Position numbers and translations under genes: made by a program
Assembly (NCBI GenBank): GCA_964470995.1
Contig: CAYYEP010000002.1
Location: 29,740-93,739, forward strand
Origin: an uncultured Candidatus Saccharibacteria bacterium
GTDB lineage: Bacteria > Patescibacteriota > Minisyncoccia > Minisyncoccales > UBA5738
Direction of reading: 5' to 3'
Length of the DNA stretch: 64,000 nt
Shown here: positions 1 through 64,000 of the stretch, piece after piece
Layout: each line of letters opens with the position of its first letter
Position numbering within the stretch: the first letter of the stretch is position 1
The notes under the pieces: model-generated
Databases searched by the model: none
What the model saw: the letters and a program-made list of their open reading frames with translations, nothing else
Told to the model about the DNA's origin: nothing

Positions 1-65
1 GGATTTTATTTTTCCCAGAAACACCAAAAGATATTTAAATTTGTTATTTTTAACGCGCGCCTTGC

Positions 66-362
66 TTAGCTGTTTATCTCGTTGCGCCCCAACCACGCGG
101 AAAACAATGTCGCCCAAATCACAAACGGAAAAAACACCAGCGACAACGCCCCGTAAATCACATAACGTCTCTCGAAATTTATCGAAATGCCGATCAGCGA
201 TAATATAACAATCACCGCCAAAGGCGTATACCACACCGGATCAAAAAATATCGCCCACAATATCCCCGCCCCCAAAAAACCAACGCAAAAATCAAGCTTT
301 TTTAAAAGCTTCTTGTCGCGGTAAAAATCGTAATCGAACCTTTTTGCGGGCATTCCGTACAT
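66..362 (-). CDS. small integral membrane protein, unknown function
   Basis: 98-aa ORF with three hydrophobic segments (GFLGAGILWAIFF, LAVIVILSLIGISI, LVFFPFVIWATLF). No family recognised. Confidence 0.45.
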   Translation of the reverse strand: MYGMPAKRFDYDFYRDKKLLKKLDFCVGFLGAGILWAIFFDPVWYTPLAVIVILSLIGISINFERRYVIYGALSLVFFPFVIWATLFSAWLGRNEINS

Positions 363-537
363 ATTAAGGTATTCTATTCACACCCCACCATAGATACGCA
401 CTGGTAATGGGAATTCTTCAAATCGGTTAATTCCTAAATTACGCACCAAAAATACGGGTCTTGTAATCTAATTTGAATATACTAAAAAAAATATTTTGTC
501 AATAGCAACAGGTTCCGGAAAAATAGTCTTATAACGG

Positions 538-645
538 TTAGCGTCCATTAGTAATATTCTTATCCGATTTTAAAGACCAATAAAAAACTAAAACTGCCGG
601 CCCCAAAAAACCAACTAAAAATTCGATAATTTTTGCAAATTTCAT
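538..645 (-). CDS. possible 35-aa hydrophobic peptide directly downstream of fpg
   Basis: ATG at 645 lies 1 nt after the fpg stop (647-649). Hand translation: MKFAKIIEFLVGFLGPAVLVFYWSLKSDKNITNGR. It is below the ORF-track cutoff. The upstream part of track ORF 538..807 overlaps fpg and is not credible. Confidence 0.25.
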   Translation of the reverse strand: MKFAKIIEFLVGFLGPAVLVFYWSLKSDKNITNGR

Positions 646-646
646 A

Positions 647-1450
647 TTATTTTTGGCATTTAGGGCAGTAAAATGTGCTCCGGCCGGATTGTTTTTTGCG
701 CGCCACCTCGCCGGAACAGCCAAAACATTTCTGGCCGTCGCGCTGATAAACAAGAAAATGCTTCTGATAACACCCCGTGCCGCCATCCAGCTGGCGGTAC
801 CACTCATCCTTGCCCGAAGATCCCTTGCATTCGATGGCCTTCTTTAAAATTTTTTGTATCGCCTCGTAAAGCGCACCGGCTTCTTTTTGGTTTAAAGAAT
901 TTGCCGCCCGGAACGGATCGATCCGCGCCGCAAAAAGCGATTCGTTGGCGTAGATATTCCCAATACCCGCGATCTTGGCTTGATCCATCAGCAATATCTT
1001 TATCGGTCTGCGCGTTTTTTCCAGCACCGCCGAAAAATTATCCAAAGTAAAGCTATCCGTAAACGGCTCTATAGCGCCGTTACTTTCTTCCTTGTAATTC
1101 TTTACCAGTCGCATCCACGCGAATTTTCGCGAATCGTTGAACAGCAGCCGCGTTCCGTCGCTAAAATATAAAATTACCCGCGTAAACCGCCGGCCGAAAT
1201 TTTCACCGGCCTTTTCCAAAAAAAGCTGGCCGTTAAGCTTAAAATGAATCAATAACGCGCTGCCGTCATCCAGCAGTATCCGAAGCACCTTGGCTGTCCT
1301 CCCCGCGCCAATGATTTTTTTTCCGGCCGGCGCCTCGGCATTGCCTTCAAACATTTTTGACTCAAGCACCTCAACGCAATCGATAGTTTTACCCGTCACC
1401 GCCGCCTCCAGCTGTCTTTTAATTGTCTCCACTTCCGGTAGTTCCGGCAT
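647..1450 (-). CDS. mutM: formamidopyrimidine-DNA glycosylase (Fpg/Nei family)
   Basis: 267 aa. N-terminal catalytic MPELPEVE, H2TH motif GIGNIYANESLF, C-terminal zinc finger CFGC...CPKC. Confidence 0.9.
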   Translation of the reverse strand: MPELPEVETIKRQLEAAVTGKTIDCVEVLESKMFEGNAEAPAGKKIIGAGRTAKVLRILLDDGSALLIHFKLNGQLFLEKAGENFGRRFTRVILYFSDGTRLLFNDSRKFAWMRLVKNYKEESNGAIEPFTDSFTLDNFSAVLEKTRRPIKILLMDQAKIAGIGNIYANESLFAARIDPFRAANSLNQKEAGALYEAIQKILKKAIECKGSSGKDEWYRQLDGGTGCYQKHFLVYQRDGQKCFGCSGEVARKKQSGRSTFYCPKCQK

Positions 1451-1563
1451 ATTTAATAAATTAAAATTGACTCCGCAAAACCATAAATAAAAAATTAATT
1501 TGTCTTTGCGGTTGTTTTTATCGGCTGATTTTAAGAATTCCCGTCCCTCAGCCCTGATCTTCT

Positions 1564-1598
1564 CTTATTGTCTCCACCTCCGGCAGTTCCGGCATATT
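1564..1598 (-). repeat. orphan copy of the fpg start region (stub 1)
   Basis: Minus strand reads ATGCCGGAACTGCCGGAGGTGGAGACAATAAG = MPELPEVETIR. The frame closes after 15 codons. The 35 bp are identical to 1701..1735. Confidence 0.8.
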
Positions 1599-1700
1599 TA
1601 ATTGATTAAAATAAATCCGCTGAACGCAAGGAAAAACGCAACCCATTTTATGCTTTTCTTTTTTTAAAAGCTTTTTCTTGTCAATCTATTGTATCATTTT

Positions 1701-1735
1701 CTTATTGTCTCCACCTCCGGCAGTTCCGGCATATT
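1701..1735 (-). repeat. orphan copy of the fpg start region (stub 2)
   Basis: Identical 35-mer located 137 bp from stub 1. Encodes MPELPEVETIRK then stop. Confidence 0.8.
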
Positions 1736-1747
1736 AATTGTTCTTGG

Positions 1748-3253
1748 TTAACGTCGCACTAAATCCAGAACGTATTTTTCGACCGGCGCCAGATCATCGG
1801 TCAGCACCGGCGCCCGAACCGCCCCCGCCATATCGATGCGAGTTTTAAGATAACCGTCTAAAAACGGATCCAAATTAGTCCATTGCGGCTCCTGCGTCGA
1901 TTTTAACGCAACCAGCACGTAATTGGAAACTTCATCGGCATCAGTTTCGGCGTTGGTCTTAAAAACATAAACCTGTCTAAACACTTGCTTATAGGTAGCA
2001 TACATTGAACGCAACATCTTGCTTTTGGCGCCCTCGCTCGAAGACCCGACATTCACCAATACCGCCCCGTCGCTATCCAGCGCCATATCGATTTTTCGCG
2101 CCGCTTCAACCGTCGCCAAATGAAACGGCGGCGAAATCGAATCGAAAGCGTCAATATAAACGCAATCGTACTTTGTTTTGTTTTGATTCAAAAAAACCCT
2201 GCCATCCGCGTTTATTATCGTCAACCGCGCGTCATCCTTCAAGTTAAAATATTTTTTTGAAATTTCGGTTAACCCGGGATCGATCTCAACCACATCGATA
2301 GTCGCCTCCGGATACGATTTTAAAAAACCTTTTGGAAAAGAATACGCGCCGCCGCCAATCATTAGCGTTTTTTTAATACCCGGATTAAAATGATCTCCCA
2401 ATAAAAAATATTTGCAATAAGGAGTAACCAACTCGTCGCTAGGATGCCCGCCGTATATATTCATCAGCGATTGGCCGCTAAACCGGTCGATACCCAGAAC
2501 CCGCGTTGTTAGCAAACTGTTCACCTTGATATCTTTCACCTCATAACGGGTATAGGCGGTATCGAATGTCATTACCGGCGGAGCCGCTGTACGCGACCCC
2601 AAAAAAAACAACCATAGAACGGCCGCCGCCAGCGTTGCCGCCTGCCACAACCGGAATTCCTTAAAATCAACCGCCATTGACGCCCCCGCCAGCGTTGCCG
2701 CCATCAAGACATTTATCTGTTCCGCCGGAAGAATACCGATCATCCAAAATCCGGAAATAAAAGTTCCAAAAATACTGCCGATGGTCGAAATTGCGTAAAG
2801 ATTTCCTACCTCCCGGCCGCTTTTCTGAATTTCATCGATCTTTAGGCGCGCCGCGTAAGGTGAAATGATCCCAAGTATCATATTGGGCACCGCAAAAAGC
2901 GCCAGCGCCGAAAATAACGCCCCCCAGCGGACATCGGTCGCGTTCGCGATCCAATCACCCGCGTCAAGAATCGCGCCTTTGCTCCCGGCCATCGCCAAAA
3001 CCGCCAAAGCCGCGCATAGTATCGTAAACGCCAGTATCCCCCGGCGGGGATTCAGCGTCGAAATCCTCCCTCCCAGCCAGTAGCCCAAACTTAAACTCCC
3101 CAGTATCACCCCAATGATACTGGACCAAACATAAAGCGAGGTGCCAAAATAAGGCGCCATGAAGCGCGTCCCCGCAAGTTCTAAAATCATCACTACCGCT
3201 CCGCAGATAAAAACCGCTATCTCCAGATTATATTTTTCGGTTGGTAATTTCAT
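1748..3253 (-). CDS. membrane-fused spermidine synthase-like protein
   Basis: 501 aa. A polytopic membrane N-terminal half of about 200 aa is fused to a spermidine-synthase-like Rossmann domain (MIGGGAYSFP, VVEIDP, VYIDAFD). Confidence 0.75.
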   Translation of the reverse strand: MKLPTEKYNLEIAVFICGAVVMILELAGTRFMAPYFGTSLYVWSSIIGVILGSLSLGYWLGGRISTLNPRRGILAFTILCAALAVLAMAGSKGAILDAGDWIANATDVRWGALFSALALFAVPNMILGIISPYAARLKIDEIQKSGREVGNLYAISTIGSIFGTFISGFWMIGILPAEQINVLMAATLAGASMAVDFKEFRLWQAATLAAAVLWLFFLGSRTAAPPVMTFDTAYTRYEVKDIKVNSLLTTRVLGIDRFSGQSLMNIYGGHPSDELVTPYCKYFLLGDHFNPGIKKTLMIGGGAYSFPKGFLKSYPEATIDVVEIDPGLTEISKKYFNLKDDARLTIINADGRVFLNQNKTKYDCVYIDAFDSISPPFHLATVEAARKIDMALDSDGAVLVNVGSSSEGAKSKMLRSMYATYKQVFRQVYVFKTNAETDADEVSNYVLVALKSTQEPQWTNLDPFLDGYLKTRIDMAGAVRAPVLTDDLAPVEKYVLDLVRR

Positions 3254-3309
3254 TTAAAAAATGCCGGCGGGAAACCGGCAACCACCGCACAAAAGCAATT
3301 TCTTTAAAA

Positions 3310-3543
3310 CTAATCAAAGAAAAAAATTTCCTCCACTTTCTTATCGAAAACCCGGGCGATATCGCAGGCAAGCTTCAGCGATGGCACGTACTTGCCCTGC
3401 TCCAGGAAAACAATCGTTTCGCGCCGCGATCCCACTATCAATGCCAGGTCCTCCTGTGTCAATTTTCTCTCGGCCCGGCACTGTTTCATACTGGTACGAA
3501 AATTGTGTTTGGCCATTTTATTTTGGTAAGAGTTCGGTGCCAA
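3310..3543 (-). CDS. XRE-family helix-turn-helix transcriptional regulator
   Basis: 77 aa. LTQEDLALIVGSRRETIVFLEQGK is a typical Cro/C1 HTH. Confidence 0.8.
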   Translation of the reverse strand: MAPNSYQNKMAKHNFRTSMKQCRAERKLTQEDLALIVGSRRETIVFLEQGKYVPSLKLACDIARVFDKKVEEIFFFD

Positions 3544-3663
3544 ATTCGTTCCAAAGCGAATTTGGCGCCAAACCCGTTAAATAACAAAAACATTTCTATT
3601 ATGTTATTTTAGCCTAACACCAAAAACAACTCCAGTACTTCTATCCACAGGTAAAAACACACC

Positions 3664-4383
3664 CTAATCCCACGAAACCGTCCCGTCGCCCGTTATCGGC
3701 ATCGGTTTCGACATCACTTCCGGCTCTTCGCGAACCGCCAACTCCCAAAACGCCTTCACCCGCGCGGCATTCTCGCGAAAAAAATTCCTCGTTCCAATCG
3801 CCGAATAAGTCCGCAAATCCGAAGGTATGCCGCTGGCTTCCAATCCCAACCCCCGCGCCAGATAAAGCGCCCGCGGCAAATGAAAACTTTGCGTCGCGAT
3901 GATCAGCGATTTAACCTTAAAAACATAACGCGCGTGATAAACGCTGTCGTAAGTGTCAAATCCAACGTAATCAAGGAAAACATCCTCTGCCGGAATTCCG
4001 TTTTCCAAAAAAAATTTTTTGGCGGCATCCACCTCATCGTAATTATCAGTACTGTAACCGCTCACCAGAATTTTATCCGCCTTGCCGGTATTGTAAACAT
4101 CCAAAGCCACCGATGCCCGATCGCGAAAAACATCTCCCATCTGGCCGCTGCTAAAAACCGACGCACCCAGCACCAAAACTGCTTGCGATTCCGGCAAATC
4201 GCCGGTATTCGTGTATATACCCCGCTTACCCGACCAGGCAACATAAACATCAGCCGCCACCAGCAAAAAAATCGCCCCAATAACAATCAACACCGTTACG
4301 GCCGCCGCCTTTTTTAATTTAGACGCCGCCGGTTTATCGCCGCCGGCAATCGCGATATTTTCATTTTTTTCGGTATTTTCCAT
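3664..4383 (-). CDS. SanA/YdcF (DUF218) family membrane-anchored protein
   Basis: 239 aa. N-terminal TM anchor, then a DUF218-like core (VLVLGASV, ILVSGYS, FLDYVGFDTYDS). Confidence 0.7.
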   Translation of the reverse strand: MENTEKNENIAIAGGDKPAASKLKKAAAVTVLIVIGAIFLLVAADVYVAWSGKRGIYTNTGDLPESQAVLVLGASVFSSGQMGDVFRDRASVALDVYNTGKADKILVSGYSTDNYDEVDAAKKFFLENGIPAEDVFLDYVGFDTYDSVYHARYVFKVKSLIIATQSFHLPRALYLARGLGLEASGIPSDLRTYSAIGTRNFFRENAARVKAFWELAVREEPEVMSKPMPITGDGTVSWD

Positions 4384-4393
4384 GGTCTCAGAA

Positions 4394-5062
4394 CTATCCT
4401 CTTACAATTCTAGGATTGGAATAGTCGTTATTATCAATCACGACATCGGCGCCATTCTGCGGCTTTGCCTCTTTGAAGTAAATTTTCTGGCCGGGAATGT
4501 AGCGCTTCGCATACACATCTTCCACTCCCTGCCCGCCGCCCAGATACTCGGCATCGCGCGTAATCGCGCGCGGTACCGTATTCGAAAAATCCGCAGCAAT
4601 AAATATTTTTAAATCCCAAAATTCTTTTAATTCCGGTCTTAAAAGAAAAACCCCCTCCATTATCAATACCGATTCCTCGGCCGCAACCCCGGAAACGCCG
4701 GGAACCGCGCTGTCAATCCGGTAATCAAAAACCGCGGTTTTATAATGCCGGTCGCCGCCCGGACCCAAAGGCGCCAGCAAATTATCGACTAACGCCCGGT
4801 TATCAAACGAATCGTAATAATACCCTTGCGCCGACATCCTTCCCTGCCGGTAACGAATCGCCCGCGAATTATGAAAACCGTCAATGGATGCCCGAATAAC
4901 ATTAATACCGCGCGCCTCCAAAAACCGGGCTAAATCATTAGCCAGCGTGGTCTTTCCCGCCGCGTCAACGCCATCAATCGCAATGCGCGCCGGATGTCCG
5001 GGTTTCACCGCCCCGATTTTCTCCGCCAGATACTCAAATATTTTTTCTTTGCCGGTAACCAT
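4394..5062 (-). CDS. uridine kinase-like P-loop kinase
   Basis: 222 aa. Walker A IAIDGVDAAGKTT. Overall layout matches the uridine kinase/PRK family. Confidence 0.6.
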   Translation of the reverse strand: MVTGKEKIFEYLAEKIGAVKPGHPARIAIDGVDAAGKTTLANDLARFLEARGINVIRASIDGFHNSRAIRYRQGRMSAQGYYYDSFDNRALVDNLLAPLGPGGDRHYKTAVFDYRIDSAVPGVSGVAAEESVLIMEGVFLLRPELKEFWDLKIFIAADFSNTVPRAITRDAEYLGGGQGVEDVYAKRYIPGQKIYFKEAKPQNGADVVIDNNDYSNPRIVRG

Positions 5063-5203
5063 ATTGCCAAAATACTAACATAAAATAAAACGTTAATAAA
5101 CTGCCAGAGCAAAACCATAAAGTATTCCTATCGCGGCGCTAATTATTCGCGAGTCGATAAAAGGCGGGCTTAACGCCCGCCTTTCAGGTACCATAAAAAA
5201 TTT

Positions 5204-7228
5204 CTATATCGTTTTTCCGAGCAACCACACCGCCGCGGCGGACAATAGCAGGAAAACCGCCGAAAACAGTGCGACAAACAATAGATTATTCTTTGACCTG
5301 GGAACCAAACTCCAAGACGAATATCCTTTTGCCTTTAATTCATCAAACATTGCCTTGTCCGCCGGATCCACTTGGGCGGCGCGCCACCCGAAGAATGCCA
5401 GCACCAACGGCAAATATGCGAACGCCAAACCCAACACTGCCGATAACTGGTAAGGAATATAATAACTATAATATCCGAAATTAAAAAGATAAGAGATACC
5501 CGACAAGCCCGCTGTCATCGATAAAAACATCAGGATCGCCGCAAAAAACAGTATCTTGGCATTCCGGCGCTTTTTCCCGTAACCCTTGGCTCTGATCTTT
5601 TCAATAAGCGCACTGTCTTCTTTTTTTGCCGCCTCCCCGTTATCAGCGTGCATCGCCGCAACCGCCAGCCCCGCCAGCGTCAAGCAGTTCGCCAAACCCA
5701 ACAACACCAGCTTGCCCGGCTTTTTACGCAACCCCTTAAATAAGATCGATCCGGCAATCAGCGCCGCCCCCAGCGAACATAAAATCAGCAGAATCCCCGT
5801 TACGACCCACTTTCCTTCCGCAATCGCCCACGCCCACACCGCCTTAAGAGGCGCCTTGTCGCGAATCCAAAGATCTTCCGTTAAATATTTTGATGGCGCG
5901 TTTATCTCAATTTTGGTGTAGTTCAAGTCAGCACCCTCAAAAAAGTCGCTTTCTTTCCCCTCGGCGCTTAAATCAGAATACTCATAATAATCACTACTGT
6001 AATAACTGGTCTTTGTGAAATTATTAATCCCGTCATACACCCGCGGATCAACCAACCCGGCCACCTTGATCGTTATCGGTACGGTCTTACTCTCATACAC
6101 GCTGGTCGGCAGTAACGGAAAATAAATATTGTCAGTCGGGAAATAAACCGATATTCCTTTGACATTGTTCCTCTGCGGGTAATAATCCGGGTAATAACCG
6201 CCCGGAACCGAAGGCATTGTCGAAGGCAAAGCCTGAGCGGCCGATGTCTCTTGCGACCAGTCATCAATAAGCCCGGCTTCCCCTGAAGATATGGCAGTTC
6301 CTTCCAGCGACGAGTCGGTTTCTATCTCCGCAACCAGTTTATCAAGGGCCGCCGCACCCTCATCCGACCCCAAATAAGGTATCACCTGGTCGGCATTCAC
6401 CGTAATATCGCCGGTTAACGCGTCCTCGGCTACATCCAGTTGGGGATAATCAGTCTTCATTTCATACAATTTGCTCTGCACGCCGGGAATCCCAATATAC
6501 GCGTCCAGATTCTCTTCGATATAGGCTCTGCTGGGCCTGGTCCGCGAATTTATATTCTCCTTGGCGCCGTTATCGATCCAGGTTACCACGAACGAATAGT
6601 CTTTACCGATGTACGCATCCAATGCCGGGATCATATTCTTTTCGATCTTGAGTCCTTTTTTCTCGAAATAATCGTAAATGCCGTCCCCTGTTTTAGCGGT
6701 AATTAACTCCGACGACAAACCTTCCTTGTCCAAGTGTTCGTACACGGTCACATTGGCCTCTAACGGCCGCATATCGGAAGCCAAATTGCTTACCATACCC
6801 ATTTCATCCATCCCGCCGGGCATATATCCCCGATCATGGCCGTTCAACATAAAAAATAGCGGGTATATCTGCGAACCGAACAAAACGTCTTTGGCTTGAA
6901 CCAAACTGGCCTCCGCCGCGGAATTAATCTCCTTGCCCGTCATCAAAGGAAGATCGTCAATCACATCAATAACCACCTTGGAAGGATCCGCCGGCACCGG
7001 GAAAAGCCAAACCGCGTCATCATTCAAATTGTCGATTTTTACTCCCACAATCATCTTTTCCAACCCGTTTTGATAGTTGATAAACGCTTGTTGATCAGCC
7101 TCATCGGAATAATCCCATCCGCCCGAATATGGATCCGGATGAATAATCATCCCATCCGCCAGCACGCCTCCGATACCGGCAAATAAAAAAGCTGGCACCA
7201 GCAACCCCCAAAGCAACTTTTTTTTCAT
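5204..7228 (-). CDS. large membrane protein, unknown function
   Basis: The track ORF runs to 7312, but a signal-like MKKKLLWGLLVPAFLFAG begins at ATG 7228. About 420 aa are extracytoplasmic, followed by several C-terminal TM helices. No family assigned with confidence. Confidence 0.6.
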   Translation of the reverse strand: MKKKLLWGLLVPAFLFAGIGGVLADGMIIHPDPYSGGWDYSDEADQQAFINYQNGLEKMIVGVKIDNLNDDAVWLFPVPADPSKVVIDVIDDLPLMTGKEINSAAEASLVQAKDVLFGSQIYPLFFMLNGHDRGYMPGGMDEMGMVSNLASDMRPLEANVTVYEHLDKEGLSSELITAKTGDGIYDYFEKKGLKIEKNMIPALDAYIGKDYSFVVTWIDNGAKENINSRTRPSRAYIEENLDAYIGIPGVQSKLYEMKTDYPQLDVAEDALTGDITVNADQVIPYLGSDEGAAALDKLVAEIETDSSLEGTAISSGEAGLIDDWSQETSAAQALPSTMPSVPGGYYPDYYPQRNNVKGISVYFPTDNIYFPLLPTSVYESKTVPITIKVAGLVDPRVYDGINNFTKTSYYSSDYYEYSDLSAEGKESDFFEGADLNYTKIEINAPSKYLTEDLWIRDKAPLKAVWAWAIAEGKWVVTGILLILCSLGAALIAGSILFKGLRKKPGKLVLLGLANCLTLAGLAVAAMHADNGEAAKKEDSALIEKIRAKGYGKKRRNAKILFFAAILMFLSMTAGLSGISYLFNFGYYSYYIPYQLSAVLGLAFAYLPLVLAFFGWRAAQVDPADKAMFDELKAKGYSSWSLVPRSKNNLLFVALFSAVFLLLSAAAVWLLGKTI

Positions 7229-7587
7229 TTTTTTATGGTTGTTAATTATTTCAGTATGCTCCTTCCCGTTTAATAGAGCACCCAAAGCATTATTGGAAAG
7301 CGACTCAATCAAGATCGCCGGCGCATTTGCTCCAAAGTAGTTTATCGGCCCCCTTAATCCTATTAAGATATTATAACTCCCAAATACCCCCTCCGAATAG
7401 GTCGGTTTTCCACATCCATATCGGATACTTGTTTTTTTGCAAAAAAAATGGATTTATAGTATATAGTAAATATTAACTGGATATTACGAGGAATCCTCCC
7501 TTGGAAATGAGGGAAATTATTTTTTTTACCGCAAAAACGGTAATTCGCCTCTAAATATCCTTGGTTGCGTTCGCAAACCGCAAAAAT

Positions 7588-8286
7588 ATGCTTACCAAGC
7601 TGTTTCAACAGTTTTTCCAAAAGAACTGCGCCAAAAGCCAGGGTATTCTGCTTGTCATCACCGGCCCTAGCGGTGTGGGAAAAGACACAACCAAAGAACT
7701 CTTTGCCAAACGCAACTCCGATTTTCACAAGATCGTTACCGATACCAATCGCGCCCCGCGCGCGGGCGAAGTTGACGGAATTAACCACAACTTCTACACT
7801 GACGAAAATTTCAAAAAACGAATATCTGCCGGTAAATACCTGGAATATATCGAAGTCCGTCCCGGCGAATATAAAGGAACCAGCAAAGAAGCTATTTCGG
7901 CCATCCTTACCGGAAAAAATGTTATCTGGCAGGTTGACGAATACGCCATGGCGCATATCAAAAGCATTATTCGCGAAAATATGCCCGACCAGGCAGAATC
8001 CATCATCGATAAAACAGTTACCGTTTATATCGCCCCGGAAGACTGGGACCAACTGCGCGAGCAATATTTCTGCCGCGATAACGAAGCCAACGAAGAGAAA
8101 TTCCTTATAAAACTCGCCCGCGACCGTGAAATGTGGTGGCAATACCACGACCGCTATGATCATGTGGTTATCAATAAGAGAGGAAAAATTAACGACACCG
8201 TTGCCGCCATTGAAAAATTGGTCGCCAAAAAAGCCCAATCGCTTGCCGGAACTACTCTGGCCGCGGCCGCGGCAACAATCCATTAA
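7588..8286 (+). CDS. gmk: guanylate kinase
   Basis: P-loop GPSGVGKDT and TNRAPRAGEVDGINHNF. ATG at 7588; the track ORF starts at an alternative codon at 7561. Confidence 0.85.
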   Translation: MLTKLFQQFFQKNCAKSQGILLVITGPSGVGKDTTKELFAKRNSDFHKIVTDTNRAPRAGEVDGINHNFYTDENFKKRISAGKYLEYIEVRPGEYKGTSKEAISAILTGKNVIWQVDEYAMAHIKSIIRENMPDQAESIIDKTVTVYIAPEDWDQLREQYFCRDNEANEEKFLIKLARDREMWWQYHDRYDHVVINKRGKINDTVAAIEKLVAKKAQSLAGTTLAAAAATIH

Positions 8287-8331
8287 AACCGATTTAACGC
8301 AGTAAACTGCGATTTTTTGTTGCCAAAAAAA

Positions 8332-9039
8332 ATGGCTACGATAAAGATTGCCAAATTCATTTCCGAAGCCGGTATCGCCTCCCGCCGCAAGGCCCAAATC
8401 CTGATAGAACAGGGCTTAATTTTTGTCAACGGCAAAGTTCTAAACGATCCGGCCCGCCGCATCAACCCTCTCGTCGATAAAGTGGCATACCTGGGTAAAC
8501 CGGTTACCGCCGCCGACCTGGTTTATTATCTGCTCAACAAACCGGTAGGATATACTTCCACCACCGAAGATCCTCATGCCCGGGAGCTGGTAACCGCCCT
8601 GGTTCCAAAAGATCCCAAGGTCTGGCCGGTCGGCCGGCTGGACAAATTCACCTCGGGGATGATCGTTCTTACCAATGACGGCGAACTCACCCAGCGCCTT
8701 ACCCATCCAAAATTCGAAATCCAAAAAGAATACGAGATTATTACCAACGTACCTCTAAATTCGGCCGAAATTTCGCAAATTCAACGCGGCATGCGCCTCG
8801 AAGACGGATTTGTCAAACCCGACCGTTTCGAAGCTTTGGGCGCCAAAATTTATCGCATAACTCTGCATTCGGGGAAAAAACGAGTTGTTCGCCGTATCAT
8901 CGAAAATACCGGAAAAGCGGTTGCCCAGCTAAAAAGGATAAGGATTGGTTCCCTTACCCTAGGCACCTTGCATCCGGCAAAATGGCGACGCCTGGACTCA
9001 AAAGACATTGCCCGGCTTACCGTCCCGGTCAAACACTGA
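8332..9039 (+). CDS. pseudouridine synthase, RsuA/RluB family
   Basis: S4 domain (IAKFISEAGIASRRKA) plus catalytic GRLDKFTSGM. ATG at 8332. Confidence 0.85.
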   Translation: MATIKIAKFISEAGIASRRKAQILIEQGLIFVNGKVLNDPARRINPLVDKVAYLGKPVTAADLVYYLLNKPVGYTSTTEDPHARELVTALVPKDPKVWPVGRLDKFTSGMIVLTNDGELTQRLTHPKFEIQKEYEIITNVPLNSAEISQIQRGMRLEDGFVKPDRFEALGAKIYRITLHSGKKRVVRRIIENTGKAVAQLKRIRIGSLTLGTLHPAKWRRLDSKDIARLTVPVKH

Positions 9040-9835
9040 CGTTTTTTAAAAAAATTGCGATTTCTTCCGAAACCTGGCCGCAATTGTTCAAAACCAGAAT
9101 ATGGTTGGCGTTATCCAGTATTTTCAAACGCGAATTAGCCATTCTTTTGGCCATCAACACTGAATCTTTCACCGGAAATATCGAATCCTTCTTGCCGTGA
9201 ATTATCAGCGCCGGAATCTTGATTCGCGCCAATACGCTGTCCGGATCAAAAACCAAAGAACGGACCAGGCAATGGCGGTAAACATGAATCGATGTATTTC
9301 TCACATCCATATATATCCGCCGCAAATCCCAATCTGCATTGTAAGTAAATCTTGAGTAATCAACCTCAATTCCGTATCTTTCCGCAAATAACGGCGACGA
9401 AAAAAAATCTCCCGCCGCCAAAAACCACCGCGTCAAACACCCCCGTATGGTTTTGTTGATCCGATAATCCGGCGCCAACAGCACCAAACCGCCGACCATT
9501 TCGGGATACTTGACCGCAAAATCCAACGCCAACAGCGCCCCGAACGAATGCCCGACCAATATCATACGCTTGATACCGAACATAAGCGCCATTTCATAAA
9601 TATCGTCGGCAATGAAATCCAGCGAATAGAAATCCCCTTCCTTTTTTTTGAACGACCTGCCATGGCCACGTAAATCAAAAAACAGCAGATTGCAAATCTT
9701 GCCGAAATAAGCCTCATAAGGACTCCAGGCCCCGCAACAACCCGATATCCCGTGAATAAAAACCAAACAAGGTCTTCCGGGAGAGAAACCATTGTGGCGA
9801 AAATAAACTCCATTTTCCAAATATCCCTCTTTCAT
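9029..9835 (-). CDS. alpha/beta hydrolase
   Basis: 268 aa. Nucleophile elbow GHSFGA and oxyanion region FIHGISG. The 3' end overlaps the convergent pseudouridine synthase gene by 11 nt. Confidence 0.75.
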   Translation of the reverse strand: MKEGYLENGVYFRHNGFSPGRPCLVFIHGISGCCGAWSPYEAYFGKICNLLFFDLRGHGRSFKKKEGDFYSLDFIADDIYEMALMFGIKRMILVGHSFGALLALDFAVKYPEMVGGLVLLAPDYRINKTIRGCLTRWFLAAGDFFSSPLFAERYGIEVDYSRFTYNADWDLRRIYMDVRNTSIHVYRHCLVRSLVFDPDSVLARIKIPALIIHGKKDSIFPVKDSVLMAKRMANSRLKILDNANHILVLNNCGQVSEEIAIFLKNVSV

Positions 9836-9979
9836 TCGAGAAAGTTATTCTTTCAACAAATATATCATCAGATAAAAAACTCTTGATTGCAAACGCGCAA
9901 TTGAAATATTACCCAAATCCGCTACAATTTAACGTAGAAATTCCCCCTATTGAGATATTGCAAATGTAAAATTTTTAAC

Positions 9980-10429
9980 ATGGACGTATTTCACACGATC
10001 ATCAACAATCAACCCCTGGCCGCCGGATTTCTAGCCTGGTTTATCGCTCAATTCACAAAATTTTTATTGGCCTTAAAGCATGGCGTCAATCGCCAGGCAT
10101 TCCGGCGCTTCTGGGCCAGCGGCGGCTTCCCCAGCTCGCACGCGTCATCGGTAACCGCCTTGGCCGCTTCCTGCGGATTAAAATTCGGTTTCGAATCTAC
10201 CTACTTCGCCATCGCCGCAGTTTTCGCCTTGGTAGTCATTTACGACGCCTTCACCGTGCGCCAGGAAGCCGGCAAACATGCCGAAGTGTTAAACCGCCTG
10301 ATGGAAGATATTTATCTGCGCAAAAAAATCGAATTTGGCCGCCTAAGAGAACTTTTGGGGCATACCCGTTTTGAAGCGTTTTTTGGATTCCTTCTGGGAA
10401 TCGCCATCGCAATCGCTATAACCCGTTAA
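9980..10429 (+). CDS. divergent PAP2 (DUF212) family membrane protein
   Basis: GGFPSSHASSVTALA and VIYDAFTVRQEAG motifs. ATG at 9980 within track ORF 9950..10429. Confidence 0.75.
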   Translation: MDVFHTIINNQPLAAGFLAWFIAQFTKFLLALKHGVNRQAFRRFWASGGFPSSHASSVTALAASCGLKFGFESTYFAIAAVFALVVIYDAFTVRQEAGKHAEVLNRLMEDIYLRKKIEFGRLRELLGHTRFEAFFGFLLGIAIAIAITR

Positions 10430-10451
10430 AAAACCTGACGATGCCGGATAC

Positions 10452-10480
10452 AAAAAACCTTCATAGAAAGGTTTTTTTGT
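10452..10480. terminator. bidirectional hairpin between convergent genes
   Basis: AACCTT / AAGGTT stem flanked by an A-run on the left and a T-run on the right. Confidence 0.5.
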
Positions 10481-10487
10481 TTTTTTG

Positions 10488-11360
10488 TTATTGCGCCACT
10501 GCCGGTTGCCGCGTTTGATCGGCCCGTCCGTCCGCGTCCGGTTGAATTTTCTGAAATATGCCTTCTCTGGAAATCGATCCATCGGGCATCTCCTCATTGC
10601 CAATAGTAATCATCTGCGCGACAATGCTTCCATCCGCTCCCTTCGTACCCATTGCCGCCACCCGCATCCCTTGCAAAATCTCATCCGCGGATACCTTCTT
10701 AACCTTAGTTATTTTTACATCATCGGCCAGCGACACTACAGTCTGAGTCCCATCGGGAAGTTTAATGGTCAATCCCGAACCATCAACCGATTCAATATCT
10801 CCATTAACAAATCCTCGGTTGTTATCCGGCTGCTTTACCGCCGCATCGGACTCTATCTTTCGCCCAGTAGGCACTTGCCCCGCCAGCCGACCGTCCGAAA
10901 GTGCGTTTTTCTGTTCCGCGATACCGTCCTCCCGCACCAGTACTGTCGCCGCCGTAATCGTTCCATTCGCATCCTTGCCGCCGCTCACCACCACCGCCTG
11001 GCCCGCCGCAAGATCGGCCGCCGTTAATTCGACGTTTTTCGTTATCGACGTCGTCTCCGAATAAAACACGATTGCCGAACCGCCATTAGCCATATTGATA
11101 GTCAAGCTTTTCTCGGCAATACTAGCCACTTCCCCCGATGCTGAAGTGAAATTTTCGTTCCTTATCCGGTTGCCTCTGGTTTGCGACGCGCCATCGCCGC
11201 CGTTATCCGCGGCCGGCTGGCCGCCCATAATCTCCGTCATATTTTTGGCGCTGCGCTTCGGCCCGGAATCAAAAACCCTCCATATCCAAAGTCCAATCGC
11301 TAAAAACACAACCGCCGCCAAAAAACTGGTAATCAATTTTTTATTCATATTTTTATCCAA
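10488..11360 (-). CDS. secreted/anchored protein with two beta-rich repeats, last gene of the ABC operon
   Basis: N-terminal anchor MNKKLITSFLAAVVFLAIGLWIW. Two repeats of about 70 aa follow (LTINMANGGSAIV...ITK and LTIKLPDGTQTVV...ITK). Confidence 0.6.
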   Translation of the reverse strand: MDKNMNKKLITSFLAAVVFLAIGLWIWRVFDSGPKRSAKNMTEIMGGQPAADNGGDGASQTRGNRIRNENFTSASGEVASIAEKSLTINMANGGSAIVFYSETTSITKNVELTAADLAAGQAVVVSGGKDANGTITAATVLVREDGIAEQKNALSDGRLAGQVPTGRKIESDAAVKQPDNNRGFVNGDIESVDGSGLTIKLPDGTQTVVSLADDVKITKVKKVSADEILQGMRVAAMGTKGADGSIVAQMITIGNEEMPDGSISREGIFQKIQPDADGRADQTRQPAVAQ

Positions 11361-11417
11361 GCTTCAAAAACCGTATTTAATTGTGATTTAACGCTTGGCA
11401 ATTGGCGCTTATTTGAA

Positions 11418-12638
11418 TTACTCGTAACGCAACGCGGTAATCGGGTTAAGCTTGGCCGCACGCCATGCCGGATAATATCCGAAGATTATCCCGATGGCCG
11501 CCGATACCCCAAACGCCAGCACAATCGAAACCCAGGATATAACCGTAGTAACGCCGCCAAACTGCTGGATTGCCAAACTTGCCAACCAGCCAATCGCGAC
11601 GCCAATAACCCCTCCCAAAAAAGTCAGCGTAACCGCTTCGGCCAGGAATTGCACGGTAATGTCGCCCTTCTTGGCTCCGATCGCCTTGCGCAAACCAATC
11701 TCCCGCGTACGCTCGGTCACGGTCGTCAGCATCATATTCATAATTCCAATACCGCCAACCAATAGCGATATTCCGGCAATCGATGCCAGCAATATCGTCA
11801 AAGTACCGGTAATCGTCGACATGCTTTCCACGATATCCGCCTGGTTCATTATCTGAAAATCAATATCGTCTTCGCTCCCAATATCATGCCGCTCCATCAA
11901 TAGCGTTTCAACATCAGTCTCCAACTGACTCAAAACTTCCTGAGTCTCGCCCTGAATACTAATGGTGCTCAACTTGTTGCTGCCGCCAATATATTGCAGT
12001 GCTGTGGAAAGCGGGATATAAATCACGTCATCGGAATTGGACATCCCGCTGCTCCCCTTGGAAATAGTCGTCCCGATCACTTTAAAATCCATTCCTTTTA
12101 TTCTGATCGTCCGGCCCGTCGGATCAACGCCCTCGCCAAAAAGATCCTCCGCAGTTGTCGGACCCAAAACCGCCACTTTCGATTTGGAATCGTTCTGCGA
12201 ATCAGTTATAAAAGTACCGCTGGCGATTTCCACGTTGCGCACTTCAGTGTAAACCGAAGTCACGCCATATATCGATGTGTTGGTATTGGTACCCTTGGCC
12301 GTTACTTGCACTTGAGTCGAATACTGCGGCGCCACCGCGGCCACGCCCTCAAGATCCTCTATCGATTCCGCGTCATCCAGCGTCAAAGTACTCGAACTTC
12401 CCCGGCTGCTCCGCACCTGCTGGCCAACACCCCGTTGAAATCCCGGCGACACCATTAAAAGATTGGATCCCAAAGATTCAATACTCGAAGTAATTGAAGA
12501 CGACGACCCCTGGCCGATTGAAACCATCGTAATCACCGAACCGATGCCGATAACAATACCCAAAATGGTCAGCCCCGAACGGGCCTTATTGGCCAACAGC
12601 GACGAAAATGTTTGTTCTAACAGATCGGAAATTTTCAT
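11418..12638 (-). CDS. ABC transporter permease, MacB/FtsX type
   Basis: 406 aa. N-terminal TM, a large extracytoplasmic domain, and a C-terminal FtsX-type 3-TM bundle with REIGLRKAIGA. Confidence 0.85.
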   Translation of the reverse strand: MKISDLLEQTFSSLLANKARSGLTILGIVIGIGSVITMVSIGQGSSSSITSSIESLGSNLLMVSPGFQRGVGQQVRSSRGSSSTLTLDDAESIEDLEGVAAVAPQYSTQVQVTAKGTNTNTSIYGVTSVYTEVRNVEIASGTFITDSQNDSKSKVAVLGPTTAEDLFGEGVDPTGRTIRIKGMDFKVIGTTISKGSSGMSNSDDVIYIPLSTALQYIGGSNKLSTISIQGETQEVLSQLETDVETLLMERHDIGSEDDIDFQIMNQADIVESMSTITGTLTILLASIAGISLLVGGIGIMNMMLTTVTERTREIGLRKAIGAKKGDITVQFLAEAVTLTFLGGVIGVAIGWLASLAIQQFGGVTTVISWVSIVLAFGVSAAIGIIFGYYPAWRAAKLNPITALRYE

Positions 12639-12643
12639 ATTGA

Positions 12644-13378
12644 TTACTTGGAACCCTCGTTATGATGCTTCATTGTTAGCGCCGACATAAATTTATGGCC
12701 ATTGGCCTCATCGCTGACAATCTCGCCATCTCGAATAGTGATAATACGGTTCGCGTATTCGGCGATATCGCGCTCGTGCGTGATTAAAACTATCGTATGC
12801 CCCTGTTCCTCATTAAGCTTACGGAAAGTTTGCATCACAATCTCGCCGGTCTTGGTATCCAGATTTCCCGTCGGTTCATCCGCCAATAACATCGCCGGCT
12901 TATTCACCAATGCCCGCGCAATCGCCACGCGCTGCATCTGGCCGCCGGAAAGTTGGTTGGTAAAATGATGATGATATTGCTCGGTCAGACCCGCCTGGAT
13001 CAAAGCTTCTTTGGCCCGCTTGGCGCGTTCCCCCCGCTCAACTCCCGCGTAAACCAGCGGCAACTCCACATTACGCAATACCGTGGTACGCGGAAGAAGA
13101 TTAAACGACTGAAACACAAACCCGATCTTGCTCTTCCGAATATCAGCCAATTCGTCATCCATATACTTGGCCACATTTTTCCCGTCAAGCAAGTAATTGC
13201 CGCTGGTTGGCACATCCAACATCCCCAAAATGTTCATTAACGTTGATTTTCCCGAACCCGAAGGCCCGATGATCGCCACAAACTCCCCGTCTTTTATCGC
13301 CAGCGAAACACCCTTCAGTATTTTGGACACAACCTCTCCGCTGGCATAATTCTTAACGATGTTTTTGCATTCAATCAT
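12644..13378 (-). CDS. ABC transporter ATP-binding protein (MacB/LolD-like)
   Basis: Walker A GPSGSGKST, signature LSGGQMQR, Walker B LLADEPT. Confidence 0.9.
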   Translation of the reverse strand: MIECKNIVKNYASGEVVSKILKGVSLAIKDGEFVAIIGPSGSGKSTLMNILGMLDVPTSGNYLLDGKNVAKYMDDELADIRKSKIGFVFQSFNLLPRTTVLRNVELPLVYAGVERGERAKRAKEALIQAGLTEQYHHHFTNQLSGGQMQRVAIARALVNKPAMLLADEPTGNLDTKTGEIVMQTFRKLNEEQGHTIVLITHERDIAEYANRIITIRDGEIVSDEANGHKFMSALTMKHHNEGSK

Positions 13379-13414
13379 AGAAGTTCTATAAATAACCTTT
13401 CGCCGCGGCCGCCG

Positions 13415-15196
13415 CTATCTCGGGCCGCCGCCCATCATCATGAACCCTCCGCCTTCGGAAGTTGAACTACCCGAACTTTTTGCGGCCGCCGCACTCGACT
13501 TAACCGATGTCACCACCACTTGATCGCCTTCGTTTAAACCGCTTGCGATCTCAATCGAAGTATCATCATCCAGGCCTACCGTTACCGTCTGCTTGATTGC
13601 CTGCGCCGCCGTGCCATCTGCCGCCCCCTCCGCAACCGCCGCCGGCACCAGCACGTAATACAAACCATCTTCCGCGCGTTTCACCGCCGCTGAAGGCACC
13701 GTCAGTACATCCTGCGCAATATCGGTAATAACCGTCACCGAAGCGCTCATTCCCGGCTTAACCTGACTGTTGGCTGAATCCAAAGCAATAGTCACGTCAT
13801 AATAAACCACCCCCGAATCAACGGTCCCAATCGTCGCCACCTCAGCCACCGTTCCGGTCATGGTCAGTTCATCAATCGCGTCAAATGTCAGCGTCGCCTG
13901 CTGGCCCACTTTTACCTTGGCAATATCCACTTCATTAAGGGATACTGTTACGATTTGATTTTTTGTAATCACAGTCGCCATCGGTGTACCCGATGTAACA
14001 TCATCTCCTGCCTCGGCATCGACCGTCGCCACCACGCCATCAAAAGGCGCAATTATAGTATATTTTTCAAGAGTTTTCTTGGCATCGGCCAAAGCTCGCT
14101 CTTTCTGCTGCACCGCGTATCTGGCCGACTGGATATCATCTTCATCGGTTCCTTCCTGCAATTCTTCCAATTCCTGCTGGTATTCTTCCAAAGAAAGAGT
14201 ATCGGTATCAATTGCGTCCTTGGCATCATCAATAGCCTGGCTCACCGACAAAAGATTGGATAAATTCGAACTGTTAGTCGACATATGAGCCGATAACGAA
14301 CTCAATTGCGTATCCGCAAAGCCCTGCGGATTCATATTGCGGTCCTTTAAATTATCTTCGTAATTCTGAATAACGTTTGCGACATTTTTCAGAGCGTCGG
14401 CAACCGCGCGAGTCGTTTCGTAAGTTTCATCAATCAGCGCCTCAATATCAGCCTCGCTGGAAAAACGGCTGGCCGCCTTGTAATTTTCAAAATTGGCATC
14501 ATATTTTTTCTTTGCCTCCTGATAAGATGACGCCGCCTTGGTTATTAAACCGGCCGACGACAAATCGTAGCCTTTTACCGAATTATAGTAATATTCCAGA
14601 TAGCTGGGACTGGTTTGTACCACATAATCGCTTGCCGTCGTCACAATTTCCTGCAATCCGGCAATCATAGTCGGCAAATCGTTAAAGGCACTGGCAACCG
14701 AACTCAATCCCTGTTCGTACGATCTTTCCAAATCAGTTTTGTCGCTTTCCAAAGTTTTTTTCGCTTGGGTTACCGCATTTTCGGCTTTTGCCAAATCAAG
14801 CGCATCAATCGGCTCCAGTAAATCGTTTAACGACACCTGCACATTATACAGGGCAATCTCGGCATCTTCCACCAAATCCCGGCCGTCGCTATCGTCAATA
14901 ACAGCAATTACGTCGCCCGCCTTGACCTCCTGTCCCGCGGCAACCGCCACCCGCACCAACTCTCCGGCAACCTCGGCGCTCACATCGGTTTGTTTGGAAG
15001 CTTCGATCTGGCCCGTTCCGGAAACCGATTGCATAACAGTCGCTATCGTTGCAATACCGTAAATATAAGAAGTCTGCGCTTCTTCTTTATTGCCAGTTCC
15101 AAATATCATATAGTATCCGCCCGCTCCCAAAGCTACCGCGATAATTGCAGTAATTATTTTATGGCGTTTCGCTGCTGGCAATAATTTTTTCATCAT
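13415..15196 (-). CDS. HlyD/MacA-type periplasmic adaptor with very long coiled-coil
   Basis: 593 aa. N-terminal TM, lipoyl-like segments, a helical hairpin of about 250 aa, and a beta-rich C-terminal part. Confidence 0.8.
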   Translation of the reverse strand: MMKKLLPAAKRHKIITAIIAVALGAGGYYMIFGTGNKEEAQTSYIYGIATIATVMQSVSGTGQIEASKQTDVSAEVAGELVRVAVAAGQEVKAGDVIAVIDDSDGRDLVEDAEIALYNVQVSLNDLLEPIDALDLAKAENAVTQAKKTLESDKTDLERSYEQGLSSVASAFNDLPTMIAGLQEIVTTASDYVVQTSPSYLEYYYNSVKGYDLSSAGLITKAASSYQEAKKKYDANFENYKAASRFSSEADIEALIDETYETTRAVADALKNVANVIQNYEDNLKDRNMNPQGFADTQLSSLSAHMSTNSSNLSNLLSVSQAIDDAKDAIDTDTLSLEEYQQELEELQEGTDEDDIQSARYAVQQKERALADAKKTLEKYTIIAPFDGVVATVDAEAGDDVTSGTPMATVITKNQIVTVSLNEVDIAKVKVGQQATLTFDAIDELTMTGTVAEVATIGTVDSGVVYYDVTIALDSANSQVKPGMSASVTVITDIAQDVLTVPSAAVKRAEDGLYYVLVPAAVAEGAADGTAAQAIKQTVTVGLDDDTSIEIASGLNEGDQVVVTSVKSSAAAAKSSGSSTSEGGGFMMMGGGPR

Positions 15197-15353
15197 ATTT
15201 TTTAATCTCGGACATTAATTAGTATATTCTGATATTTTTGCTCCCAATGTTTAATACTACAACCGCGTCCTTACCTTATTTCAAACCCCCATCCGGCAAC
15301 TACGGCAATCGAATTTATATTTTCTTTAAACTTAGATTACCCAATTAAAGGTT

Positions 15354-15387
15354 TCGCCTCCCGGGATACGCACCCCGGGGGAGGCGA
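15354..15387. repeat. GC-rich hairpin between the anti-sigma gene and the adaptor gene
   Basis: TCGCCTCCCGGG...CCCGGGGGAGGCGA. No U-tract follows on the transcribed strand. It resembles the CCTCCCG...CGGGAGG module inside repeat copy 42524..42695. Confidence 0.5.
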
Positions 15388-15417
15388 CCAGCCGCAAAAA
15401 CTGCGCCGCAACCAATG

Positions 15418-16173
15418 CTAGCGTATGCGCGGATTCGGCCTCCGGCCGCCGAAAGGACTGATACCCAAAGCTTCCACCCGCGAACCTTCTCGCTCTCCCA
15501 TCACCACGATCTTATCACCCACTTCAAAATCCGCCCCCAAGGGTAGCTTGGTTTCGGAGCTGACGACAATCAGCAACTCTTCCTGATTGCGGTTGATAAT
15601 AATATAATTATAGCCGGATATGCGCGCAATCGTTCCTCTCTGGATATTGTTATGACGGCCCGGGTCAAGATCACCGTATATTCCCATTACGCATGGCGGC
15701 GGGCCGCCGAACGGCGGACAATTTGCCATCATTCGGTGAAATGGAGTAAATGCCACCAGCAAACCGCCCGCGCCAACAAGCAACAATATACCCAGTCCCG
15801 AATAAATCAGCGGCAAACGGTAAGCAAATGAATAATGGCGCACCAGCAACTCCAGGATTATAATCAAAAACAATACCAACAATATCAACACCCATGGCAG
15901 CGAAGTTAAGAATAACATAATCCCCGGCCAGCCAAAAACCGGCACCGCCGATATGCCGGTTTCATGAGCAATGAATACCAAAAGACTGGCCAAATACAAT
16001 CCGGCCAATGCCGCCAGTGCCACTCCCACCGCCAACAGCGAAGCGCGCAAAATAAAATGCCATTTCGGCCGCATTTTCAACTGCCCGCTTTTTACCGACG
16101 CCATCACCCGGTCTTTCAATAATAAATGGTTTTTCCCTTCCACTTTCATTTCTTTTTCGTTTTCTTTTTCCAT
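15418..16173 (-). CDS. membrane protein, putative anti-sigma factor
   Basis: ATG at 16173 lies 4 nt after the sigma gene stop. Short cytoplasmic N-terminus, several TM helices, C-terminal extracytoplasmic domain. The assignment rests on position only. Confidence 0.5.
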   Translation of the reverse strand: MEKENEKEMKVEGKNHLLLKDRVMASVKSGQLKMRPKWHFILRASLLAVGVALAALAGLYLASLLVFIAHETGISAVPVFGWPGIMLFLTSLPWVLILLVLFLIIILELLVRHYSFAYRLPLIYSGLGILLLVGAGGLLVAFTPFHRMMANCPPFGGPPPCVMGIYGDLDPGRHNNIQRGTIARISGYNYIIINRNQEELLIVVSSETKLPLGADFEVGDKIVVMGEREGSRVEALGISPFGGRRPNPRIR

Positions 16174-16177
16174 GGCA

Positions 16178-16858
16178 TTATTTAAACAATACTTCCTCAC
16201 CGTCTTGGTTTTTTCCGGCGATTAGCTTCTTAAGCATGGCTTTACCCCTCTGCAGCCTGACGCCGACCGTCGATACCGGCAAATGGATAATATCAGCAAT
16301 CTCGCGGTAATTCATATCTTCAAAATAATACAAAACCAATGGCTCGCGGTATTTCACCGGCATTTTTTCCAAGCACCCGTCGAGAAGGCGTCTCAAATCC
16401 TGGCGATCCACATCCGCGTCCGCGGTTTCCGACGCCGCTGGATGCGGCAACAACAAATCAAAATCAATGAACGATATTCTTTCCGATTTTTTCTTTTTTA
16501 GCGCGTTAATAAATTCGTTGTGCGCAATCCGGTATATCCATGGCGAAAATCTTCTGGCCGCGTCAAAACTCCGGATATTAACATAAGCCTTAATAAAAAC
16601 CTCTTGAATGATGTCCTTCACATCGTCAGGATGGGATAAAAATTTCCTTGCGTAACGGCTTAATTTTTTTTCATAGCGTTCCAAAAGAACTGAAAACGCC
16701 TCGGCATCACCGCTTTGCACGCGTACCGCCGCCGCCTCATCCGTTTCTCGATCTTTGTAATTCGGCTCCTGATTCATATCCGAAAAATCCTTACCGTTAC
16801 CCGAAAAATACCTTATTTTTTCCCAAAAATACGCGATGTAATTTAATACAGCGCGCAT
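16178..16858 (-). CDS. ECF-type RNA polymerase sigma-70 factor
   Basis: Region 2 (DIIQEVFIKAY, PWIYRIAHNEFIN) and region 4 HTH (YREIADIIHLPVSTVGVRLQRGK). The start may be the internal ATG near 16777. Confidence 0.85.
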   Translation of the reverse strand: MRAVLNYIAYFWEKIRYFSGNGKDFSDMNQEPNYKDRETDEAAAVRVQSGDAEAFSVLLERYEKKLSRYARKFLSHPDDVKDIIQEVFIKAYVNIRSFDAARRFSPWIYRIAHNEFINALKKKKSERISFIDFDLLLPHPAASETADADVDRQDLRRLLDGCLEKMPVKYREPLVLYYFEDMNYREIADIIHLPVSTVGVRLQRGKAMLKKLIAGKNQDGEEVLFK

Positions 16859-16894
16859 TGATTATTTATTTCACTAAAAGCGCCTTTATCGCCC

Positions 16895-17845
16895 TCATTC
16901 GGCAATACCGCATTCTTCAAACACCTTGGGCGTCAAACTCCTCACCGCGCTGCCCATATGCGACACTGTATAATATCCGCCGCTTTCCAGCTTGGCGTAA
17001 TAACAAAAAAATTTCGAATAGGACGCGTTATTAAGTCCGCAATAAACATAATCCTTGCCGCAAACCGCCTTTGTTTGCGCATAATCTCCAAACATCGGAT
17101 CCTGTTCCGTTTTGCTCAAATATACGCCTATCTGCTCTGGAAAACCATATACCTTGCCGCCGCAATCGCCGCCGCTCAACCCGCAAGTGTAATAAGACCC
17201 GTGGTCGTTAAGCCACAATTTTTGCGCCGCCGCCAATTTGCCCAAGTCTTCCTTGCGCTTTGCGTCGTTTTGCAGCATATTTTCAGGTTGCGCCGCCGCC
17301 GCATCCTTCAATATTCCGCCGTTATCTGTCTCGGACAGCTCCGGTTTTTCCAAAGGCTGGGCCGGCTGGTCAGTTGGCGGCACGATCAAATCTCCATCCG
17401 CCTCCGCGGTTTCTAACGATTCCGCCGTCTCTTCAGGCATCTCTCCGGATATCGCAGTATCGATACTTTCCTTTTTTAAAATGGTCGGAGCTGTATCATC
17501 CAACACCCCTGATTCCTCTTGCCGCTCCGGCGCCACAAAAAACGCGTACCCTAAACCGGCCAGCGCCGCCACAATAACACCCACAATCGCAATGATCATC
17601 CCCAGCGGCAGCTTTCTGCCCCCTTTTTTTATTATTCTATACTTAGAAACCCCCGGCGAAAATCTCTCCGCCGGCAACTCCTGCACCGGGCGCGGCGGAA
17701 CATTCCGGCTCTGAACCGCGATAAAAGCCTGTCCGATCGCTTCTTCGGCCCAACCCGCCTCGCGCAACGCGTTCTTTATCGCCGCGTTGGGAACCCCCCT
17801 TTTTAATTCCTGCTCGATATATATAAATAAACGCTGATCGATCAT
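16895..17845 (-). CDS. single-pass membrane protein with pilin-like Cys-rich C-terminal domain
   Basis: N-terminal soluble helical domain, one TM (LPLGMIIAIVGVIVAALAGLGYAFFV) and an acidic linker. The C-terminal domain begins KRKEDLGKLAAAQKLWLNDHGSYY, as in type IV pilin/pseudopilin globular domains. Confidence 0.55.
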   Translation of the reverse strand: MIDQRLFIYIEQELKRGVPNAAIKNALREAGWAEEAIGQAFIAVQSRNVPPRPVQELPAERFSPGVSKYRIIKKGGRKLPLGMIIAIVGVIVAALAGLGYAFFVAPERQEESGVLDDTAPTILKKESIDTAISGEMPEETAESLETAEADGDLIVPPTDQPAQPLEKPELSETDNGGILKDAAAAQPENMLQNDAKRKEDLGKLAAAQKLWLNDHGSYYTCGLSGGDCGGKVYGFPEQIGVYLSKTEQDPMFGDYAQTKAVCGKDYVYCGLNNASYSKFFCYYAKLESGGYYTVSHMGSAVRSLTPKVFEECGIAE

Positions 17846-17940
17846 GTTTTAAAAAATAGGTTTTTTGGAAAAGAAAACCGGATTAAGATATAAAAAATCC
17901 AACACCAAATGATATAAATAATTATATCATCTTATTGGGC

Positions 17941-17957
17941 AAATCTTAATACCCGCG
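17941..17957 (+). repeat. partial copy (left terminus) of GC-rich repeat family B
   Basis: AAATCTTAATACCCGCG matches the terminus AAATCTTAATACCCCGCG of copies 30496..30623 and 42524..42695. Confidence 0.5.
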
Positions 17958-18046
17958 TATTTAAGAGGGGCAAAATCCCCGCGGTTACGGAACGCACCAT
18001 AGCGTTAACCCAAAACCACGCGGTAAAACATTACCCGCCCTGTTTT

Positions 18047-18499
18047 CTATTTAATCTGAATGATCTCATATTCAATCCGGCTTCCCGGCGTTGACAGGAC
18101 CACCTTGCTCCCCACCGGCCTTCCATAAACCGCCTCTCCCAGCGGCGACTTATAAGAAATCTTTCCGCAAAAAACGTCCGCCTCGTCCGGACCCACGATC
18201 TGATATTCTTCCTGCGAATCACCCGCCGCCAAAACCACGGTTGTGCCGATCCGCACCTTGTCGCAAGCTCCCTTATCTACCACGCGCGCGCTGGCAATAA
18301 TCACTTTTAATTCGGCAATGCGGCCTTCCATGAACGCCTGCTGTTCTTTTGCCTGGTGATAGGCCGCGTTTTCGCGCAAATCTCCGAAAGATATCGCGTA
18401 ATTCAATTTTTCCGCAAGTTCTTTGCGTTTCACGTTCTCCAATTCATGCAATTCGTTTTTCAATTTTTCCAATCCTTCGGGCGTCAGATAATTTTCCAT
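18047..18499 (-). CDS. greA: transcription elongation factor GreA
   Basis: 150 aa. LTPEGLEKLKNELHEL...DLRENAAYHQAKEQQ coiled-coil plus a C-terminal FKBP-like domain. Confidence 0.9.
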   Translation of the reverse strand: MENYLTPEGLEKLKNELHELENVKRKELAEKLNYAISFGDLRENAAYHQAKEQQAFMEGRIAELKVIIASARVVDKGACDKVRIGTTVVLAAGDSQEEYQIVGPDEADVFCGKISYKSPLGEAVYGRPVGSKVVLSTPGSRIEYEIIQIK

Positions 18500-18543
18500 A
18501 AAAAATTTGTCTTTATAAATTCCAATTTACACCAATTCTCTTT

Positions 18544-19170
18544 TTATTCAACCTGTTTTTGGGCCCATATTACAATCCACTTCACATTTTCCCTTCCGGA
18601 TTCATCCGCGGCAAACTCCGATAAAATTATATCAAATCCCGCGTTTATTAAATATTTTTCCATTTCTTTTTTCGAGAAATAAATAAAATATCTTTTATAT
18701 CCGGCCGTAAGTTTGTCTGCTTCCCACCCTTGGTTCCTGCCTTCTTTTACCGCCACATGAATTTTACCGTTTCGTTTTAATATTTTAAACATTTTTGCCA
18801 GCACATCTGGGATATCTTTTCTTTCGATATGAAGCAAAACCGCTTGCGCCCAAATAGCATCAAATTCATTTTCCGGAAAATTAATATCCAGAAGATCAAT
18901 TTGCAAAAACTTTGCCTTCGGAACGCGTTTCCCCGCCTCTTCAATAAAAACATCAACAATATCAATTCCGGTCACGTCAAAACCCGCCGCCGCGAATTTT
19001 TTCGAGTCGCGCCCGCCGGCGCAACCGACATCCAATACCTTTCCGCCCTTCGTTAATAATCCGATGAATTCCGGCAATTTCAGCAGATTTATCGATTCTG
19101 AATTTTCGATGTAACGTTTGCCCAGCTTGCAATAGGCTTCATGAGTTTTTTTGTATTTTTCAGATATCAT
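18544..19170 (-). CDS. class I SAM-dependent methyltransferase
   Basis: Motif I VLDVGCAGGRDS. ATG at 19170 overlaps the upstream stop (TAATG). Confidence 0.8.
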   Translation of the reverse strand: MISEKYKKTHEAYCKLGKRYIENSESINLLKLPEFIGLLTKGGKVLDVGCAGGRDSKKFAAAGFDVTGIDIVDVFIEEAGKRVPKAKFLQIDLLDINFPENEFDAIWAQAVLLHIERKDIPDVLAKMFKILKRNGKIHVAVKEGRNQGWEADKLTAGYKRYFIYFSKKEMEKYLINAGFDIILSEFAADESGRENVKWIVIWAQKQVE

Positions 19171-20426
19171 TATTTTTTTGCCGCGTTTATTCCCGCCAGC
19201 CGTCCGGTAGACCAGCACTGCAACAAATTATAACCGCCGGTCCGGCCGTGGACATTAATGATCTCCCCGGCGAAAAAAAGATTGGAAATTATTTTTGACC
19301 GCATTGTTTTATCATCGATCCCATTAATGTCTACGCCTCCCCCGGTAACCATCCCCGCCTCAACATCCATCAGTCCGGCCACATCCAGCCGCAAACCAAG
19401 CATTATTTTTACCAAGCGTTGCCGCTCTTCGCGCGTAATGTAATTGGCGGTCTTTTCGGCCGGGACATCGGCAATCTCGCAAACCGCGCCCGCTACGCTC
19501 AGGGGAATCATTTCGGCCAGGCTGTTGGCTGCCTGCCGGTTTGGATTCTTCATAAACATTGCGTGTAAATCCTTTTCCAATTTGTCCTGATTGCTTTCCG
19601 GCAAAAGGTTAACCAAAAATTCCACCGGCCCCTTTTCTAGCAGTTCCCCCACGCGAAGACTCATTCCCAGCACCGCCGGCCCGCTCAACCCGAAATGGGT
19701 AAAAATTATTTCCCCGCTCTGGGTGAATATCTTTTTACCGCTTTGTAACACTGTAATCCGAGACCGCTTAAGACTCACTCCTGAAAGTTTTTTAGCCCAC
19801 AGCTGGTTCGTCCGCAGCGGCACCAGCGCGGGCTTAAGCTTTTCAATGCGATGCCCCAGATCGTGCGCGAACTCATATCCGTCGCCGGTCGAACCAGTTG
19901 CGGGATACGATTTTCCTCCCGTGGCTAATATATAATTGTTTGCTCTCACGGCTTGTCCATTACTCAAAATTATTTCCAATATCTTGCTCTCATCCTTCTT
20001 AATTGATGATACCGCCGCCCCGTAAATTATCTCTACTTTATTTTTTTTAATTTCCCCCGCCAGTACATCCAATAATTCAGTGGCCAAACCGCTTTTCGGG
20101 AAAACCCGTCCGCTGTCCTCGATTACAGTCTCAATACCCAATACATTAAAAAAATCCACCGCGTCTTCCGAACCAAACTCCGAAAACGCGTGAAACAAAA
20201 AAGGTCCGGTCTCCCCGTAATTAGCCACCAATGCCCGCAAATCCGGCTCGGCATTGGTCAAATTACAGCGGCCGCCTCCGGTCAATAAAAGTTTTTTACC
20301 CAGGGTATCGTTTTTTTCCAAAAGCGCGGTTATTACTCCAAGCCGCGCCGCCTGAATCGCGGCCATCATCCCTGCCGGCCCGCCACCAATCACCGCTACG
20401 TCATAATTTTTGTTCTTGGTTGCCAT
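19170..20426 (-). CDS. FAD-dependent oxidoreductase, HI0933-like
   Basis: DVAVIGGGPAGM dinucleotide-binding fold. C-terminal GEIINVHGRTGGYNL. Confidence 0.8.
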   Translation of the reverse strand: MATKNKNYDVAVIGGGPAGMMAAIQAARLGVITALLEKNDTLGKKLLLTGGGRCNLTNAEPDLRALVANYGETGPFLFHAFSEFGSEDAVDFFNVLGIETVIEDSGRVFPKSGLATELLDVLAGEIKKNKVEIIYGAAVSSIKKDESKILEIILSNGQAVRANNYILATGGKSYPATGSTGDGYEFAHDLGHRIEKLKPALVPLRTNQLWAKKLSGVSLKRSRITVLQSGKKIFTQSGEIIFTHFGLSGPAVLGMSLRVGELLEKGPVEFLVNLLPESNQDKLEKDLHAMFMKNPNRQAANSLAEMIPLSVAGAVCEIADVPAEKTANYITREERQRLVKIMLGLRLDVAGLMDVEAGMVTGGGVDINGIDDKTMRSKIISNLFFAGEIINVHGRTGGYNLLQCWSTGRLAGINAAKK

Positions 20427-20964
20427 TTTTTTTCGTGAAATCGTTTCTCAAACTTAATACTCCGATAATAATCCCTGTTATGATAATTGCAATACCCGAA
20501 TAGTAAAAAACATCGGATATTGCCTGCGCTTTGCCCAATAAATTGTTAAGCGACAGCAAATATGTCCAGTCATGCGTCCCGTCGCCCAGCAAAGGTAATT
20601 CTAGTTTCACCGCGTCGCCCGCGTAACGCGCCGCCCCGATACTGCTTTCCCCCAACCACAACATCACTATCCCCGCCGCATAGCGGTTCTTCTTTTCCCA
20701 AAAATATATCACCAGCACCACCGGTACCAACAATTGCATTATCGTTCCCCCGGCCGCGCAAACCACCTCTCCGAAAAGCGAAAATATAACATGTCCCGCT
20801 TCATGGAATACCAAATCGACATTATCGAAAAAATTCCCGCGCCCGCGGTTCGCCGCGCCGCGGCAAAAATAAAACGCCGCGCCCGCTAAAAAAACCGCCC
20901 TTAAAAAAGCTGTTTTGAAAAATCGCGGGTTTTTTCCTGCCGGATTCATTTTTTTTACTTCCAC
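20401..20964 (-). CDS. polytopic membrane protein with HExxH motif
   Basis: 187 aa with about 5 TM helices. HEAGH lies near the first TM helices. Possibly a membrane metalloprotease. Confidence 0.5.
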   Translation of the reverse strand: MEVKKMNPAGKNPRFFKTAFLRAVFLAGAAFYFCRGAANRGRGNFFDNVDLVFHEAGHVIFSLFGEVVCAAGGTIMQLLVPVVLVIYFWEKKNRYAAGIVMLWLGESSIGAARYAGDAVKLELPLLGDGTHDWTYLLSLNNLLGKAQAISDVFYYSGIAIIITGIIIGVLSLRNDFTKKNGNQEQKL

Positions 20965-21737
20965 CCGTTCTCATCGGAATCGTAAACTCTAGGACAACCC
21001 TGGGGGCAATCGTAGCCGTTCTCATCGCTGGCACATATCTGGTCACCGCACCGCGCCGCCTCTCCGGCGCGGAACGCTACCGTGATCCGGCTGTCGCCAT
21101 TCCCCAAATAAGTGCAAAAAGAATCTTTATACGGCCCGATAATTGAATCATCTCCCAATATATTAACCATCGAATCGGCAATACCATTGGCCCCCAATGT
21201 ATAACCCGCAATATTGGACGCCCAAACTCCGCCGGGATAACCGGCGACACCCTTAAGTTTTACGGCAACCAGATTACCGCCCACCGCTAAACCGCTCCGG
21301 TTTCGGTTGCTATGGCACGCAATCACCAAATTTTCACCGTCGGTGCTTATACTATAAGTTTCTCCCCCGTCCGTCATAAACTTTGCCGGCGATTCAGTAA
21401 TGCTGTGAATATAAAATTCATATTTGGATACCGAACCCGTCTGTTCATAAATAACCACCGATGAAGCCGAAGCAACCTTGATCTTACCCGTCGCGCAATC
21501 ATCCGGACATTGCGTTTCGTTCTCGCCGCTGGTGCAAACTCCGTCGCCGCAAACCAAACTTGTCGCGCCTTGGATTAACGGTTGTTCGCTTCCCGCGCCG
21601 GTTACGGCAACACATCTATTGCTGTCAAAACACGGATCAGCTCTATGCGTAACAACCAACATCGCCGTAACGACCCCGGAAAACGCCGCTATCACCAGAA
21701 GCACCACCAAACTGCGATTATCGTTTTGAATATTCAT
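20955..21737 (-). CDS. secreted Cys-rich protein
   Basis: Signal anchor. Two CGDxxC...E....CPxxC modules (CGDGVCTSGENETQCPDDC and CGDQICASDENGYDCPQGC) flank a beta-rich core. Confidence 0.55.
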   Translation of the reverse strand: MNIQNDNRSLVVLLVIAAFSGVVTAMLVVTHRADPCFDSNRCVAVTGAGSEQPLIQGATSLVCGDGVCTSGENETQCPDDCATGKIKVASASSVVIYEQTGSVSKYEFYIHSITESPAKFMTDGGETYSISTDGENLVIACHSNRNRSGLAVGGNLVAVKLKGVAGYPGGVWASNIAGYTLGANGIADSMVNILGDDSIIGPYKDSFCTYLGNGDSRITVAFRAGEAARCGDQICASDENGYDCPQGCPRVYDSDENGWK

Positions 21738-21873
21738 TTTAGCTAAATTAGCCTATTCGCTTTTATAAATATTTTAACATAGCACTCCCAAAACCGCCCC
21801 CGCTGGCCATAAACCATCGCCTTCTGGTAAAATTAGATTAATATGATAAACAGCTTAATATAATAAATAATAT

Positions 21874-22788
21874 ATGGAAAACAATGTTCCCGCCGTATCC
21901 ATCCCTCCCGCCGCTGCCGCATCCCCCAATAAGATCAGCCGCGTCAAAGGCGGCTATCTTATCGCCGCCGGAAGTTTTAAAATACTGAACCAAAATCGGT
22001 CAATAATGCTTTTCCCGCTTTTTGCCCTGATTATCGACCTGATGCTTGTCGCCGGCGGTATCGCCAGCTATATGTATCTTTCGGGAGCTCTCGACAGCAG
22101 CAGTTTGGCAGATAACGGCAATCCCGAAATGAATACCATTTATTACGCCGCCTACTTTGTGCTTTATCTTGTTTCCATTTTTATCGCCTCCCTTTTCCAA
22201 GCCGGCATGGTTTATCTCGTAAACGCGCACTTGAACGGACAAAAAATGACCTTCAGCGAAGGCTTTAGCGCCGCCGCCAAACTCAGCGGCAAAATATTTT
22301 TCTGGTCGCTGATTGCCGCCACGGTTGGCGTTATCTTAAATATGATCGCCAACCGCTTTAAACTGATCGGCCGCTTGGCCGCCCAAATTATGGGCGCGGC
22401 CTGGGAAATCATCTCCTTTTTTATCGTTCCGGTACTGGTACTGGAAAAAGAAACTGTCGGCGGTTCGATCAAGCGTTCCGGTTCGGTCTTTAAAAACAAA
22501 TGGGGAGAAACCCTGATCGCCAATTTTTCTCTCGGATTATTCTTTGCATTCATTATTGTTGCGGTATTATGCGCAATGCTAATATTTTTCTTCCTGGCTC
22601 AACCATCAACTATTGGTATATTGATTCTATTTGGTATTTTTTTATTGTTCGTGGTCGCCGTCATAATTGTTTCCTCGGCAATAGAAACCATTTATCGGAC
22701 TATCCTTTACGATTACGCGGTAAACAACCGGATATCCGAAAGCTTCACTCCTGAACTTTTAACCGACGCCGTAAAAACCAAAAAATAA
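21874..22788 (+). CDS. polytopic membrane protein, unknown function
   Basis: 304 aa with 5-6 hydrophobic helices. No family recognised. Confidence 0.6.
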   Translation: MENNVPAVSIPPAAAASPNKISRVKGGYLIAAGSFKILNQNRSIMLFPLFALIIDLMLVAGGIASYMYLSGALDSSSLADNGNPEMNTIYYAAYFVLYLVSIFIASLFQAGMVYLVNAHLNGQKMTFSEGFSAAAKLSGKIFFWSLIAATVGVILNMIANRFKLIGRLAAQIMGAAWEIISFFIVPVLVLEKETVGGSIKRSGSVFKNKWGETLIANFSLGLFFAFIIVAVLCAMLIFFFLAQPSTIGILILFGIFLLFVVAVIIVSSAIETIYRTILYDYAVNNRISESFTPELLTDAVKTKK

Positions 22789-22797
22789 ATTATTAAC

Positions 22798-22838
22798 AAA
22801 AAAACCGCCTCGGCCGCGCGCCAAAGCGGTTTTTTGTT
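22798..22838. terminator. bidirectional terminator between convergent genes
   Basis: AAAACCGC...GCGGTTTT stem with an A-run before and a T-run after. Confidence 0.6.
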
Positions 22839-22842
22839 CGCG

Positions 22843-23658
22843 CTATCGTATCTCGTATGTAATATTCACGCTCGACTCGATCTTGTTCTGCCCGGTTTGA
22901 ATCGCCGGAGTCGCCGATTCCTGTACCGCGTCCATTTCCATCCCCTTGGCGTAATTAGTTGTATAAGTAGGATAATATCCGCCCTCGCTGTAACCGGTGA
23001 TATCTCCCAATTTTACCTCCAGCTGTTGGGCCAAAACCGCCGCCTTGGCCTTCGCCTCTTCAATTGCCTGTTTACGCGCCTGTTCCTGCAAAACTTCAGG
23101 CTTATCGATTGTAAACTGCAAATCGCCTACCTGGTTAGCCCCTGACGCAGCCGCCTCCTGAATAATCTGGCCAACTTTAGACATATTGTCCTGGCGGACT
23201 TTCACCGTCAGCGTTTGGGTAATATCGTAACCCGAAAGCTGTCTCTTCCCCGAAGGATAATAAACTCTCATCTCCGTAGTTTCCGGATTGGTTTCAATAT
23301 AATCGTAATGGGGATTAATGTTAAAACCGCTGGTCCGCAGATCATCGTCAGCCACCCCAAGGCTTTTCACCGCGTCAATTATCGCGTTCATCTTCCTGGT
23401 GTTATCCTCCATCGCTTCCGCCACGGTTTTTGATTCGCTAAGTACTGAAAAATCCATCGTGGCCAAATCCGGACTGGCGTAAACTTCGCCTTTTCCGGAA
23501 ACCGTTATCGAACTCATCCCGGCCGCGTCCCGGCCGATGTATTTATTTTCCTTAACTGCGTTCACCGCCAATATCGCAACATAAACTGCCAGCACCATAA
23601 AAAGCACTCCGGCGGCGCCTGCCGCATATCCTGTTTTTTCTCCAAATATTTTTTCCAT
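22843..23658 (-). CDS. SIMPL (DUF541) domain protein
   Basis: TM anchor, then LSGYDITQTLTVKVR, ANQVGDLQFTI and QARKQAIEEAKAKA. Confidence 0.8.
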   Translation of the reverse strand: MEKIFGEKTGYAAGAAGVLFMVLAVYVAILAVNAVKENKYIGRDAAGMSSITVSGKGEVYASPDLATMDFSVLSESKTVAEAMEDNTRKMNAIIDAVKSLGVADDDLRTSGFNINPHYDYIETNPETTEMRVYYPSGKRQLSGYDITQTLTVKVRQDNMSKVGQIIQEAAASGANQVGDLQFTIDKPEVLQEQARKQAIEEAKAKAAVLAQQLEVKLGDITGYSEGGYYPTYTTNYAKGMEMDAVQESATPAIQTGQNKIESSVNITYEIR

Positions 23659-23851
23659 AATTATTTATAGATTTAAAACCTGCCCTCGACCTTTATTTTG
23701 GTAACATGATCATAGCAAAAAATACCAGAACCTGAAGTCTAACCGTATTTTTTTTAAAAAACTTCCGGCGGCTCTCCTAAGTTGATAATATCTTATATGC
23801 GCTATTATTTACAGTATCACAAACCCGGTAAAGTGCATTTTCCTTCAATTT

Positions 23852-23881
23852 AAAAGCGGCTTGCAATTAAAAGCCGCTTTT
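23852..23881 (-). terminator. rho-independent terminator
   Basis: AAAAGCGGCTT / AAGCCGCTTTT stem with an 8-nt loop, downstream of the 23932 gene. Confidence 0.65.
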
Positions 23882-23931
23882 GAAACAATTCTATTGATTT
23901 TTTAAACCATTGATCCGCAAATCGATCCGCC

Positions 23932-24309
23932 CTAATCCTGCGAACATACGCATTGGCAATAACCTTCGCGGCATTTGCTTTCCAAGGACGCTTCCGCGGG
24001 AGCAACGCATTCGGTAGAACATAACCAGTCTCCACCCGCTACCGCGCATTGCTGTTTTTCCACGGCTTCCGGCTGCCGGCCGCTGATCTTCGAACCGCAA
24101 ATACCGGCGTAATCAGACTTCTCGTAACCCGCAGTTATCGAATCCGTCTTATTGTTGCTGCCAAGACGCGCAAAATTCGGAGCCGAAATTTCTAATACCG
24201 AATCGCTAATAAACAATATCACCCATGACGTCAATGCGCCGATTAAAGCCGATACCAAAACCACTCCCAGCCAATTCGTGTCTCCTTTTTTAAAAAACAA
24301 ATTCTTCAT
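23932..24309 (-). CDS. small anchored Cys-rich protein
   Basis: 125 aa. N-terminal TM (WLGVVLVSALIGALTSWVILFI) and 8 Cys in the C-terminal half. Confidence 0.5.
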   Translation of the reverse strand: MKNLFFKKGDTNWLGVVLVSALIGALTSWVILFISDSVLEISAPNFARLGSNNKTDSITAGYEKSDYAGICGSKISGRQPEAVEKQQCAVAGGDWLCSTECVAPAEASLESKCREGYCQCVCSQD

Positions 24310-24417
24310 TTTTTTGTATTATTTAAATAACCGTTGTCGACGATTTTATTTTAACAGAAAAACGTTTTAAAAGTAACCGCCGAAAAAAACGACAGATGCC
24401 TTTTACAAAAAAACGGC

Positions 24418-26112
24418 TCACGCCGCTTTTTTTTGTTGCGCCATGTGATATCGGTAGTCTTCATAATTACCGTAATAATGATTCAATCGACCGCCCCTCA
24501 CCTCCCAAATATGATTGCAAACCTCGTTCAAAATATAGCGGTCGTGGCTCACCAAGATTATCGTTCCCTTATATTCATTGAATACGTTTGTAATAACCTC
24601 CTTACTGGGCAGATCCAAATGATTGGTCGGCTCATCCAGCAAAAGCATATTCAGCTTTTGCAAAATAAGTTCGGCCAGCGCCACGCGGGCCCGCTCGCCG
24701 CCCGACAAACATTTGATCTGTTTCTTTTCCACGTCCGCCGGCGCGAACAGCAGCGCTCCCAGCACCGCGCGGATACGCTCTTCGGTTTCAACAGTTTTTA
24801 ACGCCACCTCATCCAAAATCAATTTTTCCGGGTCAAGATCTTCATGCGCCTGCGCGTAATATCCTGCCATAACCCGGTTATCAACAGTAATCTTTCCTTT
24901 TAGCGGCGGCATTTTGTTCAAAATACTTTTAAGCAGGGTTGATTTACCCATTCCGTTATTACCGATAATACCGATCTTGTCGCCCCATTCCACCTCGATT
25001 TTGCCCTCCTGGGCAAACAGCGGTTTCTCTTCCGGGCCGATACTGATATTATCCAGCTTCATCACACAGCGGCAAAGCTTGGTCCCCGCATCCAATTTAA
25101 TACGAATATTTTTCCCCGGTTCTTCGGGCAATTCAATCAAATCCATCTTTTCCAGCATCTTAATACGGCTCTGCACCGCGCTGGCCTTAGTCGCTTTGTA
25201 GCGGAAACGATCAATAAACTCCTGCTGCTGCTTCAAATAATTTTGCTGAATTTTATAATCTTTCTCCAGCCGCTCGCGCCGCGCTTCCTTTTCAATAACA
25301 TAGTCCGAATAACGGCAATTGTATTTTTCCAGCCCGGCATGAGTCAATTCGTATGTTTTATCGCATACCTTGTCCAAAAAATACCGGTCATGCGACACAC
25401 ACACAATTGCCTTATTCCAGTGAATCAAAAAATTCTCCAGCCACTCGCAGGTTTCAATATCCAAATGGTTGGTCGGCTCATCTAAAATTATAACGTTCGG
25501 ATTGGCCAGCGCCACCTTCGCCAGTGCCAGCTTGGTGCGTTCGCCGCCACTCAATGTTCCCACAGTACGAACCCATGATTCTTCGGCAAAACCAAAATCT
25601 CCCAGCAGTCTCTCTATCAACCCTTCATAACGGTATCCATCGCTGGCCTTATAAACCTCCAACAGCTGCAGATAATCCGTCGTTTCGGCTTCCGTCAGCA
25701 CGCCTTCCCGATCTTTTTTCTCCAATAAGTTCTTTTGTTCCATCAATGCTTTCATTTTTGGGTTCGCCGAATGTATCTCTTCAAAAACCGTATTGTTCAG
25801 CGAATCCCAATGCGTTTCCTGGGGCAAATAACCGATGCGCGCCAGCCGATGCAGTTCGCGCGATCCTTCATCAGCTTCTTCCTCGCCAATAATTATTTTC
25901 AACAATGTGGTTTTGCCCATGCCATTGGCCCCCACAATCGCAATCCGATCGCCGGCCATTACTTTTAATCGCGCGCCCGCAAACAATTCCTCCTTACCGT
26001 AGGCCTTCGCCGCATCCTTTAGAATAACCAAAGGGTCCCCGGTGGCTGCCGCTCCGCCCCTGGCTAAATTCTTAGGTATTCTTATATTAGATTTTATATT
26101 TTTATCTGCCAT
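24418..26112 (-). CDS. ABC-F family ATPase
   Basis: Two ABC cassettes (GANGMGKTT/LSGGERTK and GNNGMGKST/LSGGERAR) and no TM domain. Confidence 0.9.
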   Translation of the reverse strand: MADKNIKSNIRIPKNLARGGAAATGDPLVILKDAAKAYGKEELFAGARLKVMAGDRIAIVGANGMGKTTLLKIIIGEEEADEGSRELHRLARIGYLPQETHWDSLNNTVFEEIHSANPKMKALMEQKNLLEKKDREGVLTEAETTDYLQLLEVYKASDGYRYEGLIERLLGDFGFAEESWVRTVGTLSGGERTKLALAKVALANPNVIILDEPTNHLDIETCEWLENFLIHWNKAIVCVSHDRYFLDKVCDKTYELTHAGLEKYNCRYSDYVIEKEARRERLEKDYKIQQNYLKQQQEFIDRFRYKATKASAVQSRIKMLEKMDLIELPEEPGKNIRIKLDAGTKLCRCVMKLDNISIGPEEKPLFAQEGKIEVEWGDKIGIIGNNGMGKSTLLKSILNKMPPLKGKITVDNRVMAGYYAQAHEDLDPEKLILDEVALKTVETEERIRAVLGALLFAPADVEKKQIKCLSGGERARVALAELILQKLNMLLLDEPTNHLDLPSKEVITNVFNEYKGTIILVSHDRYILNEVCNHIWEVRGGRLNHYYGNYEDYRYHMAQQKKAA

Positions 26113-26397
26113 TTATTTAAACCCTTTCTTGCGTTTTTCAAACAAAAAACAGGGTTTGCTTATGATATGGCGCTTAGCGCCAAAAAAACCTGACCGAATA
26201 TCAAGCAAATTACCTGTTGCTACGTTGTTAGTTTTATCTCTTTTTTATCGTAAAAAATTTTCATACTTTTAAACAAAAAAATTATACAATATTTACAAAA
26301 AAAATCAACACCGCGCGCTGCCAGTATCATAACCGCCCACCGGGAATATTGCATCCTGTATCTATTCCTCCTTTAGAATCGATTGCCCGGTATCGGA

Positions 26398-26425
26398 TTG
26401 ACACCGCATTGGGCAATGGTAAAAT
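26398..26425 (+). promoter_or_regulatory. sigma-70-like promoter with extended -10
   Basis: TTGACA (26398-26403), 16-nt spacer, TGgTAAAAT (26417-26425). Confidence 0.55.
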
Positions 26426-26431
26426 TATAAC

Positions 26432-26564
26432 CATACAGTGCGTTATTCTTGAGATCTCACTCGGGAAGCGCCAAATGGCAGGAGATTTTTTTTATGCCTC
26501 CTGCTCCTTTCCCCGCCCCTAACCGGGGCTGGAACAGCTCAAAAAACGCCTACGGCGTTTTTTG
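26432..26564 (+). ncRNA. candidate leader RNA or small RNA ending in an intrinsic terminator
   Basis: About 130 nt between the promoter and the terminator AACGCC-TAC-GGCGTTTTTT (26541-26564). Internal hairpins GCAGGAG/CTCCTGC and GCCCC/GGGGC. The L,D-transpeptidase ATG is 74 nt further downstream. Confidence 0.35.
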
Positions 26565-26637
26565 AGTTAAAAGCGGTTTTGGGCTATGATAATCCAATCG
26601 GGCCCGCCAAAGGGCCCTATGTTATGAGATCAGCGCT

Positions 26638-28158
26638 ATGCCAAAACACCTCAAGATCAGGAACAAAAACCACCCTCTCAACAAATTCCTGCGAAAATTT
26701 TCCAAATTTTTTTTAGCGGTTCTGGCCGGCGCTTTTATCATTGCCATTCCCAAATTGCTCGACCGCGAAATCGAAACCCTGCCGTATCCCCAATCATATT
26801 CGGCCTCCCCGGTTTCGTGCGACAATGACGCCGCCGCCGGCACCCGGATAAAATTCAAATTCCAACCTTCCGCCACCGCGCAATACGCCGCGCCGGCGTA
26901 TTCAATCGAAGAAATCAGCCAAAAAGGAAAAACCATGGTCACATTCGAACAAACGGCGTCTCTGGCCGGTGAATTTTCCTATAATGATGTCATTAACGAT
27001 CCCCTGGTCGAACTGCTCGACTATTACATCAAAGACAATAAACTGGTCATCGAAATAACCCGCCGCGGCAATTACCTGCCGGCAAAAGTTATCGCCCAAG
27101 GGCTAATAGCCACAATCATCCTGCCCCCCGGCAACAATGATTTTCCGGCCATTGCCAACGAAAAACCCGCCCGCGATTCGGCGGCCTTTCCGGCCCTGCA
27201 TCCCGTAAGTTTTGACGCGGTTCTAAACGGCAACCCGCGAAACATATATTTATTTTTCAACAACGAACCCGCGCAATTCGCGATAGAAAAAACCGCGACC
27301 AGTACCTGGGCCGTCGCTTTCGAAAAGGAACTTCAAAACGAAACCGAATACACAGTAAAAGCAATCGTTACCGATGATTCCGGCCGCACCGCCATCGCCT
27401 CCTGGAATTTCACCGGCCGAATACCTAGCGCGGCCATCCTGGGCAAAAACCGTTTCAAATACCTTGGCTGGTGGGGCCAAATCAACGCCAGCGGCGTCAC
27501 GGTCCGCAAAGGCGCCGGAACCTCGTTCGATAAGATCGGCAGTCTGTCGTCGGCCGAACGGGTCAAAGTTTTGGAAGAGGTTTTTGGCGAATGGGTCAGC
27601 GGCAAAAATCTATGGTATAAAATCGACGGCGGCAAATATGCCGGCGATTATGTTTTTTCGGACTACGTCACCCCAATGAGCCAACCCGAAGCACCCGCGA
27701 ATTTTACCATTCCCGAAGAAATCAGCACCGGCGAAAATTGGATCGACGTCGATCTCACCAAAAAAGTGCTCACTCTTTTTACCTACGACAAACCGCTTTT
27801 CGCCACCTACATCGCTTCCGGACGGCCCGAAAATCCAACCCGAACCGGCCTCTACCGCGTCTGGTACAAGCTTGAAAAAGCCGAAATGCAAGGCGGCCCG
27901 CCGCTGCACGCTTACCGTTATCATTTAAAGGATATTCCCTGGACAATGTATTACAATAACGACTACGCCATCCATGGCACTTACTGGCACGATAAGTTCG
28001 GCACCCAGCAGTCCGCGGGTTGCACCAATATGACGCAAGGCGACGCCAAATATATTTTCGACAACACCCTGCCCGCCATCCCCGAAAACAAAAAAAGTGT
28101 TTTTTCCCGCGACGAATACTCTAAAGGCACCGGCACCGTTGTTCGCAACCACGAATGA
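26638..28158 (+). CDS. L,D-transpeptidase (YkuD domain) with SH3-like domain
   Basis: 506 aa. TM anchor, SH3-like GVTVRKGAGTSFDKIGSL...WYKI, and C-terminal catalytic HGT...SAGCTNM. Confidence 0.85.
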   Translation: MPKHLKIRNKNHPLNKFLRKFSKFFLAVLAGAFIIAIPKLLDREIETLPYPQSYSASPVSCDNDAAAGTRIKFKFQPSATAQYAAPAYSIEEISQKGKTMVTFEQTASLAGEFSYNDVINDPLVELLDYYIKDNKLVIEITRRGNYLPAKVIAQGLIATIILPPGNNDFPAIANEKPARDSAAFPALHPVSFDAVLNGNPRNIYLFFNNEPAQFAIEKTATSTWAVAFEKELQNETEYTVKAIVTDDSGRTAIASWNFTGRIPSAAILGKNRFKYLGWWGQINASGVTVRKGAGTSFDKIGSLSSAERVKVLEEVFGEWVSGKNLWYKIDGGKYAGDYVFSDYVTPMSQPEAPANFTIPEEISTGENWIDVDLTKKVLTLFTYDKPLFATYIASGRPENPTRTGLYRVWYKLEKAEMQGGPPLHAYRYHLKDIPWTMYYNNDYAIHGTYWHDKFGTQQSAGCTNMTQGDAKYIFDNTLPAIPENKKSVFSRDEYSKGTGTVVRNHE

Positions 28159-28985
28159 AAAACATTAAAAGAATAATAGACCGCCAAAAAAAGAAATTGG
28201 TTCTTGCCGCCTTACTTGCGGCGGCATTGCTCGCCTATGCCCATCTGGAAACCTACTGGGTGGAAATAAAGACGGTCACCGTCAAAAACGAAAATCTCCC
28301 CTTGGAATTCTCCGGCAAAAAGATTATCTTTATCTCCGACGCGCACTGCGGCGAATATTTGAATCCCAAACGCCTTGGCTTGATCGTTGAACAGATAAAT
28401 CGTCTGGCCCCCGACATCATCTTGCTCGGTGGCGATTACGTCAGCCGCGACGCCAAAAACATCACCGCCTGTTTTGCGGAATACTCCAAACTGGCCGCGC
28501 CTATGGGAATATTCGGGGTTCTTGGCAATCACGATATCGAAGCCGGCAAAAACAACGTAATAAAAAAAATGCTGGCGGCCGGAATCATTCCCTTAGCCAA
28601 CGAAAACCGCCTCATCGAAATCGGCGGTCGCGCGATCACTATCGCCGGCGCCGACGAGGCTCGATACGGCGTACCCGACGGCGCCGCCGCTATGGCCGGC
28701 GCCGCCGACTTTACAATTTATCTAAGCCATGACCCCGCTTATTTCGAGGAATACGCCGATAATCGCGCCAAATTACTTTTGGCCGGCCACACCCATGGCG
28801 GCCAAGTAACCTTATTCGGCCTGCCAATGGCAAGCTTGGCGCACTGGCATAACTATAAATACGGCCAAGGAATATACGAAGAAACCGGCCGCACTATTAT
28901 TATTTCCAATGGCATCGGCGCCACCATCCTGCCCTTAAGATTTTTCGCCCGCCCCCAGATAAATTTTATCGAACTTAAAAAATAA
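28155..28985 (+). CDS. membrane-anchored metallophosphoesterase
   Basis: DAHCG, GGDYV, GNHD and GHTHGGQ motifs. ATGA overlap with the upstream gene. Confidence 0.85.
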   Translation: MKNIKRIIDRQKKKLVLAALLAAALLAYAHLETYWVEIKTVTVKNENLPLEFSGKKIIFISDAHCGEYLNPKRLGLIVEQINRLAPDIILLGGDYVSRDAKNITACFAEYSKLAAPMGIFGVLGNHDIEAGKNNVIKKMLAAGIIPLANENRLIEIGGRAITIAGADEARYGVPDGAAAMAGAADFTIYLSHDPAYFEEYADNRAKLLLAGHTHGGQVTLFGLPMASLAHWHNYKYGQGIYEETGRTIIISNGIGATILPLRFFARPQINFIELKK

Positions 28986-29052
28986 TCCCCTCGATTAATA
29001 TAATTCTGCCGGATTATTGCCCAAATCTAAAAAACATCCTCCCAAAAATTTA

Positions 29053-29259
29053 TTAGGCACCATCCCAAATTACCGTCTTAACAATCGGTTTATCGAATAT
29101 TCGCTCATTAATACTGATATCAAACTGCGTATCATTCCCGCCCCGCACCGAACCAAACTTTATTTTTTTATCCCGCACAAACCAATCCTCGCAAAGAAGG
29201 ATGTTGGGCCGCTCATTGTTTTTTATTTTGCCATATTTATCCATAATCCAATCTATCAA
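29053..29259 (-). CDS. hypothetical protein
   Basis: 68-aa ORF of balanced composition. TTG start at 29259 or ATG at 29244, no SD. An overlapping plus-strand ORF is equally unsupported. Confidence 0.3.
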   Translation of the reverse strand: MIDWIMDKYGKIKNNERPNILLCEDWFVRDKKIKFGSVRGGNDTQFDISINERIFDKPIVKTVIWDGA

Positions 29260-29308
29260 AAACGGCTAAATTTAACGTGAAAGACGGGCGCAATCGCCGC
29301 CGCCCCAA

Positions 29309-29362
29309 AAAATAAACTACCCCGGGGACAGAGCCCCGAAGTATTCTGGCAGATAAATAAAA
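29309..29362 (-). repeat. GC-rich repeat family A, minimal 54-bp copy (A1)
   Basis: Minus strand reads TTTATTTATCTGCCAGAATAC...CCCCGGGGTAGTTTATTTT, i.e. both family termini with the interior deleted. Confidence 0.7.
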
Positions 29363-29371
29363 AAGGACGGC

Positions 29372-30364
29372 TTAACGAACCGCCGCGTGCACCGTAAACA
29401 CTGCCGCCGGCATCGCGCACGGCGGCACGCTGTTGCGGCAAACCGGCTCGCCCGTCGCGATCACATCGGTATCGCCAAACCGCAACGCCCGGAATAACCC
29501 CGGCGCCCCTGTCGCCGCAACCGCGTTTTCCCGAACGACAATCGTATTATCTACTGCCGCGGCATTCCAATTATAATCTTGGCCAAGCTTGAGTAAAAAC
29601 GTTTCTCCCGCTTCCAGCGCAATATTCGTCTGGTCGTTTGCCAAAGTCACGATCTTGCCGGAATAATTATATGTTGGCACTGATGATTCCGGAACCGCCG
29701 CCGCTTCCGCAACATTGAAAACGAATGTTACCGCCATCCTGGCAATCGGCTCTTCGATAGCCGTCTTACGATCCAAATTGGCACATTCGGTTTCATACTG
29801 TGTGCCGCAATACGCTCCGCAACCGCCAAACCCGCATGCCGTATGCGATCTTATGACAAAATTAATTACTGCCGCCCCGCCGGAAGCGCGCTCAAAAACG
29901 TAGCAATAGCTTGAATACAGCTGTCCCGCACCTGCGTCGGATCCGGCATATATCGTATAAGCTGTACCCGCGTCAGTTTTACCCGCAACCCCCGCCGGGA
30001 TATTGCCGGTGTCGTCATGGATATCCCCGCAACCGGCCGCTACCGGATCCTGCCCCGCGCCCACCAGCACCGCCAGCGGCGGCCACTGCGCCGGGCTCCA
30101 CACATTGGCCCCAAAATTAACCTGATATTTAAAAGAAAACTCTTTCCCGGCGGCGGTATAAATCCGCCATTCCTCCCTTGTATTATCCTGTACCATTTCC
30201 ATTTGCCCCTGTTCAATCGCTTGACCCTGTTCCTGATCTTGATTTTTGGTTGCTTTATCACCGTCCGATCCCGCCGGATTTTTTATCAGCACATATCCCG
30301 CCACCCCCAAAATCACTATCAAAACCGCTGCCGCTCCTCCCAGGATCACGCTGGTTTTGTTCAT
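29372..30364 (-). CDS. secreted/anchored protein, unknown function
   Basis: 330 aa. N-terminal anchor and a Cys-containing central domain. The C-terminal ~100 aa is beta-rich (IALEAGETFLLKLGQDYNW) and faintly resembles chagasin-type inhibitor domains. Confidence 0.6.
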   Translation of the reverse strand: MNKTSVILGGAAAVLIVILGVAGYVLIKNPAGSDGDKATKNQDQEQGQAIEQGQMEMVQDNTREEWRIYTAAGKEFSFKYQVNFGANVWSPAQWPPLAVLVGAGQDPVAAGCGDIHDDTGNIPAGVAGKTDAGTAYTIYAGSDAGAGQLYSSYCYVFERASGGAAVINFVIRSHTACGFGGCGAYCGTQYETECANLDRKTAIEEPIARMAVTFVFNVAEAAAVPESSVPTYNYSGKIVTLANDQTNIALEAGETFLLKLGQDYNWNAAAVDNTIVVRENAVAATGAPGLFRALRFGDTDVIATGEPVCRNSVPPCAMPAAVFTVHAAVR

Positions 30365-30495
30365 ATAATTGATTACTGGTTTTCACCAATATTAACCCAA
30401 AACACATTAATCATCAATAATAATTGGTTTTAAAATGTAACTTGCCAGTAATCATTCAATTATCCCCTCAACCTTCTTTTAATCTTTTATTGAAT

Positions 30496-30623
30496 AAATC
30501 TTAATACCCCGCGCGTTTGGCGGAGGATGAAAATTTTCCCCCGCAGTATGCGGGGGACGCTTGGAGCAAAGCGGAAAGCGGTTCAACCAAGATCCCGTAG
30601 CGTTTGTCCCGGGGAGATTCATT
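30496..30623 (+). repeat. GC-rich repeat family B, 128-bp copy (B1)
   Basis: AAATCTTAATACCCCGCGCGTTT...CCCCCGCAGTATGCGGGGGA...GGGGAGATTCATT. It aligns end to end with the reverse complement of 42524..42695, apart from a ~45-bp insertion there. Confidence 0.8.
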
Positions 30624-30721
30624 TTTTATGCATATCTGTCTGGGTTTTGTCGCCCGATTAACTTCAAACTAAATTAGTTATAGCCAAAACGCCTCTTTAA
30701 CAAAACTATCGTTGTTCTAAT

Positions 30722-30747
30722 AAAAAGAGGCTTTATAAATTAGCCTC
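30722..30747 (-). terminator. rho-independent terminator
   Basis: GAGGCT / AGCCTC stem followed on the minus strand by TTTTT. It lies 18 nt after the stop of the MBL-fold gene. Confidence 0.6.
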
Positions 30748-30764
30748 AAACTGCCCCGCGCCAT

Positions 30765-31496
30765 TCACACGAATATAATGCCGTCTTTTTCGGCTTGCCG
30801 CCTAACCGCATCGCGGTCTCGCCGCACATGCCACAAGATATTCTCGGTCCCGCGTCCGCTTTTCTTGAACATTTTAAAAATCGAACGCGCGTCCTCATAA
30901 CCCAGATGCTTCGAAGAAGACGGCCCCATGCCGTTATTCGCCTCCAAAATAACTGTTGTTGGCGAAGGCATCGAACCAACGATGCCCTTGAAATTGGTAT
31001 TCTTGCCGGTATCGCCAAAATAAATAATCCGACTACTGTTAAGACGACACCATAATCCGCAACTGCCGCGGGCATGATCCACTTTAAAAACGCGGAAACG
31101 GTCATCTTGCACTCCCGTCTGAATCACCAGTGGCACATTTTTCCGCTTTTTGCCAGACGGCACAATAATACCCCGCGTCGCCTCCACCACTTTGCTTACC
31201 GTGTATTCCGACCCCCACAAGCGCAATTTGTGGCTCTTTCCCCGGGCAAGGGCCGCCCCCCCAATCATCATCTCGAAAAGTTTTGCCACCCCTCTACAGT
31301 GGTCGGTATGGATATGCGAAATGAACATATCCGTTATCGACAGAGGGTCTATGCGGCGCTCCACAATCTTCTCCGGAACACTTGGTCCGCATTCCACCAA
31401 CAAACCCATTTTTTTGTGGCTTAGTAACACTCCAACGCTAGCTTCTTTTAACCGCGATGGAGGAGCCCCCGTATCCAGAATTTCCAATTTGCTCAA
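30765..31496 (-). CDS. MBL-fold metallo-hydrolase
   Basis: HIHTDH (HxHxDH). TTG start preceded by AGGGAGGA at 6 nt. Confidence 0.8.
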   Translation of the reverse strand: MSKLEILDTGAPPSRLKEASVGVLLSHKKMGLLVECGPSVPEKIVERRIDPLSITDMFISHIHTDHCRGVAKLFEMMIGGAALARGKSHKLRLWGSEYTVSKVVEATRGIIVPSGKKRKNVPLVIQTGVQDDRFRVFKVDHARGSCGLWCRLNSSRIIYFGDTGKNTNFKGIVGSMPSPTTVILEANNGMGPSSSKHLGYEDARSIFKMFKKSGRGTENILWHVRRDRDAVRRQAEKDGIIFV

Positions 31497-31651
31497 TCAA
31501 ATCCTCCCTTATGGTTTATGGAAACGTGCTTTAATTTAATTTTAATAAATTACTAAATCATAAACCAACCCGGCTGCAAAAACAAGGCCCCGGCCAATGA
31601 AAAAATTAAAGGATTTATTCGGCGAAAACCCGATACCAAACTGGCCCGACC

Positions 31652-33487
31652 TCAATTCCGCACCTCCATCACGCAATTATCGCAGTCAAAATCAAGTTTG
31701 AATTTTTTGCCCGGCTGCACCAAAAACAGCGGTTCCTTAAAATCAACTTCTTTGGCGCCCGGTTCTTTTGGGCAATATCCCAGCATATGTTTTAAGCAAT
31801 GTTTGCAGATCATCACTTTTTTGCCGCGCGTATTGGCTATTTGCTCGAACGCCGGCTCAATAACCCTGGCTCCATGGCGCTTGTAAAACTCTTTGGCCAA
31901 ATCATTGGAAACATTGAAACTGTAATCCAAATCCAATACCGGGTGAATATTGGTTGTTTTTTTACGCTCGGCCAATATCCGCGGATAATTATTTATCCTC
32001 TCTTTATTAAGAGTTTCGATCACTTCGCGCCGCCAGTCATTTAGTACCGATAACGGCACAAAATACGGTTGTTCAAACTCAAACAAGAAATCGCGAACAA
32101 TAAATATCGTCTCTCCTAATTTTGAAAATTGCTGCTTCCAGGCATTTTGCGCCGCCTCGGGTTTTAACGCCGGTTTTTTTTCAAACGTGAATTCTTTTGT
32201 CGCTGAATTGCCGTCTTCGTCGCTGGCGGTGATCAAGAATCCGTTTTCGACATCGGCAAAAATAATATCAACCTCCACCCGGCGATCCAAACCATTGGCT
32301 ACCTTTTTTTCGAATTCCGGATCCAAATTTCGATAAACTTCAACCCCGGGTTTTACCGGCATCCACCTTGCCGGATATATCCTTTCTCCCGCCACTGAAT
32401 TTATATTCACCCCGGCAAGCTTTCCTTCCGGCCCGATCCAACAGATACCGTCGCCGTTGGCCAGGTCATGCCCCCGGTCAAGAACAAAATTATCGCCGCC
32501 AATCTTTTTTATCTTGCCAATAAATTTTCCCATCGATTTTTGCGTATCGATCGACCCGATATTTTTCTGCCGTCCGCGGAAAAAATGGTCGGTATATCCC
32601 CGGTTGAAGGTCCGCTCCAGGTCAGGCTCGAATCCCAATTCAATCTTCCCCGATGATTGTTTCTTGTATTTGCCGTTGCTGGCCGCAATTACTTCATCCA
32701 GCCGTTTACGGTACGCCGCCACCGCATTCCCAACATATACTTCGTCTTTCAAGCGCCCTTCTATTTTAAACGATGTTACTCCCGCCGCGGCCAATTCCGG
32801 CAACGCGTTATAAAGATTAAGGTCTTTCAGCGACAGTAAATATTTGTCTTTTGCCAAAACCCTACCGGCGCTGTCCACCAACGAATACGGCAACCGGCAC
32901 GCCTGGACGCACTTGCCCCGGTTCGCCGAACGGCCGCATAACGCCTGGCTCATATAACACCGCCCCGAAAACGACACGCATAACGCGCCGTGCACGAAAG
33001 TTTCCAAATCGACGGTTGTCTTTTTGCGGATAACCCTCATCTGTTCCAACGAAAGCTCACGCGCCAGAATCACCCGCGAAAATCCCGCATCTTCCAAGAA
33101 TTTAACCTGCGCCGCATCATAATTATGCGTCTGCGTACTGGCAAAAATTGGTATCGGCGGCAAATCCATTTCCATTATTCCCATATCCTGAATAATAATC
33201 GCGTCAACCCCGGTTTTATAAGCGGTCCAGATCATCTCTTTTACCTCGCGCGCTTCTTCATTGAAAAAAATGGTATTTATCGGCAGATAAACTTTAACAT
33301 AATACCGATGAGCAAAATCGACTAATGATTTTATATCTTCCCAAGAATTACCCGCAGCCGCGCGCGCGCCAAAATCTGGCCCGCCGATATAAACTGCGTC
33401 CGCGCCCGCGCGAACGGCGATTTTGCCCGTTTCCAGGTCCTTGGCCGGCGCCAGCAATTCCAATTCAATTTGTTTGTCTGTTTCCAT
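31652..33487 (-). CDS. peptidase U32 family protein
   Basis: 611 aa from ATG 33487. The track ORF extends to TTG 33517, which lies inside the upstream terminator hairpin. U32 core (ELLAPA, DAVYIGG, FVHGALCVSFSGRC) and a C-terminal CxxC...CxxC tail. Confidence 0.85.
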   Translation of the reverse strand: METDKQIELELLAPAKDLETGKIAVRAGADAVYIGGPDFGARAAAGNSWEDIKSLVDFAHRYYVKVYLPINTIFFNEEAREVKEMIWTAYKTGVDAIIIQDMGIMEMDLPPIPIFASTQTHNYDAAQVKFLEDAGFSRVILARELSLEQMRVIRKKTTVDLETFVHGALCVSFSGRCYMSQALCGRSANRGKCVQACRLPYSLVDSAGRVLAKDKYLLSLKDLNLYNALPELAAAGVTSFKIEGRLKDEVYVGNAVAAYRKRLDEVIAASNGKYKKQSSGKIELGFEPDLERTFNRGYTDHFFRGRQKNIGSIDTQKSMGKFIGKIKKIGGDNFVLDRGHDLANGDGICWIGPEGKLAGVNINSVAGERIYPARWMPVKPGVEVYRNLDPEFEKKVANGLDRRVEVDIIFADVENGFLITASDEDGNSATKEFTFEKKPALKPEAAQNAWKQQFSKLGETIFIVRDFLFEFEQPYFVPLSVLNDWRREVIETLNKERINNYPRILAERKKTTNIHPVLDLDYSFNVSNDLAKEFYKRHGARVIEPAFEQIANTRGKKVMICKHCLKHMLGYCPKEPGAKEVDFKEPLFLVQPGKKFKLDFDCDNCVMEVRN

Positions 33488-33493
33488 TTTAAT

Positions 33494-33525
33494 TAAAAAG
33501 CGGAGTCGATGATTCAAACCTCCGC
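33494..33525 (-). terminator. rho-independent terminator of the KOW mini-gene
   Basis: GCGGAG...CTCCGC stem followed by TTTTT. The TGA stop (33514-33516) sits in the loop. Confidence 0.6.
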
Positions 33526-33684
33526 CGCTTCAATAATTTCCACGTCTTGTCGTGCAACCGGGGTCGTAAAATTAAAAAGTTCCCCGATACTGATAAAAAA
33601 TGTTTCCGGAAATTGATTCCCGTTCTCAATCAGCGAACCGATTTTCCCCTCAAAGGGGCCGCGCAATACTTTAACGCGTATCAT
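33514..33684 (-). CDS. 56-aa KOW-domain-only protein (NusG C-terminal-domain-like)
   Basis: Hand translation: MIRVKVLRGPFEGKIGSLIENGNQFPETFFISIGELFNFTTPVARQDVEIIEAAEV. The VxVxxGPFxGxxG...SI....TPV....VE pattern matches the NusG KOW domain. It is below the 60-aa track cutoff and has its own terminator. Confidence 0.5.
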   Translation of the reverse strand: MIRVKVLRGPFEGKIGSLIENGNQFPETFFISIGELFNFTTPVARQDVEIIEAAEV

Positions 33685-33738
33685 AGCCACAGCATACCCA
33701 AAATTGCCAAAATTTCAAGCACCCTACACAAACACCAT

Positions 33739-34566
33739 CTATTTTATTCCGTTTATGATCTCCGCCAATGGCTGCAAATTTCCGCCCCTGATCACAATAT
33801 CGAACTTTTCAAATATAACCTCATAAAAATGTTCTCCCCGGGAATCATCCTTGCGCGCCTCATCGATAAAAACCCGCAAAACATTTTCAATGCCATCCGC
33901 CATCGCCGCGTCCTCGATATTGTCGCCCGCCAATATCGCATAAGGCCGCTCCCGGCGCAAACCGGCAAGCTCGCTATGCCCCATCTCGCGTTTATTGAAA
34001 TTATGAATTAGCGACTCCCTTTTCCAGCCGCACACACAACCATTATCGTCAAAACGCAAAGTTGTCGACAAAATTTTTGTCGGCGATATTTGAAACTTCC
34101 GGCACCATAATTCGATTACATCTTTTATTCCGGCCGAAATTATCACCGTAGGAATTTTTTTGCGGCCGCAAATATCAAACAACTCTTTTACCCCGGAACG
34201 GGCCGGCACTATCTGCTCAACCTCAACCTCCAATTCCGACCACTTGAGATTACGTCCCTTGTAAGCATCCAGCACCGCCGACCACCATTCAATCGCATCG
34301 GCAACCGTCATTTCTCCCCTCAACTCCATCGGCCGGTATTTTTTATACAACGCATCGACCACCGCTTTTTTATCCGCCGGAAGGCGGCGATTCAACAATT
34401 TCCAAGAGGCGACATCCTTGCCATTCTCATTGCGCCCGGGCGTAAGCGTGCGGTCAAAATCAAAAACCGCGTGCAATTTATCTTTGCCTTCCCGGCAAAT
34501 AAGCTCCAGCTTATTTCTAACCGCCGCTTTATCCCCAAAAACCAAGTTATCCGAAATCTCTTCCAT
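33739..34566 (-). CDS. HAD hydrolase, eukaryotic-type pyrimidine 5'-nucleotidase (UMPH-1)-like
   Basis: DFDRTLT (motif I), IPTVIISAGIKDVIE and ILAGDNIEDAAMADG. Order and spacing are as in the cytosolic 5'-nucleotidase III family. Confidence 0.7.
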   Translation of the reverse strand: MEEISDNLVFGDKAAVRNKLELICREGKDKLHAVFDFDRTLTPGRNENGKDVASWKLLNRRLPADKKAVVDALYKKYRPMELRGEMTVADAIEWWSAVLDAYKGRNLKWSELEVEVEQIVPARSGVKELFDICGRKKIPTVIISAGIKDVIELWCRKFQISPTKILSTTLRFDDNGCVCGWKRESLIHNFNKREMGHSELAGLRRERPYAILAGDNIEDAAMADGIENVLRVFIDEARKDDSRGEHFYEVIFEKFDIVIRGGNLQPLAEIINGIK

Positions 34567-34623
34567 TATCGCCTTTTATATTTAAATAATCAGTTTCCCG
34601 CCTGCGCCCAAAAATCCGGCCTT

Positions 34624-34666
34624 AGTATATACTTAGTATATACTAAATATATACACGGTATATACT
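34624..34666. promoter_or_regulatory. four TATATAC-core sites phased at exactly 11 bp (operator/promoter-like array)
   Basis: AGTATATACT (34624), AGTATATACT (34635), AATATATACA (34646), GGTATATACT (34657). The first two are perfect 10-bp palindromes. The array lies 58-100 nt upstream of the nucleotidase start. Confidence 0.5.
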
Positions 34667-34667
34667 C

Positions 34668-34697
34668 AAAAACAAATGCCGCGCTTCAATGCGGCAT
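34668..34697 (-). terminator. rho-independent terminator
   Basis: ATGCCGC / GCGGCAT stem followed on the minus strand by TTGTTTTTG. Confidence 0.6.
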
Positions 34698-34713
34698 ATA
34701 TGGCCGAAATATT

Positions 34714-34983
34714 TTATTTCTCTTGCCTTCCCGCCGCCTCCGCGGCAAATTCATCTATTATCTTTTCTTTCTTCCGGTCATTTTCCGCCGCCTCCGCGGC
34801 CGCATCAGCCTCTTTTAATGTTTCTTCCAGCCCGGCCTCGACAGCTTCCAAATCTTGCTTCATTGAAGCAAGCGCTCCTTCCATCAAATCTAGATCGGGA
34901 TTCTCTTTTTCAAGCTTGTTCATTTCCCTGATATCCATCATCTCACCTCCTTTTCCTGTAATTGTTTTTGATTCTTCTTCCAT
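34714..34983 (-). CDS. small acidic coiled-coil protein
   Basis: 89 aa rich in Glu/Asp/Ala/Lys. It starts 20 nt after the stop of the 600-aa gene. Confidence 0.45.
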   Translation of the reverse strand: MEEESKTITGKGGEMMDIREMNKLEKENPDLDLMEGALASMKQDLEAVEAGLEETLKEADAAAEAAENDRKKEKIIDEFAAEAAGRQEK

Positions 34984-35003
34984 AGTTTATCAAATTATTT
35001 TTG

Positions 35004-36806
35004 TCAAGCCTGGCTTTCGCGTTTGCTATCCAAGAAATTTCGATACTCTTGCTCCAATCTGTCCCTTAAATTGGCTCTAATTTTCGGATTTTTTTGATAA
35101 TATTTTTCAACTACCGCTTGAAAATCTTCCCAAGATACATTTTGAGAAATGTCGGCCTTATTGACAAACTCGCCCGGATTCAGCAATATGATCTTCCCCA
35201 GATCGGTTTCGCTTTTTAATTCCTTCGCTAATTTTTCTTGAAGAAAACTGTTCCATAGTTTAATCGCGTCCTGAATCCAAAATTTCGGCGTCTCCTCGCT
35301 TTCTTGCCGCTTCCCATCCAATTCCCGCAAGGCCGCGGCCAACTCTTGTTCGTTCGTTGCGAAACCGTTACGCGCTGTTTCTATATTTTCCAACAACGCC
35401 GTTGCACCGGAAAATCTTGATTCATAGTAACTTTTTATTTTTTGTTTAAATTCTGCAACAGTTAATTGTTCGCTTTCTTCCAACGATAACCCTTCTTCAA
35501 CGGCTGCATCTATCGTAAAACCCTTATCAACCTTTTGCTCGAAATGTTCTTTCCATAGCTCCAGCAAATCGCCGGCATCATACTTTGTCTCGGGATTTTC
35601 CCGATTCGTTTCTTCTTCCGGTATTCGCCCGTTTTGGGCTCCCACATTATTCTCCTCCTGGACGTTCGGACTGCTCGCCGCTTCTTCCGCTCGCGGCGTA
35701 ACAAAAAGCGGTTTTTTATCTAATATCGCTTTGTATTCGTTGCTGCGATCGGCTTCCTTGATTTTCGCGTTAAGTCTCGTGATCCTCTGCTCCATCTTTG
35801 CCCGCTTTATTTTTATTTCTTCCCATTCTTCCAGAACCTTGCGCCGTCGCTTGATCCTCTCGTTAAATTTTTTTATCTCTTCTTTGAGCTCTTTGTCATT
35901 CAATCCCGCCTCTTCGGCTTCTTTTATGCCGTCTACTTTTTCTTTTTCAAGAAGTTCAACTTCGTTCTTTAATCCTTTGAAATAGATTACCAATGGCGCA
36001 GTTTTTTCATCAAAATCACGCAATTCATTCTTATACTTCAATTCTTTGGCTTTCAAAGGCGCAATCCTTTCATTATTCTTGCGCCTCATCCAGTCAACAT
36101 ACCGATTACGGTTAGTTTCGCTAACTTTCGCCGCCGCCTCGTGTTCGCCGATCTTCGGCATCAGTTGTTCTTTTTTTCTTTGCAACTCGTCGATTTTTTC
36201 GTTCCGCGTCCGCGTAAGGATACCCGCCAGTGAATTTCCCGCGGCCAAATTTGGATCCGCATTATTCGCCGCCGCTGCGGCCGCCGCCGCTTCGTTTTTC
36301 TGATTAAACAATTTTATTTGGTCGTCGATATCTTTAACCTTCGCATTTAATTTTCTTGTCTCTTCATTTGATTTATCCAAAAAATACTGGTCGAATTTCA
36401 TTCCAAACCGCGCCGCCGCCCTATCCAGCCCCGGAACATTCAAAAGTCCGTTAAACGCCCCGCGGCCCCGGTCGGTTATCCGTTCCAGCTTGCCTCGATC
36501 ATCAGGAGATAGTCCGTATTCGTGCAGATTATATTCCGCCCGCAAATCCAGGCTCCCATCGGTTTCCGCGCCCCCTTCGCTCGCAACATTTTCGGTCGAT
36601 GCGCCGCGACCCGAATGCTCTTCGGAAATTTTATGGCTTTCTTGTTCGGCTAAAACATCCTCCGCCGCCTTTTTTCTTTTTTCTTCCTCGTCCATTATTT
36701 CTCCCGATCGCCCCAAATGAAAATCTTCAACCCCGAGCGGTTCTTCTGGCAAAGCATCTGCCCGCCCCGCATTATCGCTGGAAAAAAAATGTTTCTCGAC
36801 GTCCAT
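35004..36806 (-). CDS. 600-aa Lys/Glu-rich coiled-coil protein, unknown function
   Basis: No TM helices and a long heptad-like centre. Two C-terminal modules of about 55 aa share the pattern LW...K...(V/W)xEF.....YY. Confidence 0.6.
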   Translation of the reverse strand: MDVEKHFFSSDNAGRADALPEEPLGVEDFHLGRSGEIMDEEEKRKKAAEDVLAEQESHKISEEHSGRGASTENVASEGGAETDGSLDLRAEYNLHEYGLSPDDRGKLERITDRGRGAFNGLLNVPGLDRAAARFGMKFDQYFLDKSNEETRKLNAKVKDIDDQIKLFNQKNEAAAAAAAANNADPNLAAGNSLAGILTRTRNEKIDELQRKKEQLMPKIGEHEAAAKVSETNRNRYVDWMRRKNNERIAPLKAKELKYKNELRDFDEKTAPLVIYFKGLKNEVELLEKEKVDGIKEAEEAGLNDKELKEEIKKFNERIKRRRKVLEEWEEIKIKRAKMEQRITRLNAKIKEADRSNEYKAILDKKPLFVTPRAEEAASSPNVQEENNVGAQNGRIPEEETNRENPETKYDAGDLLELWKEHFEQKVDKGFTIDAAVEEGLSLEESEQLTVAEFKQKIKSYYESRFSGATALLENIETARNGFATNEQELAAALRELDGKRQESEETPKFWIQDAIKLWNSFLQEKLAKELKSETDLGKIILLNPGEFVNKADISQNVSWEDFQAVVEKYYQKNPKIRANLRDRLEQEYRNFLDSKRESQA

Positions 36807-36896
36807 AAGATTATTCGTTAATTGATTAGATTTTAGTTCGTTTAAGCGGTAAGGTCAAACAAAAAAACCGATGTTTTCCGCAGTTTTCAGCCATAA

Positions 36897-37259
36897 CTAT
36901 CTGGCAGCCAACAGCTTCTTTTTGGCTTCTTCCGCGCTGGCGCAGAAAAAAATTTCCGAGCCCCGGTTGCTTTCATAAATAAAAGCCTTTAAAGATTCGC
37001 TGGCATCGGAAAAATCGCCAATGATCGCCAGCTTCACTTGATATTGCGCGAATTTCTGCAAGATCTCGCCCGCCAGGCGCGAGCTCAAATCAAAAAAATC
37101 CGCCGCGATATTTTTCCGATCAATAATGATCCGCCGCACCCCTTCCAGCGCCGGGTCCACCATCAAATCCAGTGCGTCCTGCGCATTGGTAATAATAATC
37201 CCATCAATCACAACTTCGGCAACCTTCACCATCTCTTTCTCGTAAATAATAATTCCCAT
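36897..37259 (-). CDS. DUF4180 domain protein
   Basis: 120 aa. The pattern ...ITNAQDALDLM...DRKNIAADFFDLSSRLAGEILQKFAQYQVKLAIIGDFS... matches DUF4180 as I recall it. Confidence 0.65.
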   Translation of the reverse strand: MGIIIYEKEMVKVAEVVIDGIIITNAQDALDLMVDPALEGVRRIIIDRKNIAADFFDLSSRLAGEILQKFAQYQVKLAIIGDFSDASESLKAFIYESNRGSEIFFCASAEEAKKKLLAAR

Positions 37260-37263
37260 ATTT

Positions 37264-37602
37264 TTACAAAGTAATTTCCTGCTCCGGGCGCCACCACGGC
37301 GAGCAAACCAAAAACATCTTCATTCTTCCTGAATAAGTAAATGATTCACCCGCGGGAATAACCGCCAAGTCGCCCTTTTGGCATTTTTCAACCTTACCGC
37401 CAATTTCAAATTCTCCCGTCCCTTCCAAGATATAATAAGCAAAAACACATTCCTTTTGAATAATTTTTGTTTGATGGCCGGTTTCGGTTTCAATTATCGT
37501 AAATTCAACTTTACCAGACAAATCTTGCGATTGAAAAATTTTTCCTTTGATGCCGACTTTCTCAAACGAATAATTCTCCGGCAAATGAAATATATGCGTC
37601 AC
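37264..37602 (-). CDS. cupin domain protein
   Basis: 112 aa. Beta-barrel pattern with YYILEGTGEF...GDLAVIPAGE. Confidence 0.7.
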   Translation of the reverse strand: MTHIFHLPENYSFEKVGIKGKIFQSQDLSGKVEFTIIETETGHQTKIIQKECVFAYYILEGTGEFEIGGKVEKCQKGDLAVIPAGESFTYSGRMKMFLVCSPWWRPEQEITL

Positions 37603-37612
37603 AATTTTATTA

Positions 37613-38227
37613 TTATTCAGTAAAGAAAACTAGACTTTCCCAAAAAATTTTAATCGCAAACAACACGAACAATAACGCCAACACTTTGAACGCGGGCGCG
37701 ATAAAATTTTTTCTTATCAACAGCGCCCGGAACCGCGAAAATACAAATACACACCCCGTAGTTGACAGAAACCATCCCGCCTCGAACATTAACAAAAAAA
37801 ATACTTGGCCAAATGCCACGGATTGACGCATCGCGAATGCCATCGGCACGCAAACCGTGAGCCAATATAACCAAAATAAGCCGTTGGCCGCCATCAGCAG
37901 AAAAACCTTTTTAAATGAGAATAATTGGCCTTCGCCATCAACATTTTTTATTCTCCAGATGCGCGCGGCAAACCAAACCAAGATTATCGCCCCGATAAAA
38001 GAAATCGCATAGAAAACCCCTTGCGGCACAGCGAACAATGATAAAACCGCAAGAATAAACAACGCGATCAACGATTCCGAAGCCATGGCCCACCAAACAA
38101 CTCGCAGACTTTTAACAAATCCAACCCGCAAAGATTCGGCCATAGCGCTGGTCAAAATCGGGCCGGGAACCGCCCCGCCAATAAATCCAACTATAAACGC
38201 ACTGGCAATCTGACTCAAAAAATTCAT
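37613..38227 (-). CDS. LysE-family amino-acid exporter
   Basis: 204 aa with 5-6 TM helices. N-terminal GGAVPGPILT motif. Confidence 0.8.
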   Translation of the reverse strand: MNFLSQIASAFIVGFIGGAVPGPILTSAMAESLRVGFVKSLRVVWWAMASESLIALFILAVLSLFAVPQGVFYAISFIGAIILVWFAARIWRIKNVDGEGQLFSFKKVFLLMAANGLFWLYWLTVCVPMAFAMRQSVAFGQVFFLLMFEAGWFLSTTGCVFVFSRFRALLIRKNFIAPAFKVLALLFVLFAIKIFWESLVFFTE

Positions 38228-38349
38228 ATAAATTTATTTAAAACAACTATCATCGGCTTTCCCATAAAAAATAATATTCTGGTATCCTTTGGAATGTCGG
38301 AATACATTACCCGCTATTTACGGACGCATGCTCCCTACTGTTGGTTTCG

Positions 38350-38721
38350 TTATAAAACCAGAAAATGGTCAGAGGGCGACCAGCCGGGATTCGAAATCAC
38401 TTCAACCCAGGTTTCATTGCCAACCGCGTAATGAATCTTTCCCGGATCAATCTTGTATTTCTCGCCCGCCCGCAGGCGATATGCAGTTTCATCGGCATAA
38501 ATTACCAACTCGCCTTTGATAATCCGATAATGTTCGGTGGTTTTTTTGTGGTAATGCGGCTCGGATTTGTCGATCACCGCCACCGCCTTTCCCGAATCAT
38601 CCGGCGTTTTTGCCGGTTCAATTTCGCAAACGATCTCGGTCACAGAATCTTTGCCGCTTTGAATAATGCGCTTGCCTGGATATTTGGCTTCCAAAGCGGC
38701 AATTACTTTTTGAGTATCCAT
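38350..38721 (-). CDS. cupin domain protein
   Basis: 123 aa. HYHKKTTEHYRIIKGEL...GEKYKIDPGKIH. Confidence 0.7.
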   Translation of the reverse strand: MDTQKVIAALEAKYPGKRIIQSGKDSVTEIVCEIEPAKTPDDSGKAVAVIDKSEPHYHKKTTEHYRIIKGELVIYADETAYRLRAGEKYKIDPGKIHYAVGNETWVEVISNPGWSPSDHFLVL

Positions 38722-38733
38722 TTTTTACCGATT

Positions 38734-39750
38734 TTACGCAGTGATCTCGCCGCAAAAATTCGTTTGCATCATTTTTTTGATCTCCTCCAAATCTTTTGTT
38801 TGCGCCAATATCCACATCAGTTTGGTTACCGCCGCCTCGGAGGTCATATCAAATGCCGAAATTGCGCCCGCTTCCAGCGCGGCTCCGCCGGCTTCGTATA
38901 AAAACATTTTTGCTGAACCTTCCACGCACTGGGTTGCAATTACCACCGGGATGCCCGCTTTAACCGCCTTATTAATTGCTGGAACTAACGAAAGATCGCC
39001 GCTGGGTACATTGCCCGCGCCGTAAGAATTCAAAACAATACCCCTAACGCCGCTATCAATCGCCCCTTCAATATATTTTGAGTTTAGACCCGGAAAAATC
39101 TGGTAGAACATCACTTCGCTCTCAAAATCAGGAAGATATTTCAATTCTCCTTCTTTTGGATGGCAAACTCTTTCGGCATTTATTTCCGGCTCCAGCGCAA
39201 TGCACCCCAGCGGCAAAGCCACCGGCGACCAAAAAGCGTTTAGTTTGGATTCGCTCCGTTTTTGCGCCCGGTTGCCGCGTAAAATTTTGGTTCCGAAAAC
39301 AATACAAACTTCCGGTATGTCTAACAATGCCGTTTTGGCCGCGTTTATCAAGTTGTTCTGGGCATCGCTGGCCAGATCAAAAATAGGTTTTTGCGCCCCA
39401 GTCAAAACCACCGGCTTTGATAAATTTTGCAAAGCAAAAGATAGGGCCGAGGCAGTATAGGCCATAGTGTCGGTGCCATGCGCCACCACAAACCCGTCAT
39501 ACTTGTTGTAATTTTCGCAAATAACCAGCGCCAATTTCTTCCATATGCCAGGATGCATATTGGTACTGTCGATATTGGCCACAAACTTGAAATCAAAATC
39601 CGCCAGATTATTAATGCCTGGAACCAATACTAATAGATCCTGAAAATCCGCGGCCGGACCCAATAGTCCATTTTCTTTTTTCACCATCCCAATGGTTCCG
39701 CCGCAAGAAATAAAGCAAATTTTCTTTTTCATAATCATATTGTCTCTCAA
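38734..39750 (-). CDS. type I L-asparaginase
   Basis: CGGTIGM nucleophile loop and HGTDTM. 338 aa. Confidence 0.85.
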   Translation of the reverse strand: MRDNMIMKKKICFISCGGTIGMVKKENGLLGPAADFQDLLVLVPGINNLADFDFKFVANIDSTNMHPGIWKKLALVICENYNKYDGFVVAHGTDTMAYTASALSFALQNLSKPVVLTGAQKPIFDLASDAQNNLINAAKTALLDIPEVCIVFGTKILRGNRAQKRSESKLNAFWSPVALPLGCIALEPEINAERVCHPKEGELKYLPDFESEVMFYQIFPGLNSKYIEGAIDSGVRGIVLNSYGAGNVPSGDLSLVPAINKAVKAGIPVVIATQCVEGSAKMFLYEAGGAALEAGAISAFDMTSEAAVTKLMWILAQTKDLEEIKKMMQTNFCGEITA

Positions 39751-39752
39751 CC

Positions 39753-41549
39753 TTAATTTCGGTTTTTGATTTTGGCAAGGACTTCGGCGATAAAATCTTT
39801 TTTTGAAATTGTGCGGGCGGCTTTGGCGCCGCGGTCGCGAACAGATAGCGTTTCAGACTGCTTCTCTTTATCTCCAATCACCAAAACATAAGGAATCTTT
39901 TCGCCGGCGGCTTTGCGGATCTTGTTGCCCAGGGTCTCGTCGGCAGAATCAACTTCCGCGCGAATACCCGCTTGCCGAAACTCATCGGCCAGCTTTTGGC
40001 AAAAATCAACGTGCGCTTCGCCCACCGAAAGGATTTTAGCCTGCACCGGCGACAGCCAAACCGGGAACGCCCCAGCGTAATGCTCAATCAACAACCCGAT
40101 AAATCTTTCGAATGATCCAAACAGCGCGCGATGCAGCATATACGGCCGCTCTGGCTCGCCCTTTTGATTCACAAATGACATTCCAAATCTTTCCGGCAAA
40201 TTGAAATCAAACTGCAAGGTAGAACACTGCCATTCCCGGCCCAAAACATCCTTTATCTTGAAATCAAGCTTGGGCCCGTAAAACGCCGCCTCACCCAGCT
40301 CCTCTTTAAAGTTTAATCCACTTCCTTTGGCAACGTTGCGCAAAATATTTTCGGTAAATTCCCATCCTTCGTCATCACCGGCGTATTTTTCCTTTTTCTG
40401 CGGATCGCGCAACGATAAATAGACATTCACCGATTCCATCGGAAAGCCAAACGCCCCGTACACATAAGCGATAAAATCAATCACGCGCTTAAGCTCGTCC
40501 TCCACCTGCTCCTTGCGGCAAATAATATGCGCGTCATCCTGCGTAAAACCGCGCACGCGCGTCAATCCGGAAAGCTCGCCTTTTTTTTCATAACGGTAAA
40601 CCGTGCCGCACTCGGCCCAGCGCATCGGAAATTCCCGGTACGAATGCAAATCGTTTTTGTATATCCGCACGTGGAACGGGCAATTCATCGGCTTAAGCAG
40701 ATACTGCTCCGATTCTTCAAGTTTTTTACCGGTTTTCAAGTCCTCTAATGACTGGCCCACTTCCATTGCCGGATACATACTCGATGAATAAAACCCCCAA
40801 TGGCCGGATTTTTCCCACAACCTCCGATTGCCGATATGGGGAGTGCGTACCAATTCATAGCCCGCCTTCAAGTGAGCGTCATACCAAAAATCCTCGATCA
40901 CGCGCCAAAGCATCGCCCCATTGGGATGCCATAACGCCAATCCCAATCCCGCGTCTTCATCAATATGAAACAGGTCAAGCTCTTTTCCAAGTTTGCGATG
41001 ATCGCGCTTTTCCGCCTCCTCCAAATTTTTCAGATACGCTTCAAGTTCGGACTTGGAACTAAATGCCGCTCCATAAAGGCGAGTCAGCATTTTATTTTTT
41101 TCATTGCCTTTCCAATAAGCTCCGGCAATCTTTTGCAGTTTAAATCCGTCTATCGCCAAATCCTTGCCCGATTCAATATGCGGCCCGCGGCAAAGATCAA
41201 TAAAATCGCCGCTCCGGTAAACTAAAAACTTTTGTTCACCCTCGTTTTCCAAATCGGAAATAATCTCTAGTTTATATGGCTGGTCCGCAAAAATTTCCCG
41301 CGCCGCATCCAGCGAAACCTCGCGCCGCTCGAACGTCACCCCGCCGCCGATGATTCTTTTCATCTTAATCTCGATCTCTTTTAAATTTTCAGGCGCCAGA
41401 TTTTTTCCGGCCAGATCAAAATCATAATAAAAACCATCTTCGATCGCCGGACCAATACCAAACTTCGCCTCCGGATATAGGCTTTTTACCGCCGCCGCCA
41501 TTATATGCGCCAGCGAATGTCGCGCCGCCTCAATTTTATTATTTTCCAT
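39753..41549 (-). CDS. thrS: threonine--tRNA ligase (no N-terminal TGS domain)
   Basis: 598 aa. Editing-domain HSLAHIMA, class II core (YRYEKKGELSGLTRVRGFTQDDAHI), C-terminal anticodon-binding domain. Confidence 0.95.
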   Translation of the reverse strand: MENNKIEAARHSLAHIMAAAVKSLYPEAKFGIGPAIEDGFYYDFDLAGKNLAPENLKEIEIKMKRIIGGGVTFERREVSLDAAREIFADQPYKLEIISDLENEGEQKFLVYRSGDFIDLCRGPHIESGKDLAIDGFKLQKIAGAYWKGNEKNKMLTRLYGAAFSSKSELEAYLKNLEEAEKRDHRKLGKELDLFHIDEDAGLGLALWHPNGAMLWRVIEDFWYDAHLKAGYELVRTPHIGNRRLWEKSGHWGFYSSSMYPAMEVGQSLEDLKTGKKLEESEQYLLKPMNCPFHVRIYKNDLHSYREFPMRWAECGTVYRYEKKGELSGLTRVRGFTQDDAHIICRKEQVEDELKRVIDFIAYVYGAFGFPMESVNVYLSLRDPQKKEKYAGDDEGWEFTENILRNVAKGSGLNFKEELGEAAFYGPKLDFKIKDVLGREWQCSTLQFDFNLPERFGMSFVNQKGEPERPYMLHRALFGSFERFIGLLIEHYAGAFPVWLSPVQAKILSVGEAHVDFCQKLADEFRQAGIRAEVDSADETLGNKIRKAAGEKIPYVLVIGDKEKQSETLSVRDRGAKAARTISKKDFIAEVLAKIKNRN

Positions 41550-41556
41550 ATTTTTG

Positions 41557-41739
41557 TTTATTTATCTGCCGGAATACTCCGCCGGCTTTGCCACGGGGAT
41601 GAATGGCTGCCCGTAGCGTCGCGGCGGCTATAAATAAACTTTTCCTAACACGCGCGCAAGCGAAGCGGAAGGAATGCCTCGAGGCTCATCGTTTCGAATG
41701 CGAACCGCCCAGCGGTCAGCCCCGGAGTAGTTTATTTTA
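41557..41739 (+). repeat. GC-rich repeat family A, full-length 183-bp copy (A2) inside the thrS 5' UTR
   Basis: TTTATTTATCTGCCGGAATACTCCGCCGGCTTTGCCACGGGGATGAATGGCTGCCCGTAGCGTCGCGGCGGC...CCCCGGAGTAGTTTATTTTA. By eye about 85-90 percent identical to the reverse complement of 52969..53119 over the first ~115 bp. Confidence 0.8.
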
Positions 41740-41793
41740 AATACATTTTGCCGCAGCCTAACCTTATCGGATATCCACAAGATTAATCCTCCC

Positions 41794-42009
41794 AAAAAAC
41801 GCAAAACCTCGCCCAAACACTAAATCATCAAATTTAGTATTAGGGCGAGGTTTTTTGCTCTCGCGGTTCCACCTAAGTTACTCCCGCCTTGGCAAGAATA
41901 TCTCTTTTTGCCGTTTCAGCTTGGACCATTCAAGGTTCCCGTCTTTTATCCGGGATTGCGATTGGTAGCCGCAACGATTGCTTCCATGGCAATATTCTGT
42001 TATAGACTC
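41794..42009 (-). promoter_or_regulatory. T-box riboswitch leader (Thr) of thrS
   Basis: T-box core AGGUGGAACCGCG (41874-41862). The antiterminator has helix UUAGG/CCUAA, a 7-nt bulge UGGAACC and helix GCGAG/CUCGC. The competing terminator is CCUCGCCC (41850-41843) / GGGCGAGG (41814-41807) plus UUUUGCGUUUUUU. Thr codons sit at GAA-ACG-G (41914-41912) and ACC-A (41966-41964). Confidence 0.8.
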
Positions 42010-42038
42010 ATCTTAATTCCGCAAAACCAAGATGTCAA
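42010..42038 (-). promoter_or_regulatory. sigma-70-like promoter of the thrS leader
   Basis: TTGACA (42038-42033), 17-nt spacer, TAAGAT (42015-42010). Confidence 0.6.
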
Positions 42039-42073
42039 TAGTAGTATGCAACAAAACCCGCTCATCTCGAATA

Positions 42074-42105
42074 TAAAAAGCCCCGGAATCTTCAAAGATC
42101 GGGGC
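42074..42105 (-). terminator. rho-independent terminator
   Basis: GCCCCG...CGGGGC stem followed by TTTTT on the minus strand. The stop codon of the upstream ORF lies within the hairpin. Confidence 0.65.
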
Positions 42106-42436
42106 CATACAACACTAAAATTTTTTCCATAATCTTGGCGGGATCATTCTCTGCCGGATCAACCGGATAACACGTAAAACCCGCCCTCGCCAGCACATTC
42201 CTAATTATGGCGCAATCTATAAATTCGGAACCGATAATCAACGCCGTCCGCATACCCACCATGTACACCCGGTAACAGCCCGGAATTTCAAAGATCGCCC
42301 GCGCCAATTCGTTCGCTATCGGGTTTTCGGCAAAATCCCTCTGCCTGGTATCCCGGTAAATCGTAACATATAAGTAATCGTTAACGGCTTTACTAATATC
42401 TCCCGTAATTATTTTCCTGGTTTTTCTTTCCGCCAA
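42092..42436 (-). CDS. hypothetical protein
   Basis: The track ORF reaches 42520. A TTG at 42436 is preceded by GGAGGTGAGCT, giving 114 aa. No family recognised. Confidence 0.45.
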   Translation of the reverse strand: MAERKTRKIITGDISKAVNDYLYVTIYRDTRQRDFAENPIANELARAIFEIPGCYRVYMVGMRTALIIGSEFIDCAIIRNVLARAGFTCYPVDPAENDPAKIMEKILVLYGPDL

Positions 42437-42523
42437 AAGCTCACCTCCAATTCGACATATTTCAATGATAATATCGCCAATGCGGCATCTTGATTCCCCG
42501 AACAAACCCGATATCCGCAAACT

Positions 42524-42695
42524 AATGAATCTCCCCGGCCTTACGCCACGGGGTATTTTCGTTGAACCGCCTTCCGCTTTGCTCCAGGCATCCCCCGCAT
42601 ACTGCGGGGGAAAATCTTCATCCCCACGCTTCCTCCCGATTACGGGAGGCGCCCCGCCGCAGTCGCGGCGGAAAACGCGCGGGGTATTAAGATTT
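42524..42695 (-). repeat. GC-rich repeat family B, 172-bp copy (B2)
   Basis: The reverse complement aligns with 30496..30623 at both termini and the core. It carries an extra ~45-bp module (CCGCCGCGACTGCGGCGG, CCTCCCGTAATCGGGAGG). Confidence 0.8.
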
Positions 42696-42715
42696 GTTCA
42701 ATAATGATTGCGATT

Positions 42716-44554
42716 CTAGCGCCCTAATTCATGGCACATTTCCAAAAAAGTCGCGTTGCTCCAAGCCTGGTTTGGGCATCCCGCCGGCGCATAGCCGCTT
42801 GCCGAACTGATCTCCGAAGCGCACCCAACCGCGCTATGCCACAAAATATCATTTGCGCTTGCCTCAAAAATTCTTTCGATATAATTCGCGTACCCGGATT
42901 TATCCAAACGAACCATTGATACCGCCGCCAGGTTGTTTACCCAAAACCACGAATCACCGTTATGATATGCCGCCGGATCGATTCCGGCATCATCTCCTTT
43001 AAAATCAGGGTCTTTTTTATCCAAAGTACTCAATCCGCCCCAATCAAGCCATAAAGCCTTTAACGCCGCATCGAAAACCCCTCGCCACTCGTTTTTCTTC
43101 AACAGCTGCGGATAAATATAAGCCGCCAAAAAAATATTCGGCCGGTGACAAAATTCCGCCTTACCTTCCAAATCAATCCTGTCGGCCAGATTGCCATTAT
43201 GGAAAAATTTTTTTCTCACGGCCGCCGCGGTCTTTTCTTCCAAATCGGAATAATACGATCGCTTCTTCATATCGAACGCGATTGCTCCCGCCAATCCATA
43301 CATATTCAACCGTAAGGCCTGAATCTCAACCGCCGCGCCGCCGCGATCCAGGCTATCCATCCATGTCATCTTTGGCTTATGAACCGCCAAAAAATTTTTT
43401 GTATCTTCGGCCAAAAGCCGCTCAATTGCTCTTTCAAGCCCAAAAAATATCCTCTCAATTTCGTTTATATTCGCCTTCTCGTTTTTTATAAATTCCGCCG
43501 CGCGCAAAAAAAGCCATCCAACCGCATCTGCCGAATCCTTGTACTCATAGCCTTCGGCCGCCAAATCATCTATTTGCCGCCAGAGTATCTCTTTGGCCGC
43601 CTTTCGGTCGCAAAATGACATCCCCCTCAATGACACCGCTTCATCCCGCCGCCATACCTGAAAAAACCAAGGCAGGCCGGCGCGCAACGCCTCACGCCCG
43701 CCCTTTTTTACGCGCATCATTCCCAAAGCATTGGCGGCCGCTTCCCTCGCCGGACACATCCCGCCCGCCTTCTTTACGGCCGATAAATTTTTATTCAAAT
43801 TTTCTGTATCCGGCGGCAAAGCCTTTTTTTTGGCGCGGCCTGCGGCGCGCCACGCCTCCCGGGCCGTTCTAATTGCTTCTTTTCTATTAACCCCGGCCCC
43901 GATCGCAATCCTCGATACCGCTAGTTCCACAGGCTTAAAAACCCACCTTTCGGCCGGCTCGTCTTGCCGCAATCGGTCGTTTTTGTAACTATGTTTTATC
44001 CATTCTTCGTTTGTTTCAACCATTCCAAAATCGCCCCAAAGTGCGACAAAAAAATCCGGCAAAAAACCTCCCGCCTGTTTAAAACTTACCATTACCGCGC
44101 CGTCCTCCATCCATACCCGGTAATTCCGACCGAACTCCGGCGAATCATACGCGTCTTTAATATCAAAAAAAATTTCTATCGGCGAAAACTTTTCCAGTTC
44201 GTAAAACAGGCTGTTGGACCCCAACAATCGAAAAGTCTCTCCAAATTCCGTCCCGGCCCTTTTAACGTTATCGCTTCCCGCCGCTATACTCTCTATGGCC
44301 CCGCGGCCGCACGGCCGGATATCTTCAATAATTTTTACGAAACGCCCGCCGTCCAAAGATAAAAACCAGCCCTGATAACGGCTGGCGATTTTACCGCCCG
44401 TCCATAAAAAACTGCCGTCCTTTGCCAGCATCAGGCTGGCATCTTCCGTATCAACGGTTTTTATTAACTGCCGGTTGTTATCGAAATTATGGATGATTTC
44501 CACGTAATAAACAAAAAATATTAAAACTAACCCGCTCGGACAGAACAAAATCAA
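42716..44554 (-). CDS. amylo-alpha-1,6-glucosidase / glycogen debranching enzyme-like
   Basis: C-terminal (alpha/alpha)6-type pattern (AYHNGDSWFWVNN, NQAWSNATF). Start uncertain: TTG 44554, or GTG/ATG downstream. Confidence 0.75.
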   Translation of the reverse strand: MILFCPSGLVLIFFVYYVEIIHNFDNNRQLIKTVDTEDASLMLAKDGSFLWTGGKIASRYQGWFLSLDGGRFVKIIEDIRPCGRGAIESIAAGSDNVKRAGTEFGETFRLLGSNSLFYELEKFSPIEIFFDIKDAYDSPEFGRNYRVWMEDGAVMVSFKQAGGFLPDFFVALWGDFGMVETNEEWIKHSYKNDRLRQDEPAERWVFKPVELAVSRIAIGAGVNRKEAIRTAREAWRAAGRAKKKALPPDTENLNKNLSAVKKAGGMCPAREAAANALGMMRVKKGGREALRAGLPWFFQVWRRDEAVSLRGMSFCDRKAAKEILWRQIDDLAAEGYEYKDSADAVGWLFLRAAEFIKNEKANINEIERIFFGLERAIERLLAEDTKNFLAVHKPKMTWMDSLDRGGAAVEIQALRLNMYGLAGAIAFDMKKRSYYSDLEEKTAAAVRKKFFHNGNLADRIDLEGKAEFCHRPNIFLAAYIYPQLLKKNEWRGVFDAALKALWLDWGGLSTLDKKDPDFKGDDAGIDPAAYHNGDSWFWVNNLAAVSMVRLDKSGYANYIERIFEASANDILWHSAVGCASEISSASGYAPAGCPNQAWSNATFLEMCHELGR

Positions 44555-44576
44555 TCAAAAAGAATCATTTAAGAAA

Positions 44577-46394
44577 CTAGTTTCTATTAGTTTCCGAATT
44601 TATCGCTTTATTATGCGCGCTGACATAGTTCTCAACCAGCCTTTCCCAATCAAAATTCTCCACCAGTTCCCGCGCGTTAATCTTGTTTTCGACGCGCTCG
44701 TGCCCGGACAACGCCGCATAATCGTAAAGCATCGCCCCTAACTGCGCCACAATGTCTGGTTCTTGCTTGCCAAAATTATTAACAATAAAAATTCCCGGGC
44801 AACGGCTGTCGCGCGGCAAACGCGACAAATACCGGCCCAAACCGCTTAAATCGCTGGTAATTGATGCCACCCCCTCCGCCGCCGCCTCGATTGGCGTGTA
44901 ACCCCAGGGCTCGTAATATGACGGAAACACCCCCAAGTGGCACCCCTGGATTGCTTCCTGCATACTCAAATTAAGCAAACGATCGTTTTCGCTTAAATAA
45001 CTGGGATAAAAAACCACCTTCACCCGGTCATCTTTGGAATTAGCCAGCCCCTGTTCGGCCAAAGCGCTCATAATCGCATCGTTGCGATAGCCTAGCTCAT
45101 GCGTACAAACCGGAGGATTACCGCTTCTCTTTGCCTTGCGCAATTTACGATCCAGTTCCCGGTGCGCTTCTTCACTAAAAATATCAGTACTCTTCAAATC
45201 CGAATCGGACACCAGCGAATACATAAAACTTTCCGTTATCGCCGCCGAATTTTCATCCACGAATTGTTTGATATCGTAATAATTGCCGCGGCCTTCGGTT
45301 AAATCGCTCTTAATACCGGTAGTCTTCGACGGAATCCACAAAAACGCCACAATCGTTTTGGGACTCCTCTCCTGCTTCAGCCGGCGATTCAAGTCTCCCA
45401 GCGCCTTGATAAAAACATCTGCTCCCTTGGCATGAAATTCATACCTTGCCATCATAAAATAAAAAAGCGTGTTCTTTAGGTCGAATGTGTAATAAGGAAA
45501 AAAATTATAAAAAATGAACTCCCGGATACGGCCGCGCTGGATGCGATGTTTGATTGCCGCTTCTTCAAAACTCAAATATCCGCCCACGTCCAAACCGTTG
45601 GGTAAAAAAATATCGGGCGTACGGCCCAAAAAATACTGGCATTCCACCCCGGTAATTTCGCTCACGGTCGTAAACACCGTCGCTTCATTGGCAGCCGCCT
45701 TTTCCAGCAAATGTTTTGCCTGAATATGATAGTTATAGGCCTCCTTTTGCGCATCGATACGCTCAATATCCGCGTAAAGATCGATATTATTAAACGCCAA
45801 ACTTCTTCCCAGTGTCGTGGCATGAGTGGTAAATATCGAAGAAATGTTGCTCTGGCAAAATTTTTTGGCGAATAAAAGCGCTGAACCCGCCAGCCATTCG
45901 TGGCAATGGATCGCCATCTTTTTTTCCGCAAAAACCCGCTGTAATTGTTCAATCAATTTTCCCGCCGCCCATCCCCACACCACCGGCTCGTCAAATTCAA
46001 ATCCCGACTCCATCGAATCGATCTTGTACGAATTCCAAAGCTCGAATTTATAATGATTTATCCCCGGCCATAAACTGGAAAAATCAATCAAAATAACCTG
46101 CGGCTCACCTTCGATCAGCCACCTTCCGAAATGGCATTTGATTCCCTGATTCTCCAGATGCGAGAAAACCTCCTCCAAGCGTCCCTCGGGCATCTTTTCC
46201 TCAAACTGATATTTTGAATTCTGGGAAAGATAGGGACCCACCAATATATAGCCTTGGCGGTAGCGCTTCACCGTTTGCGCCGCTTTTGTCGCCAAAACGG
46301 TATTGATCCCGCCAATCTTGTTGCAAACCTCCCAGGAAATTTCCAGGAGCATATCTGCCTGTGGTACCAACGTTGTTTTTTTAATTTCAGCCAT
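44577..46394 (-). CDS. glycogen synthase, eukaryote-type (GT3 family)
   Basis: EISWEVCNKIGGINTVLATKA and HCHEWLAG match the N-terminal signatures of animal/fungal glycogen synthases. ATG at 46394 within track ORF 44577..46409. Confidence 0.8.
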   Translation of the reverse strand: MAEIKKTTLVPQADMLLEISWEVCNKIGGINTVLATKAAQTVKRYRQGYILVGPYLSQNSKYQFEEKMPEGRLEEVFSHLENQGIKCHFGRWLIEGEPQVILIDFSSLWPGINHYKFELWNSYKIDSMESGFEFDEPVVWGWAAGKLIEQLQRVFAEKKMAIHCHEWLAGSALLFAKKFCQSNISSIFTTHATTLGRSLAFNNIDLYADIERIDAQKEAYNYHIQAKHLLEKAAANEATVFTTVSEITGVECQYFLGRTPDIFLPNGLDVGGYLSFEEAAIKHRIQRGRIREFIFYNFFPYYTFDLKNTLFYFMMARYEFHAKGADVFIKALGDLNRRLKQERSPKTIVAFLWIPSKTTGIKSDLTEGRGNYYDIKQFVDENSAAITESFMYSLVSDSDLKSTDIFSEEAHRELDRKLRKAKRSGNPPVCTHELGYRNDAIMSALAEQGLANSKDDRVKVVFYPSYLSENDRLLNLSMQEAIQGCHLGVFPSYYEPWGYTPIEAAAEGVASITSDLSGLGRYLSRLPRDSRCPGIFIVNNFGKQEPDIVAQLGAMLYDYAALSGHERVENKINARELVENFDWERLVENYVSAHNKAINSETNRN

Positions 46395-46617
46395 ATCTAA
46401 AAATAGCAAATTGTAAAATTAAGTTCTTTTAAAAATACGCGCCGGCGAAAACAATCTTCGATGCCAATCAAAACACAAACAGTCCGACGCGCTTTATTTG
46501 GTAAAACTCCGGATTGCTCGCCCGACTATGGCAACCTCAACAGATATCGCAATTCCCGCAAATATTTGCGCCGCTTTGTATTCTCCTTGGCAAACGCCCG
46601 GTTCCAATGAATATTTT

Positions 46618-46905
46618 TTACCAGTATTTGGACACTTCAAGCTTGCTCGCCACTCTCTTTGCCGCTGTCTTCGGACTTTTCACCTTCCGCAAAGACAATC
46701 CCAGCTGCCTGTCGCCGAAAACCCCCTCCACCCAGCTGGCAAAATCATTCTTTTCCGCGGTCACATGGTAATTCCAAACTTCAGCATCCATTGTATCCAA
46801 GGCGTCTTTAAGCTCTTTTAAATTTTTCAGCGTCCGCCCGTTGGATAGCCAAAAACTTTTTTCCGGCTCGGTATCTTCAATTATCGATGATTTATTTAAT
46901 TCCAT
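46618..46905 (-). CDS. small conserved-looking protein embedded in the glucan cluster
   Basis: 95 aa. FWLSNGRTLKNLKELKDAL...WNYHV...NDFASWVEGVFGD. Family not assigned. Confidence 0.5.
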   Translation of the reverse strand: MELNKSSIIEDTEPEKSFWLSNGRTLKNLKELKDALDTMDAEVWNYHVTAEKNDFASWVEGVFGDRQLGLSLRKVKSPKTAAKRVASKLEVSKYW

Positions 46906-46931
46906 TTTATTCGAAAATGAAGGATAAAGAT

Positions 46932-48158
46932 TTACTCGCCGACCTTTAAAATTATTTTTTGATTTTCCGATTTTATTTTTTCAAGCCTTATCTTGAGGTC
47001 ATCGAAAATATTCATAAACGCGATAAATGATTCGTAAGGCGTGTCATAAGGATTAAAATATTTATGCACATCCCCGTCCGAAAACCACTTCGTACACATA
47101 TAGTAAAAATGGTCGCTAGTCTGGAGTTTGCGCCAACGATCGATCAGGCCGTCGTCGGCGGTTTCCTTGATCTCTTTCTCCAGCGAATATATCTTTTCCA
47201 GCGCCGCGGCTTGCATTTTGTTTCCCAGCCACGCGCTCAAGTCGCGCTCCATATCAGCCCAGGAAACCAACCGCCAAAAATCAAGCTCTCCCGCGGGCTC
47301 GCAATTCTTCGCCAGCCGCGACGGCGTGGTAAAAGTATTATGCGGGGTTTCCAATGCCTGCCACACGAACGCTTCAAAAAACTTGAAAATTCCGGTCTCT
47401 TCCCACTGGTGTTCGCCAAACGTCTCATAATCCATGAAAAGATTCAATGTTTGCGCTGCCGAATCAATATTCAAAAGATTAACCCAGCTCACATATTTTT
47501 CCGCGGTCAGCGGCCATTCCTTCCAATCGCGGTTGGAAAAACGGAAGCCGACATCATCGCTCAACCGGTAATTTCTCACTAAAAGCCTTAATGGCAAATC
47601 TTTGGCGGTATATAAAAAATTCGGCGATCGCCACCCCAATATTTCATCCCAGCCCTCTGCCAGCATTCCGGTAAAACCCATCTGATGAACCTCGCGGGCT
47701 ATATCATTATTATACACCAGCTCGGTATTGCGGAAAAACCGCGGCTCATATCCGAAAAGCCGGCCAAACATCTTATTCTGCTTTTCAACCTGCGACCGGA
47801 ATTCATTCTTCGAATAAACCGACGCCAGCGAATGATAATAGGTTTCAGAAACCAATTCGCAACATCCCGTACTCACCAGGTCATTAAAACTTTTCAGCAC
47901 CTCCGGATAATCCGCCTCCAGCTGCTCCAGCAATATCCCGGTAATACTCATACTCACCTTGAATTTACCCTGCGTATTTCGGATCAGCTTCAAAAGCATC
48001 CTATTGGTCGGAAGATAACTCTTACGCACAACCTTATCCAAAATCTGTCGGTTTTTCTCATTGTCAAAATAATCGTTATGCATACCCACGTCAAAAACCG
48101 AAAGCTTTTTCAAGCGCCGCGGCTGGTGCGTGTGTAAATATAAGCATATTGCCGGCAT
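46932..48158 (-). CDS. glycoside hydrolase family 57 protein
   Basis: LYLHTHQPRR, SETYYH and FRNTEL motifs. ATG at 48158 within track ORF 46932..48206. Confidence 0.8.
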   Translation of the reverse strand: MPAICLYLHTHQPRRLKKLSVFDVGMHNDYFDNEKNRQILDKVVRKSYLPTNRMLLKLIRNTQGKFKVSMSITGILLEQLEADYPEVLKSFNDLVSTGCCELVSETYYHSLASVYSKNEFRSQVEKQNKMFGRLFGYEPRFFRNTELVYNNDIAREVHQMGFTGMLAEGWDEILGWRSPNFLYTAKDLPLRLLVRNYRLSDDVGFRFSNRDWKEWPLTAEKYVSWVNLLNIDSAAQTLNLFMDYETFGEHQWEETGIFKFFEAFVWQALETPHNTFTTPSRLAKNCEPAGELDFWRLVSWADMERDLSAWLGNKMQAAALEKIYSLEKEIKETADDGLIDRWRKLQTSDHFYYMCTKWFSDGDVHKYFNPYDTPYESFIAFMNIFDDLKIRLEKIKSENQKIILKVGE

Positions 48159-48248
48159 CGTATTTAAATTCCAATTACCAAATTCCAAACTCGAATCAAA
48201 TTGCAATAACCAAAATTATAATATCCCAAAAAATACATTCTCATCATT

Positions 48249-48363
48249 TTTATTTATCTGCCAGAATACCCCGCCGGCTTTGCCGCGGGGATGAATGGCT
48301 GCCCGTATCGTAAGCGGAGCGGAAGAAATATCTTTGGTCTCTGCCCCAGGGCAGTTTATTTAT
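48249..48363 (+). repeat. GC-rich repeat family A, 115-bp internally deleted copy (A3)
   Basis: TTTATTTATCTGCCAGAATACCCCGCCGGCTTTGCCGCGGGGATGAATGGCTGCCCGTA joined to CGTAAGCGGAGCGGAAGAAATA...CCCCAGGGCAGTTTATTTATA. It lacks the ~40-bp central module of A2 and A4. Confidence 0.8.
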
Positions 48364-48413
48364 AATTTTGATATTGTTTGTCATTTAATGCTTGGTAATT
48401 GGAAATTAACCAA

Positions 48414-49679
48414 TTAAGCTCTCAATACTTTGTGGTAAACCGTAACACATTTTTGCGCCGACCTCTTCCAGCTGAATTTATGCAATTCCGAAGATCCGTT
48501 ATAATGTAAAGTTTCTCGCAGCTCGGGGTATCTCACCACCGCTATAATCTTGTTCACGATCTGATCCACATCCCAAAAATCAACTTTCAAACAGTGCGAG
48601 ATCATCTCTCCCACACCCGACTGGCGCGAAACCAAAATGGGAGTGCCATTCGCCAGCGCCTCCAAAGAAGTAATCCCAAACGGTTCGGATACCGACGGCA
48701 TCACATAAAGATCGGCCATCTGGTATAATCGGTTAAGCTCTTCTCCTCTCACAAATCCCGCGAATATTACCCTGTCGGCAATCCCCAAAGACGCCGCCTC
48801 TTCGATCAGCCATCGCTCCATATCTCCCGAACCGGAGAAAACAAACATCACATCTTTATCCATTTTTGAAACTCTCTGCGCCGCCCGCAAAAAATAATCC
48901 GGTCCCTTCTGGAAAGTAAGCCTACCCACGAAAAGCACTATTTTTTTCCCGTTCTTTTTTAATCCCGAAACATTCGCGGCAAATCTCGCTTGGTACTGCG
49001 TTCGATTCACCGCATTAGGAACTACTTCAATCTTTTTCGGGTTAACGCCGTATTTTTCCGTGATCCGCCGCTTCGTATAATCACTTACCGCCACCACAGC
49101 GTCCGACTCCTCCATCCCCCGTTTTTCAATGGCGCAAATGTCCTTATTTAGGCAATTGCCATTAACCCGGTCATACTCCAGCGCGTGCACCTGAAACACC
49201 AAAGGCTTGCCGGAAACTTTTTTTGCTTCCAATCCCGCCGGAAGGCTCAACCAATCATGTACATGGATAACATCAAAATTTTCGTTCATCGCGATGCCCC
49301 GCGCCTCGGAAGCGTAGCGCATCACTTCCCCCACCAAGTCCCGCCTCCAAACTCCGCGGCCACCGGAAATATATTTATCGGCGCATAGCTCCTGGTCCGA
49401 AACATAGCTTTCCGAAGTTAAGTAAGGCGACAATGGCGAATCGACTTCGATCATTTCCACGCCGTTTGACCCTTTCACCTTGCGCATCCAAGCCTTTCCG
49501 TAAACAAATCTGCATCCATCACACAAATGATCCATTTTTTTAGGCAAAACGAAAGTAATTTCGGCCCCCAAAGACGACAAACCGCCCACCAATCCTTCGC
49601 AGGCAACCCCCAATCCACCCGAGTTATAAGGCGGAAATTCCCAGCCAAACATTAAAATTTTAAGCGGTTCCAGCTTCAT
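48414..49679 (-). CDS. GT-B glycosyltransferase (GT4/GT5, glycogen-synthase-like)
   Basis: N-terminal ILMFGWEFPPYNSGGLGVAC. C-terminal SVSEPFGITSLEALANG. Confidence 0.8.
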   Translation of the reverse strand: MKLEPLKILMFGWEFPPYNSGGLGVACEGLVGGLSSLGAEITFVLPKKMDHLCDGCRFVYGKAWMRKVKGSNGVEMIEVDSPLSPYLTSESYVSDQELCADKYISGGRGVWRRDLVGEVMRYASEARGIAMNENFDVIHVHDWLSLPAGLEAKKVSGKPLVFQVHALEYDRVNGNCLNKDICAIEKRGMEESDAVVAVSDYTKRRITEKYGVNPKKIEVVPNAVNRTQYQARFAANVSGLKKNGKKIVLFVGRLTFQKGPDYFLRAAQRVSKMDKDVMFVFSGSGDMERWLIEEAASLGIADRVIFAGFVRGEELNRLYQMADLYVMPSVSEPFGITSLEALANGTPILVSRQSGVGEMISHCLKVDFWDVDQIVNKIIAVVRYPELRETLHYNGSSELHKFSWKRSAQKCVTVYHKVLRA

Positions 49680-49840
49680 TTGTTAGATTTATCGAATAGC
49701 GTTCAAACCAAAATTGGGCAACAATACCCCCACAATAATTATACAAAATTTTTAGAAACAATAACACAGCGCAAACAGATTTTTTTAATATTTAATTCAT
49801 AAAAAACCGGTGCGATAATCGCCCCGGCACCCGCTCCCTT

Positions 49841-49969
49841 CTAATTATACGCTAAAATTACTACTATACCGATCAACGCCCCTGCCAAGATCGCATACCT
49901 TAACGGACTAAAATAATGCTTATTCATCTTAGTCCACCACTTCCAAGTCCAAATACCTGTTTTTGGCAT
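49841..49969 (-). CDS. possible 42-aa Trp-rich membrane peptide
   Basis: Hand translation: MPKTGIWTWKWWTKMNKHYFSPLRYAILAGALIGIVVILAYN. A GGTGC/GCACC hairpin plus T-run follows. Below the track cutoff. Confidence 0.3.
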   Translation of the reverse strand: MPKTGIWTWKWWTKMNKHYFSPLRYAILAGALIGIVVILAYN

Positions 49970-50037
49970 TTAAAACACCCCTATCATCCCAAATAATAAT
50001 ACGATCCAGTAAAAAACATTACCATTCCATTTGACGC

Positions 50038-50412
50038 TTATATATTGAAACTATCCGCGAATTTGCCGATAAACGGCAAAAATCTTTGCTCCCCCTTATA
50101 AGCTCCATATATTCCGATCACCGTCAGCGCAAACATAACCAGTATCAGCCAAGGCTGGATTATTGATCCCACTAAAGGCACTGCCGCCATAAATCCGGCC
50201 GCAAACCAAGCCACGAATAAAACCATTCCCTGTTTCACGTGGAATCTCACGAATGGATCGTTTTTATCCTCGGTCAACAGCGGGATAAAAAACACAATAT
50301 AGGCCACAATCGCCATTCCCGTGTTTTTTCCTTTTGGCAGTTCGACCCTTTTGGGTTCGTTTTTCTTGGCCGCCGCCGCCAGACTCATTTCCTGCTCCAA
50401 TTTTTGATCCAT
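50038..50412 (-). CDS. DUF4870-like membrane protein
   Basis: FFIPLLTEDKNDPFVRFHVKQG followed by TM helices. Confidence 0.7.
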   Translation of the reverse strand: MDQKLEQEMSLAAAAKKNEPKRVELPKGKNTGMAIVAYIVFFIPLLTEDKNDPFVRFHVKQGMVLFVAWFAAGFMAAVPLVGSIIQPWLILVMFALTVIGIYGAYKGEQRFLPFIGKFADSFNI

Positions 50413-50548
50413 TTTTTAATCAAAAAATTTACCGGCCAATAATCGAATCAAATCTCCCCATGTCTTTCCCGAAACTCGATCAACTAATTTTTCCGGTTGG
50501 CTTATTTAAATAATACAACAAGCCCGTCTTTAATCAAAACACAAAAAA

Positions 50549-50896
50549 TCATATTTTAGTCGGAACGGAAAACAGCATAAATTTTGACGAATACATCCGG
50601 CTAAGGGAAATATAATCTGCTCCGTTCTTCTTAAAAAAATACCCCGCTCCCATTTGTTCGGAGAAAATAAATCCCTGTCTTTCCATCTCCTCAATAAAAC
50701 GATCAGACCCGGCCGCCAAATAAGTCTCGTTGTCAATACGCACCGTATTTTTGTTTAAAATCGCTTCCGGTAAAGCCCGCACAATTGCAAAATGATTCTC
50801 ATCCTGCCCCAACGCCCGCCCGAAAACCACCACGTAAATCAAAATCGGCGCAAAGAATATGCCAGCAAGCAACATTAACATCCTTTCTGTTTTCAT
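50549..50896 (-). CDS. anchored hypothetical protein
   Basis: 115 aa with an N-terminal TM (MLMLLAGIFFAPILIYVVVF). Confidence 0.5.
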   Translation of the reverse strand: MKTERMLMLLAGIFFAPILIYVVVFGRALGQDENHFAIVRALPEAILNKNTVRIDNETYLAAGSDRFIEEMERQGFIFSEQMGAGYFFKKNGADYISLSRMYSSKFMLFSVPTKI

Positions 50897-50982
50897 TATT
50901 ATGATTTTAACAAAAAAAACGGCTTTTTGACTAATACCAAAAAACAGGCCTTCTTGGCCATGTTCACGCTATGCTAAAAATG

Positions 50983-51069
50983 CGGAGGGGGCGAGATTCG
51001 AACTCGCGATACCTTGCGGTATATGCGCTTTCCAAGCGCACGCACTCGACCGGGCTATGCGACCCCTCC
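50983..51069 (-). tRNA. tRNA-Ser (GGA)
   Basis: Hand-folded cloverleaf. Acceptor GGAGGGG/CCCCTCC, anticodon arm TGCGC-TTGGAAA-GCGCA, long variable arm ATACC-GCAA-GGTAT, T arm GCGAG-TTCGAAT-CTCGC, discriminator G. Confidence 0.9.
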
Positions 51070-51307
51070 ACTTAACAAAAACTTTGATTTATTCACTTTA
51101 TTAATCTAGCTTATTTAAAAACCGATTTCAAGCCAAACGCCTTATTAAAAAATAATTCCCAAAAAGGAATTAATTAGTCGGCATTACAAACGGCCGAGAG
51201 TATGCCAACTGTTGTCAATCATCGTGCCTATCGGTTCTTCGGAATATCTTTCAAATTTCTTCGGCGATTTGCCGCCAGCAATAATTAATCGTACCAATCA
51301 ATATTAA

Positions 51308-52216
51308 TCACGCCGCCATATCCGTCAATGCTTTAATTCTGTCTTCAATTGGCGGATGGGTCGAAAATAATTTGGTAAACCAGCTTTTCAACTGTTGGCC
51401 TCGGAAAGGGCTGGCAATATACAAATGCGCGGTGGAATCTTTGGCGGTCGATAATAGATTCGGATCCGCCGATATCTTGCGCAACGCGCTCGCTAATCCC
51501 TCCGGATGGCGCGTCAGCAATACCGCCGACGCATCCGCCAAAAATTCCCGCTTGCGCGAAATCGCCAACTGGATCAGTGTCGCAGCCAGCGGTGCCAGAA
51601 TCGCCGCCAAAATACCAAAAGCCAACAATATCAGCCCCATTTGCCCCCGATCGCGATCGTCATTATTCCGGCCGCCGCCCCAAAAACTTAGCCGCAAAAA
51701 CAAATCCGAAATTATCGCCACTACCCCCACCAGAATCACCACGATCGTCTGCAACAACATATCTTTATTGCCGATATGCGATAATTCGTGGGCAATCACC
51801 CCCTCCAGCTCGACCTTATCCAGCCGCGCCAGCAATCCCCGGGTAACCGCTACCACTGCGTGGTTTTTATCCCGGCCGGTCGCGAATGCATTGGGCTGGG
51901 ACTCGTTAATTATATAAATTTTGGGCAAAGGCAAACCGGCAGTAATCGCCAAATTTTCCACCAGCCGGTAAAGTTCGGGGTGGTCTTTTTTTTCAATCGG
52001 TTGTGCTCCGGCCATGGCCAGCACGATCGAATCCGAAAACCAATATGAAAAAACACTTTGAAAAACCGCAAGCGCCACCGCGATATACAAGAAACTCTGA
52101 TCCCCCAGCGCCGCGGCCAGAAGCCACCCCAAACCGATGATAAAAACAAAAAATCCCGTCAACAAAAACCAAGTTTTACGCACATTTTCCGCCGCATGGG
52201 TATAAATAGTCGCCAT
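51308..52216 (-). CDS. htpX: zinc metalloprotease HtpX (M48)
   Basis: HELSHIGNKD motif and 4 TM helices. 302 aa. Confidence 0.9.
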   Translation of the reverse strand: MATIYTHAAENVRKTWFLLTGFFVFIIGLGWLLAAALGDQSFLYIAVALAVFQSVFSYWFSDSIVLAMAGAQPIEKKDHPELYRLVENLAITAGLPLPKIYIINESQPNAFATGRDKNHAVVAVTRGLLARLDKVELEGVIAHELSHIGNKDMLLQTIVVILVGVVAIISDLFLRLSFWGGGRNNDDRDRGQMGLILLAFGILAAILAPLAATLIQLAISRKREFLADASAVLLTRHPEGLASALRKISADPNLLSTAKDSTAHLYIASPFRGQQLKSWFTKLFSTHPPIEDRIKALTDMAA

Positions 52217-52341
52217 AGATGCTGGTTTATAAATCTCGTTTCGTGATTTATGAATTTAAACCATAAATCTTAAATCACGATTCAATACCAAATTGCACCG
52301 CGCAAGGCAGTGCAACTTAACTCAAAACATCAAAAAATGAA

Positions 52342-52911
52342 CTACTTTTGCGCGAAACTCACCTTGGGCGCTTGCCGCTCGGCCTCGTCCGCAACTTCAA
52401 ACAGCGCCATCGGCTTAAATCCAAAAATATTAGCCACAATATTGGACGGAAAGCTTTCGATCTTGATCAGCAAATCGCGCACATTACCGTTATAAAACCT
52501 CCTTGCCGCCTGAATTTTATCCTCGGTATCGGTCAATTCACGCTGAAGCTCGACAAAATTCGCCGAAGCTTTCAAGTCCGGATAACTTTCCGCCACCGCA
52601 AACAAACTTTTTAGCGTTTGCGACAGCGCGTTTTCTTTGGCAATCTTTTCTTCCGGGGTTTGAGCGCCCATCGCCGCCGCGCGCGCTTCGGTTACTTTCT
52701 GAAACACCCCGGATTCATGCGCCGCGTAACCCTTCACCGTTTCCATCAGGTTGGGAATCAGATCATACCGGCGCTTCAACTGTACGTCAATATCCGCCCA
52801 CGCCTCTTTGGCGCGGTTCTTCAGAGCCACCAGACCATTATAAATATTGACCAGCACAACAGTAAAGATTACCACTATCGCAATGATCGAAATTGTGAAT
52901 ATATCAAACAT
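52342..52911 (-). CDS. lemA: LemA family protein
   Basis: N-terminal TM, then ALKNRAKEAWADIDVQLKRRYDLIPNL. Confidence 0.9.
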   Translation of the reverse strand: MFDIFTISIIAIVVIFTVVLVNIYNGLVALKNRAKEAWADIDVQLKRRYDLIPNLMETVKGYAAHESGVFQKVTEARAAAMGAQTPEEKIAKENALSQTLKSLFAVAESYPDLKASANFVELQRELTDTEDKIQAARRFYNGNVRDLLIKIESFPSNIVANIFGFKPMALFEVADEAERQAPKVSFAQK

Positions 52912-52968
52912 TTTTTTAAGTAGTTTATGGTTAATTACATTCTAAGCAAAAAACGGAAAAAATCAAGC

Positions 52969-53119
52969 AATAAAATACCCCGGGCAAAGCCCCGGGGTAT
53001 TTCTTTCGCTTCGCTTACGCTGCGCGTTAGGAAAAGTAAGTTTTTAGCCGCCGCGACGCTGAGGGCAGCCATTCATCCCCGCGGCAAAGCCGGCGGGGTA
53101 TTCTGGCAGATAGATAAAA
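52969..53119 (-). repeat. GC-rich repeat family A, 151-bp copy (A4)
   Basis: The reverse complement reads TTTATCTATCTGCCAGAATACCCCGCCGGCTTTGCCGCGGGGATGAATGGCTGCC...ATACCCCGGGGCTTTGCCCGGGGTATTTTATT. Confidence 0.8.
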
Positions 53120-53125
53120 TGAGTT

Positions 53126-53521
53126 TCAGCGCAATTTGTCAAGCCCAATGCCAATTCCCAACGGCCGGTCAGGAATATCATGCCTTGAAGTCTTTGGCAA
53201 AAATAATTTTCCCGCAAGCCCCGCCGCGATCACTTCCTTTTTGGTCAGTACTTCTCCTTTTCTCCAACAGTCGACTTTTATCTTATCGCTTGTATAATCC
53301 ACAAGGCAAACCGGACAAAATTTTGCTCCAAGCCGCTTAAGCGCGTTAAACCGGTGATGGCCGTCAAGAATGACCAAAGTGTTTTTATCTGCAATTATCG
53401 GATTCTTGACGCAGCCATCTTTTTTAATTTCGGCTAACAGGCGTTCCAAATGGCACTCGATCACCATCTCGTGTTGTTTCAAAAGATTTATATTGATATT
53501 TTTAATTTCGTATTCAGCCAT
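53126..53521 (-). CDS. stand-alone ParB/Srx N-terminal-domain protein
   Basis: 131 aa. ILDGHHRFNAL (DGHHR) motif. No HTH or other domain. Confidence 0.6.
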   Translation of the reverse strand: MAEYEIKNININLLKQHEMVIECHLERLLAEIKKDGCVKNPIIADKNTLVILDGHHRFNALKRLGAKFCPVCLVDYTSDKIKVDCWRKGEVLTKKEVIAAGLAGKLFLPKTSRHDIPDRPLGIGIGLDKLR

Positions 53522-53744
53522 ATGAAATTAAAAACCCCTTTAGGAAAGGGGCGGGAATTATTCTTTAAATAAAACTCAGCCGCTTTTCCTCAAAGAGATA
53601 ATTTGCCGGCAACAAATTTGTTTAAAACTCATTCCAGCCATATTTTTAATCTATTCCAAAACGCACAAGCTGTCAAAACCAAAAACCCCTTCCGGGGCTT
53701 TGGCTTCCAATCCTTCTGGATTGAAAAAATTAAACCTCTTATTT

Positions 53745-55394
<1,650 letters not shown>

Positions 55395-55542
55395 TTAAGT
55401 TCTAAATTCCAAACTCCAAATTCCAAACAAATTATAATTACCAAAATTATAATGTTAAAAACGGATTCTGTTTGCAGTATTTGGCGATTATAATTTGGAT
55501 ATTATTTGTGATTTGGCGATTGGTGCTTAGGATTTTAAGCAA

Positions 55543-55836
55543 CTATTCTTCGATAGTTGCAAGAATGTCGTCTTCTTTCGCGATCAAGTATTCCTTGCCG
55601 TCGACTTTGATTTCATTCGGACCGTATTTGGAAAACAAAACTTTTTGGCCTATTTTTATCGAGACCGGAATAATCTGCCCCTGCTTGTTCTTTTTGCCCG
55701 GACCAACCGCAATCACCTTGCCCTGTTCAGGCCGCTCCTTATCGGCGCTGGCTGGAAGTAAAATTCCCGACTTGGTTTTTTCTTCGTTCTTGACGGACTC
55801 GATCAATATATTATCCGCGCATGGCGTAATTTTCAT
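55543..55836 (-). CDS. groS: co-chaperonin GroES
   Basis: 97 aa. ILIESVKNEEKTKSGILLP mobile-loop region. Confidence 0.95.
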   Translation of the reverse strand: MKITPCADNILIESVKNEEKTKSGILLPASADKERPEQGKVIAVGPGKKNKQGQIIPVSIKIGQKVLFSKYGPNEIKVDGKEYLIAKEDDILATIEE

Positions 55837-55994
55837 ACCTTTTTAAAATATTCAATATTCAACCGTCCAATTTTAAAAAAATTTCAATATTCAATAACTA
55901 AAAATCCCGTTTGATATCTTTTTAATTATTGATGTTTGGATATTTTTTGAAAATTGGAAATTGCTTATTAAATATTATTTGATTTTATATTGAA

Positions 55995-56021
55995 TTAGCA
56001 ATCTCAACCTTCGACTGCTAA
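55995..56021. promoter_or_regulatory. CIRCE operator (HrcA-binding inverted repeat)
   Basis: TTAGCAATC-N9-GACTGCTAA against the consensus TTAGCACTC-N9-GAGTGCTAA. It lies just downstream of the groES promoter. Confidence 0.8.
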
Positions 56022-56030
56022 CGCACTATT

Positions 56031-56059
56031 TATTTATCCTTTTCGAATTTCGTTGTCAA
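56031..56059 (-). promoter_or_regulatory. groES promoter
   Basis: TTGACA (56059-56054), 17-nt spacer, TAAATA (56036-56031). CIRCE starts about 10 nt after the -10 box. Confidence 0.5.
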
Positions 56060-56103
56060 TCCCGTATGCTAAAAATCGAATAACCCTTGCCGCGCAAAAA
56101 AAA

Positions 56104-56131
56104 TTGCAGAGTTTGGCTGGTTTGATAGAAT
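56104..56131 (+). promoter_or_regulatory. candidate promoter of the plus-strand gene run
   Basis: TTGCAG, 16-nt spacer, TAGAAT, located 19 nt before ATG 56150. Confidence 0.35.
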
Positions 56132-56149
56132 GAAAAATATAAAGTTGGA

Positions 56150-56509
56150 ATGCTGGCAAAAATAATCGCATATACTATCGGCAGCAGCCTGGCCTTGTGG
56201 GTTGCGGCCAGATTCATACCCGGTGTTTCTTATATCGGCAACTGGGAGATACTGGCCCTGGCCGGTTTTGGCATCGCCCTGTTCAACCTCGCCGTCGCGC
56301 CCATTCTGCGCGTGCTCACTCTGCCCCTGCGAATCTTGACTTTTAATTTATTTAGCCTAGTAATAGATATGGCAATGGTCTGGTTCGCGGACGCCCTTAT
56401 CTTGGAAATGAACATCCAGGATATCCCCGCCCTTTTCTGGACCACCCTGATCGTAATGATATTTAATACAATAGTATGGCAAATATTGTCCCCATCGCCC
56501 AGATCGTAA
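56150..56509 (+). CDS. YvlD/DUF360 (Pfam Phage_holin_4_2) family membrane protein
   Basis: 119 aa with 4 TM helices. The family call comes from overall pattern only. Confidence 0.65.
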   Translation: MLAKIIAYTIGSSLALWVAARFIPGVSYIGNWEILALAGFGIALFNLAVAPILRVLTLPLRILTFNLFSLVIDMAMVWFADALILEMNIQDIPALFWTTLIVMIFNTIVWQILSPSPRS

Positions 56510-56697
56510 TCGCAATCATCCTGACCGGCTTGATTTTAATCCAACAGCGCGGCGGCGGCGGCCTGGGTTCGGCATTCGGCCAGGAAAGCGGCGCCTACTC
56601 CACCCAGCGCGGCATACAAAAAAAAATTTTTCGCATCACTATCGTTTTTGCGGCGCTGTTCATCGGCTTGGCGGTATACAACCTGTTCCAAAATTAA
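56476..56697 (+). CDS. secG: preprotein translocase subunit SecG
   Basis: 73 aa. Two TM helices separated by the Gly-rich QQRGGGGLGSAFG. Overlaps the previous gene by 34 nt. Confidence 0.8.
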   Translation: MANIVPIAQIVIAIILTGLILIQQRGGGGLGSAFGQESGAYSTQRGIQKKIFRITIVFAALFIGLAVYNLFQN

Positions 56698-56760
56698 TCA
56701 CTCCGGTTTTCAAAAAATCTATTTTCAATGTATCAAATTGAATGCAATGCGTTTTTGTTT

Positions 56761-56788
56761 GAAAATTGAAAATTGAAAATTGAAAATT
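56761..56788 (+). repeat. heptanucleotide tandem repeat (GAAAATT)x4
   Basis: Four perfect units ending 13 nt before the ATG at 56802. Confidence 0.9.
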
Positions 56789-56801
56789 GCGAAGCGGACT
56801 A

Positions 56802-58763
56802 ATGAAGTTTCCCACTTTTGCCCATTGGAAACAATTCTTTAAAATCATCTCTCCCAAAGAAAAAATATCTTTCTTTTTCTTTCTTGCGCTGGCGTTGGTT
56901 TCGCTGGTATCTTTGGCGGCCGTCTCCTATATCAATAACACCGAAAATGTCCCTGCCGATAACGGCGTCTACACCGAAGGCGTTATCGGAGAACCAAGGT
57001 TCCTGAATCCCGTTTATTCGGACTCCAATGCCGCCGACCGCGACATCGTCGAACTACTTTTTGCCAGCCTGATCAAATATGACCAAAACGGAATAATAGT
57101 TCCCGATCTGGCCGACTTCAGGATCGCCGATGACGGAAAAACCTACGAATTCTTCTTGAAAGATGACCTCGTATGGTCCGACGGCAAGCCCATCACCGCC
57201 GATGATGCCATATACACCATCAAAATAATCCAGGATCCAGCCTACAAAAGCCCCCTGCGCACTCAATGGATCGGCGTGGAAACCGAAAAAATTTCCGACA
57301 GCAGCTTCCGCCTCAAACTTAAAAATCCTTCCGCTAAATTTCTCGAATACTGCGTACTCAAAATCATTCCTCAACACGCTTGGAAAAGCACAACCGCAGA
57401 AAGCTTTTCCCTCTCCAATCTAAACCTCCTCCCGATAGTTTCCGGAATGTATACGGTAAAAGAAACTTCTTCCAACCGCGATAACTCAATATCGTCAATC
57501 ACGCTCGAACGCAACCCGGCCTATTTCGGAACAAAACCCCATCTCAAAACCGTTACTTTCGCTTTCTTCGAAGATTATGATAGCCTTGCCGCCGCTTTCA
57601 AGCGCGGCCGCGTCCAAGGTTATGCTTTTGCGTCCGAAATCGCCGGCAATACGGTGTTCTCGGGGACTGTCGATTATTCCTACACCCTTCCGCGTTACTA
57701 CGCCATTTTCTTTAATCAGGAAAAAAACCATGCTTTGGCTGATATCGCGGTCAGAAAAGCCCTTAACTACGCCATCAATAAGCAGGAAATCATCGAAAAA
57801 CCTCTTAACAATCTGGGAACCGCCGTCGACTCGCCGATCCTTCCCCAACTCTACGGCATCACCGCTCCCGAAACAATATATAATTACGATCCGCAGCTTG
57901 CCGCCCGGCTTCTGGACGAAAGCGGCTATGTCGCCGGTGAAGGCGGCGTCCGCTCCAAAACCATCGACCGCAATCCTGCCTTCCAATTCACCAAGAATTT
58001 GGCCGCCGGCAGTTCGCTGACCAACGACATCAAAGAACTGCAAAAATGCTTGATCAAAGAAGTCATGCCCGATCTGGACTCCAATGGAAATTTCGGCCCC
58101 AAAACTACCGAAGCGGTAAAACTATTCCAGGAGAAATACCGCGCCGAAATTCTTGATCCGCAAGGACTTAAAGATCCCTCCGGCGACGTCAAGGCCGCCA
58201 CTCGCGACAAACTCAACCTGGTCTGTTTCCCTTCCGGCAACAAAACCACCACTCTCACCGTCGGGTTAGTCGTGCCCAACCAGGAACCATTTATCGCCAC
58301 CGCCCAGATGATCAAAGCCCAATGGGCCGCCATCGGCGTCACCGCCAATATCGAAACCAAAGATATTTCCATTCTCGAACGCGAGATCGCCAAGCCCCGC
58401 GAATACGAATCGCTTCTTTTCGGCCAAGCGCTCGGAATGATTTGCGACCCCTACCCCTTCTGGTCTTCCAGTCAAAAAGATGACCCGGGACTCAACTTCG
58501 CGCTTTATTCCAACGAAAACGCCGATAAACTTCTCGACGACATCCGCCAAACGGCCGACGCGTCCGCCCGCAACGCCAAACTTAACGAACTGCAAAATAT
58601 AATCCTTGGCGAAATACCCGCGATTTTCCTGTATAATTCCGATTATGTATACGCCGTATCCAAGAACGTAAAAGGGATTGCTCCCGGAATAATCTCCGAT
58701 CCCGGCCAACGATTTTCCGGCATTGAAAACTGGTACATATCCACAAAAAGAGTTTTTAAGTAG
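56802..58763 (+). CDS. family-5 solute-binding protein with inserted peptidoglycan-binding-like domain
   Basis: Peptide/nickel SBP fold throughout. A ~75-aa insert, IKELQKCLIKEVMPDLDSNGNFGPKTTEAVKLFQEKY, is of PG_binding_1 type. ATG at 56802. Confidence 0.8.
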   Translation: MKFPTFAHWKQFFKIISPKEKISFFFFLALALVSLVSLAAVSYINNTENVPADNGVYTEGVIGEPRFLNPVYSDSNAADRDIVELLFASLIKYDQNGIIVPDLADFRIADDGKTYEFFLKDDLVWSDGKPITADDAIYTIKIIQDPAYKSPLRTQWIGVETEKISDSSFRLKLKNPSAKFLEYCVLKIIPQHAWKSTTAESFSLSNLNLLPIVSGMYTVKETSSNRDNSISSITLERNPAYFGTKPHLKTVTFAFFEDYDSLAAAFKRGRVQGYAFASEIAGNTVFSGTVDYSYTLPRYYAIFFNQEKNHALADIAVRKALNYAINKQEIIEKPLNNLGTAVDSPILPQLYGITAPETIYNYDPQLAARLLDESGYVAGEGGVRSKTIDRNPAFQFTKNLAAGSSLTNDIKELQKCLIKEVMPDLDSNGNFGPKTTEAVKLFQEKYRAEILDPQGLKDPSGDVKAATRDKLNLVCFPSGNKTTTLTVGLVVPNQEPFIATAQMIKAQWAAIGVTANIETKDISILEREIAKPREYESLLFGQALGMICDPYPFWSSSQKDDPGLNFALYSNENADKLLDDIRQTADASARNAKLNELQNIILGEIPAIFLYNSDYVYAVSKNVKGIAPGIISDPGQRFSGIENWYISTKRVFK

Positions 58764-58829
58764 ATGCCCCGGGACAAAGCCCAAGATATCCCTTCTGCTC
58801 CGCTTACACTGCGCGTGCAGATAAATAAA
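58763..58829 (-). repeat. GC-rich repeat family A, 67-bp deleted copy (A5)
   Basis: The reverse complement reads TTTATTTATCTGC-ACGCGCAGTGTAAGCGGAGCAGAAGGGATATCTTGGGCTTTGTCCCGGGGCATC. It abuts the stop codon of the SBP gene. Confidence 0.65.
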
Positions 58830-58870
58830 TCTCCCTGGAACAAACGCTGCGGCAATTTTGGTTAAACCGT
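58828..58870 (-). repeat. fragment of GC-rich repeat family B (B4), adjacent to A5
   Basis: ATCTCCCTGGAACAAACGCTGCGGCAATTTTGGTTAAACCG matches the reverse complement of the right end of 30496..30623 (ATCTCCCCGGGACAAACGCTACGGGATCTTGGTTGAACCG). Confidence 0.6.
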
Positions 58871-59112
58871 CCTCGGCTTACGCTTTGGGCATTATAATAA
58901 ACCGCTCTCAAACCTTATTACCTGGCAAAACGCAATCAATCCGAAAAACCCAAGATATTCAAATGTCCCCAGCGCGCCATTGCCAAAAAACGGCGAACGT
59001 GCTAACATAATGTCAACACGCATCCTGCGGGATGCAATCCTCACCGCACCGATTCCCCCAACCGGGAAAATATTGAGGTGTTAAAAATCGCCGCACAATT
59101 TCAAATTAGAAT

Positions 59113-60012
59113 ATGGCACAAGAAAAATCTGCGAAAAGGATTACCAAAGTAGTGATTCCAGCTGCCGGGTGGGGAACAAGGTTCCTTCCCGCAACCAAAG
59201 CAATGCCAAAAGAAATGCTGCCGATCATCGACAAGCCGGTGATCCAGTATGTGGTCGAAGAAGCGGTTGCTTCCGGCATCAAAGACGTGATTCTTATCAC
59301 CGGTTGGCACAAACGGGCCATCGAAGACCATTTTGACCGTTCCGGAGAACTGGAAAAATTCCTCCAGGAACAAAACAAGGAAAAAGCCCTGGAAAATATC
59401 CGGCACATCGCCAATCTGGCAAACTTTATTTATATCCGGCAAAAAACCGCCCAATACGGCAACGCACTGGCAGTAATGGCCGCCCGTCCCGTCATTGGCA
59501 ACGAGCACTTCGCCGTAATGTGGGGCGACGAATTCATTTCTGCCAATCCCCCGCGTCTAAAGCAGATCATTGATGTCCACAATAAATACGGCGGCATCGT
59601 AATCTCGGGCGTGCGCATCGAGTCGCGCGACGATGTATCCCGTTACGGCATTGCCGATATGGAGCCAATCGAGGATGGTATTTTCCGCATCAAAAAAATC
59701 GTAGAAAAACCGATGCCCGCAGAAGCGCCTTCCAACTTGGCCACCCACGGCGCCTACGTACTGCCTCCCGAAATCTTTGGCATCATCGAAAAACTAAAAC
59801 CCAGCAAGGGCGGCGAAATCTGGCTGATTGACGCGATCAACCAGCTGATCGACCAGGGATACCCGGTTTACGGTTGTGAAATCAAAAATGGCAAATACTA
59901 CGATACCGGCAACAAAACCGAATATTTAAAAACCGTAATTGAGTTCGCGCTCAACCATCCGGATTTTTCAAAAGACATAAAAGAATACATTAAAAGTCTA
60001 AAATTACAGTAA
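59113..60012 (+). CDS. galU: UTP--glucose-1-phosphate uridylyltransferase
   Basis: VIPAAGWGTRFLPATKAMPKEMLPI. 299 aa. Confidence 0.9.
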   Translation: MAQEKSAKRITKVVIPAAGWGTRFLPATKAMPKEMLPIIDKPVIQYVVEEAVASGIKDVILITGWHKRAIEDHFDRSGELEKFLQEQNKEKALENIRHIANLANFIYIRQKTAQYGNALAVMAARPVIGNEHFAVMWGDEFISANPPRLKQIIDVHNKYGGIVISGVRIESRDDVSRYGIADMEPIEDGIFRIKKIVEKPMPAEAPSNLATHGAYVLPPEIFGIIEKLKPSKGGEIWLIDAINQLIDQGYPVYGCEIKNGKYYDTGNKTEYLKTVIEFALNHPDFSKDIKEYIKSLKLQ

Positions 60013-60137
60013 ATATTCAATAATCAAAAACCAATTTTCAAAAAAATATTCAATATAAAATAACCAAACTGAGTGCAAGAGCATTTATTTGAATATTGTT
60101 ACATTGATAATTTATTGAAAATTGATAATTGAAAATT

Positions 60138-60157
60138 CTTCCCGCTTCGGCGGGAAG
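60138..60157 (+). other. UUCG-tetraloop hairpin abutting the tRNA-Leu 5' end
   Basis: CTTCCCGC-TTCG-GCGGGAAG. No U-tract follows. Possibly a processing or termination structure. Confidence 0.35.
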
Positions 60158-60163
60158 GATCCC

Positions 60164-60248
60164 GCGGGCATGGCGGAATTGGCAGACGCGCACGGTTCAG
60201 GGCCGTGTGAGTAAAATCATGGAGGTTCAACCCCTCCTGCCCGCACCA
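60164..60248 (+). tRNA. tRNA-Leu (CAG), CCA encoded
   Basis: Acceptor GCGGGCA/TGCCCGC, anticodon arm CACGG-TTCAGGG-CCGTG, a variable arm, T arm GGAGG-TTCAACC-CCTCC, then ACCA. Confidence 0.9.
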
Positions 60249-60625
60249 ACAACTTTCGCTGCGCCTCAATCGCAGTAGTTAGTAATTGCTTTGAATTACG
60301 AAACGCTTTTTGTTTTGAGACCTATCCCTCACGCTTGTCCCGAGGTAATCCCGAGAGAAACGCGGGCGGTTGGACTCCTTCAATAGTGTTTGTATTCAAT
60401 GGTTTCGTAATCCAAGATAATTAATACCTTGTAATTTGGGAAAAGAGTAAAACCGCATTTTGCCAAAAAGCGAAAGACATTCCCTAATTACAAATTACTC
60501 GCACTAATTGCTAATTTAATAAACAAAATCAACATAAGTTAATTTAAAGATAAATTGCTTTCGCATTCGCGCCAGCAAATTGTGACGGATGCCAATGCAA
60601 TATGTTTTCAAATTGAAAAGCAAGA

Positions 60626-62806
60626 ATGGATCAAATCAAAAATACCGCTAACCCGGGCAACCAGAATAACGGACGGAACAACAATTTCGGACGCTCTTCG
60701 CACAACCAAAGCATTCCCCGCCCCGCGCGCCAAAACCCTCGCCCGCAAATGCGAACAGCCAAATCCGCCCCGCGCCCGGAGCAATCATTCGGCAACAATA
60801 CGCGCTCCGCTTTTTCCGACCGCAACCGCGGCGCAAAAAACAAAATGCCGGCATCAGCCTTCGACCGTACAATCGAAAGTATCCTCGGCCGCGAAAACCG
60901 GCAAGAACACCAAGTAAACAACCCGGGGAACAATCGTGTCTTCTTCGGCCAAAAAGCTTTGGAACCCGTCGGCAATTATGAAACGCCCGCTCCGCAACCC
61001 GGCAGCAATATCAATCGGCCGCAATCCAGCCGGATACCGCGCCATAACCGCCATCTGCGGCCGCAATTACCGCCACAAACAACAGCTCCCCGGCCCGCCG
61101 GCGGCGGCAATTTAGCTCCGATACGATACTCATCCGGCAAAAAATTACGCGTCATTCCTCTGGGAGGTTTGGGAGAAGTCGGCCGCAATATGACGCTTCT
61201 GGAATACGACGGATTCATTCTTATTATGGATATGGGATTTCGTATGCCTGGCGAAGATATGCCCGGCATCGACTACATCATCCCCAACATCGATTATCTC
61301 AAAGGCAAAGCCAAAAACATTATGGGTGTTGTCTTTACTCATGGCCACTACGATCACATTGGTGCCGTTCCCTATATAATCGACAAAATATGGCACCCCG
61401 GCCTGCGTATTATCGCCTCGCCGCTGACCAAAGCCATCATTATGAAACGCCAGGATGATTTTCCCGGCTTGCCGAAACTCGATATCGAAGAAGCCACCGA
61501 CGGCACGACCGCCGATCTTGGACCGTTCAAAGTGGAGTTTTTCCGCTTGAACCACAACATCCCCGACAATTACGGCATTTTCGTACAAACACCCGTTGGC
61601 AATATCATTGACACTTCGGACTTCAAATTCGACTCCAGCCCCGTCAACGAAAAACCCACCGATTTCCGCCGCCTGCACGACATCGGCAAACGCCACATTC
61701 TGCTGCTGCTTTCGGATTCAACCGGCGCCGAAGAACCAGGCCATTCCCTTTCGGAACAAGAAATTTTTGAAAACCTTGAAAAAATATTCCAGGAATCAAA
61801 AGGCCGTATCATTGCCGCCACTTTCGGTTCGCTTTTGAACCGGATCCAGCAGATGATCTACCTCTCGGAAAAATACGGCCGCAAAGTCGCCGTGGACGGC
61901 TATTCGCTAAAGAACAACGTCGAGGTCTGCCGCCAGCTGAAATACATCCGCGCCGCCAAGAACACCTTTATCACAATGAACGAAGTGGATAAACAGGACG
62001 ACGATCGCGTCACCGTAATCTGCACCGGCGCCCAAGGCGAAGCCGACGCCGTATTGATGAAAATTGCCACGCGCGAACATCGCGTCTTGCGCTTTAAAAA
62101 AGGCGACTCGGTAATCTTTTCTTCTTCGGTTATCCCGGGTAATGAGCGCACCGTGCAAAACCTTAAAGACGACATATTACGCCAAGGCGTACGCGTTTAT
62201 CACTACAAAATGATGGATATCCACGCCGGCGGCCACGCTAAACAGGAAGAATTGATGGAAATGATGCGCATTATGCGGCCGCGCTTCTTTATGCCGATCC
62301 ACGGCCAATATTCGATGCTGGTCGCCAACGCCGACTTGGCTCGTTCCGTGGGAATTCCAGACAGCAACATCGTCGTGGCCGAAAACGGCGCCGTGGTCAC
62401 CGTCGATCAGCGCCAGATCAATATCGAAAAAGAACACGCCACCTCCAGCTACGTTATGGTTGACGGCCTGGGAGTGGGCGACATCGGCGAAGTGGTTCTC
62501 CGCGACCGCCAGGTATTGGCGCACGACGGGATGTTTGTTATCGTAACCGTGATTGACCGCCTTACCGGAAAAGTTAAGGGATCCCCCGATATTATATCGC
62601 GCGGCTTCGTCTATTTGCGCGAATCCAAAGATCTCTTAAAGGACACCCGCAAAAAAACCATAGAAATCATCGATAAAGCCACCAGTGGCAACGGCGCGGT
62701 GAATTGGAGCTACGTAAAAGACGAAATCCGCAACAAGATCAGCGATTTCCTATTCTCCAAAACCGAACGCCGGCCCATGGTATTGCCGGTCGTAATCGAA
62801 ATCTAA
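60626..62806 (+). CDS. rnj: ribonuclease J with ~165-aa low-complexity N-terminal extension
   Basis: The metallo-beta-lactamase/beta-CASP core starts at KLRVIPLGGLGEVGRNM, with FTHGHYDHIG. It is preceded by an N/R/P/Q-rich sequence in the same frame. Confidence 0.9.
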   Translation: MDQIKNTANPGNQNNGRNNNFGRSSHNQSIPRPARQNPRPQMRTAKSAPRPEQSFGNNTRSAFSDRNRGAKNKMPASAFDRTIESILGRENRQEHQVNNPGNNRVFFGQKALEPVGNYETPAPQPGSNINRPQSSRIPRHNRHLRPQLPPQTTAPRPAGGGNLAPIRYSSGKKLRVIPLGGLGEVGRNMTLLEYDGFILIMDMGFRMPGEDMPGIDYIIPNIDYLKGKAKNIMGVVFTHGHYDHIGAVPYIIDKIWHPGLRIIASPLTKAIIMKRQDDFPGLPKLDIEEATDGTTADLGPFKVEFFRLNHNIPDNYGIFVQTPVGNIIDTSDFKFDSSPVNEKPTDFRRLHDIGKRHILLLLSDSTGAEEPGHSLSEQEIFENLEKIFQESKGRIIAATFGSLLNRIQQMIYLSEKYGRKVAVDGYSLKNNVEVCRQLKYIRAAKNTFITMNEVDKQDDDRVTVICTGAQGEADAVLMKIATREHRVLRFKKGDSVIFSSSVIPGNERTVQNLKDDILRQGVRVYHYKMMDIHAGGHAKQEELMEMMRIMRPRFFMPIHGQYSMLVANADLARSVGIPDSNIVVAENGAVVTVDQRQINIEKEHATSSYVMVDGLGVGDIGEVVLRDRQVLAHDGMFVIVTVIDRLTGKVKGSPDIISRGFVYLRESKDLLKDTRKKTIEIIDKATSGNGAVNWSYVKDEIRNKISDFLFSKTERRPMVLPVVIEI

Positions 62807-62898
62807 TATAAAATCATGATTTACGATTTAAGATTTATGATTTATGATTGTAAAATGCATTTATTCATAAATCGCGATTCGTTAATTATAAATCAAGT

Positions 62899-63879
62899 AT
62901 GAGGATTTTTAGCGGCATAAGGCCTACGGGTGAAATCCATCTGGGAAATTACCTGGGCGCAATAAAACAATGGATCGATCTGCAAAACCGGGCCGAATGT
63001 ATTTTTTGCGTGGTTGACCTGCACGCGATCACCACGCCTTACAAATCCCAAAAATTGCAAGAACAGATCAAAGAACTTTCGGTCGCTTATCTGGCCGCCG
63101 GTCTTGATCCCGACAAATGCATTTTGTTCGTTCAATCAGCAGTTAAAGAACACGCCGAACTGGCCTGGCTTCTAAGCACCGTCACGCCCATGGGCGAACT
63201 TAAACGCATGACCCAGTTCAAAGACAAGTCCAAACAACACCCCGAATACGTGAATGCCGGCCTGTTCAATTATCCGTTGCTAATGGCCGCCGACATTCTA
63301 CTTTACAAAACCGACGCCGTGCCCATTGGCAAAGACCAACAGCAGCACGTTGAATTGACCCGCGCGATCGCGCGCTATTTCAACAACCAGTTCGGACAAA
63401 CGTTCAAATATCCCAAAGAGCTCCTTTTGGAAACCGGCGCCAAAATCATGTCGCTTGCCGAACCGGAAAAAAAAATGTCCAAAACCGGCAATCAAAAAGG
63501 CTGTATCAATATTTTCGAAGAACCCGAATCTATCCGCAAAAAAATTGCCGGTGCCGTCACCGACACGGGCAAGGAAATTGTATTCGACCAAAAGAAAAAA
63601 CCCGGCATTTCCAACCTGCTGGCCATCCAGTCACTGATCACCAATATGCCGATAATGCGGCTGGAACAGGAAATGAAAGGCAAAAGCTACTCCGAGTTTA
63701 AAAAAATGGTCGCGCAAACCCTTATCGACTATCTGGAACCGATGCGCCGTAAACGCAACGAGCTGCTAACCCGCGACGTTTACATCAACGACATTTTAAA
63801 ACGCGGCGCGGTACGCGCCCAGACCATCGCCATCCAAACGATACGCGAAGTAAAAACCGCCATGGGATTGGCATCATAA
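62899..63879 (+). CDS. trpS: tryptophan--tRNA ligase
   Basis: Class I motifs GEIHLGNY (HIGH-like) and KMSKT (KMSKS). 326 aa. Confidence 0.95.
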   Translation: MRIFSGIRPTGEIHLGNYLGAIKQWIDLQNRAECIFCVVDLHAITTPYKSQKLQEQIKELSVAYLAAGLDPDKCILFVQSAVKEHAELAWLLSTVTPMGELKRMTQFKDKSKQHPEYVNAGLFNYPLLMAADILLYKTDAVPIGKDQQQHVELTRAIARYFNNQFGQTFKYPKELLLETGAKIMSLAEPEKKMSKTGNQKGCINIFEEPESIRKKIAGAVTDTGKEIVFDQKKKPGISNLLAIQSLITNMPIMRLEQEMKGKSYSEFKKMVAQTLIDYLEPMRRKRNELLTRDVYINDILKRGAVRAQTIAIQTIREVKTAMGLAS

Positions 63880-63892
63880 AAGCGAAAAAATA

Positions 63893-63916
63893 AAAAGCCC
63901 TTATTGGGCTTTTTTA
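63893..63916 (+). terminator. rho-independent terminator of trpS
   Basis: AAAGCCC-TTATT-GGGCTTTTTT. Confidence 0.7.
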
Positions 63917-64000
63917 ATATAAAATTTCAAAAAAACTAAACAGCATATAATCAAATCATTTCATCGAATTTAAAATTTCCAAAACTTGCGGCATCAAACA

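Follow-up and report, generated by a model that had tools for sequence, protein, structure and literature searches.

Among the repeats in the 64-kb window (the whole stretch of DNA analysed here) is a GC-rich family, A, whose copies share their ends and differ by internal deletions. The question that these copies raise is whether they are mobile and, if so, to which class of element they belong. A sequence-only reading had taken them for non-autonomous mobile elements with deletion derivatives, of a MITE- or REP-like kind. The first part of this proposal is supported by insertion-site polymorphism, by the many flanking contexts in which copies occur and by a relative that lacks one of them (A3). 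The class had to be revised: family A is neither a MITE with terminal inverted repeats and target duplications nor a REP, and derives instead from IS200/IS605-type elements. With a probability of about 0.85, the copies are palindrome-associated transposable elements (PATEs), gene-less derivatives of such elements, most likely moved in trans by a Y1 (HUH) TnpA transposase. PATEs are a known kind of element, documented here in a Patescibacteria (CPR) genome.

Copies in the window and their setting

All five proposed copies were found within a few bases of the positions first given (Table 1). The left-end 21-mer TTTATYTATCTGCCRGAATAC has four exact matches (0 mismatches) in the window, against 0.01 expected, and the internal motif GCGTAAGCGRAGCGRAAGRAATA occurs there four times, against 0 expected. 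A pairwise repeat search aligned A2 with A4 at 89% identity over 97 nt, A3 with A4 at 94% over 64 nt and A2 with A3 at 94% over 63 nt.

Table 1. Family A copies in the window and parts of the copy A4; the refined limits of A1–A5 count in the TTTAT(T)-type target motif.
Feature	Position	Strand	Remarks
A4	52969-53118	-	150 nt; best-preserved; nhmmer 157 bits, full length
A4, target-like motif TTTATC	53113-53118	-	
A4, left linker	53099-53112	-	includes the putative GAATA guide
A4, left hairpin	53077-53098	-	followed by the core
A4, right hairpin	52973-53002	-	
A4, closing TTTATT	52969-52974	-	
A2	41557-41736	+	180 nt; longest; nhmmer 122 bits
A3	48249-48360	+	112 nt; core-deleted
A5	58758-58829	-	nhmmer 30 bits
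A1	29311-29361	-	51 nt; 'terminal-only'
Possible sixth copy	5095-5175	-	decayed right-end relic; nhmmer E 0.0013

The nested deletions described earlier were borne out. A3 lacks about 40 nt of the core; its left hairpin is intact, and the right one is weak and contains G-T pairs. In A5, TTTATTTATCTGC is followed directly by the right-hand part of the core and the right hairpin, indicating that the left hairpin was deleted, and the degenerate right end of this copy, CATCTACTT, is an exception to the right-end consensus that had been proposed for every copy. A1 consists of the left end as far as GAATAC, joined to a single hairpin and the closing TAGTTTATT, the form expected for a deletion between two GAATAC-hairpin direct repeats. 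Both hairpins form in A4 (DNA fold z -3.0). In A2, mismatches weaken the left end and the left hairpin, some 30 extra nucleotides interrupt the loop of the right hairpin and the whole copy folds no better than shuffles (z 0.11). The possible sixth copy holds the right-hand core and GAATAC...CTGGCAGTTTATT, without a usable hairpin. The copies in the window have the look of old, partly disabled elements; given their poor hairpins, A2, A3 and A5 may no longer be mobile.

The genes named earlier as context (thrS, glycosyltransferase, GH57, LemA and SBP) were all confirmed. A4 lies in sense orientation downstream of an ORF (53126-53521) and upstream of lemA; this ORF, previously called parB-like, has no Pfam match, and groEL is the gene that comes next upstream. 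A2 lies in the leader of thrS in antisense orientation, with the T-box terminator on one side and the thrS ATG (41549) on the other, and its left end is 7 nt from the start codon. A3 is antisense in the glycosyltransferase–GH57 spacer. A5 is antisense to the SBP gene (56787-58763), and its right end overlaps the TAG stop of that gene. A1, in sense orientation, lies 9 nt past the stop of the gene at 29372-30364, within the T-tail of that gene's terminator-like hairpin. It is flanked by convergent genes (29372-30364 on the minus strand, 28155-28985 on the plus strand), so the statement that all copies lie between co-directional genes does not hold. The possible sixth copy lies in the intergenic spacer that separates 4394-5062 from 5204-7312. 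Sense copies are located exactly where genes end, and antisense ones within leaders, such as that between the T-box and thrS. Three of the five copies are on the minus strand and two on the plus strand, although the GC skew is uniform; no lagging-strand bias is visible among the window copies (n = 5), a point against the PATE explanation. The window also holds three copies of a sister family, B, which ends in TTCAT; families A (five or six copies) and B together amount to roughly one copy per 7 kb.

Architecture of the element ends

The family consensus has two subterminal hairpins on the same strand and in direct orientation, with GAATA before each (DNA fold z -4.1). In the right-hairpin alignment 89% of positions are paired and four pairs are changed on both sides, a result reached by 6 of 500 shuffles. 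At stem position 3 a T-G pair is commonest (9 of 12 sequences), and pairing there is possible on this strand only. TTTAT(T) adjoins the left end and forms the close of the right end. If the cut falls after TTTAT, the linkers measure 15 nt on the left and 8 nt on the right, a spacing that is the signature of IS200/IS605 ends, for which the family rule is 15–16 nt versus 8 nt (PMC3597680). At both ends GAATA complements TTTAT position by position, which is the relation described by the rule of guide-to-cleavage-motif complementarity (PMC3597680, PMC10055086). The identical TTTATTTA flanks had been read as either part of the element or a highly specific duplicated target. That question is answered by a single fixed TTTAT(T) motif, which would be the target at the left and the cleavage motif at the right. 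The copies (51–180 nt) and the consensus (about 161 nt) are too short for a transposase gene.

The ends also bear on whether family A could be a classical MITE, which would descend by deletion from a DDE-transposase IS and would have terminal inverted repeats and TTTATT as its 6-bp target duplication. The motif does flank every intact copy on both sides, it is present once in an empty site (see below), and A3 has the inverted pair CTGCC...GGCAG, which had been put forward as a family trait. The pair is, however, confined to A3; neither the family consensus nor A1, A2, A4 or A5 has it. In the family as a whole the right end reads ...CCCCGGGGTAGTTTATT, which leaves no conserved terminal inverted repeat, and the inverted similarity that remains, TACCCCG, stems only from the palindromic stems and lies at unequal distances from the two ends. 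Classical MITEs have terminal inverted repeats matching those of a DDE-transposase IS and a target duplication of variable sequence. Here the 'duplicated' sequence is identical in all of the roughly 16 contexts, unlike a target duplication and like an IS200/IS605 target and end motif, and the sole related coding element found has a Y1 rather than a DDE transposase. With no conserved inverted repeat and an invariant flanking motif, the MITE assignment was rejected, and we regard it as the least probable of the alternatives weighed here.

Insertion sites and a related transposase

Checks for further copies and for filled and empty sites in relatives, as the sequence-only reading had suggested, both gave positive answers. 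The consensus was found in Patescibacteria MAGs of UBA6102 and UBA5738, in one MAG labelled Pacearchaeota and in 18 metagenome contigs, with near-identical copies in at least 10 distinct flanking contexts. Across 16 sites, orientation relative to neighbouring genes is about half and half and the gene contexts are unrelated; the TTTATT motif is common to all. One site was seen filled and empty with base precision: the filled contig (L011) reads ...GTT TTTATT [155 nt] TTTTGG..., with TTTATT at the left flank and again at the right end, and the empty contig (L019) reads ...GTT TTTATT TTTTGG..., with one TTTATT left and flanks 87–90% identical. The single TTTATT of the empty site is equally compatible with a 6-bp target duplication. 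The glycosyltransferase–GH57 spacer that holds A3 contains no element in a UBA6102 relative (L001, 3714-3809) that is syntenic with the window across six genes, and this relative has a copy of its own beside a tRNA-Ser gene where the window has none. Two independent assemblies with identical thrS both break within the left hairpin of A2. One-hairpin copies of 45–55 nt recur: besides A1, they were found at about 860-905 of L009 and about 2517-2566 of L024. The sequence-only reading had named a lack of both polymorphism and further copies as grounds for giving up mobility; polymorphic sites, copies in many contexts and a relative without A3 were found instead.

These data also bear on a reading of family A as non-mobile functional RNAs or cis-regulatory modules, such as small RNA genes or terminator and leader structures. 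The right hairpin with its U-rich tail does resemble an intrinsic terminator (A1 and A3 were flagged as such), A1 and A4 closely follow stop codons in sense orientation, the G-T pairs are strand-specific and sequence conservation among MAGs is high. Such modules would not, however, be expected to be precisely present or absent at orthologous sites or to occupy unrelated gene contexts in both orientations; copies with deleted or decayed hairpins persist, and the hairpins match those around a transposase gene. No Rfam family reaches threshold: at gathering scores the whole window yields only a tRNA, and scanning 41450-41900, which covers copy A2 only, at a permissive threshold (E up to 10) gave no more than weak matches, the best over the element being RcsR1 (12.7 bits against a gathering score of 60 bits, E 6.8). 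We consider this reading highly improbable. Secondary use of some copies as terminators fits the PATE explanation, and in sense orientation the right hairpin and U-rich tail could possibly end transcription as a side effect.

No Y1 transposase ORF lies within the 64-kb window. The earlier suggestion to look for a transposase or RAYT was answered outside it, by an IS200-type TnpA on the related contig L009, which also carries a full family A copy and a one-hairpin copy. The ORF at 11340-11789 matches Pfam Y1_Tnp (1.4e-35) and scores 125 bits against the NCBIfam IS200 equivalog NF033573 (cut-off 55). The gene is flanked, in direct orientation, by the hairpins CCTCGGGGC-TTT-GCCCCGGGG and CCTCGCGGC-TT-GCCGCGGGG-TAGTTGATT, which almost equal the family A stems: the right hairpin of the element is CCTCGGGGC...GCCCCGGGGTAG, and the second hairpin of the IS is CCTCGCGGC...GCCGCGGGGTAG. 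This IS (L009/L026-L028) occupies three different insertion contexts. Its left guide is GAATT and its conserved left flank holds TTTAA, a change that matches the guide rule. Its cleavage motifs are unlike those of family A (TTGATT at the right end, TTTTAAT in the left flank), and its right-end guide GCATA pairs poorly with TTGAT under a simple rule. An autonomous IS with exactly the family A ends was not found, all 20 of 20 metagenome left-end matches being gene-less. These points, like the lack of a transposase gene in the window, weigh against the PATE explanation. A tnpB search that started from a seed sequence detected none in 262 kb of related DNA, and so gave no indication of omega-RNAs in these PATEs. 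Some homologues of the L009 protein bear the JGI label 'RayT'.

Another reading takes family A not for IS-derived transposable units but for repeats of the REP/BIME type that depend on a domesticated RAYT (TnpA-REP). Such repeats would share with family A the abundant GC-rich extragenic hairpins, the Y1 HUH enzyme family and a GTAG beside the stem; the 'RayT' label and the one-hairpin copies of 45–55 nt also speak for them. REPs are single palindromes of 20–40 nt, usually in inverted pairs and tagged by a 5' GTAG or CGTC, and their RAYT is a single-copy gene bracketed by inverted REPs. The family A unit is instead a composite of a defined left and right end, with a direct rather than inverted pair of hairpins and with GTAG located, on the pairing strand, to the 3' side of the hairpin, and it was inserted precisely as whole 155-nt units. 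The associated enzyme reaches the IS200/IS605 equivalog score and, with direct hairpins and three contexts, behaves as a mobile IS rather than a single-copy RAYT. The REP/BIME assignment was rejected on these features, and we hold it to be very unlikely.

Putative mobilisation and known counterparts

Under the PATE explanation, the active top strand would read 5'-[TTTAT(T)] TATCTGCCA-GAATA-hairpin1 ... core ... GAATA-hairpin2-TAG-TTTAT(T)-3'. TnpA would bind both subterminal hairpins. The GAATA immediately 5' to the foot of each hairpin would pair with TTTAT as a DNA 'guide' and thereby fix both cleavage sites: on the left the TAM, which is also the target and lies outside the element, and on the right the TEM, formed by the element's final bases. 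Mobilisation would follow a single-strand 'peel and paste' route, with insertion 3' of TTTAT(T) in single-stranded DNA and without a true target duplication. Such sites would lie mostly in AT-rich spacers, for example in terminator tails and in the A-rich stretch ahead of start codons. On this account the shorter window copies arose by deletion between internal short direct repeats (the GAATAC-hairpin and GCG(A/T)AGCG units).

CPR/Patescibacteria genomes, about 1 Mb in size, are considered streamlined. The presence of five or six copies of family A and three of family B in 64 kb suggests that gene-less IS200-type elements may make up a substantial unannotated share of their intergenic DNA. The family A elements are a recurrent source of breaks in MAG assemblies, and are usable as markers of strain-level variation; knowing their limits prevents confusion with regulatory RNAs, terminators or small-RNA genes. 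The elements also provide a defined pair of TnpA and ends, with TTTAT and TTTAA targets, that is open to biochemical testing. A further, rather unlikely idea is that PATEs in very small CPR genomes are more than parasites: that the right hairpin and U-tail are retained as terminators or insulators, that the conserved 80-nt core is a trans-acting guide-type or regulatory RNA, or that the element moves between CPR bacteria and DPANN archaea, to which the carrier MAG labelled Pacearchaeota might point.

The coding elements IS608, ISDra2 and IS200 resemble family A in that their subterminal hairpins share a strand and the stem has a conserved imperfect base pair; a guide on the 5' side of each foot and insertion 3' of a 4–5-nt target are further parallels, both putative in family A. 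The linkers of IS608 are likewise asymmetric, at 19 and 10 nt (PMC3597680). Unlike these elements, family A encodes nothing, and the action of a transposase on its ends is putative. In family A one motif recurs at target and end (TTTAT/TTTAT), whereas those of IS608 are TTAC and TCAA.

The closest counterparts are the PATEs of Haloquadratum walsbyi and the PATE-like elements of Geobacillus stearothermophilus, which, like family A, have neither coding capacity nor terminal inverted repeats (PMC3119063; PMC10055086). Also shared are near-terminal palindromes similar to each other and to the palindromes of an IS200/IS605 transposon, a short oligonucleotide of fixed sequence at the 5' flank and 3' end, a longer distance to the palindrome at the 5' than at the 3' end, and strain-specific insertions. 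Family A differs in its host, a member of the Patescibacteria (CPR), in its unrelated sequence and in that the coding element related to it is a minimal, tnpA-only IS200-type unit. No description of PATEs in Patescibacteria was found in the literature searched. A1 resembles the 'terminal-only' PATE versions of about 52 bp, which are attributed to repeat-mediated deletion between the two palindromes (PMC3119063). Finally, the TTTAT of family A is the TAM reported for ISGst2, and the TTCAT end of family B is shared with ISGst5.

Copies of family A within and beyond the window

Family A, a GC-rich repeat, passes those tests for a palindrome-associated transposable element (PATE; a gene-less, non-autonomous derivative of IS200/IS605) that could be run. 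The sequence-only reading had grouped five window copies into one MITE/REP-like family with nested deletions, and both the grouping and the deletion series hold up. The left-end 21-mer TTTATYTATCTGCCRGAATAC has four perfect matches where chance predicts 0.01, the internal motif GCGTAAGCGRAGCGRAAGRAATA is present four times with none expected (window scan), and an independent repeat search of the window recovered the pairs A2/A4 (97 nt, 89% identity), A3/A4 (64 nt, 94%) and A2/A3 (63 nt, 94%). Direct inspection and subsequent alignment of the five copies reveal the shortened forms: the core of A3 has lost ~40 nt; in A5, TTTATTTATCTGC is joined straight to the right-hand core; and in A1 the left end, at GAATAC, is fused with one hairpin and the closing TAGTTTATT. 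Two details need correction: the CTGCC...GGCAG inverted pair, taken for a family trait, is found in A3 only, and A5, said to share the common right end, has a degenerate one that overlaps the SBP stop codon.

An exact 21-mer scan located family A in Patescibacteria MAGs of UBA6102 (L001) and UBA5738 (L004), in a MAG labelled Candidatus Pacearchaeota (L005) and in 18 metagenome contigs. Sequences extracted after the scan yield a ~161-nt consensus, TTTATTTATCTGCCAGAATACCCCGTCGGCTTTGCCGCGGGGATGAATGGCTGCCCGTAGCGTAGCGAAGCGGAGCGGAGGCTATAAACAAACTTTTCCTACCGCGTAGCGTAAGCGGAGCGGAAGGAATACCTCGGGGCTCTGCCCCGGGGTAGTTTATT, that is nearly constant in at least 10 distinct flank contexts, whereas the bases bordering it, directly before TTTATT and directly after GTTTATT, vary freely. 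One-hairpin copies were added by a profile search. A variant in L005, also present in L010 and L012, carries a ~40-nt self-folding core insert, AACCCGTTTTCGCGGACTTGTCCGCCGAAGTCCGCTTCAACGGG; the neighbouring genes in L005 (topoisomerase I type, AAA ATPase) are compatible with an archaeal or a mis-binned CPR contig. The 21-mer matches in L002 and L003 (both labelled Lachnospiraceae) and in L016 (100% identical to L002) were rejected as coincidences within coding sequence. Two sequence patterns searched against viral contigs gave 0 matches, and thus no sign of a phage vector.

The A4 copy and that of L001 are 83% identical. Because the window copies are more diverged than others and several are damaged, family A looks old in this genome. 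The profile search also recovered a decayed right half (GGAATAC...CTGGCAGTTTATT) in the spacer that separates a PRK-family kinase gene from a 702-aa ORF, beside a terminator-like hairpin.

Locations of family A, the related IS and other features (window coordinates unless a locus is named)
Feature	Location	Sequence or remark
A1	29311–29361 (-)	
A2	41557–41736 (+)	
A3	48249–48360 (+)	
A4	52969–53118 (-)	
A5	58758–58829 (-)	
Decayed family A right half	5095–5175 (-)	
One-hairpin copy	L009 ~860–905	
One-hairpin copy	L024 ~2517–2566	
Core-insert variant	L005 3399–3600	
Hairpin 1 (consensus)		CCCCG(T)CGGC-TTT-GCCGCGGGG, within an outer GCCA/TGGC stem
Hairpin 2 (consensus)		TACCTCGGGGC-TCT-GCCCCGGGGTA
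tnpA-only IS, ~560 nt	L009 11284–11844	
tnpA-only IS, ~560 nt	L026 ~278–840	
tnpA-only IS, ~560 nt	L027 ~1001–1565	
tnpA-only IS, ~560 nt	L028 ~383–945	
tnpA	L009 11340–11789	
Family B copy	30486–30623 (+)	
Family B copy	42524–42704 (-)	
Family B copy	17932–~18040 (+)	
T-box leader of thrS	41838–42074 (-)	
T-box terminator hairpin	41803–41854	
Three 46-nt direct repeats	1422–1749	ATTGTCTCCACYTCCGGYAGTTCCGGCATATT..., spacing 137–145 nt
Repeats in AT-rich spacers	~55.9–56.8 kb and 60.0–60.1 kb	AAATTGAAAATTG-type

Insertion sites and terminal hairpins

The orthologous loci L011 and L019, with flanks 87–90% identical, differ by a 155-nt insertion with base-precise limits. The filled site in L011 reads ...GATTTACCGTT TTTATT [TATCTGCC...GGGGTAGTTTATT] TTTTGGAAA... 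(element in square brackets) and the empty site in L019 reads ...GATTCGCCGTT TTTATT TTTTGGAAAGG.... The single TTTATT left in the empty site fits insertion with no duplication and with a sequence-specific 6-bp duplication alike. A second difference involves L001, which is syntenic with 42.7–50.4 kb of the window (six genes, 40–75% amino-acid identity): its glycosyltransferase–GH57 spacer is 97 nt long and element-free, whereas the equivalent spacer in the window holds A3. The copy that L001 does have sits close to tRNA-Ser, a position at which the window lacks the element. Because L011 and L019 are polymorphic and the A3 spacer is empty in L001, and further copies exist, the uniformity among relatives that would have counted against the sequence-only reading is not what we find. 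Immediately 3' of the insertion, the tandem unit TTTTTTGGAAA is present three times in L011 (10143–10175) and once in L019 (~2664–2675).

In two pairs of loci the element and one flank are shared and the other flank is unrelated (L019 1–267 and L008 1494–1760, 100% identical; L011 9127–10150 and L025 1–1025, 99.9% identical); these switches are due either to copies having recombined or to assemblies that are chimeric or alternative at the repeat. Two independent public Logan assemblies (L029 and L030) carry a thrS identical to that of the window, and both stop 40 nt upstream of its ATG, inside the A2 left hairpin (positions 1–40 of each correspond to window 41550–41589). This is a repeat-induced assembly break, as expected of a genomic repeat in short-read assemblies; elements of the family A type break MAG assemblies.

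Folded as single-stranded DNA, the consensus forms two strong hairpins (z -4.1), which lie on the same strand and are each preceded by GAATA(C). Folding of the whole A2 is no better than that of shuffles, because this copy is degraded. We aligned 12 distinct sequences of the right-hairpin type: family A right ends, the one-hairpin copies (A1 and the short copy of L024), one right end of family B (a sister repeat family) and the left and right ends of the related IS described below. In this alignment 89% of cells are paired and four pairs are changed on both sides, a count reached by 6 of 500 shuffles. The commonest state at stem position 3 is T–G (9 of 12 sequences), which becomes A–C on the opposite strand; therefore, the structure is strand-specific. 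TTTAT lies 15 nt from the foot of hairpin 1, and the 3' foot of hairpin 2 lies 8 nt from the end of TTTAT; the published rule for the IS200/IS605 family is 15–16 versus 8 nt (PMC3597680). The ends are asymmetric, with no conserved terminal inverted repeat, and family A fails the tests for a TIR-type MITE as well as those for REP/RAYT. By eye and by sequence check, the left end contains no convincing outward -35/-10 promoter pair. At the gathering threshold Rfam reports only a tRNA in the whole window, and a permissive Rfam scan around A2 returned nothing for the element. Such elements can be mistaken for regulatory RNAs.

A related IS and the predicted transposition route

A preliminary screen for TnpA, with approximate sequences of the IS200 and IS608 proteins, covered every ORF in the window and in the loci. 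No TnpA was found among the window ORFs, and the single match, on L009, is a Y1 transposase (Pfam Y1_Tnp, 1.4e-35; NCBIfam 'IS200/IS605 family transposase' equivalog, 125 bits versus a cut-off of 55) whose homologues are 82–99% identical. On its coding strand, tnpA has AGAATT-CCTCGGGGCTTTGCCCCGGGG before it and GCATA-CCTCGCGGCTTGCCGCGGGG-TAGTTGATT after it, stems that are nearly those of family A; L009 also carries two family A copies, one full and one with a single hairpin. Because the same ~560-nt IS, starting after TTTTAAT and ending GTAGTTGATT each time, occurs in three unrelated contexts, it is a mobile, minimal IS200-type element from the same community, and we rejected a single-copy RAYT as the identity of the L009 protein. 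No empty site of this IS was found, nor, among the loci examined, was any coding element whose ends match those of family A exactly. A phmmer search of 262 kb with an approximate ISDra2 TnpB sequence revealed no TnpB-like ORF, a preliminary result.

In IS200/IS605 elements, TnpA binds subterminal top-strand hairpins, bases 5' of each hairpin foot serve as guides by pairing with a target-adjacent motif (TAM) on the left and an element-encoded motif on the right, and the element exits as a single-stranded DNA circle that integrates 3' of the target motif and creates no duplication (PMC5027513, PMC3597680, PMC10055086). Family A appears to fit this mechanism, and action of TnpA on its ends is predicted: it would be moved by the same route of hairpin binding, guide pairing, single-stranded circle and insertion 3' of the motif. 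At both ends, GAATA is complementary to TTTAT position by position (T–G, T–A, T–A, A–T, T–A). The related IS has a matching change on its left, where the guide is GAATT and the conserved flank contains TTTAA. Its right end fits poorly (GCATA versus TTGAT), and a simple Watson–Crick guide rule was rejected there. In IS608, whose CR is TCAA, the right end likewise pairs poorly with GAAT. GAAT is the IS608 GR (PMC3597680), and the TAM of ISGst2 is TTTAT too (PMC10055086). Repeat-mediated deletion, with either the two GAATAC-hairpin repeats or GCG(A/T)AGCG units recombining, would produce the short copies. Exactly this process is known from PATEs, where it also yields terminal-only forms of 52 bp (PMC3119063). 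The literature searched does not describe such elements from Patescibacteria/CPR; they appear dense in these very small genomes.

Genomic context and other repeats

Each of the 16 distinct insertions examined falls between genes, and both orientations relative to the adjacent genes are represented. Among antisense copies the left end often lies close to a start codon, at 6–42 nt in A2, A3, L005, L009 and L021, as would follow from a target complementary to the A-rich AATAAA stretch preceding start codons in these genomes. The target of A1 lies within the T-tail of a native terminator-like hairpin of the gene at 29372–30364. The sense copies in the window, A1 and A4, are at gene ends, and the antisense copies A2, A3 and A5 are inside or adjoin probable transcription units, a pattern that may reflect selection against a sense hairpin and U-tail inside operons (n = 5). 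The neighbours named from sequence (thrS, glycosyltransferase, GH57, LemA and SBP genes) were all identified, except that the 'parB-like' ORF (53126–53521) has no Pfam match, groEL being the next gene upstream; nor are all copies between co-directional genes, as A1 is flanked by convergent ones.

A2 is located between the terminator of a divergent T-box leader and the thrS start codon. The leader has the conserved AGGUGGAACCGCGAGA motif and scores 29.5 bits against Rfam RF00230, far under the gathering score of 93 (E 1e-4, 601-nt search).

No replication-strand bias is visible in copy orientation in the window (3 versus 2 copies, an uninformative split). GC skew is negative throughout (1–64000; -0.09 to -0.30 per 2 kb), and the minus strand encodes nearly all genes before ~55.4 kb, the plus strand nearly all those beyond ~56.8 kb.

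Family B has the architecture of family A, with the layout TTATTGAAYAAATCTTAATAC-hairpin...GGGGATGAA...GCGGAAGG...AATAC-hairpin-GAGATTCATT. Its two long copies are 90–97% identical and one has an internal deletion; family B, with end motifs TTATT and TTCATT, probably represents another set of PATEs. The window also contains repeats in AT-rich spacers and a set of direct repeats, the latter unrelated to family A.

Follow-up and report, generated by a model that had tools for sequence, protein, structure and literature searches.

T-box riboswitches are regarded as a mainly Gram-positive device, and two described classes lie closest to the leader analyzed here. In the class I transcriptional T-boxes (RF00230; B. 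subtilis tyrS, thrS, and glyQS), a UGGNACC bulge separates the antiterminator helices A1 and A2 and is accompanied by the RAG purines, Stem III, an intrinsic terminator that cannot coexist with the antiterminator and at which read-through is regulated, and a specifier that matches the regulated synthetase and carries C at its third position. These features recur in the compact thrS class described below, whereas the decoding halves diverge: class I holds its specifier in a side bulge, while the thrS class displays it in an apical hairpin loop and arranges its decoding hairpins in a four-way junction that a further helix closes. Its consensus shows neither a long Stem I nor a conserved K-turn, and it has no Stem II S-turn, IIA/B pseudoknot, F-box, or elbow-binding platform of AG bulge and distal loop.

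The class II translational T-boxes of actinobacterial ileS genes (M. tuberculosis, N. farcinica; PMC7583486, PMC11297988) possess a short or "ultrashort" Stem I. Like the thrS class, they place the specifier in an apical loop followed by a purine, lack a tRNA-elbow platform, and use the same discriminator core. However, they control translation through Shine-Dalgarno sequestration, whereas a terminator stands 17-257 nt before the ATG in the thrS class, and inspection of the thrS starts revealed no evident Shine-Dalgarno sequence in the A/T-rich upstream DNA. They also need a K-turn, a IIA/B pseudoknot, and a long Stem II that contains an S-turn, in place of which the thrS class has two 3-4 bp hairpins with variable loops (SL2 and SL3) and conserved GAUUG and CUAA strands; and they serve Ile in Actinobacteria rather than Thr in Patescibacteria. 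This comparison follows descriptions in reviews and later papers, with Sherwood et al. 2015 reportedly the primary source for the ultrashort Stem I. At the sequence level, neither AGUA/GAA nor F-box motifs showed conservation in the thrS class consensus, and three-dimensional equivalents may exist. In TBDB, the class II model was searched in Actinobacteria only, and transcriptional entries derive largely from the Rfam model (PMC7778990). Consistent with the original prediction, which was aware of no T-box characterized in CPR-type genomes, a literature search found no report of one.

The window, that is, the whole 64,000-nucleotide stretch of DNA analyzed, contains a thrS gene whose leader is very probably a tRNA-Thr-sensing T-box that acts by transcription attenuation and belongs to a compact class located upstream of thrS across Patescibacteria. 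Its control probably extends to the asparaginase gene directly downstream. The core, discriminator, terminator, and class conservation all agree with the T-box riboswitch originally proposed, its function being predicted from sequence. The gene order and the regulatory half of the leader comprise the following features:

38734-39750, minus strand: asparaginase gene (Pfam Asparaginase), 2 nt after thrS
39753..41549, minus strand: thrS, the regulated gene, 598 aa (Pfam tRNA_SAD, tRNA-synt_2b, and HGTP_anticodon), with its ATG at 41549
41794..41850, minus strand: intrinsic terminator, with its hairpin at 41850-41807 and U tracts at 41806-03 and 41799-94
41850-41807, minus strand: terminator hairpin sequence, CCUCGCCC...GGGCGAGG then UUUU
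41840..41876, minus strand: antiterminator, composed of A1, bulge, and A2, matched to RF00230 at high posterior probability
41876-41872 with 41844-40, minus strand: antiterminator helix A1, UUAGG/CCUAA, covarying
41871-41865, minus strand: antiterminator bulge UGGAACC (UGGA at 41871-68), invariant in 25/25 members
41864-60 with 41849-45, minus strand: antiterminator helix A2, GCGAG/CUCGC, covarying
41874-41862, minus strand: T-box core, AGGUGGAACCGCG
41882..41897, minus strand: Stem III, UCUUGC/GCGGGA with loop CAAG, covarying and aligned to the Stem III of RF00230
41902..41904, minus strand: RAG purines, GAG, directly 5' of Stem III
42010..42038, minus strand: sigma-70-like promoter, TTGACA-17-TAAGAT (-35 at 42038-42033, -10 at 42015-42010)
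42074..42106, minus strand: terminator-like hairpin and U-run, GGCCCCG...CGGGGCC then UUUUU, at the end of the upstream ORF (42092-42520)

The hairpin at 42074..42106 (fold dG -15 kcal/mol, z = -2.1) ends the upstream ORF, so that the thrS leader constitutes its own transcription unit, which starts at helix P1 with a dedicated promoter in front. This promoter was found on the minus strand where it had originally been placed; it matches 10/12 consensus positions and is the sole strong sigma-70-like site of the region in a consensus scan, and 24 of 29 labelled relatives have a promoter-like site of at least 9/12 in the equivalent position. From its position we infer a transcription start near 42003.

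Downstream, every element previously listed for the core, antiterminator, and overlapping terminator is present on the minus strand, including a general T-box sequence (AGGGUGGNACCGCG-like) with the 7-nt bulge UGGNACC between A1 and A2. A compensated change in A1, from GG to GA with CC to UC, occurs in two relatives (L021 and L031). The 5' arm of the terminator (41850-43) draws on the 3' strands of both antiterminator helices, which makes it mutually exclusive with the antiterminator, and folding energies are -29.7 kcal/mol for the terminator hairpin versus -8.6 kcal/mol for the antiterminator alone. Equivalent overlapping terminators exist in nearly all relatives. Stem III is paired in 91-93% of cells in the labelled and metagenomic alignments. 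RAG, which has a role in sensing the tRNA 3' end (PMC11297988), lies in the linker from P1 to Stem III in 25/25 labelled and 67/75 metagenomic members.

Comparison across genomes confirms that these elements are real and far above chance, since 25 of 80 related loci have the same 12-mer core ahead of thrS and a covariance model of the leader recovers 31 of the 80 Patescibacteria thrS loci; the leader is also present at 80 metagenomic loci. The model was seeded from the window and five close relatives, with the structure written by hand, because a MAFFT alignment of the full leader set was limited to the specifier hairpin and the T-box core. The window leader is the second-best match to this class model (R1), at 170 bits, and retains all invariant positions. 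Among the 25 labelled leaders, 93.6% of cells are paired versus 44-47% after a one-column shift of the partners, and double changes occur at 35 of 37 pairs; in 75 distinct, independent metagenomic leaders the corresponding values are 94.0% versus 43-44%, with a covariation score of 0.641 against 0.177 after shuffling. Since the model guided both alignments, the support is overstated for SL2 and SL3, whose helices are short.

When metagenomes were scanned in a codon-agnostic manner, 120 matches emerged, 80 of which carry ACC. All 80 have the 5-6 bp hairpin, the bulge reads UGGA in 79 and UGGG in one, and ThrRS is encoded downstream in 78; among the 40 matches that do not carry ACC, the hairpin is absent in 38. 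The distant metagenomic members have no taxonomic label, and their ThrRS proteins are 40-47% identical. No T-box was detected at other genes in a core-motif scan of ~746 kb of CPR DNA, in which all true cores lie upstream of thrS. Within the window, the class I W/Y synthetase gene at 62899-63879 gave no T-box signal in RF00230, class-model, or core-motif scans, in agreement with the earlier remark that trpS has no T-box.

The decoding half of the leader, as defined by the comparative fold, consists of these parts:

41908..41992, minus strand: decoding domain, ~85 nt, in which P1 and P1a close a four-way junction
41992-88 with 41912-08, minus strand: helix P1, UUGCC/GGCAA, covarying in the labelled and independent sets
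41982-80 with 41920-18, minus strand: helix P1a, AGC/GCU, covarying in the labelled and independent sets
41975..41979, minus strand: 5' junction strand AAUCG, a window variant of the class consensus GAUUG
41956..41974, minus strand: SL1 specifier hairpin, stem UUGCGG/UCGCAA, loop CUACCAA at 41968-41962, codon ACC at 41966-41964
41938..41954, minus strand: SL2 hairpin, CCCG/CGGG with loop GAUAAAAGA, helix covarying
41925..41936, minus strand: SL3 mini-hairpin, ACC/GGU with loop UUGAAU, 3-bp helix covarying
41921..41924, minus strand: 3' junction strand CCAA, a window variant of the class consensus CUAA

The three short hairpins that had been noticed in place of one long Stem I are a real, covarying architecture of the class. 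In SL1, all six pairs covary and 96-98% of cells are paired. Its loop, originally described as a 9-nt loop containing ACC-A, has 7 nt closed by a G-U pair, but the codon itself is invariant in 105 aligned leaders (25/25 labelled and 80/80 metagenomic). ACC is followed by a purine, stands upstream of ThrRS in all labelled members as well, and obeys the T-box "C rule" on the third specifier position (PMC7583486). SL2 is paired in 93-99% of cells, with a loop sequence that varies between members, and SL3, which is short and lies in a region of the alignment fitted to the model, in ~92%. The 5' junction strand contains a near-invariant AUUG (22-25/25 labelled leaders) preceded by G in ~20/25 and mostly by A otherwise; in the 3' strand, C and AA are near-invariant, and the second base is mostly U, with C in a minority. 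The combination of AAUCG and CCAA was found in no member other than the window. For the isolated window sequence, the minimum free energy fold of the decoding domain differs, the comparative fold lying 3.4 kcal/mol above it. The internal loop in P1 of the window (AUGGA/GAAAC) was considered as a K-turn candidate and rejected, since the feature is not conserved, two relatives (L001 and L004) having a continuous helix there. The GAU and UAA of the class junction strands resemble the "UAA/GAN" internal-loop motif, a likeness that serves as a lead only.

Between the terminator and thrS lies a repeat of ~180 bp that ends 6 nt before the ATG and belongs to a set of related copies:

41556..41737, minus strand: MITE-like repeat (repeat A2 of the original prediction), body at 41729-41564, with 8-bp direct repeats AAATAAAC at 41737-30 and 41563-56
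52988-53118, plus strand: further copy
~48350-48249, minus strand: further copy
29320-29364: solo end of the repeat

Three long copies and one solo end thus occupy unrelated intergenic sites within 64 kb, in both orientations. Alignment with relatives, suggested earlier as a check, indicates that the class leader is shared and the insertion is not: no match to the repeat was found in the fetched thrS loci of 80 related genomes, and the spacer from terminator to ATG measures 257 nt in the window versus 17-155 nt in relatives (about 100-240 nt shorter). The mobile-looking repeat described between T-box and start codon therefore reads as a genome-specific, MITE-like insertion on sequence grounds. 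It resembles MITE- and REP-like repeats in being small (~170-190 nt), non-coding, GC-rich, hairpin-forming, multi-copy, and intergenic only, in occurring in both orientations with short A/T-rich direct repeats, and in breaking short-read assemblies, two independent assemblies ending inside it 40 nt upstream of the thrS ATG. It differs from them in its very short inverted ends (only CTGCC...GGCAG is inverted), in flanks that are alike in all copies, and in that no cognate transposase was identified. Although AAATAAAC flanks the thrS copy at 8/8 positions, as a target-site duplication would, similar A/T-rich flanks occur at the other copies, so these direct repeats may instead be part of the element. 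Several copies end just before an ATG, yet a role as a 5'-UTR regulatory element was rejected, because the copies at 29320 and 52988 adjoin gene 3' ends in the opposite orientation.

The insertion raises the question of whether a T-box that is intact in sequence has been bypassed or disabled, with a promoter or the GC-rich hairpins of the repeat governing thrS and the switch persisting as a relic. Such a scenario is unlikely. The unusually long spacer could hide an unrecognised promoter, native sequence has been replaced up to 6 nt before the ATG, and the junction strands of the window are off-consensus. However, a promoter inside the repeat was searched for and rejected, the consensus scan finding no site of at least 9/12 there and its only other match overlapping the start codon, and the 257-nt spacer is not unusually structured (z = -0.65). 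The high rank of the window leader in the class, with every invariant position kept, also argues against decay, and the insertion appears to be tolerated, as the same ThrRS allele carries it in two other samples.

A second alternative keeps the leader within class I, as the original prediction did in calling it a canonical T-box: the specifier would be GAA-ACG-G in the 3' strand of the basal helix, read by tRNA-Thr(CGU), and the three hairpins would represent a degenerate Stem I. A GAA-NNN-purine on the 3' strand is indeed the classic specifier context, ACG is a Thr codon, and RF00230 yields a weak full-length match. This match, which bears on the proposed cmsearch check, exists only under permissive conditions (E = 1.5e-4 over an 851-nt region, 0.011 over the full window) and at 29.5 bits falls below the gathering score of 93, so that the Rfam gathering scan reports no T-box in the window. 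Only Stem III and the antiterminator fit the model, whose 5' half is placed over the promoter at low posterior probability. Twenty other members behave similarly against the same threshold, with 26.8-52.8 bits in 16 and no match in four. Moreover, conservation of ACG already fails among the five closest relatives, where UUUUUUGG, CUUUAAGG, and UUUGCCGG take its place, and its surroundings form the continuous helix already noted in two members, whereas the ACC of SL1 never varies. A third-position G would additionally break the C rule (PMC7583486). With a decoding half that misfits RF00230 and lacks both the long Stem I and the conserved canonical motifs, the label "canonical" cannot be retained, nor can GAA-ACG-G as the specifier, and the class I interpretation is highly improbable.

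Least credible of all is the proposal that SL1, a 7-nt C-U-NNN-A-A loop of anticodon-loop format on a 6-bp stem in a thrS leader, mimics an anticodon arm bound by ThrRS for protein autoregulation of the kind known from the E. coli thrS operator, because the loop carries the codon ACC rather than a Thr anticodon (NGU) and is thus complementary to tRNA-Thr instead of imitating it, the hairpin always occurs with a full T-box discriminator, UGGA bulge, and overlapping terminator, and no Shine-Dalgarno sequence adjoins it to be occluded. What the two systems share is an anticodon-arm-like hairpin in the thrS leader and feedback on ThrRS synthesis; the E. coli operator displays an anticodon and binds ThrRS, in contrast to the thrS class, which displays a codon, has a discriminator, and is predicted to bind tRNA.

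The preferred reading of the leader as a tRNA-Thr sensor makes a prediction about its ligand, as the fourth bulge base of a T-box (N in UGGN) pairs with the discriminator of its cognate tRNA, and UGGA thus calls for a tRNA-Thr with discriminator U73. This agrees with the single tRNA-Thr located next to a class member, a UGU isoacceptor in L160, which is a different organism from that of the window: it ends in GGC-U-CCA and has U73. A search of the window, 80 genome loci, and 120 metagenomic loci yielded only this tRNA-Thr(UGU) and no GGU isoacceptor.

In the mechanism proposed for the class, the leader RNA folds as a four-way junction of P1/P1a, SL1, SL2, and SL3, and the 7-nt loop of SL1, C-U-ACC-A-A, presents ACC, a Thr codon, in anticodon-loop format. 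The GGU anticodon of tRNA-Thr may then pair with ACC in a loop-loop contact. If the tRNA is uncharged, its 3' end U73-C-C-A would pair with UGGA and stabilize the weak antiterminator, allowing RNA polymerase to read through; charged tRNA-Thr would be unable to pair at UGGA, and the terminator would form. The roles to be filled in decoding are the orientation of the specifier hairpin and a buttress for the codon-anticodon helix. The repeat would have entered the spacer between terminator and ATG later, lengthening the read-through transcript and leaving the switch intact. A parallel for the decoding contact is offered by complexes of tRNAs with complementary anticodons, which are held by loop-loop "kissing" of two 7-nt anticodon loops. 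C-U-ACC-A-A has the size and flanks of an anticodon loop (C32-U33 ... A37-A38) and is complementary to GGU, which suggests a stacked three-base-pair loop-loop helix like those of tRNA-tRNA anticodon complexes; here, however, one partner is an mRNA leader within a junction, and the likeness is drawn from primary sequence.

Taken as a whole, the leaders plausibly represent an unrecognised, Patescibacteria-wide T-box class, an interpretation held with moderate confidence. In it, an ~85-nt module would hold the C-U-ACC-A-A hairpin between GAUUG and CUAA junction strands, catch tRNA-Thr loop to loop, and couple this contact to a terminator, dispensing with the elbow platform, K-turn, Stem II S-turn, and IIA/B pseudoknot. 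Such a compact thrS design is apparently undescribed so far.

Because class members score far below the Rfam threshold and TBDB searches were limited in scope, tRNA-sensing switches of CPR bacteria are probably unannotated, and in a radiation as large as this a whole set of them has probably been overlooked. If true, the class would offer T-boxes a third architectural solution for tRNA decoding, and CPR bacteria would gain their first characteristic riboswitch class. A natural class in which the known decoding features are not recognisable would reveal the minimal requirements of decoding, and with so small a decoding module, structure and binding can be studied directly. The insertion indicates, moreover, that the post-terminator spacer tolerates ~180 nt of foreign structured RNA. 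Few regulators are known in CPR genomes, and a conserved amino-acid-starvation sensor on thrS would be a rare concrete handle on CPR physiology, while the thrS T-box itself might be used as a native part when expression control is engineered in CPR bacteria.

The thrS leader and the repeat inserted behind it are laid out in the window as follows.

Features of the thrS leader region and copies of the inserted repeat (window coordinates)
42092-42520: ORF upstream of the leader, bounding the region together with thrS
42106-42074, minus: terminator-like hairpin and U-run closing the upstream ORF
42038-42010, minus: sigma-70-like promoter TTGACA-17-TAAGAT, the sole strong site of the region
Between promoter and terminator, minus: leader of ~200 nt
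41904-02, minus: RAG purines, in the window version GAG, 5' of Stem III
Within the leader, minus: antiterminator with helix UUAGG/CCUAA, bulge UGGAACC and helix GCGAG/CUCGC
41874-41862, minus: T-box core AGGUGGAACCGCG
41850-41807, minus: strong terminator hairpin, with U tracts after it
41737-30 and 41563-56: AAATAAAC, flanking the repeat at both ends
41729-41564: repeat body in the spacer before thrS; body plus flanks correspond to the 183-bp repeat of the original prediction
41549-39753, minus: thrS (Pfam tRNA_SAD, tRNA-synt_2b, HGTP_anticodon)
52988-53118: repeat copy in opposite orientation, 86% identical over 131 nt
~48350-48249: repeat copy, 94% identical over 63 nt, with an internal deletion of 39 nt
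29320-29364: solo end of the repeat

The core, the antiterminator and the terminator that shares the antiterminator's 3' strands lie on the minus strand exactly as originally described. The terminator hairpin of the window has a folding energy of -29.7 kcal/mol versus -8.6 kcal/mol for the antiterminator alone, a gap that is normal for a switch relying on tRNA to stabilise its antiterminator. An asparaginase gene (38734-39750, minus strand) begins 2 nt past the thrS stop and is the same neighbour in two Logan contigs (L081 and L082); it is probably co-transcribed with thrS and hence would also be under T-box control.

The original prediction regarded the element as a canonical T-box and proposed the Rfam T-box model, RF00230, as a check. 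A scan of the window at curated thresholds returned no T-box, and a permissive search did give a match, scoring 29.5 bits where the gathering score is 93 (E = 1.5e-4 for an 851-nt region and 0.011 for the whole window). High posterior probability is confined to model positions ~149-219, covering Stem III and the antiterminator, with Stem I and Stem II of the model placed over the promoter. With good alignment confined to Stem III and the antiterminator, the leader has a standard discriminator half but a non-standard decoding half, and the term 'canonical' does not fit. Among 20 other members of the class, 16 match RF00230 at just 26.8-52.8 bits and four do not match at all.

A search based on threonyl-tRNA synthetase (ThrRS, the thrS product), with one genome per species, yielded 80 related loci, all from Patescibacteria/CPR MAGs, the closest with a ThrRS 86% identical to that of the window. 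In 25 of them thrS is preceded by the exact core GGUGGAACC(G/A)CG. When the leaders are lined up, almost every one contains a hairpin whose 5-7 bp stem varies by locus and whose loop reads C-U-ACC-A-A; GAUUG precedes it, CUAA follows further 3', and a short helix flanking CUAA is complementary to the bases directly before GAUUG. A structure comprising P1, P1a, SL1 (the specifier hairpin), SL2, SL3, Stem III and the antiterminator helices A1 and A2 was written by hand on an alignment of the window and five close relatives, and the covariance model R1 was built from it. R1 scores the window's leader at 170 bits, finds nothing else in the rest of the window (next match E = 0.54), and recovers 31 leaders upstream of thrS in the 80 loci, some without the exact 12-mer. 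A promoter-like site (at least 9/12) immediately precedes P1 in 24 of 29 labelled members, i.e., those from Patescibacteria genome loci, and nearly every leader is followed by an overlapping terminator whose 5' arm is the antiterminator 3' side. Several loci (L016, L021, L022, L039, L066 and others) are titled 'uncultured Gammaproteobacteria' or 'Saccharibacteria' while their ThrRS and T-box are clearly of Patescibacteria type, probably reflecting automatic MAG mislabels.

The class shows a uniform order of P1a, GAUUG, SL1 (6 bp, loop CUACCAA), 1 nt, SL2, 1 nt, SL3 (~3 bp), CUAA and the return strand of P1a, the loops of SL2 and SL3 varying in length and sequence. In the 25 best labelled leaders, standard pairs occupy 93.6% of pair cells, versus 64% after shuffling and 44-47% with partners slid by one column. 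Both sides change in 35 of 37 pairs and covariation is seen in every helix, including a clean compensated change in A1 of two leaders (GG to GA with CC to UC in L021 and L031). The invariant or near-invariant unpaired positions of the labelled set are the loop C-U-A-C-C-A-A, (G)AUUG, C(U)AA, two A residues before A1, and UGGAACC, with ACC and UGGAACC each present in 25/25; RAG lies ahead of Stem III in 25/25 labelled and 67/75 metagenomic members. The covariation alignments, including the metagenomic one described below, are fitted to the model and so overstate support for the short helices SL2 and SL3, whereas SL1, A1, A2 and P1a, aligned essentially gap-free, are secure. The window itself departs from the class consensus in both junction strands (5' AAUCG, 3' CCAA), and single-sequence folding of its decoding domain favours a different fold by 3.4 kcal/mol. 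The original prediction was wrong about its preferred specifier: GAA-ACG-G, on the 3' strand of the basal helix, already lacks conservation among the five closest relatives, and in the related loci L001 and L004 an uninterrupted helix runs through the position.

Metagenomic data were scanned with a pattern fixing only ATTG, the loop frame CT-NNN-AA and GGTGG-N-ACCGCG, leaving the codon and the discriminator-pairing base free. ACC occupied the codon in 80 of 120 matches, all 80 with a 5-6 bp hairpin around the loop and 79 with UGGA (UGGG in one); a ThrRS gene 40-65% identical to that of the window lies downstream in 78, the contig stopping too early in the other two. Among the 40 non-ACC matches, 38 lack the hairpin (≤4 pairs), and many carry UGGU or UGGC and therefore look like ordinary T-boxes caught by chance. 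R1 matches all 80 ACC loci at 28.6-83.3 bits. In an independent test set of 75 distinct ACC sequences, none used in deriving the structure, 94.0% of cells are paired versus 43-44% when slid, with a covariation score of 0.641 versus 0.177 for shuffled alignments. The sole UGGG member (L175, 5185-5349, minus strand) could still form a wobble pair with U73, and its 3' junction strand, CAGA, is aberrant. In six metagenomic loci (L094, L104, L109, L122, L175 and L198) the ThrRS alignment begins around residues 157-183 of the protein encoded in the window, 37-143 nt from the leader in the first five and 553 nt in L198, which suggests that ThrRS forms without the N-terminal (editing/SAD) region occur under the same T-box class.

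By general bacterial decoding rules, ACC would be read by tRNA-Thr(GGU). The window encodes only tRNA-Ser and tRNA-Leu, and no tRNA-Thr gene was found in the 80 genome loci; the 120 metagenomic loci contain one tRNA-Thr(UGU), in L160, which also carries an ACC/UGGA T-box. Its end, ...AGGUGGC-U-CCA, comprises U73 and an encoded CCA and matches the original prediction from UGGA, as a single tRNA whose isoacceptor and organism are not those of the window. In size and in the residues flanking the codon (C32-U33 ... A37-A38), the specifier loop matches an anticodon loop, so the codon-anticodon contact is probably a loop-loop helix analogous to that between tRNAs with complementary anticodons. The conserved junction strands, SL2 and SL3 are obvious candidates for orienting SL1 and supporting this helix. 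In solved T-box structures, the RAG purines read the uncharged tRNA 3' end (PMC11297988). In the proposed mechanism, uncharged tRNA-Thr would pair with ACC through its GGU anticodon and with UGGA through its U73-CCA end, and both contacts would lock the antiterminator, permitting read-through into thrS and probably also the asparaginase gene; charged tRNA would be unable to do so, and the terminator would form. What the sequence data show directly is the promoter, the junction fold, the ACC loop, the standard discriminator and the overlapping terminator. The original assignment as a T-box on thrS is upheld, and so, as a proposal from sequence, is its mechanism.

The 183-bp repeat, originally described as an insertion before thrS, is indeed an element in the spacer that relatives lack: none of the 80 related loci contains it, bar one 28-nt chance-level match, and the terminator-to-ATG distance is 17-155 nt in relatives versus 257 nt in the window. 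Its copies are intergenic, in both orientations, adjoining gene ends as well as starts, which rules it out as a leader element. Two independent public assemblies encoding the identical ThrRS are both broken within the repeat, at one and the same base 40 nt before the ATG; multi-copy repeats disrupt short-read assemblies in this way, and the break shows that the insertion is present in both samples too. Since its inverted termini are minimal (CTGCC...GGCAG) and all copies have similar direct repeats at their flanks, 'MITE-like' is a description rather than a proven class. Folding of the spacer shows no unusual degree of structure (z = -0.65). It is possible that a promoter bypasses the switch in this genome, although a promoter scan found no promoter-like site inside the repeat. 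We think that the switch is functional despite the insertion, because every invariant position is retained. In the closest relative, L001, a 'aaaatccaaaatccaaaatccaaat' tract (about 3900-3985) fills the terminator-thrS spacer and is similar to low-complexity CCAAA/TCCAAA-type intergenic repeats of the window (48163-48222 and 55394-55453; 60 nt, 82% identical); repeats thus seem to land in this spacer habitually.

Other repeats in the window include a second family of 72-nt inverted copies (30525-30596 and 42552-42623; 90% complementary, 12 kb apart), one of them in the intergenic gap directly upstream of the ORF preceding the thrS leader, and a 46-nt unit present three times (1422-1749; 74-91% identical, ~140 nt spacing) between ORFs 647-1450 and 1748-3253. 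Upstream of thrS lies a glycogen/starch-type cluster (42716-49679, minus strand) encoding a GDE_C amylo-alpha-1,6-glucosidase, a glycoside hydrolase of family 57 and a GT4/starch-synthase-like glycosyltransferase, with one repeat copy between the latter two genes. GC skew is negative over the whole window (-0.09 to -0.30), nearly all long ORFs up to ~55 kb are on the minus strand, and several large ORFs (702, 600, 344, 330 and 316 aa) match nothing in Pfam, as is typical of CPR genomes.

Among known T-boxes, an apical-loop specifier occurs only in short Stem I, a form known from translational ileS T-boxes of Actinobacteria. The CPR class resembles these in its apical specifier, the purine after it and C as the third codon base, but uses a terminator and encloses its hairpins in a four-way junction; no K-turn, S-turn or F-box is recognisable in its consensus. 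Consequently, it has neither the Stem I features that define class I nor class II's Stem II, pseudoknot and Shine-Dalgarno features, while sharing every discriminator-domain feature of the family. Class I entries of the T-box database (TBDB) derive from the Rfam model and related collections, and its class II model was searched only in Actinobacteria (PMC7778990). Full-text literature searches, incomplete in coverage so that a prior report is possible, found neither a paper that links T-boxes to Patescibacteria or candidate phyla nor any apical-loop specifier in a transcriptional T-box. On comparative grounds, the thrS leader is a new structural variant of the T-box riboswitch, predicted to be specific for tRNA-Thr and thrS, recurrent across Patescibacteria and far below the Rfam threshold.
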